Below, piece after piece: positions 1-64,000 of a stretch of DNA of 64,000 nt. The stretch's first letter is position 1. The number at the start of each line of letters is the position of its first letter. This stretch comes from Pelagomonas calceolata (Eukaryota). Both the position numbers and the translations under genes were made by a program. The DNA lies in the NCBI GenBank assembly GCA_918797485.1, contig CAKKNE010000005.1, positions 2,604,001 to 2,668,000 of the forward strand. The letters are read 5' to 3'. Below the pieces are notes generated by a model. It saw only the letters and a list, made by a program, of their open reading frames with translations. It had not been told where the DNA came from and made no database searches.

Positions 1-108
1 GCGGCAGGTGCGGTGGAGCTCGCCGTCCGTCGCGTCGCTGTCGGACTTCGATTCTTCGCCCGAGCTGATTATCGGTCCAGCACTGCTTTGTTGTACGTTT
101 TTCGCCAT
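1..108 (-). CDS. 5' end of a gene running off the window (MAKNVQQSSAGPIISSGEESKSDSDATDGELHRTCR...)
   Basis: ATG at 108 on the minus strand, open to the window edge; a motif copy lies 200 bp upstream. Confidence 0.5.
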   Translation of the reverse strand, partial: MAKNVQQSSAGPIISSGEESKSDSDATDGELHRTCR

Positions 109-307
109 GCCGGTGCGCGTCGGCGGCGTTGATGCTAAGCGATGCAGTCAGGCCCCAAGGTGCAGTGAGGTTCAGGTGCACGACGATTAGAGTTTCGTGC
201 ACATGCTTCAAAGCACGCGTCGTGGCATCAAAAAGCAGTCTCTGGCCTAATTTCCTGGCGTGTAGCTGCAACGCGGAGGCGTTTTGAGGCACACGCTTCA
301 CGCGCTT

Positions 308-330
308 CTAGTGACTTACAGACCGCTAGC
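308..330. promoter_or_regulatory. CTAG-bounded intergenic motif
   Basis: CTAGTGACTTACAGACCGCTAGC. Confidence 0.7.
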
Positions 331-440
331 AAATCGGCAGCGCGCCAGGGTTCAACGCGCGGAGGACGGAGGTGTGGCAGCTCACCGGAGCGCATAAAGC
401 CACGTCGACAAAACAACAGGCGTCAAAATTCCACAAGAAG

Positions 441-2792
441 TTAAAACCCCCCGACCGCGTCCGCGAAGCCGGCCGGCGCCCACGTCGCCAGGGCCCAGGC
501 GCCGTCGGCCGCGCCGCTCTTCGCCGCCTCGAGCTCGGCGGCCACGGCCTCGAGCTCGTCGGCCTCCAGCGCCACGTCGAGCAACGTGCTCGCGGGCGCC
601 ACGTCCCGGCGGAAGGAGCACGAGAGCGTGGACGCGAGCGCGACGACGGAACCTGGTGCCGCGGCGCCCAGCGCCGCCGCGTGGCCGCCCGTCGCCAGCA
701 CGCGCACGCCGAGCGACTGAGGACCGGAAACTAACCGAAACGCCGTCGCGTTCGACGCCGAGGCCTCCCGCGCGAGCAGGGACGCGACGAACGCAGTAGC
801 TGACGCATCATCATCCAAAAGCCGGTGGCGGTACAACGCCGCGTCGGCGCCGCCGAAAACATACCCAACATGAGTACCACACGCCTGGCACGCCAGCCGC
901 CGCGCCAGCCGCCCGCCGCACTGCTGGTGGCAGCCCCGCGGCGCCTCGAGCGTCTTCGCGCCGATTTTTAGGAGCGACGTGTCCGCGCCGCAGAGCCGGA
1001 TCGAGCAGCGCCCGACGAAGCGTTCTCCATCAATAGGTACGGTCGCCGCGCTCTGCAGGACGGGCTGGGCCGTGTCGCAGGACAGCGCCGCGGCGACCTC
1101 GTCGGGCTCGAGGTCGCCGTCGCGGACGCGCGCGGTCGCCTCGCGGCGCGGGGCTAGTGGCGCGGAGCAGGCCCTACAGGCCGGTGCCGCCGGCGGTTCT
1201 GTAATTGTGCCGTGGTCCTCAAAAATAACCGTGGCGGCCTCGGCGTCGCGCGCGCCGGGGGCGAGCCGTCTCAATCTAGAATACGGCAGGCGCACGCGTA
1301 GGAATTTCGCGCCGTCCTGTTTGACCTTGGACGCCTGACATTTGTTTGGTTCCAACTGCGCGGGCAGGCGCAGCGTCTCGCGCGTGGTCGGCGAGGCGAG
1401 CTCGACGCGGTCGCCGTCCACGCTCAGCTCGCCGCGGCCGTCGGGCAGCGTGAGCACGAAGGTCCGGATGCCGGGCAGGTGCTCGACGCGGCCGCCGGCG
1501 AAGGTATAGGGCTCTTTGGTTTTTGTTGTTGTCGGCGCGGCGGCCGGCGCGGGCGGCGTCGGTGGGTCGGCCGGCTTCGGCGGCGTTGGCGGAGGCACAG
1601 GCGCGGCGACAGGCGGCGCCGCGGGCGGCGCGGCGCGGGCCAGGGCCTGGCGGGTCGCTTTGGAAGCGAAGCCGCCGACGGCCGCCGCGGCCTTCGGGGG
1701 AGGCGGCGGCGCGACGGTGGCCGACGCGGCAGCTGGAGGCGCCTTCGGGGCCGCGGGCGGCGGCGGCGCGGCGGAAATGGACGGCGCGGCCCAGACGGCC
1801 GCTTCCTTCGCGGCCCAGTCGACGCGGACGACGCGCGGCGCCTCGCAGAGCATCGTACCGGCCCGCGTCTCGAGGCGGCAGCTCAGGACCGTCGGGGAGG
1901 GACACGTCGACCGCGTCGCCGCGCGCTTGTCGCCCTGGCGCCTGTAGTGCGCGCAGGCAGCCGTGGCCTCGGAGAGCGATATTTTGAGGTCCTCTTCCAC
2001 GTACTCCGACGCGAGCGGCTCCTCGTCCAGAAACGCCGCGTCCCGCAGCGTGACCACGAACCCCGCGTCCTCGTCCGGGAGCGGGTCGAGCGATATGGTC
2101 AGAGCGACCTCGCGGCCCGCGAACCTTGTTGAGGTGACGTCGATCGTGCCGTCATACGAAACCTCCTTTTCAGGTTGCACGGAAGGCGCGTCCGGGGCGA
2201 GCCCCGCCTGCAGCTGCTCGGGGTCGATGGCCGCCGTCGCCGCCTTGCACTTCTCGCCCAGTTCTTTAGCTCGGCGCTGGGCCGCCTCGACGTCACTACT
2301 GCGTTTCGAGACGCTCTCGGCCGCTTCCATAGCTTTGGCCCGCGCGTCGGCCGCCTCGCGCTGCGCCGCCTCGAGCTCGGCCCGGGCCTCGGCGATGGCG
2401 CGGCGCGCGGCGGTCTCGCGCTGCGACGCCTTCTTCGTCGACACCTTGGCCGTCATTTGGAGCTGGCGCCGGAGCTTGTCCATCTCCTTCTCCGCGGCTC
2501 GGGCAGCACTCAACGCCTCGGCCGCGGAGAGCGACGACACGTGGGCGCCGAGCTCGCGTTCCAAATCGCGGACGGCCTTCGGGTCCGGCGGCGGCGCGCG
2601 GCCCCTCCTCAATGTTTCGGGCGCGGCGAGCGCCTGGCGCTCAACGTCGGAGTCGTCGCTGTCGACGTCGAAGCGCGAGTAGTCGAGGCCGTACTTTTTG
2701 GGCACGGGCTGCTTCGGCGCGGCCGGCGGCACGAAGAGGTTCGTCGTTTTTTGTTGGCGGTGCTTGCCTTTTAGCTTTTTGTTGTTGACCAT
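441..2792 (-). CDS. Coiled-coil/Pro-rich protein with C-terminal UBE3D/HECT_2-like Cys domain (putative E3 ligase)
   Basis: 783 aa ORF; C-terminal CRACSAPL...LACQACGTHVG...LYRHRL pattern resembles UBE3D; N-terminal DYSRFDVDSDD motif. Confidence 0.55.
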   Translation of the reverse strand: MVNNKKLKGKHRQQKTTNLFVPPAAPKQPVPKKYGLDYSRFDVDSDDSDVERQALAAPETLRRGRAPPPDPKAVRDLERELGAHVSSLSAAEALSAARAAEKEMDKLRRQLQMTAKVSTKKASQRETAARRAIAEARAELEAAQREAADARAKAMEAAESVSKRSSDVEAAQRRAKELGEKCKAATAAIDPEQLQAGLAPDAPSVQPEKEVSYDGTIDVTSTRFAGREVALTISLDPLPDEDAGFVVTLRDAAFLDEEPLASEYVEEDLKISLSEATAACAHYRRQGDKRAATRSTCPSPTVLSCRLETRAGTMLCEAPRVVRVDWAAKEAAVWAAPSISAAPPPPAAPKAPPAAASATVAPPPPPKAAAAVGGFASKATRQALARAAPPAAPPVAAPVPPPTPPKPADPPTPPAPAAAPTTTKTKEPYTFAGGRVEHLPGIRTFVLTLPDGRGELSVDGDRVELASPTTRETLRLPAQLEPNKCQASKVKQDGAKFLRVRLPYSRLRRLAPGARDAEAATVIFEDHGTITEPPAAPACRACSAPLAPRREATARVRDGDLEPDEVAAALSCDTAQPVLQSAATVPIDGERFVGRCSIRLCGADTSLLKIGAKTLEAPRGCHQQCGGRLARRLACQACGTHVGYVFGGADAALYRHRLLDDDASATAFVASLLAREASASNATAFRLVSGPQSLGVRVLATGGHAAALGAAAPGSVVALASTLSCSFRRDVAPASTLLDVALEADELEAVAAELEAAKSGAADGAWALATWAPAGFADAVGGF

Positions 2793-2995
2793 GGCTGCCG
2801 CTTATCGGCTGCTGCCGCTTTGCCGCTGTCCAAGGCTATCTCCCCAGGCCTTGGCAGAGCTCGATCTAAGGGTTTCCGGGGCGCAGGGCTCAGCGCTCCG
2901 TGTGTAACTATTGTATTCAAAGCTGGTGCTGATCCAGCGCGCAAACAACGCCGATCAGCCGCCTCGGCTGCTGTTTTTTTTTTCTTTTTAGCTTG

Positions 2996-3014
2996 CTAGT
3001 GCCTTAACGCTAGC
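2996..3014. promoter_or_regulatory. CTAG-bounded intergenic motif (short variant)
   Basis: CTAGTGCCTTAACGCTAGC. Confidence 0.6.
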
Positions 3015-3026
3015 TAGTTCCGTGCA

Positions 3027-6000
3027 AATAACTCTCCCGCGCTCCGCGCGCACACGCTGCCCTTGGCCTTCTTGTGAGCTAAGTCGGGCAGCAATCCAGT
3101 TCAGAAGAGATGACGTCGCTTGCGCTGCAACGCGTTTTTGTGATCGAGATGCCTGTAGCTGGATTCTGCTGATCTGTGCTCCGCGTGCAAAATGAAGCGC
3201 GGTGCGGTCGCGGTCGACTCCGACGCGTCGGACTCGTCGCCTGCGGCAGACGAGGAACCGGGGGCAGCGGTGGCTGCCCCGCGGGCGCCGAGCGTAGACG
3301 GGGTGCCGGACGCGAGGACGGCGGGGGCGAAGAAGCCGCCGGCGCGAGGGCGTCCGCGTCAACGCGCGAGGCGAGACAAGGAAGGTGTGATGGAGGACCC
3401 GGACGGCACGGAGTGCGATGCTCCGAGGCAGCCGAAGGCAGATGCCTTGCGGGCCCTCTGCCGTGAGGCCCGCTCCACACGAGCACCGCCGCCGCCACCG
3501 GCGAGTCGGAGCCGAAGTGGACGGTCGCAGTCGCCGCCGCCGCGGCGGGCGCGTCGCGAGCGGCCCGTCGACTCGGGTCAGGCGTCGACGCCGGCCACGG
3601 CGCCGCCCAGACCGGCGCCTCTAGATACAAGACGAGCGGCCGAAGACGTGGGAGCTGTACGGCCGCCATCAGATCCGGCGCGGGGCCGGGATCCGACGCC
3701 TCGCGCTCTCCCGAGTGGTGGTATTGCCGAGTTCCGCGTCCCGGAGCAGAACGCCGCCGCCGCGAGTTGGGTACCCCAACACCCTAAACGTTTCAGCAGG
3801 GCGTCGCCGAGGCGCTCGCCTCGCGGACATCCCAGCTCGCCGCCCGCGGCGCCGCGGAAGAAGAAGCGGAGCGCGGAGAACACGGGGCCGGAGCGTACGC
3901 GCAGTCGGGCGCGATCCCGTCGATCGGCGGCTCCATCGCCGACTGGTAGGGGATTGATGGCCGCTTTTGTCCAAGGGAATAGTCTGCGGTGCCTCGAGCC
4001 TCGAGAGGGTGACCCCGAGCCCGCCGCGGGCGACGCCGCGGCCGCGCCGCCGCCGGCCGCTGACGCGACGGAGACGGCGCCCCCGCCGGTCGTGGGCGCG
4101 GCAGACGATCCCCCCGACGACGCCGATGAGCGGGCGCGGCGGGCGGGTCTCTTACTCGAGACGCCCGAGGAGCGTGCCGCGGCCGCCCGTCGGTCGCGCT
4201 CGCCGAGACGCGCGGCCGGCGCGGACAACGGGGTCCACGAGGTCGACGGCGACGACGCGAGCGACGCGGGCAGGTCGGTGGGTTCGGTCGAGTACAACGC
4301 GCACGCCGTCGACCGCCTGGACCGGCTCTTAGCGGGCCAGGAGTTCGACGACGAAGACGGATCGTGGCGCGTGAAACGGGTCATGTTCGACGCGGAATTC
4401 GAGGTTCCAGTGGCGCTCTACTACCGCGCGACGCTCGACGAGGTACCCGCCGATGGCGTGTGCGAATCCTCCGCCGCGTCCGAGGTGCGGGGCTTGGTAC
4501 GAAACACGACGCGCGTCCGGAGAGAAGACGCGCGGCGGGCGGCTCTGGAGATGTCGAAGGCCGAGCGTTTGGAGGCGAGGGCGCTCCCGAAATTGCCGGC
4601 CATTAGGGTGCCGGCGGCGAGCGAACAATTCACGGCCATCGACGGCGTCGACTCGATGGACATCTTCGTCTGTAAGCTTCACGGCATCGCGAGCGTGCCG
4701 AGGTCTCTGGTTAGCCGGTGGGCTCGCGCGATGGCGAAGACGCTTCGCTGGGTGATCGACGCGGAGGACGCCGGCGACGACGACCGGCTCAGGCGCGCTT
4801 TGCTCTGGCGTAAGGGTCTCGCTCAATTCCTGCTACGGCGCGTTAAAGGGGGTGGGGCGCGCAAGCGGAATCGCCGCCACGCCGTGTTCCACCGCCGTTT
4901 TTTGATGTTCGAGAACGGGGCCTACGCGGCGCTACTCGCGTCGTGGGCCTCGGACCTCGAGGCCGCCAAGCGGCGCGGCCCGGGGTCGCACAGGGTCCAG
5001 GACGACGCGGCGAAGGTCAAACGGGCCGAAGAGCTCGTGCGGGCCGGCGAACTATCGAAGGCGAACAGCGCGCTGTTGAGCGAGGGGACGCTGGACCCGA
5101 GAAACCCTGCGGTTTATAGGAAACTTAAGGAAAAGCACCCGACGAGGAAGGCGGACGTCGACTTCGACCTCGAGAAGGACTTCCGGCTCGCCGACGAGCT
5201 GCGACCCGATGTGAAGTTCGCGAAGCTGCGGCGCAAGGCCGGCGTCGGGCCAGACGGTTGGAAGAACGAGTACCTGAGCGTGCTCGACCGCGCGCACGAC
5301 GATCCTGACGCGAAGCCGGTTATGGAATTGTGGAAGGAGTTCGCGCGGCTCGAGTCGAACGGCCTTTTCCCGGCCTGGTGGTACTACGGGCAGACGGCCG
5401 TCCGCCTCGTCGCGCTGAACAAAGGAAACGGCGACCCGCGGCCGATTTGCGTGGGAAATAGCGACCGACGCGCTGTCGCCAAGGCCATCGTCGCGGAGGT
5501 TAAGGAAGCCGCGGCGGAGGCGTTGGCCCCCGTGCAGATGGGCGTGGGAGTGAAGGACGGCGCCGCGAAGCTCACCTTCTCTCTGCGCGCGAGCCTCGAG
5601 CTCCACCCCGACTGGGTGTTAATTTTAGTAGATAAGAAGAACGCGTTCAACGAGATCCATCGAGCGGCGTGCATCCGCGCGTTGGCGGCGACGCCTGGCT
5701 TCAAGGGTATCGCGCGCTACGCGTACTTGCACCTCGCGCCGAAGTCGCCCATCGTGATCGGACAGGGGGAGATAGCCGATTTTGCCTCGGAGGAGGGCGG
5801 CCAACAAGGCGACGGCGTCTTCCCGTTGGCGTACTCGGTGGGCTCGTACGCGTCCTGCAAGGCGCTCGATGCGGACGCCGCCGCCGAGGGCGGCATGGCA
5901 CGCTTTTTCTTCGACGATGGTTATATCCACGCGCCGGCCGAAGTCGCCTTTGACATCCTCGCGAAGTACGAGAACGCGATCCTGGTCGACGGCGAAGTCC

Positions 6001-6864
6001 CCCAACGAAGGAAGTGCGAGGTTTATAGTCCGACGTGGGGCGCCGGCCTCGGATGCGCGCCGGAGGTCGCGTCGAGGAAGGTTGCGACCTTCCGCGACGC
6101 CGCGTCGCAGGAAGAGGTGCCCGTCGACACGGACGACGAGGAGTGGGATAATGCCCCCGTCGCTCGCCGGGTGGCCGAGGCGGCGCCGTGGGATGAGGCG
6201 CGGATAGCCGCGGAATATGCCGTGGAGCGCGCCAGAGCCGCCGTGGCGACGAGGGCCGAGCGCGGTAACGCGCCGGTTGATAGGCGCGCCCGTCTCGTGA
6301 ACGGGCAGTACCTGAAAAAGGCCCACAACCTGGATGTGAAGTACAACTCGGTCGGGGGCGTCGAGTGTGGTCCGATGGAGAACACCATTAGGAGCCGCGG
6401 CGAGGTTTGTGGTCTCGCGTTCGGCAGCGCCGGCGAGGCGTCCGCGGACGTCCATCGCCTCGCACGCGTCTGCGCCGACGAGATCGCCGGCAAGCAGTTC
6501 CGAAAGGGCCTGATCGACGCTGATTCGGTCGAGGACGCGGCGGCCATGATTCAGGCCCAGATCTACCGGGAGTGGGGCGTGGCGATTGTCAAGGGTCGGG
6601 CCGAGTGTCTACTGGCTTTGTTGGAATGTACGGTACCGAACGCGTCGCCGCGGTCCAAGGTCGCCTGCGGGAAGTCGCGGGACAAGTTGATTGAACGGGC
6701 GAACGTTGCACATTGTTCGGGGGGGTTTGCCGAGGCGGTTCAGCTTAGAAGGAGGTACGCTGTTATGAAAGAAGCGGCCCGCGCCCGCCGCCGATGAATC
6801 GGCGACGCGCGGTGTCTCCCCCCCAGGGGCTCCGCCCACTAGTCCTAGCACCGTAACATCGACT
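3027..6864 (+). mobile_element. CRE-clade-like non-LTR retrotransposon (boundaries tentative)
   Basis: Single RT ORF flanked by GTTCCGTGCA at 3017-3026 and 6865-6874 (candidate TSD); no poly(A) tail seen. Confidence 0.55.
3192..6797 (+). CDS. Reverse transcriptase ORF of a CRE-like non-LTR retroelement, apparently internally deleted
   Basis: RT motifs RPICVG, QMGVG, DKKNAFN, GGQQGDG, FFDD; C-terminal GLAFGSAGEAS.DVH resembling the tail of an RLE endonuclease region. Confidence 0.85.
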   Translation: MKRGAVAVDSDASDSSPAADEEPGAAVAAPRAPSVDGVPDARTAGAKKPPARGRPRQRARRDKEGVMEDPDGTECDAPRQPKADALRALCREARSTRAPPPPPASRSRSGRSQSPPPRRARRERPVDSGQASTPATAPPRPAPLDTRRAAEDVGAVRPPSDPARGRDPTPRALPSGGIAEFRVPEQNAAAASWVPQHPKRFSRASPRRSPRGHPSSPPAAPRKKKRSAENTGPERTRSRARSRRSAAPSPTGRGLMAAFVQGNSLRCLEPREGDPEPAAGDAAAAPPPAADATETAPPPVVGAADDPPDDADERARRAGLLLETPEERAAAARRSRSPRRAAGADNGVHEVDGDDASDAGRSVGSVEYNAHAVDRLDRLLAGQEFDDEDGSWRVKRVMFDAEFEVPVALYYRATLDEVPADGVCESSAASEVRGLVRNTTRVRREDARRAALEMSKAERLEARALPKLPAIRVPAASEQFTAIDGVDSMDIFVCKLHGIASVPRSLVSRWARAMAKTLRWVIDAEDAGDDDRLRRALLWRKGLAQFLLRRVKGGGARKRNRRHAVFHRRFLMFENGAYAALLASWASDLEAAKRRGPGSHRVQDDAAKVKRAEELVRAGELSKANSALLSEGTLDPRNPAVYRKLKEKHPTRKADVDFDLEKDFRLADELRPDVKFAKLRRKAGVGPDGWKNEYLSVLDRAHDDPDAKPVMELWKEFARLESNGLFPAWWYYGQTAVRLVALNKGNGDPRPICVGNSDRRAVAKAIVAEVKEAAAEALAPVQMGVGVKDGAAKLTFSLRASLELHPDWVLILVDKKNAFNEIHRAACIRALAATPGFKGIARYAYLHLAPKSPIVIGQGEIADFASEEGGQQGDGVFPLAYSVGSYASCKALDADAAAEGGMARFFFDDGYIHAPAEVAFDILAKYENAILVDGEVPQRRKCEVYSPTWGAGLGCAPEVASRKVATFRDAASQEEVPVDTDDEEWDNAPVARRVAEAAPWDEARIAAEYAVERARAAVATRAERGNAPVDRRARLVNGQYLKKAHNLDVKYNSVGGVECGPMENTIRSRGEVCGLAFGSAGEASADVHRLARVCADEIAGKQFRKGLIDADSVEDAAAMIQAQIYREWGVAIVKGRAECLLALLECTVPNASPRSKVACGKSRDKLIERANVAHCSGGFAEAVQLRRRYAVMKEAARARRR

Positions 6865-6869
6865 GTTCC

Positions 6870-6980
6870 GTGCAGAACCTCTCGCTCTGGAAGACCTACG
6901 CCGCCAAGCGGGCGGCGACGTGCTCCCGCGAGGACGACCCTGAGAAGGCGCGGCGCAACCTCGTCCTGGACCACGACTAG
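6870..6980 (+). pseudogene. Short PARP-catalytic-domain-like fragment (VQNLSLWKTYAAKRAATCSRE...)
   Basis: Matches the R-V/I-QN-xx-LW-xx-Y-xx-KR motif of PARP catalytic domains; no start codon, stop at 6978-6980. Confidence 0.4.
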
Positions 6981-7013
6981 TCCCTTCTCTTTTTCTAAAA
7001 ACAAACTTACGAA

Positions 7014-8123
7014 TTACGCGAAGAAGTGCTGGATGACGACGTCCACCGGCAACCGGCAGACCGGACACGAATCACCTCTAGCTTGCAGCGCCCGCGCACA
7101 GAGCAAACAGCACGCGATGTGGCCCGTCTCGCCGTGGACGAAGGTGGCATTCCGCGCATCTGTTAAACAGACGACGCACAACGACTCGTTGCCCACCGCC
7201 AGGTCGACCTCGGGGCCCGTCAGCGCCGGCCGTGGCGGTCGCCGCGGCGGTGCTGGTGGTGCCGGTGGCGGCAGCGGCGGCGCGACGCGCGGCTCCGACA
7301 CGCCCACGAGTTCCACAACTTCGAGGTCCCGCGGCGGTTCCCTATTGAGTCGTTGCGAGATCCAGCCCCTTGCTGGACCTTCCACTCGCAATCTAGGTAC
7401 GCAATGTAAAGCGGGATGATCGGAATACTGCTTGGCAGTGACCTCGACGGTCCGTCCACAGGGGATCACCGAGACGATGGCCGAAGACAGCTCCACCGTC
7501 TCTCGGACGACGGCGCCGTCCCTCAAAACAACTCGAAAGGTTAATGGAGCAGCAACAGGCAAGGGCTCCGCTACCGGTCCTCTCTGCCCGCTCAGCGGGT
7601 TCAGATCCTCCGAGATCCAGCCGTCGTCCGTCCGGAGCCTTGCTAGACCTTGTTCATTGACTCGTCTCTCTCTCACCTCAAACACGGCGTCCTTCGGTAA
7701 GGTAAAGGCATGGGTGGACGCTAACTCCAAGCCTCTTCTCACGTAGGCCCCATCCCGACACACGACAACATATCTCCACGCATGTCCTACATCTCGAGCT
7801 CGCCCGACGCAGCACTGGCTTGCTGAACACCAGCCCGGCGTCGGCGTCAATACGCGCAACGCCTTGAGTCCTAATGATTGTTTTCTGGCTAGTCTAGCTC
7901 TAGGTGACGAGTCGTGCCTGAGCGACTCGTCCGGCAACGACGAGGCCTGGTCGACCTCTATCGAATCACCTCTTCGCAGCGTGCAGAGCACGCGGCTGTC
8001 CTCCTCCTTCGAGGCTCGCACTTCCAATCGTTCCGACACGACGTGCCAGGCGTGGCCTTGGACGGGCGGGCGCGGCGGCTGCGCGAAGGGCTGTCTTGCT
8101 GTTCCCGAGAGGACGGAGAGCAT
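7014..8123 (-). CDS. SH3b-like repeat protein with Mdm2-type C-terminal RING finger
   Basis: CVVC...HGETGHIACCLLC...CPVCR; three repeats of 'VR...L..G..VEV...R.R...GWIS'; likely ATG at 8123. Confidence 0.75.
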   Translation of the reverse strand: MLSVLSGTARQPFAQPPRPPVQGHAWHVVSERLEVRASKEEDSRVLCTLRRGDSIEVDQASSLPDESLRHDSSPRARLARKQSLGLKALRVLTPTPGWCSASQCCVGRARDVGHAWRYVVVCRDGAYVRRGLELASTHAFTLPKDAVFEVRERRVNEQGLARLRTDDGWISEDLNPLSGQRGPVAEPLPVAAPLTFRVVLRDGAVVRETVELSSAIVSVIPCGRTVEVTAKQYSDHPALHCVPRLRVEGPARGWISQRLNREPPRDLEVVELVGVSEPRVAPPLPPPAPPAPPRRPPRPALTGPEVDLAVGNESLCVVCLTDARNATFVHGETGHIACCLLCARALQARGDSCPVCRLPVDVVIQHFFA

Positions 8124-8645
8124 CGTTGTTCTGTCGTCGCGGCGGCGGCGGCGACTGGTGCTGTGGAGAGCTTTTTTTGTGTGGGAGGCTGTGGCTCTGT
8201 GGTTCCGCGAACGTTGTTGGCTCGTTGCCGGTTGTTGAGAGGAGTTGTAAAACGACCGACAAGGGGTGAAACGCCTTGTCCTGTGCTCCCGCGGGCGACA
8301 AATGCGCTGTGCTGCCGCACTCAGCAGGCCTCGGTCGACTGCCGCGTTGCGCCGCACTCGTCCGTTTCCCGTCGTCTCGCGGAGCGATCAGACCAGAAAA
8401 AGCAAACAAAGGCCGGGCCCTATCGTGCGGGTCGACAAGCTGCATCAAGCTGCAGAGATTGAGGTGGCCAAAGACCGGCTGTGCTCCGCACCTGCGCTCA
8501 TTCGCGTCGCGCAGACAAGCATTTCTGATTAGTTGGTGCCCTGCCTTCACGCGAGGCAACGACTTTTGCTACGCGCACCACAGCGAGCAAGATCACGCAC
8601 AGCTGTGGTGAGAGCAGCACCAGACCGCGACGCGCAACAGCAGCC

Positions 8646-11600
8646 ATGGCGGCGCCGAGCACCATGCAGCTCCTGGCCCTCCTCGCCACGGCCTGCGCTT
8701 TGCAACCGACCCTCAGGACGACGCCGCAGCGCGCCGGCCGGCGCACCGAGGTCTCGATGCTCGGAGGCTTCCAGATGCCGACCCTCGACTCCTTGTTTAA
8801 GAAGGACGCCAAGACCATCACGTCGCGCGAGCCGGGCTGGCTCAAGGAGGCGCGCGAGGTGAGCGGCTACGCTGATAGGGTCGCGGAGATCGAAGCTTTA
8901 GCTGATACGATGGCTGCTAAATCAGACGAGGAGCTGCGTAGTCTAACGACGACGTTGAGGCAACGCCGCCAAGCAGGCGAGTCGCTCGATGATTTGCTGC
9001 CGGAGGCCTTTGCCGCGTGCCGAGAGGCCTCTACACGAAGCTTAGGACTGCGGCATTATGACGTGCAACTCGTGGGCGGCATGGCCCTCCACGAAGGTAA
9101 ATTGGCGGAGATGGCCACGGGCGAAGGGAAAACACTGGTGGCGACGTGTCCCCTGTACCTCCGATCCCTCGACGAAAAAGGCGCCCACGTGATCACGGTA
9201 AATGACTATCTAGCAAGGAGAGACGCGGAGACCTTGCAGCCTCTATTTGACGCTCTTGGGTTGACGGTCGGCGTCGTCCAGTCTGAAAGTACATCAGACC
9301 AGCGAAGGGCGGCTTATGCGTGTGACGTAACTTACGTTACGAACAACGAGCTGGGCTTCGATTACCTGCGGGACCACCTCGCCTACGAGACGGAAGAACT
9401 CACGTTGACGACGAGGCCTTTGAATTTCGCCATTGTTGATGAGGCCGACTCAATTTTAGTAGATGAGGCGCGGACGCCTTTGATCATCTCGGGCGAGGGC
9501 GACGACGACGCCCCTCAAAAGTACGACGCCGCGACGCTAGCTGCCTCGTACCTCGAGAAAGGCAGAGACTACGAGGTCGATTACAAGGGTCGACGGGTCA
9601 CGTTAACAGACAACGGCTTCGCGACGGCCGCCGACTTGTTAGGTGTCGCGGACGATCCATTAGGATTGTTCGGCACGGACACGAAGTGGGCCGCGTATCT
9701 GTTTCCCGCGCTGAATGCGAAGGAGCTGTATTTCCGGGAACGCGACTACTTAGTGGACCAGGGCGAAGTGAAGATTGTGGACGAGTTCACGGGGAGGGTC
9801 ATGGAAGGTCGAAGGTGGAACGGGGGCTTGCACCAAGCGGTGGAGGCCAAAGAACGAGTCGACGTGAAACCCGAGCAGGTGACCGTCGCGTCCATCACCT
9901 ACCAGTCACTATTCTTATTGTATCCTACGCTGTCGGGCATGACGGGTACCGCCTTCAGTGAAGCGAAGGAGTTATCGGATACGTATAAACTAGATGTGTT
10001 ACGAGTACCCACCGCAAAGCCTCTACTGCGAGCGGATGCAGGAGACTTAGTATTCAAGTCGAAACTGGATAAGTTCCGATACGTTCTGAGAGATATCCGC
10101 GAGAAGAACTCGAGAGGACAGCCCGTGCTATGTGGTACTACCTCTATAGAAGACGCGACACTGATCTCGGAGCTGCTCTCGAACGACGGCGTGCCCCATC
10201 GCGTCCTAAACGCCAATCCTAAATTAGCGAGGAAGGAGTCGGAGATCGTCAGTCAAGCGGGGCGCTTGGGTGCTGTCACGATCGCGACGAATATGGCCGG
10301 GCGAGGCACGGATATCCTGTTAGGCGGCAATGCGGCCTTGACGGCTCGCTTGCGGTTGCGCGAAGCTCTAGCGCCGGCCGTCGACGAGATGCTGGAACCG
10401 TTGGTAAGGGTGGAGCGCTCCTTATATCCTGTCGATGATTTGGGTGCCATCGAGCAGCAGCTGCAAGCCGCTGCCCAGGAGGCAGCTCCAGGATTGAGAC
10501 AAGCGATCTTCGCTGACCAAGACAACGCCACGGAGGTGAAAGCGTCGGCGGCTCTCGACAAGATCGACGAGTTTTGCGCTGTGGCCGTGGCGCCGCCGTC
10601 GGAGCGCACGGAGGGCCAGCCCGGCGTCGATGCGTGTCGCCAAGCCTACAACGCCGTCAAAAGTAAATTCAGCGAGGTCGTCGACGTGGAACGGCAGCAA
10701 GTACGGGAGCAGGGCGGTCTCGCCGTGCTCGGGACCGAGAGACACGAAAGTGTCCGAATCGACAACCAGCTTAGGGGGAGATCCGGTAGGCAAGGCGACG
10801 CCGGCGCTTCCGTGTATGCCATCTCGCTGGAGGACAAGATGTTCAACGTCTTCGGCTCGGACAAGATGGGGCAATTGTCTTTTGCCTTCGAAATTGCGGG
10901 CGACGACGGCGAACCCTTGCAATCAGATATGTTGACCAAATCATTATCGACGATCCAGGAGAAGGTCGAGTCGTACTACCGGGAGATGCGCACGAATTTA
11001 GTCAGGTACGATAGGATTGTGGACGCGCAAAGGCGGATTTTTTATGAACGGCGGCAGGAGGTACTTACGGGAGATAGACAGTTCCTATCCAAATTGTTAG
11101 GACAGTACGCCGCGGACACGGCAAGAGACACTTTGGCCAATGCCACTAGATTACTACCTAAAGATGCCTCAGATGACGAAAAAAATCAAGCCTACGAGTT
11201 CGGCGCCGAGATGCTGCAGCGCATGTATCCCGCGTGCGCGGTAGAAATAGACACGGCGTGTCGCTTAGCTCTGGAGGATTTACCTCCCACACAAGCGCCA
11301 GATATCTTCACCGTCGAGGACTCATTAGTTTCTGGAACACAAAAAGGCTTCGACTTACAAGTAGCATTAGTAGATCAGAAGGGCGAGGGCGAAGATGATC
11401 TACCCGCCATACTCATGCGGTTCTACATTTTGAGGGAATTCGACCAGGCCTGGCAGCAGCATTTGCGGGATTTGGAGTTCCTCCGGGAAAACGTCGGCTT
11501 CCAGTCGTACTCGCAGAAGGACCCCTTCCAGGAGTGGACGATCCAGTCGAACGAACTGTTCACGAAATTATCAGCGAAGGTCTACCGGAACTCGGCCATC

Positions 11601-11828
11601 TCGTGGCTGTCGCTGGACGCGTCGGGCATCGTCGCGCGGCCGGCGGCGCCCGTCGCGCCGGCGTCGCCTGTGGTTTCTGATGATGATGATGTCTCCAACC
11701 CAGTAGCCGCGGCGCAAGCTAGAGGGGCGGCGTCGCTGAACGCCAATGATCAAACTGGAGAGGTCGCGGGCAACAGGGGCGAGCGGCGCGCGAAGAAGAA
11801 GGGCGGCAAGAAGTCGCGCCGCCGCTGA
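8646..11828 (+). CDS. secA: Nucleus-encoded plastid preprotein translocase SecA
   Basis: MATGEGKT, IVDEADSILVDEARTPLIIS, IATNMAGRGTDI, QLRGRSGRQGD; N-terminal signal peptide plus transit-like region. Confidence 0.95.
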   Translation: MAAPSTMQLLALLATACALQPTLRTTPQRAGRRTEVSMLGGFQMPTLDSLFKKDAKTITSREPGWLKEAREVSGYADRVAEIEALADTMAAKSDEELRSLTTTLRQRRQAGESLDDLLPEAFAACREASTRSLGLRHYDVQLVGGMALHEGKLAEMATGEGKTLVATCPLYLRSLDEKGAHVITVNDYLARRDAETLQPLFDALGLTVGVVQSESTSDQRRAAYACDVTYVTNNELGFDYLRDHLAYETEELTLTTRPLNFAIVDEADSILVDEARTPLIISGEGDDDAPQKYDAATLAASYLEKGRDYEVDYKGRRVTLTDNGFATAADLLGVADDPLGLFGTDTKWAAYLFPALNAKELYFRERDYLVDQGEVKIVDEFTGRVMEGRRWNGGLHQAVEAKERVDVKPEQVTVASITYQSLFLLYPTLSGMTGTAFSEAKELSDTYKLDVLRVPTAKPLLRADAGDLVFKSKLDKFRYVLRDIREKNSRGQPVLCGTTSIEDATLISELLSNDGVPHRVLNANPKLARKESEIVSQAGRLGAVTIATNMAGRGTDILLGGNAALTARLRLREALAPAVDEMLEPLVRVERSLYPVDDLGAIEQQLQAAAQEAAPGLRQAIFADQDNATEVKASAALDKIDEFCAVAVAPPSERTEGQPGVDACRQAYNAVKSKFSEVVDVERQQVREQGGLAVLGTERHESVRIDNQLRGRSGRQGDAGASVYAISLEDKMFNVFGSDKMGQLSFAFEIAGDDGEPLQSDMLTKSLSTIQEKVESYYREMRTNLVRYDRIVDAQRRIFYERRQEVLTGDRQFLSKLLGQYAADTARDTLANATRLLPKDASDDEKNQAYEFGAEMLQRMYPACAVEIDTACRLALEDLPPTQAPDIFTVEDSLVSGTQKGFDLQVALVDQKGEGEDDLPAILMRFYILREFDQAWQQHLRDLEFLRENVGFQSYSQKDPFQEWTIQSNELFTKLSAKVYRNSAISWLSLDASGIVARPAAPVAPASPVVSDDDDVSNPVAAAQARGAASLNANDQTGEVAGNRGERRAKKKGGKKSRRR

Positions 11829-11900
11829 GGGGCGTAAGGAGTCGGTCTCGAGGTGTTGCTACTTAGGCCCCTTTCCTGAGCGCGTGTGCGTTCAGGCCCT

Positions 11901-12725
11901 TCAGGCAGCGGTGCAATAGTTGGCCTTGGCGCGCTTCGCCTTCTTCGTCGGCGTCGTCGCCGCGGGCGCGAGCCGCGCCTTCGTGTCGAGGTAGTGCTGG
12001 TAGAAGAGGAGCTTGCGGAGCGGGTGGTTGAGGAGCCAACCGTGGCCCCGGTCCTCTCCATACTGGTCCTCGTAGTCCCTGGCGTCCTCGATGATCGCCG
12101 AGATGTCGCTCTGCATCGTGACGGGCTCGTCTTTCCGGAAGACCCTGCCTTCCGGCCAGTAGGAGTAGGTCACGCCCTCCCCCGACACGAGCTTTCTCAC
12201 CTGGCGGATGACCGAGCGGCGGTTTTGTTCGGAGACCGGGTGCTCGCCGTCCGGCCCCATCCACGCCTCAAAACCGTCCAGGAAGGCGTCCAGGTTGAGG
12301 GTGAATTTTTCGAGGCCCGCGCGCCGTTCGTCGGAGAGGTCGTCGACCACGCCGGACCCTCCAGCGGCGCGAGCTCTGGGAGCGGCGCTTCGGGCGCTCG
12401 TCGTCCGACCCGTCGTACGTCAGGCGCTCGGGTCCGGCCGTCTCGCCCGCGAGGCGCGCCGAGCGGCGGCGCTTGGACTCGGGCACGTACTTCTTGGGCG
12501 CGCGCGGCCTCGGCGGCGCTTTCTTCTTGATCTCCTTCAATGGGCCGCTGCCGTAGGGGTTGAAGCCGTGTGCTATCATCCATTCCTCATTGCGCTTGAT
12601 GCGCGCGTCGCGCTCGAGCTCGTAGCCTCGTACTGGCTCTTCTTGGCGGGCGCCCATGGCTTGGCGCGCACCATGGGCTTCTTGGCGGGCGCCTTGGCGG
12701 AGGAGGATTTCTTGGTGGGGGCCAT
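11901..12725 (-). pseudogene. Frameshifted gene: Lys/Ala-rich N-terminus, YELERDARIKRNEE motif, and a coding-like C-terminal domain (...GEDRGHGWLLNHPLRKL)
   Basis: Coding-like sequence split over two frames; 8-bp insertion duplicating TACGAG at 12619-12632 and a second shift near 12385. Confidence 0.55.
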
Positions 12726-13415
12726 GGTTGCGATGGCCTGCGGTGAGCGTGGGGGTTATCCTGTAGCGGTGAGACGTCGCGGGTTCCCGCCCTGTATATG
12801 ATTTGAATTTGTGGGCAGGAAATCGCCGCCGGCGTAATGCGGCGCGACCGTCTGGGTGTCTTGATGTCCTTGCGGCGCGTCGTGGCTGCAGCGGGTCTGG
12901 CGCTCCGCATAGAGAGCACTGTTTCTCGCTGAGGCTGCCCCAGCGCGCACACATGGCCGTTGCCCGCCCGGTTTTCGACGGCGCGGGCGAGCATGGGCTG
13001 CGAACGTGCTATCGTTTTTTTCTCGCGCGGATTGGTGCGGTATTCAAGAAGATTGGGGCGTGTAAGGGACCAGCCTCTGAGCGCGCCTTTGCGAGAGCCC
13101 AGCTTTTTTGAAATTTTGGAAACATAGCCATCGGTGCAGCGAGCAGACTTAGACTACAGCTCAGCAACCTTGGCACGGCATGCGCGCACTGCTAGTGCTA
13201 GTATCTGTCTTACTAGCTACCTCGGCCTTCGGTGTCTGAACAGACACGCGCTCTCGCAGTGTTGCAAAAAAGTGCAGCCCGCGTCCGCCGCATCATTCCT
13301 TGAGTCACGGGCGCACGGACCAGCAGCAGCGGCGCGCGATATAACCGGTGCACACTGCACAAAGAGTGGGGTCGCATCTAGGAAGAAAGCACCACACAGG
13401 CCGACGGACCGCACC

Positions 13416-14042
13416 ATGTTCTCCAAGTCCCTCATCCTCGCCCTCTCGCTCGCCGGCGCGACGGCATACACAAAAAAGGACCGCGAGGACGCCATCAAGT
13501 GGATCACGGAAGAAAAGGGGTTCCCGCACCTCGCGGCCTTCGACAAGATGACGCCGAAGATGCTCAAGACCGTCATGACGAACTACCTCAATCTCGTGTC
13601 GCCGGATGCGTTGGAGTTTTTGACGCCCCTCGACTTGGAGGTCATCTGGACGGCGACGAGCGCCGCGAACAACTGCGAGATCTGCCTGTCGTTCCACGCC
13701 GGAGCCCTGCTCGGCGCCGAGAAGCCGGCCGACGAGGTCGCGACCATGGCCGCCGGCGGCGTGCCCAAGGACCCGAAGATGGCGCGCCTCGTCATCGCCG
13801 CGAAGTACGTGCTCGCGCACAAGGGCATCCTCTTGGAGCGCGAGAAATTGCACCTCTCTTCCATGGGCTTCTCGGCCGAGGAGCTCGTCGAAGTCACCTT
13901 CGCCGTCGGCCAGATGACTGGCTTGAACTTATTGTACGTCCACCTCATCGCCGAAGGTGTGAATATAGAGACCTTCCTCAAGGGCGCGGGCCCGTTCAAG
14001 GACACGGTCTACGCGGACGAGCTCAAGAAGGCCGAGCTCTGA
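13416..14042 (+). CDS. AhpD/carboxymuconolactone-decarboxylase-like protein with signal peptide and KAEL C-terminus
   Basis: SAANNCEICLSFH (CxxC...H) motif; signal MFSKSLILALSLAGATA. Confidence 0.75.
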   Translation: MFSKSLILALSLAGATAYTKKDREDAIKWITEEKGFPHLAAFDKMTPKMLKTVMTNYLNLVSPDALEFLTPLDLEVIWTATSAANNCEICLSFHAGALLGAEKPADEVATMAAGGVPKDPKMARLVIAAKYVLAHKGILLEREKLHLSSMGFSAEELVEVTFAVGQMTGLNLLYVHLIAEGVNIETFLKGAGPFKDTVYADELKKAEL

Positions 14043-14205
14043 GCACCACCATTCCTTTTTCTGTGTGTTGCTGCTATCATCGCCACCTCCCTCCCCCAAG
14101 TTCTAAACATGACCACAATACGGCCCGGGCCACCGTGACGCGGGGAGGCAACTGGGGAGGCGTCGGCTAGGTGGCCTAGCCCGAAGCAAAGCAAAGTTCA
14201 CAATC

Positions 14206-15654
14206 CTATTCGTAGCTACCCCGCCGGCTACTACGGCTCGCGCTCCGCATCGTCAGCGGCGACGGCGTCCCCTTGGACGACGTAGACGTCCGCCGTTTGG
14301 TGGGTGACCCGGACGCGACGGACATGCACTCCATCGCCGACAGCGACGCGGCCAACAGTTCGTCGCGCGCCTGGAATCGCATGGACTTGACGGACGACCG
14401 CTCAACTCTGGACGACGGCCGGCCCTTGAGGCGGCTCCGCCTCGCTTTTTTGAGCTCCGCCTTTAATTTCGCAATCTCTTTGTCGGCGGCGATCTTCTCA
14501 TACGGTATGCCGTGCTGCGTCACTCGTTGAAATTCATCCAAACGTCGTCGATACGACGCCTCCAACCGCTCACAGTGCCGCTGCTCCCGGTCGAGCCACG
14601 CGCCGTTCATCTTATGCAAAAACTCGCGAATACAATCAAAAGGCACGTGCGGTATTTTGTCCTGGTGGAACTCGATCGCATTCTTCAGAGCTTCCGTTGG
14701 GGCCCACAACGCCGGTTCTTCTTTGGCATTCAACAAAACTTCCGGAGAGTGCGTCGTCTGCGCCTCTAACTCGGCGAAGGCGGCCCAGTCCTCGGTCGTC
14801 GGTTGAGGGGCTAAATCAGCAGCATCGTCGAAGGGCGCCGAGGCCTCGGGGCCGACGTAGCTCATACCGCGCTCCGTGTCCCAGTCTCCGCCGCCGTCGC
14901 GCCACAACGCCCCGAACCGCCGGTACTCCTCCGTCGACGCTAACAACTTCACCAACCGCCGCACGTCGACCGCCAATGACTTGGTCTCCGCGGCGGACCG
15001 GTGGTGGCGCCAGGCGCGGTCGCGCGCGTCCGACGCCGCATCTTCTGCAGCAATAGCGCGCGCCTCCGCGTCTTGGAGCTTTGCTGATAAGGACTCGATG
15101 GTTTCTTCAGAAGAAGCTTGGTCCCGTTCCGACACGCGCAGAGCCTCGGCCGCCAAGTCTCTTTCCCTACCCACATGAGATAATCGAGCCGCTGTGTCCT
15201 GCTGCTTTTGCGCAGAACGCGCCGCCTCGTCCAACGCGCGCCGCGTCTGGGCCTCGGCGTCCTTCTTGAGCCGCTCGGCCTCCCTTAGTTGTGAGTGTGC
15301 TGTCGCGAGGTCCGCGATGGTCCTCGCGCAGTCGGCTCTCGCTTTCTCAAGTGCACCCTTCGTGATGTCCAGAGCTTCCCGATCTTCTCTGCAGCGCCTC
15401 GCTTGGTCCTGGGCCTCGGCCCTCAGGTTCGCATTGGTCTCCTCCGTGGCTTCCGTCAATGCCCGCAAGCCGTGGAAGGACTCGACCTTGGCTCTCAGTT
15501 CTTCATTGGCTCGCTTGAGGTCGGCCTCGCGCTTCCGCGACGCCGCGAGGGCCTCCTTGGCCTCCTTCAGCTGGAAGCGGCCCGGGGGTGCGGGCGGCGG
15601 CGGCGCGGCTGCCCCTTCCGACGCTGTTGAGGTGGAGCGCTCGCGCGTCGACAT
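14206..15654 (-). CDS. Coiled-coil hypothetical protein
   Basis: 482 aa ORF with heptad, E/A/R-rich composition. Confidence 0.7.
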   Translation of the reverse strand: MSTRERSTSTASEGAAAPPPPAPPGRFQLKEAKEALAASRKREADLKRANEELRAKVESFHGLRALTEATEETNANLRAEAQDQARRCREDREALDITKGALEKARADCARTIADLATAHSQLREAERLKKDAEAQTRRALDEAARSAQKQQDTAARLSHVGRERDLAAEALRVSERDQASSEETIESLSAKLQDAEARAIAAEDAASDARDRAWRHHRSAAETKSLAVDVRRLVKLLASTEEYRRFGALWRDGGGDWDTERGMSYVGPEASAPFDDAADLAPQPTTEDWAAFAELEAQTTHSPEVLLNAKEEPALWAPTEALKNAIEFHQDKIPHVPFDCIREFLHKMNGAWLDREQRHCERLEASYRRRLDEFQRVTQHGIPYEKIAADKEIAKLKAELKKARRSRLKGRPSSRVERSSVKSMRFQARDELLAASLSAMECMSVASGSPTKRRTSTSSKGTPSPLTMRSASRSSRRGSYE

Positions 15655-16037
15655 GGTGGCTGGCTGTGGGGAGTGCGGCTGCCCTAGCGTCCACCTGCGA
15701 GCACAAGCTCTCGCTCGCCTTGGCGGCGTCTACTGGGTGCGGTGTGGGTCCGAGGGCAGCCCGGTGGGGCGCTGGTCGACGCTGCGCGCGATGCAATGGG
15801 GCGCTCCAGAGATGGCGCTCCGGGAGATGCTGCGAGAAACGACGCGTCCACCCGGTCCCGGGACGCCTCACAAGAACTGAGACGACATCAAAGAGCAATA
15901 ACGCCGCGCGTCAACATGCGCACCCCGCACACGAGGAGCTTGTTGTGCCACATCGTAAATTCGAGCGCCCGCCGAGCGCATCAAAGAGGATCCGCAGACC
16001 GGGCTGCCGCTGCCGGCGAGGCGACGGCTCGGTGACC

Positions 16038-16770
16038 ATGCTCTCCCGCTTCGCCACCATGGCCGAGGTACGTCTCTACACACCCCCATGTCAACACTCA
16101 ACATCAAATGGCACAGGTGACGGTCTCCAAAATCTTCCCCGCCGGCGCGGGCTGGCAGGCGGCCTCCATCGTGGCCGACGCGGCGGGCCACCAGGCGGAT
16201 TCGTTGGCGTTCGCGGCGTACACGGGCGTCGGCGACGGCATCGCCGTCGCGGCGGGCCACACGAGTTATTATGCGGCGAAGAAGGCCATCGTCGACCCGA
16301 ACATCAATATAGGCGAGCAGGCCGGGCTCGGTGTGTGGCTCGGGTCCGCCGCGGTCTGCTCGGGCGCGCTGTGGCAGCCGCTGGTCAACGCGCTGCAGGC
16401 CTCGGAGAAGCTCCCCTTCAACGCCGTCATGGGCGCGACGATGGTCGGGTGTGGAGGCGCCTTCCTGACGGGCCTGCGGGTGGGCCGCTTCGTCTTCCCC
16501 TGGATGCCGGGCTGCGACAACGGCAACTTCAGCACGGACGCCTACTTGTCGATGGCCATCGGCGGGGCCTCGGGCTTCTTTGTGGGGACGGACGTCGCCT
16601 ACCTGGGCGGCGACGGCAACTTCCTGCGACCCTTGGTGGGTGTCGAGGACTTCGACTCGGACGTCCTCGGCATCGTCAAGGCCGGCTCGTCGACGGGCCT
16701 CGGCTTCTGCGCCTTCCAGTCCGTCCAGAACGTGACCTTCGCGCAGGGCTCGGCCTGGATCGACCCCTGA
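16038..16770 (+). CDS. Multi-pass membrane protein of unknown function; two exons 16038-16067 and 16117-16770
   Basis: GT-AG intron 16068-16116 (49 nt) joins MLSRFATMAE to VTVSKIFPAG in frame; Gly-rich hydrophobic helices; strong GC3 bias. Confidence 0.7.
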
Positions 16771-16888
16771 TTCGGAGACGCCTCCTGTACATACCTTAGT
16801 CTCCCGTGCATAGCCAACGCCGACTCCAACGCCAGGCCCCACGCCTCCTGTTAGTAGTAACTGCACACATCGCTTGATTATATCACTA

Positions 16889-18703
16889 CTAGGCGCCGTC
16901 CTCGGAGTCGCTGTCCGTCGAGAAGTCGAAGGGCACGTCGTCCTCGGAGTCGCTGCTCGACGAGTCCGACGAGTCGTCCGAGAACTGGGGCGCGCCCCAC
17001 ATGGCCTCGTAGGCCGCCGGCTCCGCCGGTTCAGACCGCGCCGGCCGCGCGGCCGGCCGCCGCGAGTGGAAGCGCGCCTCGTCGAGCGCGGCTTGCAGTT
17101 CTGCTTCGTTGCGTCTCATGCGTTCCAAGTCAGATGGCGTGGGCGGCGGCCGCGCCGGCGCTGGGCGCGGCGGCGGCGCCGCGGGCCGCATCGCCTCCTC
17201 CTCTTCTTCAGGTAGGGGGTTTATCTCGAGGCGGTAGTACACGAAGGCGCCGACCGCCAACAAAAGAAGCAACGACCACTTCATGAACTTGTACAGTAGG
17301 TGGTCGATAAATTTGAGCACCTTGCGAAGGTGCTTCCGCCTCCGGTGCTGCTTCCTCGCACTCCTACGAGAAGCTCTCCTCTCGTAGGAGAACCCGAGCA
17401 GCGCGTCGGCCTCATGATCATAATGGCGTCTCGTCAATTGCACGGCGGACCGGGGCATGTCCGAGAGATACTTTCGCTCCAAATACCAGGCCTTTCTAGA
17501 AAAATGCCCCTGCTGGGCGTACCTCGCCCGACGCGCGGCGCCGTGGCCGGCGTCGGCCTGGACATGCGACCGCATGTGCGAATGAGAAGTAGCGTTCTCC
17601 TCGGCGTGGATCCAGCGCTTTTCGGTCAACGTATTTAATATAGCGTCCGACGTAATATGGTGCGTGTCCAGTAAATGCCCGCCTCTCCTCCGATGCAAGC
17701 CGTGGGCCCTTGCTATATTATCGACGAACGCCTCGGGATCTCTCAAAACGTCCTCGTAGGCCACGGCATCCAAGCCGCCGCCGTCCATCTTCAGGGACCT
17801 CTGGAGTCGGAAGGCGTCCCTGTGGGATTTCGCGCGCCGCTCCAATAAAGTGTCGATGTCGTCCTCTGAGAGACGACGACCTGCCATGGGCTTGTAGTGC
17901 GGGTGCGGCCGTAATATGGACGAGGCGACCCAGGCCTCCGGGGCTTTTGCTACCAGCACAACAAGTGTGGTTTTGGCCGCGGCGCTGCCCGGTTTTAGGG
18001 TTTCTCTCATTAAATAGGCGGGGTCGTTCCGCGGGATATCATTTGATGAAGAGATGCCGGCCGCCTCCCGCAACAGCATCATCGCGGGCTCGTTGTGGTG
18101 GTCGTTGTCATGCGTGTCCAAGGGGGCGATCTCGAGGTTATCCAGCAGCAGCTGTCTTATGTAAGTCGCGCCGGACTTCTCCAAGCCACAGACCATGAGT
18201 AACGTGGGCATGGCCTCCGTCTCCCTATCTCTCCGCACTCTCTCCAAGTCATGTGCTGACAAGTGGACGCCAAACTCGTCGTAGGCCTGGTCGTCCAAGT
18301 GGTCCTCCCTCGTGAAGTGGAGGTACGTCGACATGACGATATGTGCCGTCAGTACTATGGAGAAGATCTTGAACAATAATCTAGGACCGGACATGTCCGC
18401 GAGACTTTGTGAAGCTTTCCCTACTCTCTCGTTGATGGACGGCGGCGGCGGCACGGACAGTCTCTTCATCAACTCGTCGTTCGAGACGCTCTTTCTATCA
18501 TTTTCATTCAACTTGCGCGGGGGCGCCTGGTTTATGGGCCTTGTGGACTCGAAGACGGACGGTTTTTCGTTGCTGAGCGCCCTTGCTAGAACCTTGCCGT
18601 CCTCACCAAAGGCGTCCGTGAGGCGCTTCTCGCGTGCCGATGCGATTTGTTGTTTGGCCTGGTGCGCTCTGCGGCGGCGGCGCGTCAAGCCGTAGCCCAC
18701 CAT
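16889..18703 (-). CDS. Membrane-anchored sulfotransferase-like (P-loop) protein
   Basis: GLEKSGATYIRQLL (5'-PSB-like), K.PEAWVAS, VAYEDVLRDP; two TM segments. Confidence 0.6.
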   Translation of the reverse strand: MVGYGLTRRRRRAHQAKQQIASAREKRLTDAFGEDGKVLARALSNEKPSVFESTRPINQAPPRKLNENDRKSVSNDELMKRLSVPPPPSINERVGKASQSLADMSGPRLLFKIFSIVLTAHIVMSTYLHFTREDHLDDQAYDEFGVHLSAHDLERVRRDRETEAMPTLLMVCGLEKSGATYIRQLLLDNLEIAPLDTHDNDHHNEPAMMLLREAAGISSSNDIPRNDPAYLMRETLKPGSAAAKTTLVVLVAKAPEAWVASSILRPHPHYKPMAGRRLSEDDIDTLLERRAKSHRDAFRLQRSLKMDGGGLDAVAYEDVLRDPEAFVDNIARAHGLHRRRGGHLLDTHHITSDAILNTLTEKRWIHAEENATSHSHMRSHVQADAGHGAARRARYAQQGHFSRKAWYLERKYLSDMPRSAVQLTRRHYDHEADALLGFSYERRASRRSARKQHRRRKHLRKVLKFIDHLLYKFMKWSLLLLLAVGAFVYYRLEINPLPEEEEEAMRPAAPPPRPAPARPPPTPSDLERMRRNEAELQAALDEARFHSRRPAARPARSEPAEPAAYEAMWGAPQFSDDSSDSSSSDSEDDVPFDFSTDSDSEDGA

Positions 18704-18847
18704 GTTTTACTGGGGCAGCCTATAGATCACTTTTACCGCATCACAGTGGTCCTGGGTGCCGCTGGCAGCTTCGTGCTGTGGCCGGCCAGTCGCTAGAGTC
18801 AATGCCAGGCCCGTGGCCAGCCAAAACGGATCTCAAAGCGCGCGGCG

Positions 18848-18870
18848 CTAGTGTGTTACTGGACGCTAGC
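18848..18870. promoter_or_regulatory. CTAG-bounded intergenic motif
   Basis: CTAGTGTGTTACTGGACGCTAGC. Confidence 0.7.
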
Positions 18871-19078
18871 TGCCTTGCCCGCGGCTTTGCTCATTTTGCA
18901 GCGTTGCGAGGAGACGCAACAATATAACTCGCTCGCATCGCTGCTCCAAAGTGCTATCCAACCAAATTTCGTCGAGGCGCGTGAAATTGCTGATAGCAAG
19001 AAGAGGTCCTGTCTACGGCTGTAGCCGCACCACCCTGTACCTCGCCGCCGCCGGCGCACGTGCGCAGCGATCGCACGT

Positions 19079-20071
19079 ATGGACTTCAAGGAAACGCGAC
19101 GCCTGCGCGGCCACGTCGGCGCCGTCCTCTGCGCGCGCTACACGAAAGACGGCGCCTACGCGCTGACGTGCGGCGCCGACCGATCTATAAAATTATGGAA
19201 CCCCGCGCGGGCGGCGCCGGACACCGGAGCGCTGCTCATAAAGAACTACACGGGCCCCCACGCCCGGGAGATCTCGCAAATCTGCGTCGCCGACGACTGC
19301 GCGCGCTTTTGTAGCGTAGGGGGCGACAAAAGTTGTTTTCTATGGGACGTGGCGACGGGCGCCGTGGCACGTAGATGGGAGGACCACGCTGCACGTGTCA
19401 ACTGCTGCGCCTTCTGCGCGCCGGGCGACCAATTACTCGCTACCGGAAGTTACGACCGCACGCTCAAATTTTGGGACCTTCGCAGTAACAACAGGCACCC
19501 GTTACAAACTCTGGACGATTTTGGGGATTCCGTCACGTCCGTGGCCCTGGCGAAGGAGACGGGCGGGTTTGATCAGCCCGCCAAATTCGGCAAGCATGGT
19601 GTTGAGCCCGCGTCACGAAAAAGGCCGGTCGTCACGGAGACGTCCGTGGTCGTGGGCTGCGTCGACGGGAAGGTGCGGACCTATGACCTGAGGAAGGGCA
19701 GGATGCACGCGGACAACTTCAAGGTGCCCGTCACTTCGGTGAAAGTGTCGCGCGACGGCCACGTCGCCGCGGCGTCGTGCTTGGACCGGTCTTGCCGTTT
19801 GATCGAGGTGGCGACGGGCACGCAACTGAATCTCTACAAGGGGCATAAACACGAGACGTACGCGCTGGAATCGTGCTTTTCCCACGACGACGCGTATTTG
19901 TGCTCGGGCTCGGAGGACGGCCGCGTCGTCGTCTGGCGGCTCGTCGAGGCGACGGTCATCGCCGACTTCAAGGCCGCTAACAGTGCGGCGTGCTCCGTGA
20001 GCTGGCACCCGAAGTGCGCTTCTGTTTTAGTCGCGTCCCACGACGGGACCGCGTCGGTGTGGTCTGCCTAA
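19079..20071 (+). CDS. WDR83: WD40 repeat protein WDR83/MORG1
   Basis: CGADRSIKLWNP...LIKNY.G.HAREI, SVGGDK..FLWDVATG, GSYDRTLKFWDLRS. Confidence 0.85.
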   Translation: MDFKETRRLRGHVGAVLCARYTKDGAYALTCGADRSIKLWNPARAAPDTGALLIKNYTGPHAREISQICVADDCARFCSVGGDKSCFLWDVATGAVARRWEDHAARVNCCAFCAPGDQLLATGSYDRTLKFWDLRSNNRHPLQTLDDFGDSVTSVALAKETGGFDQPAKFGKHGVEPASRKRPVVTETSVVVGCVDGKVRTYDLRKGRMHADNFKVPVTSVKVSRDGHVAAASCLDRSCRLIEVATGTQLNLYKGHKHETYALESCFSHDDAYLCSGSEDGRVVVWRLVEATVIADFKAANSAACSVSWHPKCASVLVASHDGTASVWSA

Positions 20072-22846
20072 TGTTGAATCTGTTGTTACATCACATGTGG
20101 CTAGCTCCGAAGATAGGTCGTGGAGCAGCCCACACAGCCGCGGCTCGTCGCCGGCCGCGAGGTCAGCGCCTAACCGCAGCGCCGCGCCGTAGGCCTTCTT
20201 CAGGGCCGCGCCGTCGCTCGACGCCCTACAGCATCGCTTCAGGGACTCGGCGAGCTTCGCGAGCAGGGACCGCGCGACGAGAGGTAAGGCTCCGGCCGTC
20301 GCGCGGTCGCGGCCCACGGACTCGGGCAACGACAGAGCGAGCGCGAGCGTCTTCTCCGCGCCGAGCACGGCCTGGACGGCCTTTGCTGCCGCCTCCGGAT
20401 TGGTATCTCTCAGAAGCACGGTGGCGAGGTCGCAGCGCGTCGATAAAGCGTCGACGGCCCGGGCGCGACTCTGCGACTCCTGAGCAGCTTTGTCGGCGAA
20501 GGCCGTGGCCTGTTGGAGGTGCATTAATGCATCGCCGCTCCCGCCCGAGGCCAAGCGGTAGTGCGCGTCGGCCGCCGTCTCACTATCGTCCGCGTCGGCG
20601 GCGAGCTCTGCCGCGGTCATTAATGCAGCCGGCGCGTCCTGCGGCGGCGCCATGACCGCCAAAGCCAGGGAGGCCCGCGCCGCGCCGCGCTTGGCCTCGC
20701 CGAGCGCGTGCTTCGCGCTGATGGTCGCGACGCCGGGAAAGGGCGTCGCGGCACCAGAGTCTTCATCAGACACCATGTCTGCGAAGGTCTGCAAAGCCTC
20801 GACCAGCGACCCGACCGCCGCGCGCGCCTTGAGGTGCTTCCGCGGCGACGGGCCGCCGTCGCGCGCCGCGACCGTGGCCTGGGCGAAGGCGAGGCGGCCC
20901 CGCAGCCACGCGGCGGTTTGGGCATCTCCTAATCCACGAAACAACTGCACGCCCTCCGAGAAATGCCTCGCCGCCTTCGTGACCCGCGCAACCGTCAAAT
21001 AGTGCTCGCCGAGAGCCGTATAAGCGATGCGCAGGCACGACGCCAGCGCGACGGCCTCGCTCTCGTCGCACCGCCCGTCGTCGCCGCGCAGCGCCGCGAG
21101 CAGCGCCTTGACGGCGCGGCTCAGGTTCGTCTCGACGTCGGCGCCGACGTCGACCGGCAGGTCGCCCCGCAACTTCGCCGGCGGGCCCTTGACCGGCCGC
21201 CGCCGCCGCTGGTCCTCGTCGGACGAGTCGTCGGCCCGCGCTTTCACTTTTGATGTGGGATTGAGATCGGCGCGGTGCTTTGCTAAATTATCGGCCGTCA
21301 CGACGGCCGCACAGAGCGCGTAGGCCATCGCTAACCTCAAACGGAACACCGCCGAAGCGGCCGTCGCCGGGTCCAGCTGCCCGGCCAGCGCGAGGTGCCG
21401 CAACACCAAACCCGGCCGGTGCCGCCGGGAGGCCCGCGACGCGAGCGCCAGGCGCGCCGCGGCGCCGCACACCCTCAAGTTCTTCTCCAGCGCCTTATTT
21501 TCTGAAGACGCCTTCCGCCGCTGCGCTCTTCTCAAAACGGAGAGGCCCGCGGACACGCGCTTGAGCGCCGCATCATCATCCTCCTCGTCGTCGAAGGTGT
21601 CCAGGCGGCAGGGTTTTGATGAAGGGGAGGCGACGCGCCACGCCGCCTTCTCAATGACAAAATCGTCTTCAATAGAGTATGTTCTCGCCACGAGCAGGTG
21701 CGCCTCGGCGACGACGGCGGCGTCCCGCTTGGCATCCGCGAGCGCGACGCACCTATCCAATAATCGCCGCCGCCGTTCCAAATCATCAGTACACCGCCGC
21801 GCGATCCTCAGGCACAGCAACGCACACGCGCGCCCGAACGGCGTCGTCGCTCGCTGCGACTCGACGCGCCACAATTGTAGCGTGGCGCCCTCGCCCCTCG
21901 TCAGACAGTACGTCGCGGCGTCGTCCGTGCAATTTCTCTTCACAAACTCCAAGATAGAGCGTGCCCTAGCCATCGTCGCTAAAGCAACACCGGAATCGCC
22001 GCCGCAGAACGAGGGCAGCGCCTCGGTCTTGAGCAACTGATAGCCCGACACCTCGCCATCTCTATGATAACAGATGGCGCACTCGTCGCAGCCCCCGATC
22101 GTGTTCTCGAGCCACATGTCCAGTGACCGCGCTTCCGTTATGGTCGTCCCCTCTTCAAAATCGTGGACGCCGATCTTCGTCGACGAGTCCGCGCGGCCAT
22201 AAACCACAGTATCCGATCCTAGTAGTAATTCGAGGCCGTCCATGGCGTAGCGCCGCACGCGCGTATAGTCCTCATCCCGCTCTTCTTCGACCAGGTGGAC
22301 GCCGTCCTCCAGTAACAAAGGGCCCTTCGTCGTCGTCGAACCTTGTTGTAGAGCCCGGGGCCGGGCGCAGACGATGACTTCCCCCGTCTCGGGGTCCACG
22401 TCGCCCCAGGCGTCGTCGACGCCCGCGTCGAGCACCAAAGCACCGCCGAGGCGGTGCAGCGCGATCGATTGATTCGAGCCGCTCGCGAGGCCCAGCACCT
22501 TGCGCAGCGACGCCGCGTCCGAGACGAAGTCGACGTCTTCTGAGTGCTCCGACGACACGACGAGCGCCGTCTCCGTTGATACGGAAGTGTCCGGTTGGAC
22601 AGATAGAGACGCGACGGGCCGCAGCGCCACGCTCTGGCGCGCCTGGTCGTCGGTCTCGGACCAGTCGCTCGTCGACGGCACCGAAGCGTCGTCGGCCTCG
22701 GCCTCGCTCGCCGAGACGTCCTCGGCGCCCAAAATCGCGGCCTTGAGCCGTTCCAAGCTCCGCAGCGCCGCGCCGTAGTCCCGGTTGGAGAGCGAGCTGT
22801 TGAGCTGGCCTTGTGCTGCCTCCAGTAACGCGTCGACGTCGTCCAT
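20027..22846 (-). CDS. EDRF1-like protein
   Basis: VDFVSDAASLRKVL, IALHRLGGALVLD, LDMWLEN...AICYH..G.V.GYQLLKTE.LP motifs followed by TPR-like helices. Confidence 0.7.
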   Translation of the reverse strand: MDDVDALLEAAQGQLNSSLSNRDYGAALRSLERLKAAILGAEDVSASEAEADDASVPSTSDWSETDDQARQSVALRPVASLSVQPDTSVSTETALVVSSEHSEDVDFVSDAASLRKVLGLASGSNQSIALHRLGGALVLDAGVDDAWGDVDPETGEVIVCARPRALQQGSTTTKGPLLLEDGVHLVEEERDEDYTRVRRYAMDGLELLLGSDTVVYGRADSSTKIGVHDFEEGTTITEARSLDMWLENTIGGCDECAICYHRDGEVSGYQLLKTEALPSFCGGDSGVALATMARARSILEFVKRNCTDDAATYCLTRGEGATLQLWRVESQRATTPFGRACALLCLRIARRCTDDLERRRRLLDRCVALADAKRDAAVVAEAHLLVARTYSIEDDFVIEKAAWRVASPSSKPCRLDTFDDEEDDDAALKRVSAGLSVLRRAQRRKASSENKALEKNLRVCGAAARLALASRASRRHRPGLVLRHLALAGQLDPATAASAVFRLRLAMAYALCAAVVTADNLAKHRADLNPTSKVKARADDSSDEDQRRRRPVKGPPAKLRGDLPVDVGADVETNLSRAVKALLAALRGDDGRCDESEAVALASCLRIAYTALGEHYLTVARVTKAARHFSEGVQLFRGLGDAQTAAWLRGRLAFAQATVAARDGGPSPRKHLKARAAVGSLVEALQTFADMVSDEDSGAATPFPGVATISAKHALGEAKRGAARASLALAVMAPPQDAPAALMTAAELAADADDSETAADAHYRLASGGSGDALMHLQQATAFADKAAQESQSRARAVDALSTRCDLATVLLRDTNPEAAAKAVQAVLGAEKTLALALSLPESVGRDRATAGALPLVARSLLAKLAESLKRCCRASSDGAALKKAYGAALRLGADLAAGDEPRLCGLLHDLSSELATCDVTTDSTLGRPHRRGPVVGRD

Positions 22847-23065
22847 TTTCTGTGATTGTTGTCCTTTGTGCGTGTTGTCCTACGACGGCGTCATCGCTGC
22901 GCTTGAGTATGAGAGCACTCTCCAACTAGCTTGCTGTGCAGGCCTGCTCGGGCAAAACTGGGCTGGAATTGAAGTCCCGACGGTGTGGCCAGGTCCAGAC
23001 ACGACTTATATCGTATGTATTAGCAAGTTTTTGCGCTGGGGCCGGGTTTTTTGCAATCTGGATGG

Positions 23066-23085
23066 GCTAGGCATTAACACACTAG
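23066..23085. promoter_or_regulatory. CTAG-bounded intergenic motif (reverse, short variant)
   Basis: GCTAGGCATTAACACACTAG. Confidence 0.55.
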
Positions 23086-23348
23086 CACGGGTTTTCCTGG
23101 CCACGCGTATCAGCATCTATCGTTGGCCGTTCTCGTAGGGAATCCATCGATCTCACGCCGCGCCCGTGGCCGGCCGGGGCGCAAGGGCGTTGGCGCTGCA
23201 CACAGCGCTTCGCAGACAGTGTCCTCGACCAGGAGCGAGGGCAGCCATCAAGCTGGCGGCCTCTCTCGACGCCGCCGAGCCTGCCTCGGCGCCGGACGCC
23301 GTCCCGCCGCCCGCGCCGCCGCCCGGCCCCACCAACAAGCGACCACAA

Positions 23349-24074
23349 ATGCGGTCCGCGACGCCGGCGCTAGACCTCCTCAAGGAGAAGCTGCCCGCGA
23401 AGGGCTTTGAGAGAGATGCGGCCGTGCGCCACTTCCACGAAGTGACCGCCGCGACGTCGCTCAACGCGGCGATCTTCGGCGCGCCCGGCGGCGCTTTGCA
23501 GAAGCAGCTCGTCGCGTCCTTTGATTCCTGTCTGACTGCTGTTGGGGAGCTGAAGGCTCGCGTAGCCTCTCTGGAACAATCGCGCGACGCTGCCGAGAAG
23601 CGGGCATTGAACGCGGAGAGCCGGCTGAATGACACGGGCAAGGTCACGCTCGATGATTTGACGGACTTGCGGAAGTCCTTCGAGGCGCCCGCGCAGCCGA
23701 ACAACGACGATTTGAGGGAACGGTGTCGGCGGGCCGAAGCTCGCGCCGACGAGGCCGTTTCTACGATCGAAGGACTGCGGGAGCGGCTCGCGCGCGCGGA
23801 GGAGGCCCTCTCCAACCTGAAAGCGGGCGCCGACGCGTCTTCTTCCGATCTAAAGGCGCGGTGCGACGACGCGGATCGGGAAAGAGCGGACGAGCGGGAA
23901 CTGCGCGCGCGCCTCGACGAGCGCGTCTCGGCTTTGGAGCTGAGCACGGAGGCGACCCAAACGCGGACGACGAACGCGCTCGACGATTTGACGCGGGAGC
24001 ACGGCTTCGTCCTCGAGTGGCGCGCGCGCGCCGAGGAGCAGATCCGGGGGCTGCAGCAGGTCGACGCCGCTTGA
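23349..24074 (+). CDS. Coiled-coil hypothetical protein (start uncertain, may extend upstream)
   Basis: Open frame 23166-24074; first ATG at 23349. Confidence 0.55.
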   Translation: MRSATPALDLLKEKLPAKGFERDAAVRHFHEVTAATSLNAAIFGAPGGALQKQLVASFDSCLTAVGELKARVASLEQSRDAAEKRALNAESRLNDTGKVTLDDLTDLRKSFEAPAQPNNDDLRERCRRAEARADEAVSTIEGLRERLARAEEALSNLKAGADASSSDLKARCDDADRERADERELRARLDERVSALELSTEATQTRTTNALDDLTREHGFVLEWRARAEEQIRGLQQVDAA

Positions 24075-24105
24075 CTTTTTTGCGCGTAATACATACTCCT
24101 TCTTA

Positions 24106-24321
24106 CTAGTAGTAGCCGACGTGGAACGCGAAGGCGACGACTTGCGCGGCGACGTCGGTCGGGAGGCGCGGGAAAGCCTTCGCGGCCAACGCCACGAGCG
24201 TCTGCCGATGAGCCTTTTCGTACGCCGGGAAGCCGACCGCGGCGACCTTGCGCAGGTACGAGTCTTGAGTCAGAGCGTCGGCTACAATTTGTACATCCGT
24301 ACCATAGATATGTGCGTTCAA
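24106..24321 (-). pseudogene. Orphan C-terminal fragment of the ankyrin-protein family represented at 58304-59335
   Basis: YLRKVAAVGFPAYEKAH...FPRLP..V...VVAFAFHVGYY closely resembles YLRMVEAAGGFQAYEKAH...VVAFWAHTGFY; no ATG or ankyrin repeats. Confidence 0.65.
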
Positions 24322-24518
24322 GTGCTCAGAAAGTCGCGCCGCGTCATGCTTTCAGGAAATGTTGCAAAAAAGCTCCTGAAGGCTGTCGGTTTCTTGCCTT
24401 GCGCGAGGCGAGACGTGGAGGTCGAGTTCGCGCGGATGTTACCAGCGGTGACTCCAGGCGACCTCCGCAAGCGCCTACCGAAGCGTCGCAAAAAAAAATA
24501 AAGGTGAAAATATAACTA

Positions 24519-24541
24519 GCTAGCGGTCTGTAACATACTAG
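24519..24541. promoter_or_regulatory. CTAG-bounded intergenic motif (reverse)
   Basis: GCTAGCGGTCTGTAACATACTAG. Confidence 0.7.
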
Positions 24542-24728
24542 AAAGCCAGCCGGTGCGCCCATTTTTAAAGCGCCGGGCTTGTCTGCGGGCTGTAGGGACG
24601 AAAGCACTCGCTCGCAAGACAGCCGTGCACCTCACTTTTGACCTGCTCGTTTCGAACCGGCTGCGGGACCCGCTGTAGCGGCAGCAAGCGCGCCTGAAGC
24701 CGTGCTCGACGTTCGGGTGCGCGCGACG

Positions 24729-27053
24729 ATGAGCACCGCCGTCGAAACCCCACAACAGGCCTTCGGCGCCGACGCGCGCTCGTTGAAAGACTTGATCGAG
24801 GCCAAAGAACGGGAACTGAGCGAGCTCGGCGACTATCGAGTTTCAAGCTTAGAAGCCGCGGTCAAAGAACGCGACGAGAAGTTGAGAAGACTACAGGCGA
24901 CAATTGGGCGACTGAGAGATGATTTCGGCTACAACCTCAAACTAGTTGAAGAGAGAGATGTGGAATTAGCCGCAGCGGAGGAGGCTGTTAGATGTCTGGA
25001 GGATCGACTGAGGGATTCGGATCTGCGGAAGCGCGAACTCACGAAGGACGTCGCCGATCGAAATGAAAAATTGGACCGAGCGGCACGAGCCTTGGCCGAG
25101 CGCGAGGCGACGTGGCGCCAACGCTTCGACGAGCAAAAAGAGGAGCTCGATCAAGCTCGATGGCAGGCGCAGGACGGCGCCCGTAAGAGTAGGGAGGTCG
25201 ACGCGAAGTTACGACTAGACTATGCCTCCAAGCTGAAAGACGCGGCTGACGACGCGGCTCGGAGCCGGGCGGATTTAGAAAGAGCCTTCGAGGAGGCCCA
25301 AGCGAAGCGGGACGCGGATCGGCGAGTTGCCGACGAGGCCTTGCTCGAGGCGCGGCGGGACGCCGAATCCAAGCTGCAGGAGTCGAAGGTGCTGGTGAGG
25401 AAGGCCGAGGACCTGCGAGTCGAGGCCGAGCGATCAGCGGAGGCCTCGTCGCGGAGATGTGCGGAGCTCGAACAGCAGCTCCAAAGAGAACGGTGGGAAC
25501 GGGATGATGATAACCGAAGAGGCAGTCAGCGCGTCTCGGAGCTCGAGGAACGACTTTCAGCTTCGAAGCACGCCTTCGAGCGGTCGCGGGACGAGGCTTC
25601 GGAGCGGCGTACGGAGCTGGAACGACGATTAGATGCGGCCGCCGAATCTCTAAGGAAGGAATCGGACCGGCGCGCGACGGAGTTAAGTGAGTTGCGAGAT
25701 GCCCACCAGGCTTCCCTAGAAAAGACGCTCGCCGAGCAAGCAGCTTTGAGGGATGCGTGCGTGCGCGAGGCTCTACGAGCCGAAAGGCAACAAAATGAGG
25801 TATTGAGGGAGCGTGCTGCGAAAGTGGCGAGCGAGGCGGTGGAGACGGCGCGGCGCGAAAGTCAAAGGGAGGGCGCCAAGGCGCTGGACGAGTTACGAGC
25901 GGCGACGCGGCGCGACGTCACGCAACTGGCACAAAGGTCGGAGCAGATCGAGGGTGCGCTCGAGAATGCGCAAAAAGAGCGTTCGCGATTGGCCCAGGAG
26001 ACGGCCGAGCTCCGAATTGCGCTCGACACGGAACGAAGTGAAGCGTCGGCGAGGTACGGCGATTTGGAGAGAAGAAGAAGGAGAGAGGTCGAGGCCGCGC
26101 GCGCGGAGCTGCCCGAGGGGTATCGGGACGCGTCCGTCGAAAGCGATTTACGAAAACAGCTTGACGAACTGAAGCTGGCGAGAAACCCGGAGACGGAGCG
26201 GTTGGAGGCGGCGCTGGTCGTGGCGAAGAGCGATTTGGCCGAGGCTCGAGCGGAGCTTTCGAGAGAGCGGAAGCGGCGCGTCGTGGCTCCGTCGTCGCCC
26301 GTCAAGCCTACAACTCCAACTAAGTCGAGTGCCATCGACGACGCCGTCGCTTCACAAGGACCGGCCTCGCCCTTATTCTCGGACGACAACGGCGCCGTGT
26401 CTCCCTTGAGGTTAGATATTCCCGCTTCACTGGACTCGGAAGCTCGACCGTCGGCCGTCGAGGCGAGGCAGCGCGAGGTCATCGCGGCCATGCGTAGGGA
26501 TTTGGAGTTGTTGAGGGAGAACGCGGCGAGCGACAAGCAGGAACGGCAAAGGGAGGTGAAGCGGTTGCGGGACCGCGCGAACGAGAGCGACGAACGGCGC
26601 GCCGAGGCGGCCCGCGTCGTGGCGAAGCGCGTCGAGTCCCTGGAGAAAGATGTGGAGGCTCGAGACGCGGAGCTGCGGGCCTTGCGGGCGCGGGCGCCGT
26701 CCGACGACGGGGAACGGGTCAAGCAATTAACAAAAGCAATTCGCGAGTTGACCCGCAAAAATGATGAATTAAGGCGGCAGCGGGACGACGCTAGGGCGGA
26801 ACTCGCGAGATTGCAGACGGAGGAGCCTCCTTTAAGTGCGTCGAAGGAGCTCCGGTCCCTGAAGGCGCAGCTCGCGGCGCGCGATGCCAAACGGGCCGCG
26901 AACCCGCCGCCGCCGCCGGATCGGTATTTATCGCCGCCGCCGGGTGCCGCGTCGAAGGTGCGCGGGGCCCGGGCGCGGAAGGCGCGGGCGCCTCAGGCGC
27001 CGCCGCCGCGAAACTACAACGACCTGCGGAGGGCGTCGGAGGACGCGTCCTGA
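24729..27053 (+). CDS. Coiled-coil protein with CCDC57-like N-terminus
   Basis: LRDDFGYNLKLVEERDVEL resembles the CCDC57 motif EDFxYNLxxxEERDxEL; long coiled coil. Confidence 0.6.
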   Translation: MSTAVETPQQAFGADARSLKDLIEAKERELSELGDYRVSSLEAAVKERDEKLRRLQATIGRLRDDFGYNLKLVEERDVELAAAEEAVRCLEDRLRDSDLRKRELTKDVADRNEKLDRAARALAEREATWRQRFDEQKEELDQARWQAQDGARKSREVDAKLRLDYASKLKDAADDAARSRADLERAFEEAQAKRDADRRVADEALLEARRDAESKLQESKVLVRKAEDLRVEAERSAEASSRRCAELEQQLQRERWERDDDNRRGSQRVSELEERLSASKHAFERSRDEASERRTELERRLDAAAESLRKESDRRATELSELRDAHQASLEKTLAEQAALRDACVREALRAERQQNEVLRERAAKVASEAVETARRESQREGAKALDELRAATRRDVTQLAQRSEQIEGALENAQKERSRLAQETAELRIALDTERSEASARYGDLERRRRREVEAARAELPEGYRDASVESDLRKQLDELKLARNPETERLEAALVVAKSDLAEARAELSRERKRRVVAPSSPVKPTTPTKSSAIDDAVASQGPASPLFSDDNGAVSPLRLDIPASLDSEARPSAVEARQREVIAAMRRDLELLRENAASDKQERQREVKRLRDRANESDERRAEAARVVAKRVESLEKDVEARDAELRALRARAPSDDGERVKQLTKAIRELTRKNDELRRQRDDARAELARLQTEEPPLSASKELRSLKAQLAARDAKRAANPPPPPDRYLSPPPGAASKVRGARARKARAPQAPPPRNYNDLRRASEDAS

Positions 27054-27082
27054 GTTTTTAAGTGGGTCCTTTTTGTCATTAC

Positions 27083-28351
27083 TTATGTCAATTTCGGTAG
27101 AAACTGCGGGAAGAGCGGGAAGGGGGACGGGATCCTTCGACGCGATATGGTGCCATACGGCAGTGACGGCCGTCCCAACGGCGTGCGTCGGAGGGGCTTC
27201 CCTGGATCGCGAAGGGACAGCCAATCCAAGGTGGCATACGCAAGATCGCCGTAGGTCTGCGGCTGTTCACCGGACCAATTTTTCCAGGCTCTGCCGAGTG
27301 GTGTAGGTTCCTCGCCGAAGTTTTCTTCCGGGGACCATTCCTCCTCGCGCGTCCCGCCCGATAAGCCCACGAATAGACACAGCGGGCCGGCCGCAGCTGC
27401 GACCGCGAGATCCGGATCGTGCAGCGTGGCGACCCTTTCCAACAGCGTTTTAAATTGGGATTTATGACTTAGGACAAGCTCTCCTGCGCCCAAGTTGAGA
27501 GTGAGATGTAGTTGATTTGGCGCCCATTCTGGTCCCGTAAAGGGACTGTAATTATTCCACTCGTATACGGCCTCAGGGTTGACCCATTTTCGTCGAGCAC
27601 TCAAAGTTTGACCATAGCCGTAAGCGGACTCATCGGCAAGACCATCGCCCGCGCCGACGTCAAAAAACCATCGGTCTCCAGCTAACGTCTCAACACCGAG
27701 AAGAAATCCCCCTACTCCCCCCTGTATGAGTGCGCCGTACCCATTTTCGTCGTTTCGTGTGTACACCGTAACCATCGCCTCCCAGACCGCTGGACCCGCA
27801 ACAATACCAGGCCGTAAGGACGCCAACGTGACGGGGCACTCGCTCAAATCACCGGGGCGCGGTTCCGCCAGGGGCTCGTCCGCCAGCGCGCATTCCTCGA
27901 CCAGTGCCATCGGCCCACCCGTAATATCGCCACCATGCCTCCAAGCTCGCAGCGCTGGCGTCCGGGTCACGACAGGTTGCTTAATGAATCTTGCCCTCTC
28001 CTTCGGTATAATGTGTAAGCGACGATAGAATTCGGGCGAGCTGTAAAACCCAGTAACCTGTGCCGCGGACGGGACGAATCTGACGCTTCGCAGATAGGCA
28101 TACACGCGGCGCCACGTTCGAAATGTAGCCAACCATGATGCATCGATGTCCTCGTACTGGACCCAGGGCCAGCGCTCGCACACGCACTGGCGCCAGACAA
28201 TTCGTTGGTGATGATTGCCGTCGTCGGCAAGCGCCGAGCGGCAGCGGCAGCAGACGCTCTGCAGTCTGGTGACAGTCCTCCAATCGGCATATTGCGCGAT
28301 CCGCAGGATCAGCTCCGGTCGCAGCAGGTTGAAGGCTTTACTGACCGTCAT
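27083..28351 (-). CDS. F-box protein
   Basis: N-terminal LRPELILRIAQYADWRTVTRLQSVCCRCR...VWRQ.V..RWP. Confidence 0.65.
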   Translation of the reverse strand: MTVSKAFNLLRPELILRIAQYADWRTVTRLQSVCCRCRSALADDGNHHQRIVWRQCVCERWPWVQYEDIDASWLATFRTWRRVYAYLRSVRFVPSAAQVTGFYSSPEFYRRLHIIPKERARFIKQPVVTRTPALRAWRHGGDITGGPMALVEECALADEPLAEPRPGDLSECPVTLASLRPGIVAGPAVWEAMVTVYTRNDENGYGALIQGGVGGFLLGVETLAGDRWFFDVGAGDGLADESAYGYGQTLSARRKWVNPEAVYEWNNYSPFTGPEWAPNQLHLTLNLGAGELVLSHKSQFKTLLERVATLHDPDLAVAAAAGPLCLFVGLSGGTREEEWSPEENFGEEPTPLGRAWKNWSGEQPQTYGDLAYATLDWLSLRDPGKPLRRTPLGRPSLPYGTISRRRIPSPFPLFPQFLPKLT

Positions 28352-28415
28352 TCCGGTATAAATGTCACCGTATCAGGCGCGTACAAGGCACAGCACGACT
28401 TGACCTGCTCGCTTG

Positions 28416-28436
28416 CTAGTGTCTTACGCCGCTAGC
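28416..28436. promoter_or_regulatory. CTAG-bounded intergenic motif
   Basis: CTAGTGTCTTACGCCGCTAGC. Confidence 0.7.
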
Positions 28437-28487
28437 TCTGGTGCAGGGCTTAAAAAAGCTTTGCTACGCGTGCCAGTCCTGCTCAAA

Positions 28488-29972
28488 ATGGCAGCACTTG
28501 CGCAAGCAGCACAACTCCGGACAGCCGCACCACTCAGCAACTTGCGAGGCGATTTAGTGGTGGCCTCCTACAATCTCCTAGCACCCTGCTTCGTGCGCCC
28601 CGTCGACGCGCGCACGGGAACCATCCAAGAGTTCGCCGCGTTTAAGTGGTGCGACGACGCCGTACTCGAATGGCCGCGTCGCCGCGACGCGCTCGCGCAG
28701 ACGCTGCGCCAGATACCGCAGGACTGCGACGTCATCTGCCTGCAAGAGGTCGAGTTTGAGAAGGAAGGCGACAAACGCGTCCCGCCGGCGTGGCTCACCG
28801 ACGCGCTGGCGGGTTTTGAAATTATCGCGTGCAAAGCCAGCATCCTCGAAAGGAACGCCAAGCGAAACTTGAGAGTGGTTGGCAAGGACGTGGCCGTGGC
28901 TAGCGCGGTGGCGGTGGCTGTCGGCCGCGGCTGGAGCGTCGCGTGGACCGGCGAGCACAATGGCACTACGGAGGTGCTTGTCGGTGTCGAGAAAGACGGC
29001 GTCGGCCACGTGGCGGTTGCGTCGGTCCATCTCGACGCCGGCTCGGAGGACAAGCGTGTGCAGCTGCTCGGCGCGACCTTGGCCGCCGCGCGGGCCCGAA
29101 TGGGCGGCGGCCGCAATCTGCGCGTCATCGTCGCCGGAGACATGAACGCCGAGTTCAAAGTCGGTTCAGCTCTAGGTGCCGTCGTGTCGCCGGAGGACGG
29201 CGACGCGGCGGACGCGATACGCGAGTGCACCGTGGCGCTACGACATAGTCCGGATGCGTCCGAGCTCGAGGCTTGGGCGGAGCTGCGCCGGATTGCGCGC
29301 TTCGACATTCAAAAGACGCTGCGGAGCGGCCTGCTGGGCCGCGTGCCCACGGGCGCGACGCGGTGCGGCTATGACCACGAGGTCGCGGGTTCCACGGCGA
29401 TGCGCGCCTGGAGCCTCGACCACCTACTCTATTCGCCGGCGACGCTCGCGCCGGTGGCTCGCTGGGCGACGCTCGAGGCCGACGCCGCGTCGCTTGCCTC
29501 GGGCCTGCCGAACGCGAGCTGGCCCTCCGACCACTTGCCCGTGGCCGCCGCGTTCTCCGTCGCGTATCCATCCGGTCCGCTGAGCGAGGCGGCGACAGCG
29601 GGGCTCCGGCGGTTGGCGCAAGCCGAGGCCGACGCCAACGCAGCCTACGCTGCCGCCGACGCGGACGACGCGGCCGCCGACGCCGCGGAGAAGCCGCCCA
29701 AAGGCGGTGGGAAAAAGCAGCGCCAGAGGTGCAAGCCGACGCCCGAGGCCATCGAGCGCAAGCGGCGGCGGCGGCAGCGCAGGCAGGACCACCACGCAGC
29801 GCTAGGCGCGCGCCGCGCGGAATTCGTCGCGGCGCTCGACGAGCACGACTACGACGCGCTCGAGGCGCGCGCGCTCCTCCTCAGACTGGAGCACCACATA
29901 TCATGTAAGGCCCCGGATGCGCTGGAGACGTGGGCGGCAGCGACGTTGGAGCCAGTGGAAGATCTCTTGTAA
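28488..29972 (+). CDS. Endonuclease/exonuclease/phosphatase (CCR4/nocturnin/Angel-like)
   Basis: SYNLLA, DVICLQEV, SVHLDA, AGDMN, LDHLLYS, WPSDHLPV. Confidence 0.85.
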   Translation: MAALAQAAQLRTAAPLSNLRGDLVVASYNLLAPCFVRPVDARTGTIQEFAAFKWCDDAVLEWPRRRDALAQTLRQIPQDCDVICLQEVEFEKEGDKRVPPAWLTDALAGFEIIACKASILERNAKRNLRVVGKDVAVASAVAVAVGRGWSVAWTGEHNGTTEVLVGVEKDGVGHVAVASVHLDAGSEDKRVQLLGATLAAARARMGGGRNLRVIVAGDMNAEFKVGSALGAVVSPEDGDAADAIRECTVALRHSPDASELEAWAELRRIARFDIQKTLRSGLLGRVPTGATRCGYDHEVAGSTAMRAWSLDHLLYSPATLAPVARWATLEADAASLASGLPNASWPSDHLPVAAAFSVAYPSGPLSEAATAGLRRLAQAEADANAAYAAADADDAAADAAEKPPKGGGKKQRQRCKPTPEAIERKRRRRQRRQDHHAALGARRAEFVAALDEHDYDALEARALLLRLEHHISCKAPDALETWAAATLEPVEDLL

Positions 29973-29989
29973 GTGTCTAGTGTAAAATC

Positions 29990-31921
29990 TTAACCGCGCT
30001 CCGAAGTCGACAGCTCGAACGGCGCGCACTGCGTCAGGCGCCGGCCGTCGCGCCACTCGTCGGCTTTGGCAACGTGGAACGCGTTGTGGACGCGCGTCCG
30101 GTGCTCCTCGGCCAACTTGTTCGCGTGCCGTTTCAATTCCAAATGCCGCGCCAAACCCCGCACGACGACAGGCTTGACGGCGGTACTACGGCCGGTCCTC
30201 GCCATGGGCCGCGCCTCGCGAGGAACATCGTGGTTCGTCCTAGGTTGGAAGCTACACTCATTTAGCTCTTCGAGCTCCCGTCGCTGCCGCTCCTCCGCGA
30301 TGCGGGCCTCCCGCTCCCGTTTTCGTTCCGCGTCCGTCTTCTGCACGCGGGGCGGCTTATAAGTGTTGATCGCCGGCTTGAAGGTGCACTGCTTTTGAAA
30401 CTTCAGAGAGGCCTTGGCCGCGGCCTCCTTCCTTCCAGCAAACGACGCGTCCGCGAGATTCGAGGGCGCGACGTGCGCCATCCGCCGCGTGCCCTCCGAC
30501 AGCGAGGGCGCGAAGGTGAGTTGCGCGTCCCTTTGTTTACGCGCCTCCTCCTTCCTCCGTTCAGCCTCGGCCGCATCCCTATAAAGCTTCGCGGCGCGCG
30601 TTCCTTCGTTTTCCTTGTCGAGCTTTTGCGATCTCTCATTAGCCGTGAATTTAAACTGCTCGCGCCGCTGTCTCGCTCTTTGAGCCTCGAGGGCCTGCTT
30701 GCGTTGTTCGGCCGCCTTCTTCCTCATCTGTTCGCGCTCCTCGAAGGACGAGAATTTCTTGGCAATTCTTTGTGAACCTTCGGACAGCTTCGACTCGGAC
30801 AGTAACCGCTTCTGAGTTTCAATGCGCTTTTCATCGGCCTTTTTAATGTCCTCGGCGCGCTTCATCGACCGCCGCCACGCGTCGGCCGCCAGCCTCGCGG
30901 CCACGTCCGGTGGCACCGAATCGTCCTCCAAGAGTTGGGCACCGGCGTCGGCCGCCTCGGCGAGCATTTTTTGAGCGGCTTTCCGCGCCATCCTTGTCGA
31001 ACGTTGATCGTCATTGACATCAGGTTGAAACGTGCTCCGCTTCTCCGCCCTTACTCTTTTTTCAAGAGCATCCCTCCGGAGCTGCCGCGCGCGTTCGACG
31101 GCCGCGACGCGCTCATGTAGAGGTCGTCGTAAGGACGGGTCCTCGACGAGCGTATCGGTCTTCGAAGCAATGAGCTGGGGCTGGAACGTGTGCTCCTCGC
31201 TCAGCTGCTGGGCCTCTTTCCGCTTCCGCATTTGAGTTTCCCGTCTCAATTGGGCCTCCTGGTGGAGGCGTTTCGACGCTCTTCGGCCGTCGGCGGCCGT
31301 CACCCGGGCCGGTCCCAGATTCGTCCGCGGCTTGAAACTGCATTCCGCTCGGAGCTGGGCCTCTTGCAAGGCTCGTCGCCGTTCCGTCGACGCCTCCCTT
31401 CGACGCGTCGAGGCGAGCTCGGCTGCCCTTCGACGTTGCGTCGCGGGCGATGAGATCCTACGATTGGCCTCGTCTCGCAAGCGCCGCTCCTCGACCTCGC
31501 GCGCGGCCTGTTCTCGTCTTGCTCTAGAAGCCGCGGCGGCGGCTTTCCTTTGCTCGGCGGCTTTATTGGTCGGCACGCGGCGCGGTTGTGGTGCAGGGCG
31601 CGGCGGCTTCGTCGCGCGCGGCGGCGGCGGCGGCGGCGCTTCCGGCTCTTCATCTTCAGCATCCCAAGCGGCCGCGAAGGAGTCGCGCGCGTCAGACAGA
31701 CCGGCGAGCACGTTTACTAAATGTTCCGTCGACGCGAGGTTGCTTTCGATACGCTTCGGCGGCGGCGGCGGCGGCGGCGGCGGGGCCTCTTCCGGTTGTT
31801 CCCAGATGGCCGCGTCGACGCCGCCTCGTAATGCAGCGAGCTCCTTTGTGATATCCTCGAGCTCCGAGGGGAGCTCGGCCGGCAGCGGCGGCGGCGAGGC
31901 GGCGGGAGGCCTCGGCTCCAT
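29990..31921 (-). CDS. Coiled-coil protein with repeated (E)C(T/S)FxP motifs
   Basis: ECSFKP, HTFQP, STFQP, LTFAP, CTFKP and ECSFQP repeats. Confidence 0.7.
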   Translation of the reverse strand: MEPRPPAASPPPLPAELPSELEDITKELAALRGGVDAAIWEQPEEAPPPPPPPPPKRIESNLASTEHLVNVLAGLSDARDSFAAAWDAEDEEPEAPPPPPPRATKPPRPAPQPRRVPTNKAAEQRKAAAAASRARREQAAREVEERRLRDEANRRISSPATQRRRAAELASTRRREASTERRRALQEAQLRAECSFKPRTNLGPARVTAADGRRASKRLHQEAQLRRETQMRKRKEAQQLSEEHTFQPQLIASKTDTLVEDPSLRRPLHERVAAVERARQLRRDALEKRVRAEKRSTFQPDVNDDQRSTRMARKAAQKMLAEAADAGAQLLEDDSVPPDVAARLAADAWRRSMKRAEDIKKADEKRIETQKRLLSESKLSEGSQRIAKKFSSFEEREQMRKKAAEQRKQALEAQRARQRREQFKFTANERSQKLDKENEGTRAAKLYRDAAEAERRKEEARKQRDAQLTFAPSLSEGTRRMAHVAPSNLADASFAGRKEAAAKASLKFQKQCTFKPAINTYKPPRVQKTDAERKREREARIAEERQRRELEELNECSFQPRTNHDVPREARPMARTGRSTAVKPVVVRGLARHLELKRHANKLAEEHRTRVHNAFHVAKADEWRDGRRLTQCAPFELSTSERG

Positions 31922-32194
31922 GCTAACTTTGCGGACGGCGAGCTGTGCTGTATTCTAGCTTTGCGTGCGGCCAGCGGTACTGAGCTTTTGCTTTGCGTAC
32001 GGCCCAGCGCTGTTTTAACCTGATAGACGTTTGCCCAACTATTCGTATTGTGTGCGCCGAGGTGTGCCGTTTCCGCCACTCAGCCGGCTGAGCAGTCAAT
32101 GAAGGCTATTACAATCGCTCAGCTTGGTCGCACAGGCCCGCAACAGCCCAGACGCCACCAAAAACGACAGCTGCTAAACCCGTGCATTTAATTA

Positions 32195-32216
32195 GCTAGC
32201 GTCTGTAAGACACTAG
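32195..32216. promoter_or_regulatory. CTAG-bounded intergenic motif (reverse)
   Basis: GCTAGCGTCTGTAAGACACTAG. Confidence 0.7.
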
Positions 32217-32397
32217 GGTTCTCCCGGCGCCAACTCGCTTTTGTCATTGCTCAGCGTGCTGAAGCCTTGGTGAGCCGTGGGACAAGCGAGAGTGTTTGCC
32301 AGGCCCTTCCGCAGCAGCCCAGGAGCAGCGGAGGGCAAGCGCGCGCACCCACCACAAGCAAAACCCAGCTGGGCTCGCCGCGGCGCGCGCGAGCACC

Positions 32398-35300
32398 ATG
32401 GCCCTCGTAATAGCAAACAACGCGAACACAACAAACGACGACGACGACTTCGAGACCCTCCAGCGGGTCGAGGCCGCGTTATGTGAAAAACTAAGAAGAG
32501 ACGAGAACTCCGGTAGTGATTTGGGAGATCAGCTCTCGAGAAACTGGACCTGGCGCTCGTCTTCGAGTACAACCACAACGAGTTCGACGAAGGGCGCCCA
32601 CGAGTACTTCGCCGAGGACCCCGGCTCCCAATCTTTGGTTGCGCGGGGGTTTGCCCGATGGCCCGAATTCGTCACGAGAGAATCTCGAAGACTGGCGGCG
32701 GCGGGCACGAGTCAAGCGGCGGGTCTCTTACCAGAAATAGAGTGCGCCTGGGCGGCACTCGGCAAGACGCTGGTGGTCTGGGACTATAGACGAGGGGACG
32801 ACGTGTCGGTCTATGAAGGCTTGTCGGATCGCGTTACGTGCGTCTGCTTGGCGCCTCCCAAACCTAGGGTGTTCGTGGACGCGGTGAGATACGTCCTGGC
32901 CATCGCTACTGCCAGAGATGTGGCTTTAGTTGCATTAGTTTTTGAAAAGTCACAATCAGAACCGCGAGGCAGGTTACGAGTAGTCCCGACCGAGTTCTCG
33001 GCTTCGAACGAGACGACTTTCACCGCATCAGCCTCGACGCGGGACGGTAGGTTGTTCTTCGCCGGGTCAGATGGATTTGTTCATGAGCTGCAGTACGCGT
33101 CGCGCGAATCGGTCGTGTCGAAAATTCTGCGGTTAGGCGCGCCGCCTCCTTTGGAACAATTACCGGCGTCCGGCGAGAAGCGGAAGGCGCCGCCGCCCTC
33201 GGACGGGTTTGCTCGCGCGAAGTGCCTGCGACGAGACCCGTCGATCGCGCGACGAGTAGCAACAAGTGTACTACCTCCTTTCGCGAGACCAGATTGGTTG
33301 CTGCACCCTTTGCGGTTCCTGGGATTGGAGGGCTCGAAGGCCGATCCTATCACAAAAATTGCCGTTGATGATGCGAGGGGCGCTCTATATGCGCTATCGT
33401 CGAGGGGCGCCTTAGATGTCTACGATCTAGGCCGAGAAGGCCAGCAGCTCTCCCATGTTGGTAGAGCTGACGTTTCAAGAGCCGCCAAGGTCTGGGCCAC
33501 GGCGCATTCGGCACGGGACACGACGGCGCCCTCTCCCCACTTGTTCGACGACAAGCAACGGAAGAATAGGAAGATTGTGGACGTCCACGTCGTCTCGGCG
33601 CTGGAGTCGGCGACGGTGCATGCCGTGTGTGTGGACGACGCGGGCTTCCGGTTCTACTTCTCGACCCAGTCGCGTTCGAGCATGACATCGTCCTCCAGTA
33701 CAACGTCGGAGGACTCGTTGCGACCGCGGGCCTTGGTATTGGTGCATGTGCGGGCGCCGCCGCCCAATAGCCTCTGGGACGAGGCCCGTAAGAGGCTATT
33801 GGCTCCCTCTTTGGCAACTGAGGCGCCCGAGGCTCGCGCAGAACCCTCGCGAGACGCGACGGAAATCTATTCGACGACGTGCGGCGCCACGTTCTACTCG
33901 AGTGGTGTTTTAGCGTTGGCGCGGAACGCCGGCGCCGACGCCGACCGGTTGTTGTCTTCTTCGGTCGACGCTCGCCGAGGCCGAGCTGCGACCGTGACGC
34001 CTCAATCCAGACCGCCGTCGACGGGTGGCTTCTTCGGGGGTTTGAGTCCGACCCAACAGCCTCAGCAGCAGCAACCGAAGCCTCAACAGCAACAACCGCA
34101 GCCGCAGGCACCGACATTAAGAGAGAGTGTCGCGGAGCTGGCCGACGAGGCCGCGGCGACGCCGCCGCCCCCTCGATTAGTTCCGAGAGTGTGGGCTTTG
34201 GCGGAGGCCTGTCCTAGAGATGATGCGGCGGCCAAACTCAGAGCTCTGCACGCGCTCTCAAAAACACCGCAACGGCCGGACCCCGTCGACAACACTCCCT
34301 CGAAGATCGATTCATTAGTACGGCCTTTGGCAGCCAAAGAGTCGGACGCCTTCGTGGCCACAGAGAACCGAAGGCGGTACGGGGCCGCCGTCGAAAGTAG
34401 ATACCGCAAGAGTACGAAGTCCAAGAGCCCGGCCGACGTCTGGAGTGAGACGCCGGAATACCGAGGCGAGGTCTCGTCACAGAGGCCGCTGCACGGCGGT
34501 AGGCATGTGCGCGTGGATCTGCCGGATCCCGGTTTGCACGTACCGAGGCCTCGAGCCTACGCGTGCAAGGTGGCGCCGTTATCTGAACTAGCGACGCAAC
34601 ATATCGTCGGCGAAAGGAGGTTGGTGGCTCTGACGCGTTTAGGAGTGGAAGAGTTGGGGCGGTGCCGGCCGTCCGATAGGTTTCGCGCGCTGCTCGCGTC
34701 CTCACTCGCTAGTGGTGGTCGAGGCGGCGCGGCGGCCCGAGCTTTTAGGGATGCCTACGGCCCCGTCGAGACGTGCGCCATGGCTTTATCTGTCGCGGTG
34801 GGCGCCGATTGTGCGTCCGGCGCGGCGCCGGACAACGCTACTCTGAGGAGAGCTGCATTAGCCGCCTACCTCGATCTGGGCGGAAGGCCTTCATATCGAG
34901 AGGGCCAGCAGGCGCTGCCGCCGCCGGTGCCGGCGCCCGCGCCCGCGCCCGCGCCGGCCTCCTCGAGCGTTCGGTCCCCGTTCGGCGCTTCGGCGCCGGC
35001 GCCGGCGCCTTCTATCGTCCAGACGTATGTGCCGCCGCCTCGACCGCAGCTCCAGTTCCACCACTCGCCGCGGCATGACGCCCTAGTGTTGGTCGCGTCT
35101 CGACTTTTAAGACCGGCGTGGTTCAAGGCTGTTGTGTGGTTCGACGAGCGGGAGACGGGGCCTTTACAAGCGAGGGCCAAGTTCCTGCTTGATAGGAGAG
35201 ATTTGACGGCATTACGGGGGCCTCTCACTGAACTAAGGGCCGCATTACGAGATGAGCCCGCACTCGCTGTGGCTACAAGACATGATTTGTTAGCCGCCGA

Positions 35301-37587
35301 TAGGGCGAGAAGGGGCCTGCGAGGCGGCGACGAGTCGCATCTCCGGGATGCTCAGGCTCGAGACGCGGACGCTGCTAGGGTAGAAGCGTTGGCGTTACAC
35401 AGAGTCTACCGCCTCGTCGCGCGCGCGGGCGAGGCCCTGGCGTTGCTCGATGTGCTACTACGAGCGAGAGACGCCGAGGATCGCACAAATTGGGCCGCGG
35501 CCAAGGACGCGCCGCCGCCCCAGCCGCCGAAGATCCCTTCTTTGGCTCTTGTGGTGATCGGCTCAACCACCCAAAAGAAACTCGAACAAAAGCCGTGCAC
35601 GGCCGTCGACGCGCATTTGAAACCGCTGGCCGGCTTGACGTTGAGGGAGCTCGTCTGCTCGCGGAAGGCTCATGAATTAGTGAGAGGTTGTTTACGAGCT
35701 CTGGTCGCGCCGTCTTCATCAGACAAGGTCAAGCCCTACGCGTGGCCCCACGACTTGGCGCGGGAACTGGGCGCGTCGTGTGGCTTGTTCTTTCGCGGGG
35801 GTGACGCCTTGGCCCATGCGGCCTCTCTGAAGTTAGCCCGAGCCGAGAAGCTCGCGCTCTCGGCTCGCCACGCCGAGGCCGACCAGGAGACCAAAGCGGC
35901 GTCCGAGGGCTATGTTTTAGCCGCTAGGGCTTGGAGATCTCCTGCCGACGTGCTGCCCGCGGCGAACGGCCAGACTCCCGCACTAGCTGCGGCTTGTAAC
36001 GCGCTCCGAGCGAGGAACCAGGGCGCCGCCGCCGTGCGCTGCGCGTTAGCTTGTGCCGCGAACTTCACGGGAGACGCCGCCGAGGAGTCGGTGGGCGGCG
36101 ACTGGGAGAGCGCGTTGTACCGGGGCACGGCGCCCACATCTTCGGATTCGGCGGCGGCTTTGAAGGCTTGCTTGGATGCGGCCGTCGACGCCGTGGGCGG
36201 CGAATTGCGGCGGTGCGTTTCCGTGAGAGAGCACACGGAACGCGACTCGGCGGACGACGCCTTAGCCGCTTGCTGTGCCGCATCCATATCGATAAGAAAC
36301 GCGCCGGACTTCCTGGATCGCGTCCTAGAAGCAGCCAGGGAGGCGGACCCGGCGCGCTTATTGTCCTTGCCCTTGCCGGCGGTGGAGCCCTTCCTGCGGA
36401 AGCGGGACCCCGCCTTGCTGTGGCGCCACCACGCGGGCCGCGGCCGCCACGCGGCTGCGGCGGCTTTGATGGAGGACCTGGCGACGGCCTCGGGCGCCAA
36501 GCTCGACGACCGCGTCGGGTGCTTGGTGCGAGCGGCGGACGCGGCGCGGCGCGCCTGCAGCGCGCCGCAGATTGTTGATGATCAAGCTCCCCTTTGCGAC
36601 GCGGCGCGCGTGCGCGATTTAGATGAGTTGCTGGCCGTGGCGCGGTTGCAGCAGAGGTGCCTGCGGCGCGCCCGCGATTTACTACATGACGCGCGGCGGC
36701 TCCCGGTGCCGGACGAGCGCGCGCGCGACTTGGAAAGGGTCTGCCAGACGCTCGAGTCGCGGCTGGTCGGCGTGTCCGAGCTCTACAACGACGTCGCGTC
36801 GCGCTACGGCATGTGGGACGTCTGCCTCGCGACGTTGAAGGTCTGCGGCCACGACGATGAACCGTTAGCTGTCAAGCTCTGGACGAGTCTCATCAAGAGG
36901 TTGGTTCCTAACAATGCGAGAGACCCCGAGTTGCGGCGGGAGTTAACAAGCGCGCCCTTCTGGGTCGCGCCGGGCTGCACGGACGCACAGGAGCCTTTTT
37001 GGGAGGACGACTACGATGATGATCAAGGACAATGTTTTGAAGATGGCGCCTGGCGGCGGCCTTTGAGAGATGCGGTCTCGGCCCTAGGGAGGGAGTTGGG
37101 TGCTGATGAATTGGGCGCGCCGGGCGTGTCCAGGGGCGACGACGCGCCCTGGACGGGGCCGGCCTTTCCCCTGAAGGCCGTGGCGGCGCTTTTACAAAGA
37201 CTGGCGACGCGCGCGGCCGACGCTGATCCCGCGTCGGACGCCGATTCAGCAGCACCGAAGTGGCCCGCGGATTGTTTACTGGACGCCGGCGCGCCGCGCC
37301 TCGCGCTGTGTCTTGCACTAGCTGACGCGGGGACTGCGCCCCTTGAAAGATTGCATGGTCTCGCGAACGCGGCGGACGTTTTGGATGCTTGGGCCCTGAA
37401 GGCTAGGGATGATGCGCGAGCTAGAGCGGCTCTGGCGGCGGGCCTGCGCCACGGGGCCGACCCCGACGCGCTCGCGGCGGCGTTGCGGGGCTTCGACGGA
37501 CGCGGTCGCGGCGGGCCACTCGTGCAGCGCACGCTGGAGCGGCTGGCGCTGACGTCGGAGCGGGTCGAGGCGCTGTTTTCCCGCTGA
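32398..37587 (+). CDS. NUP155: Nucleoporin Nup155/Nup170
   Basis: GLLPEIECAW...LVVWDY, PPKPRVFVDAVRYVLAIAT, GRLFFAG.DG.V.ELQY, LVHVRAPP, SRLLRPAW, SELYNDVA..YGMWD.CL. Confidence 0.9.
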   Translation: MALVIANNANTTNDDDDFETLQRVEAALCEKLRRDENSGSDLGDQLSRNWTWRSSSSTTTTSSTKGAHEYFAEDPGSQSLVARGFARWPEFVTRESRRLAAAGTSQAAGLLPEIECAWAALGKTLVVWDYRRGDDVSVYEGLSDRVTCVCLAPPKPRVFVDAVRYVLAIATARDVALVALVFEKSQSEPRGRLRVVPTEFSASNETTFTASASTRDGRLFFAGSDGFVHELQYASRESVVSKILRLGAPPPLEQLPASGEKRKAPPPSDGFARAKCLRRDPSIARRVATSVLPPFARPDWLLHPLRFLGLEGSKADPITKIAVDDARGALYALSSRGALDVYDLGREGQQLSHVGRADVSRAAKVWATAHSARDTTAPSPHLFDDKQRKNRKIVDVHVVSALESATVHAVCVDDAGFRFYFSTQSRSSMTSSSSTTSEDSLRPRALVLVHVRAPPPNSLWDEARKRLLAPSLATEAPEARAEPSRDATEIYSTTCGATFYSSGVLALARNAGADADRLLSSSVDARRGRAATVTPQSRPPSTGGFFGGLSPTQQPQQQQPKPQQQQPQPQAPTLRESVAELADEAAATPPPPRLVPRVWALAEACPRDDAAAKLRALHALSKTPQRPDPVDNTPSKIDSLVRPLAAKESDAFVATENRRRYGAAVESRYRKSTKSKSPADVWSETPEYRGEVSSQRPLHGGRHVRVDLPDPGLHVPRPRAYACKVAPLSELATQHIVGERRLVALTRLGVEELGRCRPSDRFRALLASSLASGGRGGAAARAFRDAYGPVETCAMALSVAVGADCASGAAPDNATLRRAALAAYLDLGGRPSYREGQQALPPPVPAPAPAPAPASSSVRSPFGASAPAPAPSIVQTYVPPPRPQLQFHHSPRHDALVLVASRLLRPAWFKAVVWFDERETGPLQARAKFLLDRRDLTALRGPLTELRAALRDEPALAVATRHDLLAADRARRGLRGGDESHLRDAQARDADAARVEALALHRVYRLVARAGEALALLDVLLRARDAEDRTNWAAAKDAPPPQPPKIPSLALVVIGSTTQKKLEQKPCTAVDAHLKPLAGLTLRELVCSRKAHELVRGCLRALVAPSSSDKVKPYAWPHDLARELGASCGLFFRGGDALAHAASLKLARAEKLALSARHAEADQETKAASEGYVLAARAWRSPADVLPAANGQTPALAAACNALRARNQGAAAVRCALACAANFTGDAAEESVGGDWESALYRGTAPTSSDSAAALKACLDAAVDAVGGELRRCVSVREHTERDSADDALAACCAASISIRNAPDFLDRVLEAAREADPARLLSLPLPAVEPFLRKRDPALLWRHHAGRGRHAAAAALMEDLATASGAKLDDRVGCLVRAADAARRACSAPQIVDDQAPLCDAARVRDLDELLAVARLQQRCLRRARDLLHDARRLPVPDERARDLERVCQTLESRLVGVSELYNDVASRYGMWDVCLATLKVCGHDDEPLAVKLWTSLIKRLVPNNARDPELRRELTSAPFWVAPGCTDAQEPFWEDDYDDDQGQCFEDGAWRRPLRDAVSALGRELGADELGAPGVSRGDDAPWTGPAFPLKAVAALLQRLATRAADADPASDADSAAPKWPADCLLDAGAPRLALCLALADAGTAPLERLHGLANAADVLDAWALKARDDARARAALAAGLRHGADPDALAAALRGFDGRGRGGPLVQRTLERLALTSERVEALFSR

Positions 37588-37975
37588 GGAACCCTGGCTA
37601 ACGGTGCTATCAAAAATTACTAGTCCTCGCGTCTGGAGGTGAGCTCCAGCATGCTCTCGCCCATGGCGACGCCGACGCGCCAGTATCGTCGGCGCGGCTT
37701 CAATTTTTGATAAATCTGCCAGGCGGTTATTTGGCTTTTGCGAGGGCCGACGCGCTTCACTTGCGTTCTTTCGCGTCCGCGCGTGACGTCTGGTCCAGCA
37801 CGCCTCTCCGCCGGGGCGTTTTGGTAATTATACGCCCTCACGTAGGACGTTGGCCTACCAGGCCGCACAAGACAAATGCGCGCAAGTCTCTTTTGGCCCC
37901 TGCCCAGGGCTCCACGCAAATGTCGGTCTGTCAAAAGATCCGTCCGCTGAGAGCTCCGCGCGAAAAACTGCGTGC

Positions 37976-37996
37976 CTAGTATGTCGATACGCTAGC
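37976..37996. promoter_or_regulatory. CTAG-bounded intergenic motif (degenerate)
   Basis: CTAGTATGTCGATACGCTAGC. Confidence 0.5.
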
Positions 37997-39304
37997 TCAC
38001 CAGGTCTTGCGCTCGCCAAAAATACACCAGCGATTGACGCCGCCATCTACCATCCAATTAATACATCATATCAACTCCAGCCCAGTTTTCATACAAGTTC
38101 GACGGAACCGGAGCCGACGGCCCGCGCTCGGAGGGCGGGAGAAGAATTCTACTAGACAACTCCCGAGTTTATGTTCGTTTTCATCCGTTTGTTGATGGTA
38201 GAGGCCATCTAACCCGCATCAGCGCCCACTGAGCTACTTTAGATATTCCGTTAGAGCCGCGCGAAACGACGACTTCGGTACCGCGCGTTTATGTATAGAC
38301 GGGTAAATAAGTAGGACCCGCGAGTATCAGCGACGCCACCATCCAGACGGACCATAACGCCGTTGTTCTATTCACAATCGACCGACTTGCCCGTTCTCCG
38401 CGGACGACGGCGCGTACGCGGGGCACTGAATTGGCCCCAGACCGGTGTTTTATAAAATAAATTTGCGTTTCAGGCGCTTCGGTTACGGGACGGGCCAACT
38501 AACCGGCCTGACTGCCCACTACATTGCTCTGAGACCCCAAGATGCTCGGCGCGGGTCGTCGGTCTTCGCGGGCCCACGATCTTGCTTAGATGGGCTTTAA
38601 ACCCGGACCTGCGACCATCAGCCCGTGTACCATCACCATGGACCATGACGCGATCATTTGTTCCATGATCGACCGCCTTGCGCGAGGTCCAGATCAAGAT
38701 GTTCACGTCCCGAGTGTGGGCAGCCCAAAGTACCCTTCTTGCAGTGTAGATGTCATATACTTGTAATTGACTATCGGTGGGGTAGTATGGGACCCGACGA
38801 GATCGCTATTACGATTCCTGGGGGGCCTCGGGTAATTATCGTTTTTGACGGGAACGGGGCGCCATCGGGCCCAAATTACACGCTTTTTTCGGGGATAGAT
38901 CGGCTCCAGGTGGCCTCTCGGGGTAGGTCTGGTAGTGGGTAAGCGCCTGCACCGCATACGCCGGCGCTTGTGGCCTCCCAGGGCTCTGGAAGCCATTGCC
39001 AAGTAATTCATGCTCAAATAGCTTGGACTGTTGAGAGAATTGGCCGATAATACCTCGAAGCGGCGGCGCATGCGGTGTAGGCGACTAACCATGTATAGCA
39101 CCGACCCTAAGGGACCCCAGGGAGACCTCAGGACCACGGATTGACAGGATTCCACTGGCGCGGCCGCCATAGACCGTAGGGCGCCCTCGGCCGCGAATTA
39201 AAAAAATGCCTGTTTCGGCCCCCAGTACGTGTCCCATTGATCTCTTTGGACCATTAGCGAACGGAAGGATACTCAAACGGCTGCATGCGCGCTCCGAGTT
39301 ATGG

Positions 39305-39329
39305 CTAGTGCCTTACAGTGGCCGCTAGC
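39305..39329. promoter_or_regulatory. CTAG-bounded intergenic motif
   Basis: CTAGTGCCTTACAGTGGCCGCTAGC. Confidence 0.65.
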
Positions 39330-39692
39330 TAACTTGCCGTGCATCGATGTGCGGCGGTGATTACGCAGCGTAATTGTTGTTAGCGGTTGGCCACTGCAAA
39401 GGGTCTGCAACGAAGCGCTCGAGGCAAGACGCTGGTACAAATTGCAAGCAACCGCACTCTCGGCAGCACACTTGCAGCTAATCACAGCAAAAAAGGCAAC
39501 CCGCCAGCGCCGGCAAAAGCAATCAAAACGCTGTAATTTGCCGCCACCTTTTCCATTCATGATTCGAGCGGGCCTTCCTTAACACATTCAGCGGAGAGAA
39601 ACCGTCCATATGCTGGGCGCCGGGGGACGCGCCGCCATCGCGGCTCCGGAATCAGCGCGACAACAACGCAGGCACACGATGTTTTAATAGAA

Positions 39693-42600
39693 ATGGAGGC
39701 CGTCGCGGACTTCGAGCGCTGCGTCGCTCTGTTAAGAGGCGGCGACCCGGCCGGCGCCACTACAGCCTTATTAGGACTGCGGGACAACCCGCAGTGTGTT
39801 GATATTGCGCGAGCGGTCCTCGCGAGATCCACGGACGGCGACGCCCTCTTCCATGCCCTCGCCTTGTTCCGGGACGGCGCCTTGAAATCCTGGGACGCGC
39901 GGCCATCGAATGAGCGCGACGCGATGGCCGGCGCTGCTTTGGACTTCGCGCGGGGCGAGGCGGCGCGCAACGCCCCGCCCTACGTGACCGCCGCGGCGGC
40001 CGAGTGCTTCGCGACGCTCTGGGCGCGCGGTTATGTGGATGCATGTGCTGCGGACGCGCACGACGCCGCGGTCCGTAGAGGTAGAGACGCCGTGGTCGCC
40101 GTGGCGGCCGCGGGCGGCGCGGCGATCGTGGCCACGACTTTATCTTGTCTGCTGGCGGAGCTGTCGGGCGTTGGGAGGACGCACTTGGGGGTTGCGCGCG
40201 CGCGGCGGGCGGCGGCGCGGCACCGGTTCGGAGGAGGCGGCGCGGTCGCGTGCGGTGCGTAGGCGGCGTCCGAAACGTGACGCGTCGACGGCGTCACGGT
40301 GACTCACGCAGGCGCCGTCGCCTTCGGCCTCGTCTCGCAGGCCGCGCAGCACGCGAAGGCGACCCGTACAATTCCCCCGGAGGCGACGAACGCCGCCCTG
40401 CTCTGCGAGAGCGCCCTGTCCTGGGACGCGGGCGACGCGCCCGCGCACGCGCGCCAGAGCTATCCCGCCGTCTGGCGCGGCCGCCTCGACGCGTGTTTGG
40501 ACGACTGCGCCTCATTACGAGAGGTCTGTGCGCGGGACGACGCCTGTGCGAGGCCCGTCGTCGCTTCGGTTCGGTTGTTGGCGGCAGCGGCCGGCCCCGC
40601 GATTACATCTGATGAACCAGGGTATCGCGCCGCGGCGGCTCGGGCCGCAGCTCGATTGTTGCACGCCTCTATTACACAAGCGGGCCCGCCCGACGCTGAG
40701 GATGCCTCAGAAGCCTTCGCGGACGTCGGCCAAGCTTCTGATGTTGCGGCGGCGGCGGCGGCCGCGGCCGGCGGCTACGGCGCCTTGCGCGTCGACGCGG
40801 CGCGGCCTTTATTAGAGGCCGCCGCCTTGGCTGCGGACTGGGCGTCCAGAGCTTGCGTTGCTGCTGCTTCGAAAGCTACGAGAGAGACCCAACAGGCCTG
40901 TATGAACCGAGGCGACGCGACTCAAGCGTCCAAAGCCCAACAGGCCGCGGACGACGCCGACGCTTCCTTAGATGAAGGTTTAGCACCAGTATTGGAAGCC
41001 TGGGCCCACGCCTCGACGGACGCGTCGCTGGTCGACGCCGACGCGGCCGCGTGCCACGCGTCGACACCGTCCAACGGGTGGCTCCACGCCGCCGTTTCTG
41101 ATGTGGGCGCCGCGGTCTTTGCGAGGTACGCGTCGTGTCGCGTCGAGGCCGCGCGGGCGCAGGCCGCCTGCGCCCTGTTGACCGAGGCCGACGAGGACGC
41201 GTCCGCTGATGATGTGGAAGATACTGACAGGAGGGAACGGCTGCAGACGGCCTGCGCGGTCGGGAGACGGGGCGTCTCGGCCGCTTGTGGCTGGGTCGCT
41301 TCCGCCTTGCAAGATTGCGCGCCGAAGTTACTTGCGTTACAAAATGAAAATGATCCTGTTGTTGTCGATGCCACATTGGAAGAAGCTAGGGTACTCGTAG
41401 CCATCGCCGGGGCATTGGTGGCGGACGACGACGACGCCGGCGAGACGCCGGAAGTGCCGTTAGCTGTCTTGGCCGCGGCGCGCTTAGATCCACAGGCGGG
41501 CGCCGCCGTCGGTTCTGTGGTAGGTGCGTCTCTCCAATTGGTGGAGGCGACGCACGCGGCCTCTCCGGCACTCGCAACGACGCTAGCCTGGTTTTTAAGG
41601 AGGGTCGCGGCGGCCTACGCCGCGCCGGGCGTGTCAAATGCCTTCGCGGGCTGCCCGTCTCCGTCCCAACTGGCACGAGGGGCAGCTAGAGCCGCCGTCG
41701 CCTGGCTCGAGGCCTGGCCCTCCGAGCCCCAGACCGCGCGCGGGGCATGCCTACTCTTGGGATCGCTGGCTTCCGCGAGACGGGGCGCGTTGGCCGGAGA
41801 CGCGTGGGCCGAGGTCCAGCCCCTCGTGCAAGCGCACGCCCAGTCCCTGACGACGGGAGACGATTCCTTGACGAGAGCTGTCTCGAGATTGGCACCCGAA
41901 AGACGTACTGATCTAGCAACGGCCCTAGCTGATTGCGCTCTGGCCGTCGACGCGTCATCTTCATCAAATGCCTTCCAGTCCATCATCGCGCCCATCGAGA
42001 GTGTGGCCCAGCAAGCATGTACTCAACAAGCCGACTTGGAGCTCGTGCTGGCTTTATATAGGGGCGTCGCGACGGCCGCGGCGGCACAGGCATTGGACGG
42101 GCCGGGCGCGACCCTCGCGCGGCGGCGGCCCGCCGACGCCGTGGCACGCGCTTTAGGACCTTTGGTCGATGCCGTCTCCACATTGCAAGATGCGACGCTC
42201 TTCCAAAGATGCGCCTCATCTTGTTTGAGTGTGGCGAAGGACGCGGCCTCGGCGCAACTACCCTACGCGTCGCGACCGGCGAAGGCCCTGTTGCTCCAGG
42301 CGGCGCCGAAGTGCGTGGCATTATGCGCTCGGGGCGCTTTTGGAAGGGAGGACGAGGACGATCGCTTTTCTGATCTTGGTTCTGCTTTGGAGTTGGTGGA
42401 TCGACTCGTGTCCTACGATGTGTTGGTTGTGGACGAAGAGGAAGAGGAGAGCGAGTCGCCCGACGGCGTCGGTGCTGGCCTAGAATGTCTCAGTCTGATC
42501 GTGCCCAACTTGGACGAGGCGTTACTCGAAGGCCGGTCCGCGGCGGGCGCGCGCTTCTTTCGCGCGGTCGCGGCGGTCGTCGACGTGGCGCCCGATAGGT

Positions 42601-43106
42601 TATTAGAACGAAGGGACCTCGCGACGGGCATGGCCCAGGCTTTGCGATTTGGAGCCGCGCGCGCCGACGCGGACGCCGCGCGCGCCGCGCTGCACGCTAC
42701 AAGAGGATTAGCAGCGCGCGCGGCGGCGGATGCGAATTATCACGACGCGTCCGCCTGGCTCGCGGCGGCGGGCGGCGTGTTAAGGCCGTTATTGGAGCAC
42801 AGATCTGCAGTCTGGGATCGGGTGGACGACGCGGCCGACGCGGTCCTCGCGTGTCTGGCGGCGTCGGGCTGCGCTTCTCGCACAATATCCACGGAGGCGG
42901 CGCAGGCCGTCTCTAGATCAATTACGGAGAACGCGCCGGCGGATCTTATTTTCGACCTCGAGCAACTAGACTCGGCCGGCCGCGCGGCTTTGAGTAGCGC
43001 GCCGACGGTGCCTAGAGCTTTGAGACATCGAGACGCGCGGAAGCGGTTCCGCGACGCTTGTGGCGCGTTTCTGTCCCGGGCGAAGGGGTATTTGCATACG
43101 GAGTGA
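39693..43106 (+). CDS. Exportin-4-like importin-beta family protein; two exons 39693-40254 and 40312-43106
   Basis: HEAT-like helices; DDDAGETPEVP resembles the XPO4 motif; in-frame 57-nt GT-AG intron removes the stop at 40260-40262. Confidence 0.65.
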
Positions 43107-43244
43107 GGTCGTGGCGCCCCCGCGCACACGCCGTCGATTAATTGTTACGTTTTAGTCATCTACTTCGTCGTAGACGCCGTCGACGCAGGCGCCTGCACGA
43201 AGGAAGATAAGAACTAGGTATTACTCTTCAGTTTCGACTTGTAT

Positions 43245-44162
43245 CTACTTCTCCATGTGCGGCTGCCAGATGGCGTCGCCGAGCGCCATGCAGCCCGTCC
43301 CGATGACGAAGCGGATCTGCTGCGGGCGCAGCAGCGTCAGGAACGGCACGGCGAACCCGGCGATGAAATTTCCAATAACCGAGTGCGCCGTCAATAGCGC
43401 CGCGCTCCACAGGTAGTCGCCGTAGTTCGGGTCGCGGACGGCGCCGGCCATGCCCCGTTCGTCCTTGGGGACGGGCGGCTGCCCCCGTTGCGCCAAGTGC
43501 GACACGAGGATGAGGGGCGCGCCGAACTTGATGTATGTCAGCGCTCCCGGGAAGAAGGTCGCCGCCGCCGCGAAGCCGCACCAATACAACCCCGCGGTCT
43601 TCGTGTGGGCGCGCTGCAGCTCCCTATCTTTCCGGTTCGAGTACAATTCATCAATCTTCCAGAACGGCTTGTACATGTAGGGGATCTTCCGGATCCATTT
43701 GGGGGTGTTCTTGGCGATGGCGCGGTTCATGGCCTGCGACTCGAAGTCGCCGATGGTTTTATCTCTAGCGGCCACTTCGGCAGTCACCCCAAAAGTGCCG
43801 CTCACACGTTGTCTGAGTCGCAGCTCGGCGATCTTGTCCTTGGCCACGTCGATCTTGAGGAGGCGCTTCGTGTCGCCCGCATATTTTTCTTTGAGGGCCT
43901 TGACGGCCTGCTGGACTTCGTCGTACTCGGCGTTCGGCGGCACGCCGAGCAGCCGGAAGTTCTCGGCGCCCTCGACCACCGTCACGGGCGGCGGCGGCGG
44001 CGGCGGCACGAAGATGTTGCCGATGGTGTCCTTGAGGCCCATCGTCGGCGTGGCCTTTAGCGTCGGCCGTCGCGGTTTGGACGCGAGCGGTCGCGGCGCG
44101 ACTAGCGCGGAGGCGCTCGCGAGGAGCGCGACGGCGCCGTGCCTCCTGAAGGTCGGCGCCAT
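43245..44162 (-). CDS. Plastid-targeted CPP1-like (J-like domain plus TM; chaperone-like protein of POR)
   Basis: FRLLGVPPNAEYDEVQQAV..LKEKY.GD....IDVAKDKI...RLRQR.SG; signal peptide ending ASA-L; C-terminal TMs. Confidence 0.7.
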   Translation of the reverse strand: MAPTFRRHGAVALLASASALVAPRPLASKPRRPTLKATPTMGLKDTIGNIFVPPPPPPPVTVVEGAENFRLLGVPPNAEYDEVQQAVKALKEKYAGDTKRLLKIDVAKDKIAELRLRQRVSGTFGVTAEVAARDKTIGDFESQAMNRAIAKNTPKWIRKIPYMYKPFWKIDELYSNRKDRELQRAHTKTAGLYWCGFAAAATFFPGALTYIKFGAPLILVSHLAQRGQPPVPKDERGMAGAVRDPNYGDYLWSAALLTAHSVIGNFIAGFAVPFLTLLRPQQIRFVIGTGCMALGDAIWQPHMEK

Positions 44163-44729
44163 CGTTGCTGTGCGCGCTCGGCTAGCGCTGGGGCTGGCTA
44201 GATATTGGATAAGTGCAAAGGGCTACACTGTCGGAGCCGTTCCCTTGCACAGCGATCAATGGCACCAAGAGGTAATTCAGGTAGCAAGCTAATGAACTCT
44301 AAGCTCCACCGGGACCTCGTTGAACCAGCGCGCTTGGCTCCTCGACGACAGCAATCGCTGCGTGCGGGTTCGGCGCGCCAAACAAACAAGGTCGCTGGGC
44401 TGGACAAACGGAGCCTTGCATGGCCTGCTTGAGCCCTTGTCCGTCGGAGAGTGCAGATGTCTGGTTGGAGCAGGCTGTGGCTGTCTTGACAGGTCATCGT
44501 GCGCGTGTGCGACGCGAGTGCAGTTAAAGCAATCAAATCGTCGCGGTAGCATCGCTAATCCGATAGTGCTATCGACAAATTGCAACAGCTGAAGCGCGCA
44601 CGACCTCTGGTGCGCCACACGACCGGGACTTGGCAGCCAGACCCACCTCACGTGCGCGCGGTGCCGCTGCGGCGTTTCGAGGACGCAACAAGGCCTCGGG
44701 CTACTGCCAGTAGTTTGTGATTGTCGCCG

Positions 44730-46022
44730 ATGATCCGCCCCCCACTCCTGCACCTCGCGCGATGCGCGGTGGCCGCCGCCATCGTCATCAACCCGCCGGC
44801 GCGGACCGAGCGCAAATTAATCAATGTCGAGACGCGCAACACGGCGGAATCATTCGCGCGCCGCGACGCGGGCGTCTACGCCGGCGACGCGGCCGTTGCG
44901 CGCTTCGTGGCACGAACCCCAGGCCTGCGGAGCTGGGCGGGCTGGTTTAAATCCCCAGCATACCTCAAGAACGGCCACGCACATACCATTTTTGCGGCTA
45001 AGTTCCGCTGGACCGCCTCTGTCGTTTACCGGCGCCACCTCCTGACCACGCCGGACGGCGGCTCGCTCGCGCTGGATATCGTCGACAAAGTAAGCGACGA
45101 GACGAGCAAGGATTCGACAGGAGCGACGTACGTCGACGGCGCCGTCGAGGAAGATGCGAGCCCGTTTCTACTCCTCCTGAGCGGCTTGGGCGGCGGGTCG
45201 CAGGACACGTACGTGCGGGCCCAGGCCGCCGCGGCTGTAAATAGAGGCTGGAAAGTTGGCGTCCTGAACATGAGAAGCTGTGGAGGGTCGCCGGTCACGT
45301 CGCCGCGCTTCTTCTCCGCGCGACATGGTTCCGTCGAGGACGTGCGAACCGCGACGGCGTGGATCCGCGCTCACATACGACCGCAAGCACTGGCGGCGAT
45401 CGGCTGGTCCAACAGCGGCACGATCGTCTGCAACGCTCTCTCCGAGCCAGACTCATTGATCGACGCGGCGTGCTGTTTAGCTGCACCTTTAGATATGCCT
45501 TCGTCGTCCGCCAATTTCGAGCGCCCGTTCCACCGGAACGTCTACGACCGCGCCATCGGCGGTTCGCTGGCCGAGAAGTTCCGGACGGCCCAGCATTTGT
45601 TTGTGGGTGCCGCCGGCCCGAAGCCAGTCCCGGCCTACTTTGGCGGTGAGTTTATTGCTGATGTCGAGAAGGCTTCTACCGCTTGTACGATTAGAGCCGT
45701 CGACGAGGCGCTGACGGCGCCCTGCTTCGGCTTTCCTTCTGTGGACGCTTATTATAAGGACGCGTCGGCCGACCAGCGTATCAAAGATATCGGCGTGCCT
45801 CTGTTAGTGCTGAACGCGGCGGACGACCCCATCGCGCAGTACAATAATAAACCAGGAGTCTTCGACGCGGAGACGCTGGCCGCGAACCCGAATCTGGTCG
45901 TGGCCGTGACGGCGACGGGGGGACACCTCGGCTGGTGCGACGCGGCGGACCCCTGCGGCCCGCCGGGCTGGGCGCAGGGCGTGGCTTTGGATTTTCTGGA
46001 GGCGGCGCGGGAGACGGCGTAA
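44730..46022 (+). CDS. YheT/ABHD1-3-like alpha/beta hydrolase
   Basis: NGHAHTIF, DGG.LALD, GLGGGSQDTYVR, GWSNSG nucleophile elbow, NAADDPI, GGHLGW. Confidence 0.85.
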   Translation: MIRPPLLHLARCAVAAAIVINPPARTERKLINVETRNTAESFARRDAGVYAGDAAVARFVARTPGLRSWAGWFKSPAYLKNGHAHTIFAAKFRWTASVVYRRHLLTTPDGGSLALDIVDKVSDETSKDSTGATYVDGAVEEDASPFLLLLSGLGGGSQDTYVRAQAAAAVNRGWKVGVLNMRSCGGSPVTSPRFFSARHGSVEDVRTATAWIRAHIRPQALAAIGWSNSGTIVCNALSEPDSLIDAACCLAAPLDMPSSSANFERPFHRNVYDRAIGGSLAEKFRTAQHLFVGAAGPKPVPAYFGGEFIADVEKASTACTIRAVDEALTAPCFGFPSVDAYYKDASADQRIKDIGVPLLVLNAADDPIAQYNNKPGVFDAETLAANPNLVVAVTATGGHLGWCDAADPCGPPGWAQGVALDFLEAARETA

Positions 46023-46117
46023 GGTTGTATTGTTTGTTACTTTCTCGTTTAATGGCATATCTGCCGCTGCGCACGGGTCGCGCCCCCCACAGGCGGATGT
46101 TGTTTGTATCCTTATAA

Positions 46118-46490
46118 TTACGCACTCGCCGATGGCGTCTCGCGGGCGGCGAGCGCGGCTCGCGCCTCTCGCAGGCGGAACTCGACCACCTCTGTGAGCG
46201 GGTGCGACCCTCCAAGCACGCGCCGCGCGGTCCGTGCCGTCTCCTCGAGCGTCGTCACGGCCTCGCGGAGGTCGTCGAGCGTGGCGCCGGGGTCCCTGTA
46301 GAGCGCCAACGCGTAAAGAAACCGCGACCTGAGCGTGACATCAGAACTCTCTCCGAGAATGCGTTGTGCCACGGGCATAATTTTTAGAAAAAGTGCTTTG
46401 GCTTCTTTGAAGCGCCGCAGATGATTAAGTGACGACGCGTAGTTGCCGGCTGCTATGAGAGTTGCTTCATTTTCTTCGCCATGGAGCTTG
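46118..46490 (-). pseudogene. 5'-truncated fragment of a TPR-like family C-terminus
   Basis: KLHGEENEATLIAAGNYASSL...RRVLGGSHPLT...LREARAALAARE; upstream in-frame stop near 46530 with unrelated sequence. Confidence 0.6.
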
Positions 46491-46695
46491 GCGCTACTGG
46501 TATTGGTGGTGGTGCTGGCGGCGCCGTGTCAGCGTAGGGCTCTCGGCGACGCGGTGCTCCTGCCCGACGAGGAGGAAATGTAAATATTGCACATAACGCT
46601 ACCCGGGCCAAAACGACCTCAAAATAAGAAAGGTTACGCCACGCTCACGTCAGGGACGGGGGGCGGGGGAGCTTAAGTCTTGGAGTGCCGCGCGA

Positions 46696-47589
46696 TCACT
46701 CGGCGGCCGACGCGTCCTGGGCCAGCGCGGCCTTGCGCGCCTTGGCCGCCTGGAGCTTCTCCTCCGTCGCGGCCTTGCCCTGAACAACGCGCAGCGCGGC
46801 GGCGCGGCGCTCCGCCGCGGCGGCCATCTTCTCGCGCAGCTCGACCTTCGCGCGCTCGACGAGCGCCTCGCGCTTCTGCTCCGCGCGCGCGACCTTCGCC
46901 GACGCGACGTGCGCCTTGGCGACGCGCTGCTCGATTTCATGATCGTGGCGCGCGCCGGCGTCGGCGAGCGTCGCGTCGTGGGCGGCCTTGAGGGCCTCGG
47001 GCGCCGGCTTCGGCGCCTTGGACGGCGAGGCCATGTCCGACGCTTTCGTGACGCGCTCGTCGAGGAAGAGCTGGCGGCGCGCCGACGCGGCGTCGAGCTT
47101 CTCCTGGAGGCAGGGCGCCTTGGGCTTGGGCGGCGTCTTGGGCGGCGACGTGGAGGTGGCCTTCTCGACCTTCTCCGCTAAACAGGCGCGGCGGCGCTGG
47201 TCCGCGGCCTCGAGCTTGGCCTGGAGCTCGGCGGCGAGCTTGGCCGCGTCGACGGCGACGGGCTTGCGGGGCGCGGCCATGGCCTTGGCCTTGTACTTGA
47301 TGGACTCCAACTCCACGTCGCGGCGGACCTCGGCCGACTGGAGCCGGTCGAGGAGCTTCTGGAGGAGCGCGGCGGCCGGCGGCGCCGGCGGCTCGTGCTT
47401 GAGCGTGCGCATGGCCTCGGCCTTGCTGATCTTGCGCGCGAGGATGGCGTCGCGGGCCTTGTTGGCCGCCTCCACGCGCAGCTCCCACGCTGTGGGCTTG
47501 GTGGGGGGCTGGCGGAACTTGTGGGCCGGCGGCAGCGCGTCGGCGCGGTCGGTCAGGTCGATTAGAACGGGCGCGGCGATAGCGGCCAT
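46696..47589 (-). CDS. Coiled-coil protein with L(Q)xKLxAAxxRR repeats
   Basis: 297 aa, strong GC3 bias, repeated charged motifs. Confidence 0.7.
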   Translation of the reverse strand: MAAIAAPVLIDLTDRADALPPAHKFRQPPTKPTAWELRVEAANKARDAILARKISKAEAMRTLKHEPPAPPAAALLQKLLDRLQSAEVRRDVELESIKYKAKAMAAPRKPVAVDAAKLAAELQAKLEAADQRRRACLAEKVEKATSTSPPKTPPKPKAPCLQEKLDAASARRQLFLDERVTKASDMASPSKAPKPAPEALKAAHDATLADAGARHDHEIEQRVAKAHVASAKVARAEQKREALVERAKVELREKMAAAAERRAAALRVVQGKAATEEKLQAAKARKAALAQDASAAE

Positions 47590-47803
47590 GGTGCTTGTTG
47601 TGTTGGTGCTTGTTGTGCGGCTGCGCTTGCTTGTGCGACGACGGGAGGTCGACGGCGGGAAATTTCTGAGATGACCTCGGCCAGTTAAACTACTGAGAGC
47701 CTAGTAGCTTAAACAGTCGGCGATCGAGGAATATGCATCCCAAAGGGCTGCCCATCGAGCATGGGCTGCCACTGCAATGGTGCGAGGTCTCCAAAATGTG
47801 TTC

Positions 47804-47827
47804 CTAGTGTCTATACACGACGCTAGC
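47804..47827. promoter_or_regulatory. CTAG-bounded intergenic motif
   Basis: CTAGTGTCTATACACGACGCTAGC. Confidence 0.7.
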
Positions 47828-48054
47828 TAGCTCGGCGGCGCGGCCCTCGAGCTTGGGACGCTTTGGTGCGCTTGCAGGCGTGTCAGGGCGCTTCCGTACA
47901 TCACATCGATCGTGCAAGCGGCCAGCATTAAAAGCCGTGCACGTATCAGGCTCCAAAGCCCTTTTACAGCCTCTCCTCTCACAACCTCTCACAGCCTCTC
48001 ACAGCGAGCTGCACCCTGCCCGCTGCACAGAAATCACTGCTCGGTTGCAAAATA

Positions 48055-48846
48055 ATGTCAGCGGTCCTAGACGAGGAAGAAGAAACCGAGGAGCAGCGCT
48101 ACCAGCGCTTCTTCGGTCCGGCCGAGAGCAGCACGGAAGACGACGAGAGTAGTGACGAGGAGGAAGCGCCACCGGCGCCACGGCTCGCCATCGAGAGCGA
48201 GGCGTCGGCGCTGCTCGCGAAGCTCATCGGAGAGGTCCTCGCCGAGGCGAAGACGCGCCCGGAGCGCGAGACTGCCCGATTAGCCTGCGCCGCCGCTGGC
48301 TCCTTTTTAGCCCAAATCCCGGGCGCCGCCGGCGCGTTCGAGGGCGAGGCCTCGCGCGAGGACGTGCTGGCCGAGGGCCCGAGCGCGACGCTGTGCGTCG
48401 CGCGGGGCGCGCGCTTCACGGCGCTCGACGACTTGAATGACGCGCCGCCGCCGCCGGTCGACGCGGGCGCGACGTGGGCGTGCCTCGTCGGCCGGCCGTG
48501 GCCCGCGAGCGAGCGGCCCGCGCGCGCGCGGCGCTACGTGCTGGCCGTGCGCCGCGGCGTCGTCGTCCGCGCGACGCAGACGAGCTCCGGCGCGCTCGCG
48601 AGACCGGACGCCAGCCGGCACTTATTGGCGCTCTGCCGCTGCGTCGACGCGCTGGGCCGCTGCGGCGTCGACACGAGCGCGGCGCGGGTCCACGCCTGGG
48701 TCGACGACGCCATGTCGGGCACGCGGGAGGCGCCGGTCGCGCACCTCGTCGCCGTCGAGCCGCTCGGTCACGCCGACGACGACGCCCTCGCGGCGGCGCT
48801 GGGAGCCGGCCCCGAGCTCGTCTACCGCGCCGTCGAGGCGGAGTAA
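48055..48846 (+). CDS. Hypothetical protein
   Basis: 263 aa ORF from ATG, acidic N-terminus, divergent from the previous gene. Confidence 0.6.
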   Translation: MSAVLDEEEETEEQRYQRFFGPAESSTEDDESSDEEEAPPAPRLAIESEASALLAKLIGEVLAEAKTRPERETARLACAAAGSFLAQIPGAAGAFEGEASREDVLAEGPSATLCVARGARFTALDDLNDAPPPPVDAGATWACLVGRPWPASERPARARRYVLAVRRGVVVRATQTSSGALARPDASRHLLALCRCVDALGRCGVDTSAARVHAWVDDAMSGTREAPVAHLVAVEPLGHADDDALAAALGAGPELVYRAVEAE

Positions 48847-48875
48847 AAGATGTTGTGTCACAGGATATACACAGC

Positions 48876-49781
48876 TTAGACGAGGGAGTTGACGCGGTGC
48901 GTCGCGAGCTCGGCCTTCTTCAGGGAGTGGCTCACGATGCAGTGCCGGCAGGACACGGGGTCGCCGTACTTGATGCAGCGCAGCTCCTCCTCGGCGACGA
49001 ACCAGTTGTCGAGGCAGAACCAGAACGTGACAAAACAATTCGCGGCGCCGAACGTGAACTCGACGGCGTGCGCGTACTGCTCGCCGTATTTCAAGGGAGA
49101 GTTGTAGACGGCGAGCTGGAAGAGCGGCGCGCATATGGCTACCATCGAGGCGACGAGGACGCCCTTTTCTCCCCTTCCTCGCGCGAGCGACCGCAGGAAG
49201 ATGATATTCACTAGGGCTAAAGTGAGCTCGTTGGAGAACTCGATTTCATGAGCTGGGACTTCAAAGACGTCCAAATTGAACGTCACTAAAATAGCGGCGA
49301 TGAACGTCGACATGATGTCGAACATCAAAACTGTCCGTAACAAACCAGGCCTCTTGCTCACTGTAGCTAATGCGCGAGGCGTGAAGATCAACGACGTCGC
49401 CTCGATGCACGCAAATAAGAACCCGGCCCAGAACTCGTAGATGTGGAACTGGAGCGGTGACACGGGCGACCCGCAGCGCGCGTACTTGATGCCTTCCGGG
49501 TCGCCGCACGCGTCGTCGTTGCGGTCCATCGCGTTGAACGTGAACAACACGACGTTCGTCGCGAGATATAAAAGCGTCCCGACGGCCAGCCCGAAGTTGA
49601 CCCGGCCAAGGTGCTGCAGTTCGTTCATCCGGTACAAGAGCAATACGTTCGACGACGTGTTGATCGGATTTTTGCTGCTCGACGTGCGCAGGAGGTCCAT
49701 GCTGTGCGCTCCCGTCGGCGTCGGCGGCTTCGTCGTCGCGCCGTAGGACGACCCGTTGGTGAGCGGTTGCTTCTCGGCCAT
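48876..49781 (-). CDS. Multi-pass membrane protein with three HxxEF motifs
   Basis: About 6 hydrophobic segments; FHIYEFW, AHEIEFS, AHAVEFT; likely ATG at 49781. Confidence 0.7.
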   Translation of the reverse strand: MAEKQPLTNGSSYGATTKPPTPTGAHSMDLLRTSSSKNPINTSSNVLLLYRMNELQHLGRVNFGLAVGTLLYLATNVVLFTFNAMDRNDDACGDPEGIKYARCGSPVSPLQFHIYEFWAGFLFACIEATSLIFTPRALATVSKRPGLLRTVLMFDIMSTFIAAILVTFNLDVFEVPAHEIEFSNELTLALVNIIFLRSLARGRGEKGVLVASMVAICAPLFQLAVYNSPLKYGEQYAHAVEFTFGAANCFVTFWFCLDNWFVAEEELRCIKYGDPVSCRHCIVSHSLKKAELATHRVNSLV

Positions 49782-50087
49782 GGTTGCGTGACGAGACGAC
49801 CTTGCCAAAGAGTCGCGCGCTTCGGCCACCGCTTTTTCAGCGCTTACAGTAGTGTAAAATCTTCGCTGCTGAGGCGTTGTTGAGCTGCCAAACGGATCAA
49901 TGCGACCGTATGGAGTATTCGTATAGTAAGCTCTCCCAGCCACTGCTTGAAATCTGAGCGCCAATGAATGCTGGAGGCGGTAGAGTTTGTCTGGCGGCAG
50001 GCAGATGAATCTATTCCGAAGCTCCGGTGCGCAGCGGATTGGCAAGGCACTCTCAGTCCAGCAGGGACCCGAGTCGAGCGCGCGAGG

Positions 50088-50110
50088 GCTAGCGTCGTGT
50101 AACACACTAG
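50088..50110. promoter_or_regulatory. CTAG-bounded intergenic motif (reverse)
   Basis: GCTAGCGTCGTGTAACACACTAG. Confidence 0.7.
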
Positions 50111-50312
50111 CAAGCAAAAATTGTCAACCCGCGCGGAGAACGCATACGCTGGCGAGCAAGCGCAAAAATAGCTGGTAATCCTAAGTTGCGGCGGCTCGCG
50201 GCGGCTTGCGACGAAACCTCCACCTCTCCCTCTCCCTCTCCTCTTGTATTTTTCCACAAATCCTCCTCGGGATCGCCCTAGCCTCGCGACGGGAGTTAGA
50301 AACGACGAGACC

Positions 50313-50978
50313 ATGCCTGCCTTTGAGCTGAAGCCGATGGGTTCGACGAACGACAAACGCGTGGGCCATGGTGCGATTTTCATGAAAGGCGGAGGCGCGA
50401 TCGCATCCACGATCCCGCGGCCGGAGGAGATCGTCTGGACTTGCCAGCGCGCGCCGCTCCCGCCACAACTCGCGGGCCGCGTGCCCGACGCCATATGGAC
50501 GGCCACCTTCGACGCCGTCGCGCAGCGAGTCGCCGAGGATAACGAGATGCGGCGTCGGGCCCTCAACACGTTGGGCGGGCCGATGATTCCATGCTGCGTT
50601 TGCTGCCGCGTGTGCACGGCCTTTGCGTCAGTTGGAAAGATCCAGGAGGAGCAACAGCGGGCCGACCAAGCGTGGCTGGCGCTCGTCCAGGGCGAGCAGG
50701 CGAAATACGCGCCCTACGGTGTCCACGTCGCTCTGGCGACCGAGACGCGCGTGAGCGGTGGCGATGACACCAGGGTCAGGACGCGCGAGGTCAACGTGGG
50801 CCTCAAGTTCGAGACCTCCGATCCGGTCGACGGCGTGGTCGTGGAGGCACCGGCACTGCAGCAGCCGATCGAGCGCGCGGGCATCGCGTCCGAGCTCGAG
50901 GCCCTGGTCGCGCTGCACCAGAAGGGCGCGCTGACCGACAGCGAGTTCGCCGCGGCCAAGGCCAAGCTCCTGGGGTAG
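50313..50978 (+). CDS. Cys-cluster protein with C-terminal SHOCT domain
   Basis: IPCCVCCRVC; ELEALVALHQKGALTDSEFAAAKAKLLG. Confidence 0.75.
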   Translation: MPAFELKPMGSTNDKRVGHGAIFMKGGGAIASTIPRPEEIVWTCQRAPLPPQLAGRVPDAIWTATFDAVAQRVAEDNEMRRRALNTLGGPMIPCCVCCRVCTAFASVGKIQEEQQRADQAWLALVQGEQAKYAPYGVHVALATETRVSGGDDTRVRTREVNVGLKFETSDPVDGVVVEAPALQQPIERAGIASELEALVALHQKGALTDSEFAAAKAKLLG

Positions 50979-50999
50979 TCAACTAAACCACAATAATTA

Positions 51000-52359
51000 T
51001 TACGTCGCCGCGGGCGCCTGCACGGCCTTCCGCTTCCTAGTGCGGGTATAAGTGTAGTCGTCCCAGTTCAGCTTGAGGTAGTCCGTGCGTATGGCCTCAT
51101 TGTCCGTCTCCTGGTGGACCTTGACCTTGTCGCCCGCGCCCGGCGGCTTGGGGGCCTTCCTCAAAAACAGCCCGAGCAACTTCCGACCTGCATCATCCAG
51201 TAAATTCAAATTCTCGCCGAACACGTCCGTGATCGCCTTCTTCGACAAATCGTCGAGCGTCTCGTCGTCGGGGTCGGGGCCCGCGGGTGCGGGCGCCGGT
51301 TTCTCCGGCTTCGGCTTCGGGGGCTCCTTGACGCGCCCGTCTTTGCCGACCTGTGAGGAAATCAACCAGTGAGTTAGGTTAGTGGGGCGCCCGAAATTTG
51401 ATTTCCACACAGTTCCCGACGGGCTTGATCTCGGGGGCATCATCCAACATGACGACGGCGCGCCGCTTCTGCGTCGGCTTGAAGCGCGGCTTGTCGCCCG
51501 AGCGACCGCGGCCGCGGCCCAGGCGGCCCTGGACACCACCGCGGCCCCGCGCCTGTTGTGGAGCGCTCCGAGGCGCCTGTCGCGGCGCGGACCGCTGCGC
51601 CATCAATTCCCTTACTTCTTCATCGGTGCGAAAGTTGCAGTGCTTCTCGAATTCGGGTAGAGGTGGTAAGACCAACTCCGACTTCCATCTATCGTCAAAC
51701 AATCCAACCGGGTCCCACCGCCGAGGCCCCGCCCGGTCCTCATCCGACAACAAATGCCCAAATTTCCGCCGCAGCTCTTCATCAAAGTCGTCCGCGACTT
51801 CCTTGATGCCAAAGGCCTTGGCCGCACTTCCGGCCGTCGCGCGGACCCACGCGTCCGGATCCACCCGAGCTTGCTCGATTTTGCGCTTGATGATGTGCGG
51901 CTGCGGTAATTCTTCTTCAGGCAATTTGCATAAATCGAGTAACTCCTTGCACGTGTCGTGCGAGTGTTGGGACCGGACCATGGGCACGGGATGTTTCTGG
52001 TAGTGGGGGTCCGTCAGCGTCGCCATGAAGACCTTCTCCATCGTTGCGCGCATCTTGAGGACCTCCTCGGAGGGCTCCTCGTACCCACCATTCGGCGGCG
52101 GCGGCGGCTTCATTTTTTCGTACTCGGCGTCGCCCTCCTTCGCCTGGAGATCCAAGGCGGCCTGCTTCGCGGCCTTTCTTGCCTCGTTCGCGTCGAGCGC
52201 GGCCATGAATTTGGCATCAGCTTCTTCTTGGGTTTCGTTGCCGTACAAGTCCTCGTCGTCGTCTTGCTCCATTGGTTGTGGCGGTGGTACAGCTTCTTTC
52301 TTGGCGTGCGTCGGCGGCGCGCCGGGCTGCATCCACGGCGGCGGCGTCGCGTCGGCCAT
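51000..52359 (-). CDS. Probable NELF-A-like protein; exons 52359-51421 and 51350-51000 (429 aa)
   Basis: Splicing out 51351-51420 joins EIKP to VGKDGR in frame; ARVDPDAWV, AVVMLD and the C-terminal ...KLNWDDYTYTRTRK resemble NELF-A motifs. Confidence 0.55.
51351..51412. mobile_element. Introner-type element (62 bp, 15-bp TIRs, 8-bp TSD)
   Basis: CTGTGAGGAAATCAA (51351-51365) and TTGATTTCCACACAG (51398-51412), 14/15 inverted; flanks TTGCCGAC and TTCCCGAC, 7/8 identical. Confidence 0.85.
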
Positions 52360-52637
52360 CGCTTCGGTGCCGTGCGCTGGATTGGTGTTCGAGCAGTGCG
52401 CCGCGCTGCGGCGGCTGCGACTACTGGCTTTGTGGTGTCAGCGCTGCGGCGCGCTGCGGCTGCGCGCGGCGGCTGCGCACTCGCTGCTGGAAAGCTGGGC
52501 TCGCGTACTACTGGCTTTGAAGAGCGGAGCTTGCACAAGCAGCGCTGGGCCAGCAGCAGCGATGTGAGGCGTGCGTATGATGAGCTGTTGATGCCACGCA
52601 GCGATAGTAGGAAGCAAAAAACTACGCGCCGCATTAA

Positions 52638-52660
52638 GCTAGCGTCCTGTAAGACACTAG
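52638..52660. promoter_or_regulatory. CTAG-bounded intergenic motif (reverse)
   Basis: GCTAGCGTCCTGTAAGACACTAG. Confidence 0.7.
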
Positions 52661-52849
52661 CAAGCCAAAACGCACCAAAAAAATAGCCAGCGATTCAGAC
52701 TCACGGTCTACGCGGCCGCACGGGGTTACCGCGACGGCGGACCAATTGTGGCGAGATCGTGAGGAGACGGTAGCGCCGCGGCAATCACGAGAGGCAAATT
52801 TTTAATTTTTCAAGGACCTGTGTGAGGTCAGCCAGCGCGACGCCGCGCG

Positions 52850-53176
52850 ATGATCCGCCACCTGTGCCTGCTCGCCGCCGCGGCGGCACCAACAACACAG
52901 AACGCCACGCGCCAGCTCGACGCCTACGAGCCGCCGCCGACCGATTTAAGTAGGGCGTGCGCGTCGTGGCGACCAGATAGAGATGGAATTGATAGAGTGC
53001 GCACGATTCGGGCGGGCAACTTCGTGAACCTGGCGCACGCGACGGGCGGCGCCTTCGTCGCAAGTGTCTCAAAGGTCCGCCGCCCCCCGAAAGGCCAGAA
53101 CTGCCGCGTTTTATACGAGTTGGAGGTCATATGTCGCGTCTCTGCTGCGCGAGTTTGTCCCTCTGCATCTCGATAA
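52850..53176 (+). pseudogene. Truncated paralog of the N-terminus of the 53934-56645 secreted protein
   Basis: Signal peptide then RTIRAG...KVRRPPKG..CRVLYELEVIC versus RAVRHG...KKRRPPIG...CHALYDLEVKVC. Confidence 0.55.
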
Positions 53177-53686
53177 ATTTGTAGGCTATCTTGCGTTCCT
53201 GCTCGTGGTCGTCGCGTTCGCGCGTGGTCTCCTCGAGCTTGAGCGTGGTCTCCCGGAGCTTGCGCGTGGTCTCCTCGAGCTTCCACTGCAAGCACGCGAC
53301 CGCATAATTCGGATCCGCCTCATCTGCGCCGCAGACTGCGCGAGCTCGCGGCGGAGCCACGGAGCGGGCTGCTGCCTGGACGGCGCGGTGGCCGACGGAG
53401 CCGACCGCTGCGGCCCTTGGGCCGCCGCCAACGACGATAATTGTTCGTCCGAGGGCATTTCATCGCACGTGGTCTTATAGTGGTCGGTGTCGATCGTCGA
53501 GTAGAGATAACCCTCCGAGATATGCGTTTCGACGTGGGCTTCGGTTTCAGCACGACTCAAGTTTAGGGTCGTGCTCACATCCGCTAAAGACAAGCCGTCC
53601 ACGATCGTGCTGTGATCGACATGCAGCTGCAGGAGTCGTTTCAAAATGGCTCTTTGGGCGCCTTTGTTTCGAACCTTCGTCGTCAT
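53127..53686 (-). pseudogene. RPA32 C-terminal winged-helix-like segment fused across a frameshift to a short coiled coil
   Basis: GLSLADV...HISEGYLYSTIDTDHYKTT; no OB fold; frame change near 53360. Confidence 0.55.
53221..53282. repeat. 21-bp tandem repeat x3
   Basis: cgcgtggtctcctcgagcttg / agcgtggtctcccggagcttg / cgcgtggtctcctcgagctt; encodes KLEETTR heptads on the minus strand. Confidence 0.85.
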
Positions 53687-53773
53687 CGTAGTCAGATCTC
53701 CCGGAGAATCCTCCAATCTCGTTTTGATCCCCTTTTGCCGTCACCGCTTAACATCGGCCTCTTTCGAGTGAAG

Positions 53774-53796
53774 CTAGTGTCTTACACGACGCTAGC
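53774..53796. promoter_or_regulatory. CTAG-bounded intergenic motif
   Basis: CTAGTGTCTTACACGACGCTAGC. Confidence 0.7.
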
Positions 53797-53933
53797 CTGG
53801 CCAGGCTCGCCTCGCAATTTTTTTGAGCAGCTCCAGTCGCTGCGTTGCAGTCGCGAGTAGCTCATTCGAAGACATTGATGGTGCGCTGCAGCGAGCCGGG
53901 CTCGATTTTGACGCCTAAGGGTAGCTAGCCACA

Positions 53934-56645
53934 ATGATCGGCTGGTCAATCCTGCTTGCTGCGGCCCTGGCCGCGGCGTCTGATACGGACGACGCCTGCG
54001 CGGTGGAACAGCGGCGCGGCGCAGCAGCCATCCGAGCGGTGCGCCACGGCCGCGTCGCGGACCGCGCGGAAGCGCGGGTCGGCTCGAAAGTGGTAACAGC
54101 GTACAAGAAGCGGCGCCCGCCGATCGGACGGGACGGCGAATTGCTGTGCCACGCCTTGTATGACCTCGAGGTCAAGGTCTGCGGCGGCGCCTCCACCTCA
54201 ATCAAGGCCCACGCGCCGGAGCGACAGTGCCCGCGCGAAGGCCAGCGAGGTAGAAGAAGGGGCGCGAACGGGCCCGAGAATCCCAGAGTACTCCCCACAA
54301 CTCATGTCGACGGCTTCGTCGTCCTCTACACCGACTGGTCCGAAAGGAACGGGACTTATGAAAGATCAAAATTCATCGCGCACGGGACCATCAACGGGGA
54401 CGGGCCCTCCCTTAGTACACCTTCCATCGTGGATGCGCCCTACGGCGACTGGGCGCCCTTTTTGTATGACGATGTTTTATATGCGCACACTTACCTAGAT
54501 TACCTCGGCGACGCGGTGACGTCGAGACTTGGCGACCTCCACTCATACAACTGCCCCGGCGCTGGGAAAGCCCTGCGCAAGGCCTTGGGCGGAGCCACGC
54601 CTTTATTTGACTCCGTGCGCATCGAACCGGGCTCGAACGCTATATTAGTAAACAACGAGTACGTCGCAATCGGCAAAACCGTCAGGCATTTAGGCCACGA
54701 GGTGCAGCTCAAAGCGCTGTTCGCCTACGCCTTCTCTCCAAAGCCGCCCTTCTGTATCACAAAAACGTCGCCGGAGTTCCACGCGCCCGTGCCGCATGCA
54801 TCTTCCTCAGAAGCCTTCGACGCGTTGATTCCAAGAAGGAGCGACCCGGGGAAGCATCGCGAGGGCGTGCAGACGCCCTTTTCGTTGATAGTGGTGGACG
54901 ACGGGCTGCGGCTGGCCTTCACGCGCAAGCACTCGGCCTACTCTTTAGTCCTGAACACGTCGACGCTATTCAAGGATTCACGCCGTTTGAAGTACGGTGG
55001 CAAGTCTACAATCGCCCAATACCTCAAGGCGGTCTACCCAGCTATGATTGAACAAGATAATACAAAACTCGTAAACCTCTACGAGTCGCTCGACTACTTT
55101 TATCGAGGCCCGGCGTTACCTTATATACCAAAAGGCGTCTACTACTCGGCGAACGACGCCACCACGGATATCGTACCTACACAAAAAGCGATTGAACGTG
55201 CTCAACAAGGCGAGGAGCACGGCGTGTTATATGGATCATATATCCGGTGGAAGGCCATGTTAAGGCGCGTCTCACAAAAGGAGGAGGACCTCAAGTCTTC
55301 ATGGGGAGCTCGATTGGGCCCGGCGCCGTCGTGGACCCACGCTAGTGCCGCGGTGAAGTACCCCTTGTATCCGCTCGGGTTATCTACAACACAAGGTGCC
55401 GTGCTAGGTAGGCCGGACAACCCTCTTGATGGAAGGTGGGACGTCCCTACGAGAAGGAAGAAATTCACACACCTCAAAACGGGAGAATACGTCGAGATAG
55501 AGCAGTACGGAGGCCCGGACTGGGTCCTCAGTGAATTCCCGATCACCTCGCGGGGCATCGCCGGCCTCTTCTGCAACGTCTGGAAGGGCACCGGTCTAGG
55601 CCTTAAAGTGGTCGCTCCTTTTGTTTCCCGGAGCAAGGGTGCGGCGGTCGCCGATCTGTTGAGGGAGGTGGGCCGGCGGCAGGATTTAACTGGTGGCGAG
55701 GACTACGTGAGTGCGCTGGCTGCCTTGTCTGGTGTTGGTTCTCCAGACATAGAAAGGAGGCGCCTCGACGACCAACGGACGTTGGGCGTCGGCCATTGGG
55801 TGAAGAGCCTCTTTAAGCAGCAGAAGACACCGCGGTCGCACGAAGACAGAGCCGTGCACCTCGCCGTCGGTTTTTTAGCACTCCCAATACCCTGCGCGAC
55901 GAGCTGGGACGCGATCGATGCGAGGTGGCGCCGCTGGCGCGAGTCCGCCGTCGATGCCACGGAAGCGGCGTTCGCGCCGCCCTCTGGCCGATGGCGCGCG
56001 AAGCGGCCCGTCTCGGAACTCTTCGACGAGCTAGCCTTAAGAAAGGAGGCGCCTGGCAACGCGTCTCTAGCTGCTTTACACTGGATCTACGGGCTCTGCT
56101 CCAAAAGCCCATACTATTCCGGGCCGGCCAATAAAAGGTGCGCGGCGGAAAGACGTAGAGGTAATGACGGAGAAGCTTGTAAGAGACGCTGGCTCGCCTG
56201 GGACAACCTGCTCATGGTTTTGAGTTGCGCGATCGGCTCGAAAACACTTATTCTGGATGCGTCGCCCAACGACAACGGATTGTTCCACGAGGAGCTCATC
56301 GATTATGATGTTCCTGGCGCGTGGGCGACGATCGACGACGGGAAGTCGCTGAATCCTCTCTCCGAATGTCTGGCGCCTTTTGATGACGGTCGGGCGGCGC
56401 CGTCGCGTCAAGATGTATTAGAGCACTGGCGCGCTACTCACAAGTTCGGGCGCGTCGACCCTTTGAAGGGTACGGCGGCACCTTGTGACTTGATAGGAAG
56501 CGACGGCACTCAGTTAGGAGAGCACAACGGCGGGGGCTACCTCGCGTGCAAGGACTCGCTCTCGGAGTCCCACGCGTTGTGTGTGCGGGACCGGGAGCGC
56601 ACGAAACGAGCTGCTGGTTCAAGGCGGGCGCCCGGTTGTGGTTAA
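53934..56645 (+). CDS. Secreted protein, N-terminal half possibly a beta-propeller glycosyltransferase/glycosidase-like domain
   Basis: Signal peptide; DWAPF and YAFSPKPPFCITKTSPEF motifs seen in such proteins. Confidence 0.55.
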   Translation: MIGWSILLAAALAAASDTDDACAVEQRRGAAAIRAVRHGRVADRAEARVGSKVVTAYKKRRPPIGRDGELLCHALYDLEVKVCGGASTSIKAHAPERQCPREGQRGRRRGANGPENPRVLPTTHVDGFVVLYTDWSERNGTYERSKFIAHGTINGDGPSLSTPSIVDAPYGDWAPFLYDDVLYAHTYLDYLGDAVTSRLGDLHSYNCPGAGKALRKALGGATPLFDSVRIEPGSNAILVNNEYVAIGKTVRHLGHEVQLKALFAYAFSPKPPFCITKTSPEFHAPVPHASSSEAFDALIPRRSDPGKHREGVQTPFSLIVVDDGLRLAFTRKHSAYSLVLNTSTLFKDSRRLKYGGKSTIAQYLKAVYPAMIEQDNTKLVNLYESLDYFYRGPALPYIPKGVYYSANDATTDIVPTQKAIERAQQGEEHGVLYGSYIRWKAMLRRVSQKEEDLKSSWGARLGPAPSWTHASAAVKYPLYPLGLSTTQGAVLGRPDNPLDGRWDVPTRRKKFTHLKTGEYVEIEQYGGPDWVLSEFPITSRGIAGLFCNVWKGTGLGLKVVAPFVSRSKGAAVADLLREVGRRQDLTGGEDYVSALAALSGVGSPDIERRRLDDQRTLGVGHWVKSLFKQQKTPRSHEDRAVHLAVGFLALPIPCATSWDAIDARWRRWRESAVDATEAAFAPPSGRWRAKRPVSELFDELALRKEAPGNASLAALHWIYGLCSKSPYYSGPANKRCAAERRRGNDGEACKRRWLAWDNLLMVLSCAIGSKTLILDASPNDNGLFHEELIDYDVPGAWATIDDGKSLNPLSECLAPFDDGRAAPSRQDVLEHWRATHKFGRVDPLKGTAAPCDLIGSDGTQLGEHNGGGYLACKDSLSESHALCVRDRERTKRAAGSRRAPGCG

Positions 56646-56670
56646 GTATTACTGTTACACACACATCACA

Positions 56671-57945
56671 TCAGGCGAACACCTTCACGACAGAGGCAAT
56701 CGGGGCGCGGCAAATGGGACACCGCTCGCCCCTCCTTTCTAATCTAGAAGCACATCGGTAGCAGGCGCACATGTGCCCGCACGGCGCCAGCACGGCGTCG
56801 CGCCTCCTTACTAAGCAGACGGCGCAGTCCGTCGTAGAACCCTCATTGTTTTCAATGTCTGGCGGCCCGCACTTGAGTAAGGCCGCATTCGCCTCTTCCA
56901 CGGCCTTCTTCAGAGCGGCAGAATCCCCAAACTTGCAGCCAAACGCCAGATCCACGTCGACGCAGCGCCGCACGAACCTCCGATTGTCCTCTGGGGGCGC
57001 GTGCAATGCCAACCGTAGCCCGTATTCGGTGGTTGAGGGTGTGAGTCGAGCTAGTCGTCGTAAAGCGGCATCCGCGGCTAGCCGAGAAGCCGGCTGCGGC
57101 TCGACACGCGTTAGTAGTTCTGTGCGGTTTTCATAGGTGAGCAAATCGTGAACCAAGGCGTGTTCGGTTACTGTGAGTTGATCCACATTCTCGACGGCGA
57201 CGGCCAGATCCAAACACGCGTAGCCTAGCAAATTCCTTCGTCTCACTCTGACAACTTCCGCGTGCGCGTCGATGGTCACCACTTCATAAGCTGGCTGGCA
57301 CATAGCGTAGACGAGGATGATCAGGCAGACTAGTACAAGTAATTCATCCGTGCCCGAGTCGTCGTACTTGAGCGATAACGCTGCGGGTCCTATCGACGCC
57401 TCATCGAGGTAAGTTTGGATCTGGCGGAGCGCGTGGGACGCGCGCTCGATGTCGTCAAACACGTGTACTTTACGTCTCATGCCGGCCTCGTCCGTGACCA
57501 CCAAGGTAGATGATACATGCCCCGGCCGCTTCTTGAGGGCCTGTCGTCTTGGAGGGTGGTCCGCGTCCAGGTCCGCGTGGAGCGCCTCCGCGAGGAGTCG
57601 TAACCGCGTCGCGTTCGCCGTGGTGCCGCTCTTCTGGCGCGTCCTTAACGCGTTCGAGACCTCGAGAACGATATCTGCCGACGCCACCTCAAACGTGCTC
57701 CGCAGCCGCTTCTCCCAGAGGCGGTCGACGCCGCGCGGGCTGCTCGTGACGACGCAGTCGTTGTCCTCTCGTTTGTTGTGTCGCTCGTGCGTCGCGCAGC
57801 GCAGCACATCTCTATGATGCTTCGAGTCGGCGGTGAGAGCCGCGATGAGTGCGATGAATGCGCATATTACTGTGGGGCGCACTTTGACGTGCCGCAGCTC
57901 TAATCTGCCTCCACCTTTGTGTTCTAGTCTTGGGCCGACGAGCAT
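56671..57945 (-). CDS. Membrane protein with C-terminal C3HC4 RING finger
   Basis: CAVC...LAPCGHMCACYRC...CPICR; two hydrophobic segments. Confidence 0.8.
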   Translation of the reverse strand: MLVGPRLEHKGGGRLELRHVKVRPTVICAFIALIAALTADSKHHRDVLRCATHERHNKREDNDCVVTSSPRGVDRLWEKRLRSTFEVASADIVLEVSNALRTRQKSGTTANATRLRLLAEALHADLDADHPPRRQALKKRPGHVSSTLVVTDEAGMRRKVHVFDDIERASHALRQIQTYLDEASIGPAALSLKYDDSGTDELLVLVCLIILVYAMCQPAYEVVTIDAHAEVVRVRRRNLLGYACLDLAVAVENVDQLTVTEHALVHDLLTYENRTELLTRVEPQPASRLAADAALRRLARLTPSTTEYGLRLALHAPPEDNRRFVRRCVDVDLAFGCKFGDSAALKKAVEEANAALLKCGPPDIENNEGSTTDCAVCLVRRRDAVLAPCGHMCACYRCASRLERRGERCPICRAPIASVVKVFA

Positions 57946-58123
57946 CTTTGCCCTGTCTGCTCTGCCTCCTAGTTTATCTGTTTGCTGTTGATCGGCGTCG
58001 CCAGGCGTCGCCAGGCTTTGCGCGCAGCGAGTTTGCTGAACAGGGAGCACACTGCGTTAGCGCCAGGCCTTGGAAGCCAGCTCTAAACAGCCTTTACTGC
58101 CGCAAAACAGCTCTTGCTCTTTT

Positions 58124-58146
58124 CTAGTGTCTTGCATACCGCTAGC
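58124..58146. promoter_or_regulatory. CTAG-bounded intergenic motif
   Basis: CTAGTGTCTTGCATACCGCTAGC. Confidence 0.7.
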
Positions 58147-58303
58147 TCGGCTAATTTGCAAATTAATTTGCAAGCTATAGCGGGCGCTCGCGGCGTTCGG
58201 CGCATTTAGATTTCGTCATCATTACCCACGTTACTGATACCAACCGGTTTCACACAGAGCGATCGGTGCCCAGCATCTACTGGAGAGAGATCACTGTAAC
58301 AAC

Positions 58304-59335
58304 ATGTTTGGACTTGTCAGGACGGGCCTGGATAAACTTAAGGCTTGGGTCTCGGGAGAAGCGGGTGATTATGATTGGGAGGAAGCGCATGCTAAATATC
58401 TCTCTTTCCTCACGCCGGGGCCCTTTCAGCGGGCAGTCGCCGGCGGCGACGTCGAACTAGTCCGCGAAATGCTCGCCCGCGGCGAGGACCCAAACGAGCT
58501 AGACGCTCCGGCGGCGCGCGTGATAGGCGACGGGATCGAGCTGGCTGGCGGCTTAGACGCGATCGAATGCGCCATGGCCATGCTCAACCACAGGAGGCGA
58601 CCGGAGGACGCCGACGCTGTGCGAAATATCTTCGCTTGCATCGAACTTTGTCTCGACGCCGGCGCCCTCCCCGACGGTCCTACGAGAGAGAGATGGGAAA
58701 ATACACCGCTTGGTTTAGCGGTAGAACAGGGCCGGCCCGAGTTTGTACGGCTTTTCCTCTCGGCCGGAGCCGACCCGAATGCGCCGGCGGACCCCAAAGG
58801 AAACACGATACTGCATCACGCTTGTAGATTGGGGGGGAACCGTGCAACGTACGAAATTGTTCGACTGCTACTGGCGGCCGGCGCCGATTACACGGCACGG
58901 ATCAATCCGCTGCACGGCCAGATCAGGGCACTTATTTTTGAAACTCCTTTTGGGATAGCGGTCACCTTCGGGTATCACCGCCTGTGGCCCCTTTTCCTCC
59001 GAGCCGGTGCTGATGTTCCGAACTTCTGGAGAGGGTTCATGGAAACTTCACGCTGCCCCGAGAAGGCGCAGCGCTACGAGTATCTGCGCATGGTCGAGGC
59101 GGCCGGCGGCTTCCAGGCCTACGAGAAGGCGCACGCGAAGGCGCTCGCGGCGACGCTCGCGAAGAAGTTCCCCGCGCACATCCCCGAGGAAGTATTCCCG
59201 CGCGTCGTCGCGTTCTGGGCCCACACGGGCTTCTACGGTTCGGTGGCAGCCGTCGCCGTGCTGGCCGCGGAGACGAATCCCCGGACCAACCGGGGCAATT
59301 TGCTACGAAATCTCTGCGGAGCTATTAGGGCCTAA
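58304..59335 (+). CDS. Ankyrin repeat protein
   Basis: TPLGLAVEQG...LSAGADPN, GNTILHHAC...LLLAAGAD. Confidence 0.85.
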   Translation: MFGLVRTGLDKLKAWVSGEAGDYDWEEAHAKYLSFLTPGPFQRAVAGGDVELVREMLARGEDPNELDAPAARVIGDGIELAGGLDAIECAMAMLNHRRRPEDADAVRNIFACIELCLDAGALPDGPTRERWENTPLGLAVEQGRPEFVRLFLSAGADPNAPADPKGNTILHHACRLGGNRATYEIVRLLLAAGADYTARINPLHGQIRALIFETPFGIAVTFGYHRLWPLFLRAGADVPNFWRGFMETSRCPEKAQRYEYLRMVEAAGGFQAYEKAHAKALAATLAKKFPAHIPEEVFPRVVAFWAHTGFYGSVAAVAVLAAETNPRTNRGNLLRNLCGAIRA

Positions 59336-59394
59336 GCACCATACACAATGACTTATTCAATCGATAGCGACCCCCCGACGCCATCGCCGCGCCC

Positions 59395-60360
59395 TCACAG
59401 CTCGCCCCGCGCCGCCGCCCGCCTCTCAGCATCGCCATGGTCGACGCCGGGCAGGTCGCACCACCGGTGCTCGCAGTCGGGCTCGTAGTAGCCCGTCCCC
59501 GTGAGCTGCAGCCTATCATAGGCGCCGTCGTCCGGGACGTGGAACCCTTCCGAGCCCCACCACTTTTCGGCCAACGCCCGCGCGTCCTCCATGCGCAGGC
59601 TCCAATCAATAGGTCTATAATGGACGAAGAGCGACGTGTACCATTTTCCTTCCAACGGCCGCGGCCGCCCGTGGATGCACTTCGCGCTCTCGTAAAAGAG
59701 CATCTCGCCCGGCTGCAGGTCGACCTCCACACTCCTCCCATCATAGCCTTCGATCACGATCGGCCACGGCTCCGCATCCCTATCAACATGGACTATGGCA
59801 CTGATAACATGCGTCTCGAGCTTGTCCGTGTGCATGGTCAGCGTGTTGCCCGGTCGATATATCCTCAATCCATACGCGTTCGACGCCCGCAGCTTCGTTT
59901 GGGACCACTCTTCGTGCATCGGCCGCAGGTCCTCCATGATCTCATTCGCCAATCTCCCGAGATCCACAAAACCGGCAACCTCCCCCGAGATCTGGTCCAC
60001 CTTATGTTCTGTCCTCTGTTGATCGAAGCCCGCAACGAGCGTCGCGTTCAGCTTCTCGTGGACGTGTCTTGGGGTCTTCACGACCTCATAGCCCACACTC
60101 GTAAAGTTCTTCACCAACAGACCACTCACAGCTAGATTCATCGCCGCGTCCCAGCGCTCCTGGGAGCTTTCGATCCTCCTCACTTGTGCTAATCTGTAAT
60201 CTAATCTCTTGCGCCACATGTGCGTCTCGGGGATCCACTGACCGTACTTTTTCGCTATAGGGTCGCGCTTCTTGTGGCTTTTGCTGACCGCGGCGTCGAG
60301 CCAGGGCTCGGCGGTTGCTTCGAGCGCTACGAGCGCTAGCGTCGCGAGCGCGCGCCGCAT
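59395..60360 (-). CDS. Secretory-pathway 2OG-Fe(II) oxygenase (prolyl-hydroxylase-like)
   Basis: YGLRIY...MHTD...HGRP (HxD...H triad); signal peptide; C-terminal RGEL. Confidence 0.8.
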   Translation of the reverse strand: MRRALATLALVALEATAEPWLDAAVSKSHKKRDPIAKKYGQWIPETHMWRKRLDYRLAQVRRIESSQERWDAAMNLAVSGLLVKNFTSVGYEVVKTPRHVHEKLNATLVAGFDQQRTEHKVDQISGEVAGFVDLGRLANEIMEDLRPMHEEWSQTKLRASNAYGLRIYRPGNTLTMHTDKLETHVISAIVHVDRDAEPWPIVIEGYDGRSVEVDLQPGEMLFYESAKCIHGRPRPLEGKWYTSLFVHYRPIDWSLRMEDARALAEKWWGSEGFHVPDDGAYDRLQLTGTGYYEPDCEHRWCDLPGVDHGDAERRAAARGEL

Positions 60361-60537
60361 CCTACGCTGTCGGCTCTGCGCTGTATGTCTGTCTGTATGT
60401 GGCTGGCGACCGCTGCGGCTGTGATTCTCGACAGGCCGCGTCGACAGCGAGGGACTGGAGCGTCAGCTCCTATCCAACTGTGCGCGCGTGCGTCGTAAAA
60501 GCTGCCAAGGCTGGCAAAAAAACAGCAAAAATAATGA

Positions 60538-60560
60538 GCTAGCGGTCTGTAAGACACTAG
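60538..60560. promoter_or_regulatory. CTAG-bounded intergenic motif (reverse)
   Basis: GCTAGCGGTCTGTAAGACACTAG. Confidence 0.7.
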
Positions 60561-60780
60561 GAATCCATTAGATGATGCAATGACGTGAGGCTCTCGAGCT
60601 GACTGGCCAAGTTCGGCACCGCCTGACGCTTCTGTGCGTACCGCATTGCTGCTGCGCCAGCGCTGCGCAACGCTGACGCCGCGCAATAGCACTCTTGCAC
60701 AAGTGCACAGCTCATTGTTGCTGCTGCTCCAGCTGCCACCGCTGCTCGGGAGAGTAACTGCTGGCAAACAGCTGCAAAAG

Positions 60781-61680
60781 ATGCGTTTCGCAACCCTCGC
60801 GGCGCTCGCAACCGCCTACCAAGCGCCGCCTCGCACATGTCCCGCCATCAAACGGCGCGCCCCGCCTCTGCGCGCAACCGCGGCAGCGGGAGACGTGCCA
60901 GCGACCGTCAGCACTCTGTGGCGCTACCCGATCAAGGGCTTCCCGCCGGACTCCCTGCCCCAAGTGACGCTAGTCGAGAACGGCACGTTCCCGCAGGATC
61001 GCCTCTGGGCCGTCGCGGACGCGGCTGACGACGGCGGCTTCGACGCGGCGGCGCCGCAGTGGGTCCACAAGCAGCACTTCTTCGGCGCCTTCCGGAGCCG
61101 GGACCGGCTGGCGTCGCTGAATACCTCGTTCGCCAATGGTCGATTGACGTTCTACGGCGCCGACGCCGTGACGGTGGACCCCTCTACTAAAAAGGGCCGT
61201 GGGACGATCGAGGACATCATCCGGCGCCGCGTCGGCGCGGCGACGAAGCTCGTGACGGGCGGCGAGGCGCATCAATTCGGGAACACGCGGTCGGGCGTGC
61301 GGCACCACGGCGACACGCGCACGGTCCACGTCGTCAACGCGGCGTCCGTGGCGGCGGTGCGGCGGGCGACGGGGCTGGACGTTGACGCGGCTGTTTTTCG
61401 GCCGAACGTTGTGTTGGAGGGCTTGGAGGCGTGGGTGGAGGAGGGCTGGGTGGGCAAAACTCTAGAGATCGGTGGCGTGCTGCTGGAGGTCATCGCGCGT
61501 ACCGTCAGATGCGACGCGATCAACTTTCATCCGACGACCGGCAAGCGATGGCCGGACAACCGGGACCTCGTCCAGGAGATCGCGGACAACTTCCCCGCCG
61601 TCGGGCCCTACCTCGGGGTTTACGCACGTGTCGCGCGAGGTGGGACGCTGGGGCGCGGGGGCGGCGTCGCAGTCATGTGA
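60781..61680 (+). CDS. MOSC-domain protein (mARC/YcbX-like) with N-terminal targeting peptide
   Basis: LWRYPIKG, DRLWAV, VHVVN.ASV, FRPNVVLEG...W.EE.WVG, RC, LGVYARV. Confidence 0.85.
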   Translation: MRFATLAALATAYQAPPRTCPAIKRRAPPLRATAAAGDVPATVSTLWRYPIKGFPPDSLPQVTLVENGTFPQDRLWAVADAADDGGFDAAAPQWVHKQHFFGAFRSRDRLASLNTSFANGRLTFYGADAVTVDPSTKKGRGTIEDIIRRRVGAATKLVTGGEAHQFGNTRSGVRHHGDTRTVHVVNAASVAAVRRATGLDVDAAVFRPNVVLEGLEAWVEEGWVGKTLEIGGVLLEVIARTVRCDAINFHPTTGKRWPDNRDLVQEIADNFPAVGPYLGVYARVARGGTLGRGGGVAVM

Positions 61681-61700
61681 TAAGATGAAACTACACAAAA

Positions 61701-63296
61701 CTAAAAATCTAACTTCAGTCGAGACATCCCTTCCAGTGCCTCCGCGGCGCCGAGCCGAGCGTCCGCCATGACATGGTTGATCGCGTAGTGGACTTCCATC
61801 ATGGGCGGCAGCGCGGCAGCGAATTCTTCGTTCCCAGGCCGCTCGGGATGGATATCGAAGAGCCCGGCTCCCAAAACCAGATTCAACAGCTCGATGCCCT
61901 TTGCGCGGACGTCTTTGAAGAATTCAGCAAGGAACACAGCCGCGTTCCGGTGGGCTTTGTCGGAGCCGGCGTGCGAGATTGACCGCGTCTGCCCTATCCC
62001 GAATTGACCCTCTAGCCATGTCTCGCCCCTTTTCGGGTCGGACGAGATTTCGTCGCAGTCGCCGTGCTTGTCGCAGCAACGACAACGGATCGACATGGCA
62101 ATGTCCCGCCCCTGGATGTCGTTGAGCGATATTGCGATCCACTGGCCGTCGCGAATAGGCACGAGCGACGCGACGACCGTGGCGACGCCAAAGCCGTCGA
62201 CGAGGCCGTCCGATGCCGGGGGCGGCTTCTCGGTCCAGAACGGCGACGCCTCGCCCCGCGCGAGTACCGTGTCGAACCGCTCCGCTTCCAGCCTATAGTA
62301 GGACGACACGGACATGAACTCGCACGTGAGGAGGCCGACGCATTCGCTCCCCGGGCCCTGGTTCTTCGCACTCAGGCGAAGGTTCGCGAGCAACGCCTTG
62401 AAGTACTCGGCCCTCTCCGCCGCCAGCTGCGGCATCACGCTCAGAGCCCGTCCCTCCGCGCTGTAGCGCTCACGGTCGGCCTCCTCGAAATGCGCCGCGA
62501 TGGTCTTGCTCGCGCGCCACTCCGCCTCCAGCGACTTGAGAGCGTACGTGTCGTCAAACTCCCGCGATTCGCGCGCCATCGAGAGGGAGAGACCCAGCGC
62601 GATGTCCGCGTAGTCCCTGCCCCCGACGCCCTCGACAGGCTGCGGCGGCGGTTTCCCGGTGAGCGCCGCCTCCGCGACCCGCCGGAGCAGAATCGACATG
62701 TTCACGGCCAGGATAGCGGTGACCCGGCGCGCGCGCCGCTCGAGCTCCGAATCGCCGTCGGCGGCCGCGCGGCGGAACGAGGCGATGCCCGCCCGCAGCC
62801 CCCAGTTGTAATCCCCGAGCGCGTCATTGTGGCGGCCCTCCTTGAGCCCCGCGTTGCCGCTGACCTTGGACGCCTCCGCGTCCTCGCAGATCGCCCGCGC
62901 GACGTCCGTCCTCAGGCTGCTGCGGTCTTCCCCCTGGAGGCGTTTTACCTTGGGGAGCTGGCCCGCTTCGATCATCTTCTTCCGCATGCCACATTCCTGC
63001 TTGTGACCGAAGTTGTGCCAGTCCGTCTTCTGGCACCGCTGCGAGCAGTAGCTCCGCGTGCGGCAGCGCCCGCACGCGCGATATTGGAACACGGCCTCGT
63101 TGGACCCGCAGACAATGCAGCCGACGTGATGCCGGAGCGCCTTCTGCACGAGGGCGTCGCCCTGCTTGTACTTGCGCTTGACCTCGAAGCCGCAGCTGTC
63201 CTCGAGCCACCCCACGCTGAGCTTGCCATCCGCCGTCGACGCTGTCGACGCTGTGGATTTGTTGGGCCGCCGATTGCGGCTCTTCTTCTTTGGCAT
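61701..63296 (-). CDS. MYND zinc-finger plus TPR-like protein
   Basis: CIVC...CGRC...YCSQRCQKTDW...HKQEC; KVSGNAGLKEG...AL..Y. Confidence 0.8.
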   Translation of the reverse strand: MPKKKSRNRRPNKSTASTASTADGKLSVGWLEDSCGFEVKRKYKQGDALVQKALRHHVGCIVCGSNEAVFQYRACGRCRTRSYCSQRCQKTDWHNFGHKQECGMRKKMIEAGQLPKVKRLQGEDRSSLRTDVARAICEDAEASKVSGNAGLKEGRHNDALGDYNWGLRAGIASFRRAAADGDSELERRARRVTAILAVNMSILLRRVAEAALTGKPPPQPVEGVGGRDYADIALGLSLSMARESREFDDTYALKSLEAEWRASKTIAAHFEEADRERYSAEGRALSVMPQLAAERAEYFKALLANLRLSAKNQGPGSECVGLLTCEFMSVSSYYRLEAERFDTVLARGEASPFWTEKPPPASDGLVDGFGVATVVASLVPIRDGQWIAISLNDIQGRDIAMSIRCRCCDKHGDCDEISSDPKRGETWLEGQFGIGQTRSISHAGSDKAHRNAAVFLAEFFKDVRAKGIELLNLVLGAGLFDIHPERPGNEEFAAALPPMMEVHYAINHVMADARLGAAEALEGMSRLKLDF

Positions 63297-63315
63297 GGCT
63301 GGAGATATGCTGCCC

Positions 63316-63363
63316 GGCTGCCCGTGCAATTAGTTAGGCTGCCCGTGCAATTAGTAGGCTGCC
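63316..63363. repeat. ~21-bp tandem duplication upstream of the MYND gene
   Basis: ggctgcccgtgcaattagtta / ggctgcccgtgcaattagta / ggctgcc. Confidence 0.8.
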
Positions 63364-63508
63364 GCCGTCGCCTCGATCCTCGCGCTCTCCGGCTAACTGG
63401 CGGGTATTCTGCGCGCGCGACGCGCTAAAATGACGCGCTAGGGCTCCGTGCTACTAAGAAGAGCGGGCGTGATGGATGGGCGGTAGAAGATAAACGAAAC
63501 AACGGTCT

Positions 63509-64000
63509 TTACTTCCTCGTCGAGACGGTATTCTCGGCGTAGGTGACGGAGCCCTCGGCGGGCGAGAAGTCGAAGAAGGCCTTGAAGAAGCCCTTGATCG
63601 GGTTCTGGGCGATGGCGAGCTTCAGGGCGGGCAGGCCGAGCTTGAGGTGCTTTTCCGCTTTGCGGTTCTTCTTGGTCTTGAGCGTCGTCTTCTCGTTCTG
63701 CGTCGCCGAGTTCTTTTTTTTGGGGAGCATGAAGAAGAAGCCCGTCTCCTCGCCGGGCGTGGGGAAGACGTTGCCGCCGAAGCCGCCGCCGAAGCCGCCG
63801 GGCGGGCCGCCGCCGCCTGCGCGACGCGAGAAGTGTGGTCTTTGAGCAGACGCCTCGAGGGCGTGGAGGGCGTCTGTCTCGAGCTCGGCGTCTCTCTCGA
63901 GTTCGGCCGGCGCGTCGCTGGCGTGGAGGCCGTGTGTGTCTCTCTCGGCTGGAGTTCTCGGCCAGCGCGCGGCCGTTTCGGCCGAACCGCGGACCAAGGC
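63509..64000 (-). CDS. 3' end of a hypothetical protein starting outside the window
   Basis: Open frame to the window edge, coding-like GC3, stop at 63509. Confidence 0.5.
   Translation of the reverse strand, partial: ALVRGSAETAARWPRTPAERDTHGLHASDAPAELERDAELETDALHALEASAQRPHFSRRAGGGGPPGGFGGGFGGNVFPTPGEETGFFFMLPKKKNSATQNEKTTLKTKKNRKAEKHLKLGLPALKLAIAQNPIKGFFKAFFDFSPAEGSVTYAENTVSTRK

Follow-up and report, generated by a model that had tools for sequence, protein, structure and literature searches.

A recurrent two-block DNA element in 5′ gaps of Pelagomonas calceolata is a likely bidirectional core-promoter site

In Drosophila, the DRE/DREF, BEAF-32 and Motif 1/M1BP sites of housekeeping promoters, which are 8–12 bp long, lie near the starts of unrelated, broadly expressed genes and are enriched at close head-to-head gene pairs with TATA-less initiation. 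The Reb1, Abf1 and Rap1 sites of yeast (7–13 bp), which are thought to exclude nucleosomes and to act as roadblocks, are abundant in a compact genome and lie upstream of unrelated, often divergent genes. Head-to-head promoters of vertebrates are enriched in sites for NRF1 (palindromic), ZNF143 (approximately 18–20 bp), GABP and YY1, each of which serves a minority of promoters, with CpG islands and dispersed initiation. The TATA box and the fission-yeast HomolD box are found at a roughly fixed distance of about 30–45 bp upstream of the start, and both are directional, serving one start site.

The element described here recurs in a 64,000-nucleotide stretch of the P. calceolata genome (the window) and resembles each of these systems in part. 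It shares with the Drosophila sites sequence specificity, a position near the starts of unrelated genes and the association with close head-to-head pairs; unlike them, it is a single 19–25-bp two-block site per gap, midway between two start sites, with an unrelated sequence and a secondary-plastid alga as its host. The yeast sites are likewise upstream of divergent genes in a compact genome, but they lie farther from the starts and at a variable distance. The roughly fixed spacing recalls the TATA and HomolD boxes, whereas the present element is flanked by starts in both directions and has three times their length. In contrast to the vertebrate sites, one motif accounts for 12 of the 15 head-to-head gaps in the window. 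A literature search returned no published description of the element.

The consensus of the window copies is (GCTTG)CTAGTGTCTTACA-N2-4-CGCTAGC(T), with a total length of 19–25 bp, or up to approximately 29 bp when the conserved flanking bases are included. The first-pass annotation had listed 15 copies and one degenerate copy at 13198, and a sequence check located all of them at the positions given (Table 1). The features ascribed to them also held: both orientations are used (nine of the 15 on the plus strand and six on the minus strand), the ends are quasi-palindromic (CTAG...CTAG), the length varies through internal indels, and several copies carry a GCTTG extension, which recurs in metagenome copies. 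An additional degenerate copy, absent from that list, was found at 47701, and coding sequence contains a single isolated left half-site, at 42405. The density is one copy per approximately 4 kb. A fixed-length search with up to three mismatches recovered 7 copies, compared with none in 100 dinucleotide shuffles, and a two-block pattern allowing spacer indels recovered 12 copies, compared with 5 matches summed across 200 shuffled versions of the non-coding DNA. Apart from GC-rich repeats and A/T runs, no second long recurrent motif was found in the non-coding DNA of the window.

Table 1. Copies of the element in the window, with gene context and adjoining mRNA 5′ ends
Feature	Position	Strand	Context
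Motif copy, 23 bp	308..330	+	111 bp past the stop of minus-strand ORF 441-2801; left neighbour beyond the window
Motif copy, 19 bp, GCTTG extension	2996..3014	+	Head-to-head gap 2802-3158
Degenerate copy	13198..13217	. (not assigned)	Head-to-head gap; upstream of the first ATG of ORF 13128-14042
Motif copy	18848..18870	+	Head-to-head gap 18707-19024
Motif copy, 20 bp, right block weaker	23066..23085	-	Head-to-head gap 22880-23138
Motif copy	24519..24541	-	Head-to-head gap; plus-strand mRNA 5′ end 24558, 17 bp off edge
Motif copy, 21 bp, GCTTG	28416..28436	+	Head-to-head gap; upstream of the first ATG of ORF 28404-29972
Motif copy, 22 bp	32195..32216	-	mRNA 5′ ends 32153 (minus gene, 42 bp) and 32244 (plus gene, 28 bp)
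Weaker copy, 21 bp	37976..37996	+	Inside a 1.9-kb repeat-rich non-coding stretch
Motif copy, 25 bp	39305..39329	+	Upstream of a plus-strand gene's first exon, the exon ending at intron 39493..39670
Degenerate left block	47701..47712	+	Minus-gene mRNA 5′ end 47666-47676, ~32 bp away
Motif copy, 24 bp	47804..47827	+	Head-to-head gap 47701-47931
Motif copy, GCTTG	50088..50110	-	Minus-gene mRNA 5′ ends 50056 and 50063 (32 and 25 bp off edge)
Perfect-consensus copy, GCTTG	52638..52660	-	Upstream of minus-strand ORF 51379-52437
Perfect-consensus copy	53774..53796	+	Upstream of plus-strand ORF 53925-56645
Motif copy	58124..58146	+	Minus-gene mRNA 5′ end 58091/58092, 32-33 bp off edge
Motif copy	60538..60560	-	mRNA 5′ ends 60502 (minus gene, 36 bp) and 60593 (plus gene, 33 bp)

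The copies avoid coding sequence, as had been noted from a manual scan. None of the 16 overlaps an ATG-to-stop ORF of the gene map, although coding sequence makes up approximately 78% of the window (P ~2.5e-11). There is about one copy per 5′ gap, in agreement with the earlier description of one per upstream or divergent interval, and while 12 of the 15 head-to-head gaps contain the motif, none of the 15 tail-to-tail gaps does. The three head-to-head gaps that lack a copy are 8388-8528, 15730-16035 and 44223-44720. Two copies, at 308 and 52638, lie in tandem gaps. Pfam assignments bore out the claim that the flanking genes are functionally unrelated: they include a Nup155-type nucleoporin, a MOSC protein, an endo/exonuclease-phosphatase (EEP, CCR4-like) and a RING protein, and further neighbours are SecA, ankyrin, MYND and EDRF1 proteins. 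The SecA neighbour bears a signal-peptide-like leader, which fits a pelagophyte source, and the composition and gene density of the window agree with what is given in the preprint on the Pelagomonas genome.

Pile-ups of molecule ends on the 5′ side of genes, in ordinary stranded poly(A) RNA-seq of one sample that was not cap-selected, were taken as apparent mRNA 5′ ends. Among the clusters listed, nine lie beside motifs, and all nine fall outside the motif; at six copies the 5′ ends are 17–42 bp from the nearest motif edge, the value of ~32 bp for the cluster at 47666-47676 being measured from the degenerate copy at 47701. There is thus a positional relation between the motif and apparent mRNA 5′ ends, and because the 5′ ends lie outside its edges, the motif is upstream, untranscribed promoter DNA. 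The copies at 32195 and 60538 have 5′ ends on both sides, and at the former the read strand flips across the motif (bins 31532-32195 and 32196-32859). For the copy at 37976 no adjoining 5′ end is among those listed, the nearest being 38668, approximately 690 bp away. The 17–42 bp spread, from a small sample that is not cap-selected, is narrow, as expected if the element positions initiation; the same distances could also arise if a factor that excludes nucleosomes sat next to a separate signal for initiation.

The element also recurs in marine metagenome contigs. A scan with the motif pattern returned at least 124 stretches from at least 123 loci, all of them chosen by the motif, and the following figures refer to the matches listed. 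Positions that the search pattern left free are conserved, with TTG at −3 to −1 in 70–75% and T at +1 in 59% of 133 copies and, among the 83 copies with a length of 23 bp, A at position 13 of the motif in 80%. Of 130 copies, two fall within an ORF. At the 51 loci with ORFs called on both sides, the arrangement is divergent in 29, tandem in 18 and convergent in 4; under stricter ORF scores, the figures are 21, 13 and 3 of 37. An orientation rule was considered and dropped: divergent gaps show no preference (16 vs 13), and the bias in tandem gaps (13 vs 4; 10 vs 3 with strict ORFs, p = 0.09) is not significant, and the tandem cases within the window disagree with one another. Nor is there a significant asymmetry between the two sides in ORF distance (p = 0.21). 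No orthologues of the window promoters were found among the listed loci; one locus (L027) carries a 52%-identical homologue of the gene at 48876-50123 without its 5′ side. In one pair of loci (L014 and L122), the motif is kept in 23 of 24 columns, compared with 55% in the other upstream DNA and 88% in coding sequence. Since the motif itself was the basis for choosing the two loci, this footprint carries little weight, and the motif logo is partly circular for the same reason. Viral contigs gave no pattern matches.

The non-coding position, the 5′-side gaps, the 5′ ends at six copies, the unrelated neighbours and the metagenome recurrence fit best with the element being the binding site of an abundant, sequence-specific putative protein that would place the transcription machinery on both sides, and we consider this the probable explanation. 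That a protein binds the element at all is likely. The first-pass proposal, that bidirectional promoters carry a long, information-rich site recognised by a putative general factor rather than by a pathway-specific one, is supported by the placement, the 5′ ends and the lack of shared flanks and target-site duplications described below. The putative protein may touch the DNA twice, at a 16-bp block TTGCTAGTGTCTTACA and at an 8-bp block CGCTAGCT, with GCTAG in each and between them a spacer that would tolerate a change in length of approximately 2 bp. The bound factor would recruit or position initiation complexes approximately 45 bp to either side of its centre, and could thus perform the job done elsewhere by a TATA box.

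The main rival, which we consider rather unlikely, is that the element is the site of a general regulatory or barrier factor, like yeast Reb1 and Abf1 or fly BEAF-32, which would exclude nucleosomes from the tiny gap, insulate the two genes from each other and perhaps stop read-through; the choice of start sites would then fall to other signals, for example the A/T runs at the flanks. The evidence from motif placement is identical for the two explanations, and a barrier would suit the copies in tandem gaps, which have the 3′ end of one gene on one side and the 5′ end of another on the other (18 of the 51 two-sided loci among the matches listed, and 308 and 52638 in the window). A/T-rich runs do flank many copies: GCAAAAAA occurs eight times in non-coding DNA, several of them adjoining motifs, and never in coding DNA, and immediately right of the motif, over 10 bp, the AT content reaches 0.50, compared with 0.40 in non-coding DNA overall. 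However, the 17–42 bp distances are shorter and more regular than would be expected of yeast general-regulatory-factor sites, and among the 133 listed metagenome copies no flanking signal at a fixed position was found, the information content being about zero beyond −5 and +1. A partial resemblance of parts of the motif to the yeast Abf1 and Reb1 sites was considered and rejected; it is lost in the commonest variant.

Explanations outside transcriptional control fare much worse. The quasi-palindromic ends, the many copies and the internal indels would suit functionless relics of a promoter-targeting mobile element (solo terminal repeats, a MITE or excision footprints), but the first-pass annotation had pointed to longer shared flanks with target-site duplications as the mark of such an origin, and neither was found: among the 133 listed copies, shared sequence stops 5 bp to the left of the motif and 1 bp to its right, and none of 100 boundary choices gave an excess of target-site duplications for k of at least 3. 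The presence of about one copy per 5′ gap, with none in coding or tail-to-tail DNA, and the regular distance to mRNA 5′ ends also argue against relics, which makes them very improbable. We give as little credence to the idea that the site marks some non-transcriptional feature, for instance a replication origin or a hotspot of recombination, located where promoters also lie; the promoter-centred placement would fit, without anything specific to such a feature, but one copy per approximately 4 kb is far denser than replication origins usually are. Still less credible is an RNA hairpin acting in 5′ leaders. The ends, as read from the copies, could pair over 6–8 bp on one strand, with CTAGTG pairing to CGCTAG through a G-U pair among others. 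However, all the listed nearby 5′ ends lie outside the motif and on both of its sides, the motif is used in both orientations, the commonest metagenome variant among the matches listed can no longer form the inner GTC/GAC pairing, and Rfam gave no match in the window at the gathering score. At two metagenome loci (L056 and L099), Rfam gave only below-threshold microRNA-like hairpins away from the motif.

The positioning of initiation by a bound factor can be extended to a bolder proposal, which we put forward tentatively and with more doubt than confidence. A lineage-specific word of approximately 28 bp including flanks, read by one putative protein, may act as the master promoter signal in a picoalga that is abundant worldwide, serving approximately three quarters of its genes. 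One copy would fire two genes in opposite directions, with starts approximately 45 bp from its centre, so that a single symmetric nucleator would replace TATA/Inr logic. The protein might even be a tamed transposase, since the ends of the word resemble terminal repeats.

If the element does position initiation, sequence alone would suffice to locate most promoters of this compact marine alga of ecological importance, and start sites and gene boundaries would become predictable. A minimal bidirectional promoter of approximately 90 bp would then be available for genetic tools in a tool-poor group, and the motif would also be a marker for assigning metagenome contigs to the lineage. At 19–25 bp, the site is long enough for direct capture of its putative protein, which would make it testable how initiation is laid out in the 100–300 bp gaps of a very compact eukaryotic genome and how one site serves two genes.

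The 15 copies of the CTAG-bounded motif that the first-pass annotation had located, together with the degenerate copy at 13198-13217, were all found where it had placed them, with the length variation (19-25 bp) and the use of both orientations (9 copies on the plus and 6 on the minus strand) that it had described. The consensus is (GCTTG)CTAGTGTCTTACA-N2-4-CGCTAGC(T), in which small indels separating the long left block from the short right block account for the range in length. When the length was fixed and as many as 3 mismatches were tolerated, a search returned 7 copies in the window and 0 in 100 shuffles, and a two-block pattern allowing spacer indels gave 12 matches, against 5 summed across 200 shuffles of non-coding DNA.

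Codon bias places 35 long ORFs, mostly without introns, in the very compact window (GC content 0.59-0.69), and head-to-head (divergent) and tail-to-tail (convergent) pairs alternate. These features agree with the figures in the accessible part of the Pelagomonas genome preprint (63% GC, 1.9-kb genes, 11% intergenic DNA, introner elements), and a signal-peptide-like SecA leader is also consistent with a pelagophyte. The density of the motif in coding sequence and in convergent gaps does not equal that elsewhere: none of the 16 copies overlaps coding sequence from ATG to stop (78% of the window; P ~2.5e-11 under uniform placement), just as had been noticed from the sequence alone, and none of the 15 tail-to-tail gaps holds a copy. 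Twelve of the 15 head-to-head gaps carry the motif, one of them by virtue of the degenerate copy. The adjoining genes are unrelated in function, as also noticed at first pass.

Two stretches shared with metagenome loci were observed in this gene layout. An unusually long tail-to-tail gap of 673 bp contains a repeat at 46127-46504 with 73-77% nucleotide identity to three metagenome loci (L002, L032, L049) and translated matches in several frames, possibly a mobile-element fragment. A 163-bp stretch at 6688-6859, running from the 3'-terminal part of ORF 3159-6797 into the next gap, shares 94% identity with part of the otherwise unrelated metagenome locus L072. The product of this ORF (1212 aa) might be a telomerase-type protein; its sole match is a weak one to the reverse-transcriptase family RVT_1 (E = 1.9e-4, below the Pfam cut-off).

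Stranded poly(A) RNA from one sample was used to place transcripts relative to the motif, with four runs over 47000-61800 and two of these over 22900-42800. Because 'begin' in the molecule-end table matches known 3' ends (48861 and 56650 lie just beyond the stops of minus-strand genes, and 37501 is where plus-strand gene coverage ceases), 'end' was taken to mark the 5' side of the RNA in either strand class. The ends listed, from ordinary poly(A) reads without cap selection, form 9 clusters. The positional relation to transcription starts expected at first pass was seen in these reads, with 5' ends 17-42 bp from a motif edge. At copies 32195 and 60538 both flanking genes start symmetrically, one on each side, and the read strand switches at the motif (bins 31532-32195 and 32196-32859). 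Since the apparent 5' ends lie outside the motif on both sides, the motif is untranscribed DNA, its centre ~28-53 bp upstream of the apparent starts on either side.

Apparent RNA 5' ends beside the motif, motif copies in tandem or unclear gaps, and head-to-head gaps without a copy
Feature	Position	Distance or setting
RNA 5' end	24558	17 bp from nearest motif edge
RNA 5' end	32244	28 bp from nearest motif edge
RNA 5' end	32153	42 bp from nearest motif edge
RNA 5' ends	50063 / 50056	25 / 32 bp from nearest motif edge
RNA 5' ends	58091/2	32-33 bp from nearest motif edge
RNA 5' end	60502	36 bp from nearest motif edge
RNA 5' end	60593	33 bp from nearest motif edge
RNA 5'-end cluster	47666-47676	135 bp from good copy 47804; ~32 bp from second, degenerate copy 47701
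Motif copies	308, 37976, 39305, 52638	tandem or unclear gaps
Head-to-head gaps without a copy	8388-8528, 15730-16035, 44223-44720	3/15 in the window

The same reads revealed several local features. At 51345-51416, hundreds of reads match this short multi-copy element alone and continue into differing sequence on both sides; a 70-nt intron is spliced (CT..AC on the plus strand, GT..AG on the minus strand), and 67 bp are common to metagenome locus L055 at 81% identity, so that the element looks introner-like. Position 51356 is A in the window but T in almost every RNA read from each of the four runs, which may reflect strain divergence or reads that stem from other repeat copies. The 1.9 kb at 37600-39500 has no convincing ORF and shows loose ends in reads, reads with many fixed differences at 38048-38676, as from paralogous copies, and a minus-strand RNA 5' end at 38668. 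Coverage of the Nup155-like gene ceases near 37501, 86 bp short of its stop codon at 37587, and the simple ORF may not give the gene's actual 3' end or frame. Finally, 8-33 reads per run jump from 61270 back to 61221 with an identical 22-letter addition at the junction, a sign that the sequenced culture carries a small duplication or insertion that the assembly lacks.

An exact-pattern scan of metagenome contigs returned at least 124 stretches, and the same pattern had 0 matches in the viral contigs scanned. Among the matches listed, 123 loci were analysed (235 kb, GC 0.55-0.73), with ORFs called by a codon model trained on the window. These matches are not due to chance, because conservation extends to positions that the pattern did not specify: among the matches listed, TTG occupies -3..-1 in 70-75% and T occupies +1 in 59% of 133 copies, and A occupies motif position 13 in 80% of the 83 copies of 23 bp. 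The commonest variant, …ACAGGCCGCTAGC (21 copies among the matches listed), is rare in the window, which suggests that the loci come from related populations or species. Among the same listed matches, loci with ORFs on both sides were 29 divergent, 18 tandem and 4 convergent (21, 13 and 3 under stricter ORF scores, n=37), 2 of 130 copies lay inside an ORF, and one-sided loci agreed (right ORF plus in 17 vs 4, left ORF minus in 16 vs 6). In the orthologous pair L014/L122, 23 of 24 motif columns are kept, vs 55% of other upstream DNA and 88% of coding sequence, which is weak evidence because both loci were picked by their motif; L014:1370-1660 and L122 also share two more conserved upstream islands, a 22-bp block and a CACGTG-containing block. 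In L056:805-925 and L099, a 115-nt near-identical block begins 36 bp past the motif; the flanks are otherwise different. The block, which has no Rfam family match, fits a transcription unit starting at the usual distance and could be a small multi-copy one.

The motif is long and specific, lies in non-coding DNA and occupies the middle of short bidirectional promoters; the genes served are unrelated, and apparent starts fall ~30 bp beyond each edge. A mobile-element remnant was rejected, as flank information content across the listed copies is ~0 beyond -5 and +1 and target-site duplications are not in excess; neither of the signs of such a remnant named at first pass, longer shared flanks or duplications, was found. 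An RNA element was likewise rejected: the 5' ends fall beyond the motif's edges, both orientations are in use, the commonest metagenome variant among the matches listed no longer has the inner pairing, and the window has no Rfam match. No orientation dependence is shown by the motif. Placement, 5' ends and the unrelated genes support the original interpretation of a site for a general DNA-binding factor, whose binding is predicted. A sequence-specific protein would bind the two GCTAG-containing blocks with some tolerance of spacing and would then set initiation complexes to its left and right. In the chief competing reading, a nucleosome-excluding or barrier factor would occupy the motif and flanking A/T runs would set the start sites; the data lean towards direct positioning, on the sole ground that the spread of distances is narrow.

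In function, the motif resembles the fly DRE/BEAF-32/Motif 1 class, yeast general regulatory factor sites and vertebrate bidirectional-promoter motifs, and in positional role it resembles the TATA box. Unlike these known elements, it serves the majority of head-to-head gaps in the window and is placed midway between two starts, and it differs from them in length (19-25 bp, up to ~29 bp with conserved flanking bases). In the literature searched, the motif letters matched nothing but probe and primer papers on unrelated subjects, and searches that paired the organism with promoters yielded nothing relevant. The accessible part of the Pelagomonas genome preprint uses 'motif' or 'promoter' 0 times, and other papers mentioning Pelagomonas have nothing on the motif. 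The motif is undescribed in the open literature searched; the kind of element is already known.

What the first reader, a model, noticed from the sequence alone, without database searches (positions are those of the whole stretch)
308..60781. The CTAG motif is polar: its CTAGTG end sits about one nucleosome length from an ATG
Seen: distances from the CTAGTG/CACTAG end to the predicted ATG on that side are 200, 204, 145, 264 (start uncertain), 188, 65, 182, 215, 203, 190, 88, 179 and 221 bp, so 9 of 13 fall in 179-221 bp in both orientations. The degenerate copy at 13198 is 204 bp from an ATG at 12994. Inference: orientation-dependent spacing suggests the site sets the TSS or phases the first nucleosome. 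Phased nucleosomes with linker CG methylation by DNMT5 are established for the pelagophyte Aureococcus. ATG choices are my predictions.
Basis: partly seen in the sequence, partly recalled or inferred. Interest (0 to 1): 0.7.

Follow-up and report, generated by a model that had tools for sequence, protein, structure and literature searches.

The report
Two-way promoter motif of a pelagophyte
In a tiny marine alga (likely Pelagomonas), a 22-base near-palindrome sits in most back-to-back gene promoters and RNA starts about 20-40 bases from either end of it, so it is likely a two-way promoter signal, not the one-way, nucleosome-length spacer first proposed.

Summary
The motif is real; the polarity is not supported. 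Sixteen copies of CTAGTGTCTTACA(N1-5)CGCTAG lie in the window, none in coding DNA, in 13 of 16 divergent but 1 of 16 convergent gaps. Eleven of the 13 copies also face an ATG on the CGCTAG side, at similar distance. In independent metagenome copies the 179-221 bp cluster does not replicate (8 of 34 versus 5 of 31), and the two sides are alike (medians 168 and 160 bp). Stranded RNA-seq puts transcript 5' ends 18-42 bp from the motif edge in 8 of 9 genes, four on each side; at one copy both starts flank it symmetrically. The ~190 bp to the ATG is therefore ~30 bp plus a variable 5' leader. No ~180-bp CG periodicity was found. Best reading: a quasi-palindromic site for a general DNA-binding factor that starts transcription outward both ways (factor inferred, not shown). 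A symmetric CG dip 130-160 bp out is unexplained and leaves nucleosome phasing open. I found no description of the motif in the searched literature.

The parts
308..329 (+). Motif copy; tandem gap, CTAGTG end faces ATG 108
2996..3013 (+). Motif copy (short spacer, extra CTAG to 3017); divergent gap, ATGs 204 and 175 bp away
13198..13216 (+). Degenerate copy (11 bits, orientation weak); divergent gap
13235..13241 (+). RNA 5' end cluster, 18-24 bp from the degenerate copy, on its CGCTAG-like side
   Evidence: all four runs
13272..13399 (+). 128-nt GT-AG intron in the 5' leader; makes up most of the 200 bp to ATG 13416
   Evidence: joints
18813..18827 (-). RNA 5' ends 34 and 20 bp from the CTAGTG end of copy 18848
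18848..18869 (+). Motif copy; divergent gap
23067..23085 (-). Motif copy; divergent gap
24520..24541 (-). Motif copy; tandem gap, CTAGT end faces ATG 24729
24560..24560 (+). RNA 5' end 18 bp from the CTAGT end (a second cluster at 24674, 132 bp)
28416..28435 (+). Motif copy; short divergent gap (ATGs 65 and 53 bp away)
32153..32153 (-). RNA 5' end 42 bp from the CGCTAG end of copy 32196
32196..32216 (-). Motif copy; divergent gap
37976..37995 (+).
39305..39328 (+).
47666..47669 (-). RNA 5' end cluster 134-137 bp from the CTAGTG end of copy 47804 (the exception)
47804..47826 (+). Motif copy; divergent gap
50056..50063 (-). RNA 5' ends 25-32 bp from the CGCTAG end of copy 50089
50089..50110 (-). 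Motif copy; divergent gap
52639..52660 (-). Motif copy; divergent gap
53774..53795 (+). Motif copy; divergent gap
58091..58092 (-). RNA 5' ends 31-32 bp from the CTAGTG end of copy 58124
58124..58145 (+). Motif copy; divergent gap
60502..60502 (-). RNA 5' end 36 bp from the CGCTAG end of copy 60539
   Evidence: run X24
60539..60560 (-). Motif copy centred between two mapped divergent starts 91 bp apart
60593..60593 (+). RNA 5' end 32 bp from the CTAGTG end of copy 60539
   Evidence: run X23

Best explanation
The motif is a 22-bp quasi-palindrome in promoter DNA, with RNA 5' ends 18-42 bp outward from either end, and is likely the binding site of a general, probably dimeric, transcription factor that places start sites in both directions. 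Shown: promoter-only location, half-site symmetry (GCTAG-Y-G-K-C arms round a TTACA core), 5' ends on both sides, and the same ATG spacing and flanking composition on both sides. Inferred: a bound protein, nucleosome clearing helped by the T/A tracts 8-28 bp from the motif, and two back-to-back initiation complexes. The ~190 bp to the ATG is ~30 bp plus a variable 5' leader, not a measured nucleosome length.
For: Location: 13 of 16 divergent, 2 of 3 tandem and 1 of 16 convergent gaps, and none in 51.8 kb of ORFs. RNA: of the 30 'end' rows shown lie 18-42 bp from a motif edge, 6 at 100-137 bp and 4 elsewhere. By gene, 8 of 9 have a proximal start, 4 per side; p=4e-5 if placed uniformly between motif and ATG. 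At copy 60539 both starts flank the motif, so it lies in neither mRNA. 3' ends fall at poly(A) loose ends, which confirms the strand reading. Symmetry in 121 non-redundant metagenome copies: ATG distances p=0.80, head/tail 45:12 vs 48:20, p=0.31, detrended CG profiles of the two sides r=0.80 against a null of 0.13+/-0.17. Arms agree at positions the search pattern did not force (G at -1: 71% and 85%), with no compensatory change (0 of 16), which favours reading of double-stranded DNA. Human motifs with symmetric outward initiation are described (10.1101/2023.06.27.546584, passages; PMC3082894, abstract).
Against: No protein, footprint or mutation data. 5' ends come from ordinary poly(A) RNA-seq of one recorded sample, not cap mapping, and 19 begin/end rows were not shown. 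Only one copy has both starts mapped, each from one run. One gene starts 134-137 bp away, and three divergent gaps lack the motif, one of them beside the most deeply covered gene (16108). Several motif-flanking ORFs are nearly silent, so the site is not sufficient. A weak lean of the CTAGTG end towards the gene in tandem promoters remains (11 vs 6, p=0.33; 2 of 2 in the window). ATG calls come from a crude Markov model trained on 27 window ORFs.
Confidence: 0.68

Rival explanations
1. The site is mainly a symmetric chromatin barrier (working like yeast Reb1/Abf1 sites): its factor phases nucleosomes on both sides, and starts fall where they do because of the nucleosome-free gap.
For: Motif-anchored composition is sharp and mirror-symmetric: CG dips at 130-160 bp (p=8e-6 and 2e-8), and CG is high at 275-299 bp (p=5e-3 and 4e-4), about 180 bp beyond a local high at 100-120 bp. 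T/A tracts lie 8-28 bp from the motif. Reb1/Abf1 are described as key for promoter architecture (PMC9481977, passages).
Against: The CG highs do not continue past ~300 bp, there is no 170-200 bp periodicity in 225 kb, and the test windows were chosen after viewing the profile. The dip comes with outward-strand CA but not TG, unlike methyl-C decay. In yeast such factors repress initiation within about 50 bp, whereas starts here lie 18-42 bp away.
Confidence: 0.17
2. One reading: a polar site whose CTAGTG end fixes the ATG one nucleosome length away.
For: 9 of 13 window distances in 179-221 bp against 3 of 12 on the other side (p=0.047); draws from the metagenome distances give such a cluster in 3.5% of trials. 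Both tandem window copies point CTAGTG at the gene; the motif sequence itself is asymmetric (GCTTG left flank, TTACA core).
Against: Label swap p=0.16; no replication (8 of 34 vs 5 of 31); starts on both sides; two of the nine in-window ORFs (50313, 52850) are nearly silent while the opposite gene is expressed.
Confidence: 0.06
3. The motif is a remnant of a mobile element (Helitron 3' end, or a CTAG-targeting miniature transposon) or a cruciform-forming DNA hairpin that collected in promoters.
For: CTAG at both ends; 4 of 8 copies folded have z about -2 or lower.
Against: The base after the right CTAG is C in 85% and T in 4%, and similarity among copies stops within 5 bp of the core. No compensatory pairs. 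Four of 8 copies fold no better than shuffles. No gap holds more than one copy.
Confidence: 0.05
4. The motif marks replication origins that share promoter gaps.
For: Intergenic, with nearby T/A tracts.
Against: One copy per 4 kb is far denser than eukaryotic origins (recalled, about 30-40 kb in yeast), and the tight tie to RNA starts needs no origin.
Confidence: 0.03

Closest known systems
Human bidirectional promoter motifs: Staf/ZNF143 SBS (PMC3082894, abstract) and the symmetric group SP, NFY, ETS, ZNF143, NRF1, CREB (10.1101/2023.06.27.546584, passages)
   Same: [quoted passage not shown]
   Different: Different sequence as far as I recall those motifs (not tested by a tool); here one long motif is in 13 of 16 divergent gaps in a genome stretch where 32 of 35 gene junctions alternate strand, and it lies only 18-42 bp from the starts; no factor known.
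Yeast general regulatory factors Reb1, Abf1, Rap1 (PMC9481977, passages)
   Same: Common promoter sites that shape promoter architecture; T/A tracts nearby (the yeast tract association is recalled).
   Different: Yeast factors repress nearby divergent initiation and raise directionality; this site has starts close on both sides.
Oomycete core promoter elements INR, FPR, DPEP (PMC3599244, abstract)
   Same: Stramenopile, TATA-poor core promoter motifs of 16-19 nt.
   Different: Those lie at or downstream of the start and combined INR+FPR is in about 13% of genes; this motif lies upstream, outside both transcripts, and is two-way.
DNMT5 nucleosome-linker CG methylation in Aureococcus, Micromonas, Emiliania (PMC9998398, passages; the original Huff and Zilberman 2014 paper was not held, details recalled)
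   Same: Same algal class; CG-rich genome (CG observed/expected 1.31).
   Different: No linker-length CG periodicity detected; I know of no anchoring DNA motif in that system (recalled).

Membership tests
Bidirectional promoter factor site (ZNF143/NRF1 kind) | Enriched between head-to-head genes | tested here: met
   13 of 16 divergent vs 1 of 16 convergent gaps
Bidirectional promoter factor site (ZNF143/NRF1 kind) | [quoted passage not shown] | tested here: met
   Four genes per side with 5' ends at 18-42 bp; both sides at copy 60539; RNA-seq ends, one sample
Bidirectional promoter factor site (ZNF143/NRF1 kind) | Bound by a sequence-specific factor and needed for both genes | not testable with these tools
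   Needs binding and reporter assays
TATA-type core element | Fixed short distance upstream of the start | tested here: inconclusive
   18-42 bp spread, one gene at 134-137 bp; RNA-seq ends are imprecise
TATA-type core element | Acts in one orientation | tested here: not met
   Starts on both sides
Oomycete INR/FPR/DPEP | Overlaps or follows the start site | tested here: not met
   Motif lies upstream of all mapped 5' ends
DNMT5 linker-methylation phasing | CG periodicity at nucleosome repeat length | tested here: not met
   No autocorrelation or spectral peak at 170-200 bp in 63 sequences, 225 kb; power is limited
DNMT5 linker-methylation phasing | Phased CG-rich linkers anchored on the promoter | tested here: inconclusive
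   CG highs at about 110 and 290 bp on both sides, not continued
DNMT5 linker-methylation phasing | Linker 5mC and positioned nucleosomes | not testable with these tools
   Needs bisulfite or nanopore methylation calls and MNase-seq
Helitron 3' end | CTRR end followed by T (recalled feature) | tested here: not met
   C 85%, T 4% after the right CTAG; A 0% before the left CTAG
Helitron 3' end | Shared element body and conserved hairpin | tested here: not met
   No shared flank beyond 5 bp; no compensatory pairs

The most novel reading that the evidence does not exclude
Pelagomonas runs most of its genes from one long two-way core promoter element that stands in the TATA position for two back-to-back genes at once. 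A single factor loads two initiation complexes and fixes the chromatin on both sides, and this is why genes are arranged almost entirely head-to-head. One window extrapolates to roughly 8,000 copies for about 16,700 genes.
Probability: 0.3. Interest if true: 0.82.

Novelty: new variant of a known kind. Interest (0 to 1): 0.6.

Why it matters
P. calceolata is described as among the most abundant open-ocean eukaryotes (10.1101/2024.10.30.620910, passage), and I found no promoter element described for pelagophytes. A long, common, two-way element would give a start-site marker for annotating pelagophyte genomes and metagenome bins, a ready dual promoter of about 100 bp for genetic tools, and bait to catch the factor. 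It also makes testable how a compact eukaryote builds two start sites within 91 bp, and whether one DNA element explains head-to-head gene order.

Tried and rejected
No whole genome is held, so the genome-wide histogram was replaced by a metagenome scan that stopped at 123 loci; 80 had long flanks. Viral contigs: 5 matches at 2 distinct places, one apparently inside coding DNA and one in a CTAG-rich giant-virus gap; treated as chance. Rfam: 0 matches in the window. Hairpin or RNA structure: rejected. 5'-leader introns as the cause of the CAG excess at 140-150 bp: only 1 of 9 genes with mapped starts shows such a joint. Methyl-C decay as the cause of the CG dip: TG does not rise. A sharp second motif at 120-175 bp: none found. 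Naming the species behind the metagenome loci: two loci gave pelagophyte homologues but no species name, so they may mix lineages. Literature: ten searches, listings only for most; none described the motif. Huff and Zilberman 2014 and Huff et al. 2016 were not held. Supplements of PMC9481584 were not read and could mention promoter motifs. Four look-ups of earlier findings gave nothing that bears on this.
Full report
ORGANISM. The window is 63.5% GC with CG observed/expected 1.31. Its SecA is 67% identical to an Aureococcus protein, 76% to a cluster holding another, and lies on a 5.29-Mb contig. P. calceolata has six chromosomes, 32.4 Mb, 63.6% GC and 16,667 genes (PMC9481584, section read). 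The source is a pelagophyte, and by inference P. calceolata. No whole genome was available for scanning.

THE MOTIF IS REAL. There are 21 CTAG pairs 14-22 bp apart against a mean of 4.6 (max 11) in 200 local shuffles. A two-block weight matrix finds 16 copies, 14 of them at 20 bits or more, against none at that score in 5 shuffles; the matrix was partly trained on window copies, so this count is not independent. A scan of metagenome contigs for the strict consensus stopped at its limit with 123 loci, giving 121 non-redundant copies averaging 63% GC. Two loci checked encode pelagophyte-like proteins, species not named. The commonest form is (GCTTG)CTAGTGTCTTACAGGCCGCTAG(CT); 86 of 121 are 22 bp. 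It is a quasi-palindrome: left arm GCTAGTGTC, right arm read on the other strand GCTAGCGGC. The arms agree at unforced positions, but changes are not compensatory: where the left arm has G for C, the partner stays G in 16 of 16. With my gene set, copies lie in 13 of 16 divergent, 2 of 3 tandem and 1 of 16 convergent gaps and in no ORF; 32 of 35 junctions alternate strand. Some small ORFs in that set are unconfirmed.

All 14 distances reproduce. Only one side was measured. Eleven of the 13 copies also have an outward ATG on the CGCTAG side, and the motif sits at 0.40-0.55 of the ATG-to-ATG interval. Against: the window was fitted afterwards, swapping side labels reproduces it in 16% of cases, and the medians do not differ (p=0.31).

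REPLICATION. I called genes beside the 121 copies with a Markov model trained on 27 window ORFs. CTAGTG side: 34 gene starts, 9 gene ends, 14 uncalled, 64 too short. CGCTAG side: 31, 18, 16 and 56. First-ATG medians are 168 and 160 bp, interquartile ranges 131-204 and 125-207 (p=0.80). In 179-221 bp fall 8 of 34 and 5 of 31. Adding calls from short flanks gives 45:12 and 48:20 starts to ends (p=0.31), and 11 against 6 in one-sided pairs (p=0.33). A weak lean is not excluded; a strong polarity of distance is.

RNA. Stranded poly(A) reads from four runs of one recorded sample were laid on 12801-32800 and 46500-62000, 35.5 of 64 kb and 12 of 16 copies. 'Begin' pile-ups match poly(A) loose ends near 14120 and 16877, so 'end' pile-ups are 5' ends. 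Of 30 such rows shown (19 further begin/end rows were not shown), 20 lie 18-42 bp from a motif edge, 6 at 100-137 bp and 4 inside genes or at the edge of the stretch. CTAGTG side: 58091-2 (31-32 bp), 60593 (32), 18813 and 18827 (34, 20), 24560 (18), and the exception 47666-9 (134-137). CGCTAG side: 50056-63 (25-32), 60502 (36), 32153 (42), 13235-41 (18-24, degenerate copy). Eight of 9 genes within 45 bp has p=4e-5 under uniform placement. At copy 60539-60560 the two starts are 91 bp apart with the motif in the middle, so it is in neither transcript. Start-to-ATG lengths are 80-282 bp, one containing a 128-nt intron. Reading the depth bins by eye, the better expressed neighbour is on either side about equally often, and ORFs 12994, 50313, 52850 and 53686 on the CTAGTG side have depth of about 1 or less.

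CHROMATIN. Composition is mirror-symmetric (r=0.80, null 0.13+/-0.17). Outward TTTT is enriched at 8-28 bp (65 vs 17.7). CG dips at 130-160 bp on both sides with a rise of outward-strand CA and CAG but not TG, seen on sides facing gene starts and not on those facing gene ends; CG is high again at 275-299 bp (windows chosen after viewing). No 170-200 bp CG periodicity appears in 225 kb. The dip could be a second start zone (two genes have 5' ends at 132-137 bp) or the edge of the first nucleosome; I cannot tell which. DNMT5 linker methylation in Aureococcus is stated in PMC9998398 (passages) but was not testable here.

MECHANISM. Shown: a promoter-restricted quasi-palindrome, starts 18-42 bp outward on both sides, symmetric flanks. 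Inferred: a dimeric or two-domain general factor binds the double-stranded site, keeps it clear with the T/A tracts and loads two initiation complexes back to back (0.68). Rivals: symmetric nucleosome barrier (0.17), the polar model (0.06), mobile-element or cruciform relic (0.05), origin (0.03).

COMPARISON AND NOVELTY. It works like human bidirectional motifs (PMC3082894, abstract; 10.1101/2023.06.27.546584, passages). It differs from yeast general regulatory factors, which suppress nearby divergent starts (PMC9481977, passages), and from oomycete INR/FPR/DPEP, which lie at or after the start (PMC3599244, abstract). Searches for pieces of the sequence, for pelagophyte promoter motifs (0 papers) and for Pelagomonas with promoter (14 papers, 11 listed, none on this by title and abstract start) found no description; the genome paper's main text has no 'motif' or 'promoter'. 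Subscription journals and supplements were not seen.

VERDICT. Observation partly confirmed; polarity and nucleosome-length spacing not supported; the element itself is a real, apparently undescribed two-way promoter motif. Interest 0.6, new variant of a known kind.

Noticed in passing
window 15754, 16001, 47745, 47763; flanks of the metagenome copies: A second palindromic promoter motif, GGGC(A/T)GCCC or its 8-bp core, is enriched within 160 bp of the CTAG motif (13 vs 0.8 expected). Two copies lie in the motif-less divergent gap 15654-16108, and two lie 76-94 bp upstream of the exceptional start at 47669.
   Followed up: partly
whole window: 32 of 35 gene junctions alternate strand (16 divergent, 16 convergent, 3 tandem), and many convergent gaps are under 60 bp.
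   Followed up: partly
130-160 bp outward of the motif, both sides: Sharp CG dip with outward-strand CA/CAG excess, and a CG high at 275-299 bp; unexplained.
   Followed up: partly
window 3192-6860: A 1201-aa ORF with a weak reverse transcriptase match (E 2e-4, below cut-off); its 3' end (6698-6860) recurs at 88-100% identity in L053, L058, L071 and L108. Possibly a non-LTR retroelement with dispersed 3' fragments.
   Followed up: no
window 51346-51415: A 70-nt intron on the minus strand that draws many partly fitting RNA reads from other places and matches L041: a repeated, possibly Introner-like element.
   Followed up: no
window 46118-46489; 24104-24263 and 59080-59236: Dispersed repeats shared with L008, L029, L061 and with L067.
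   Followed up: no
window 37588-39690: About 2 kb of lower-GC DNA with no confident ORF, holding two motif copies (37976, 39305); not covered by the RNA calls. Possibly a non-coding or decayed transcript.
   Followed up: no
window 61221-61270: RNA reads with a joint going back from 61270 to 61221 with 22 extra letters in all four runs; possibly reads from a paralogue or a local duplication.
   Followed up: no
L004 1501-1520 (same stretch as L005): One pattern match between two ORFs in a CTAG-rich giant-virus contig, with a second CTAG-TTACA-like word beside it on the other strand; probably chance.
   Followed up: partly
L042: The motif also sits 60 bp upstream of a protein kinase gene in a 73% GC contig whose close relatives read were all from metagenome-type sources without a species name, hinting that it extends to other pelagophyte lineages.
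   Followed up: partly
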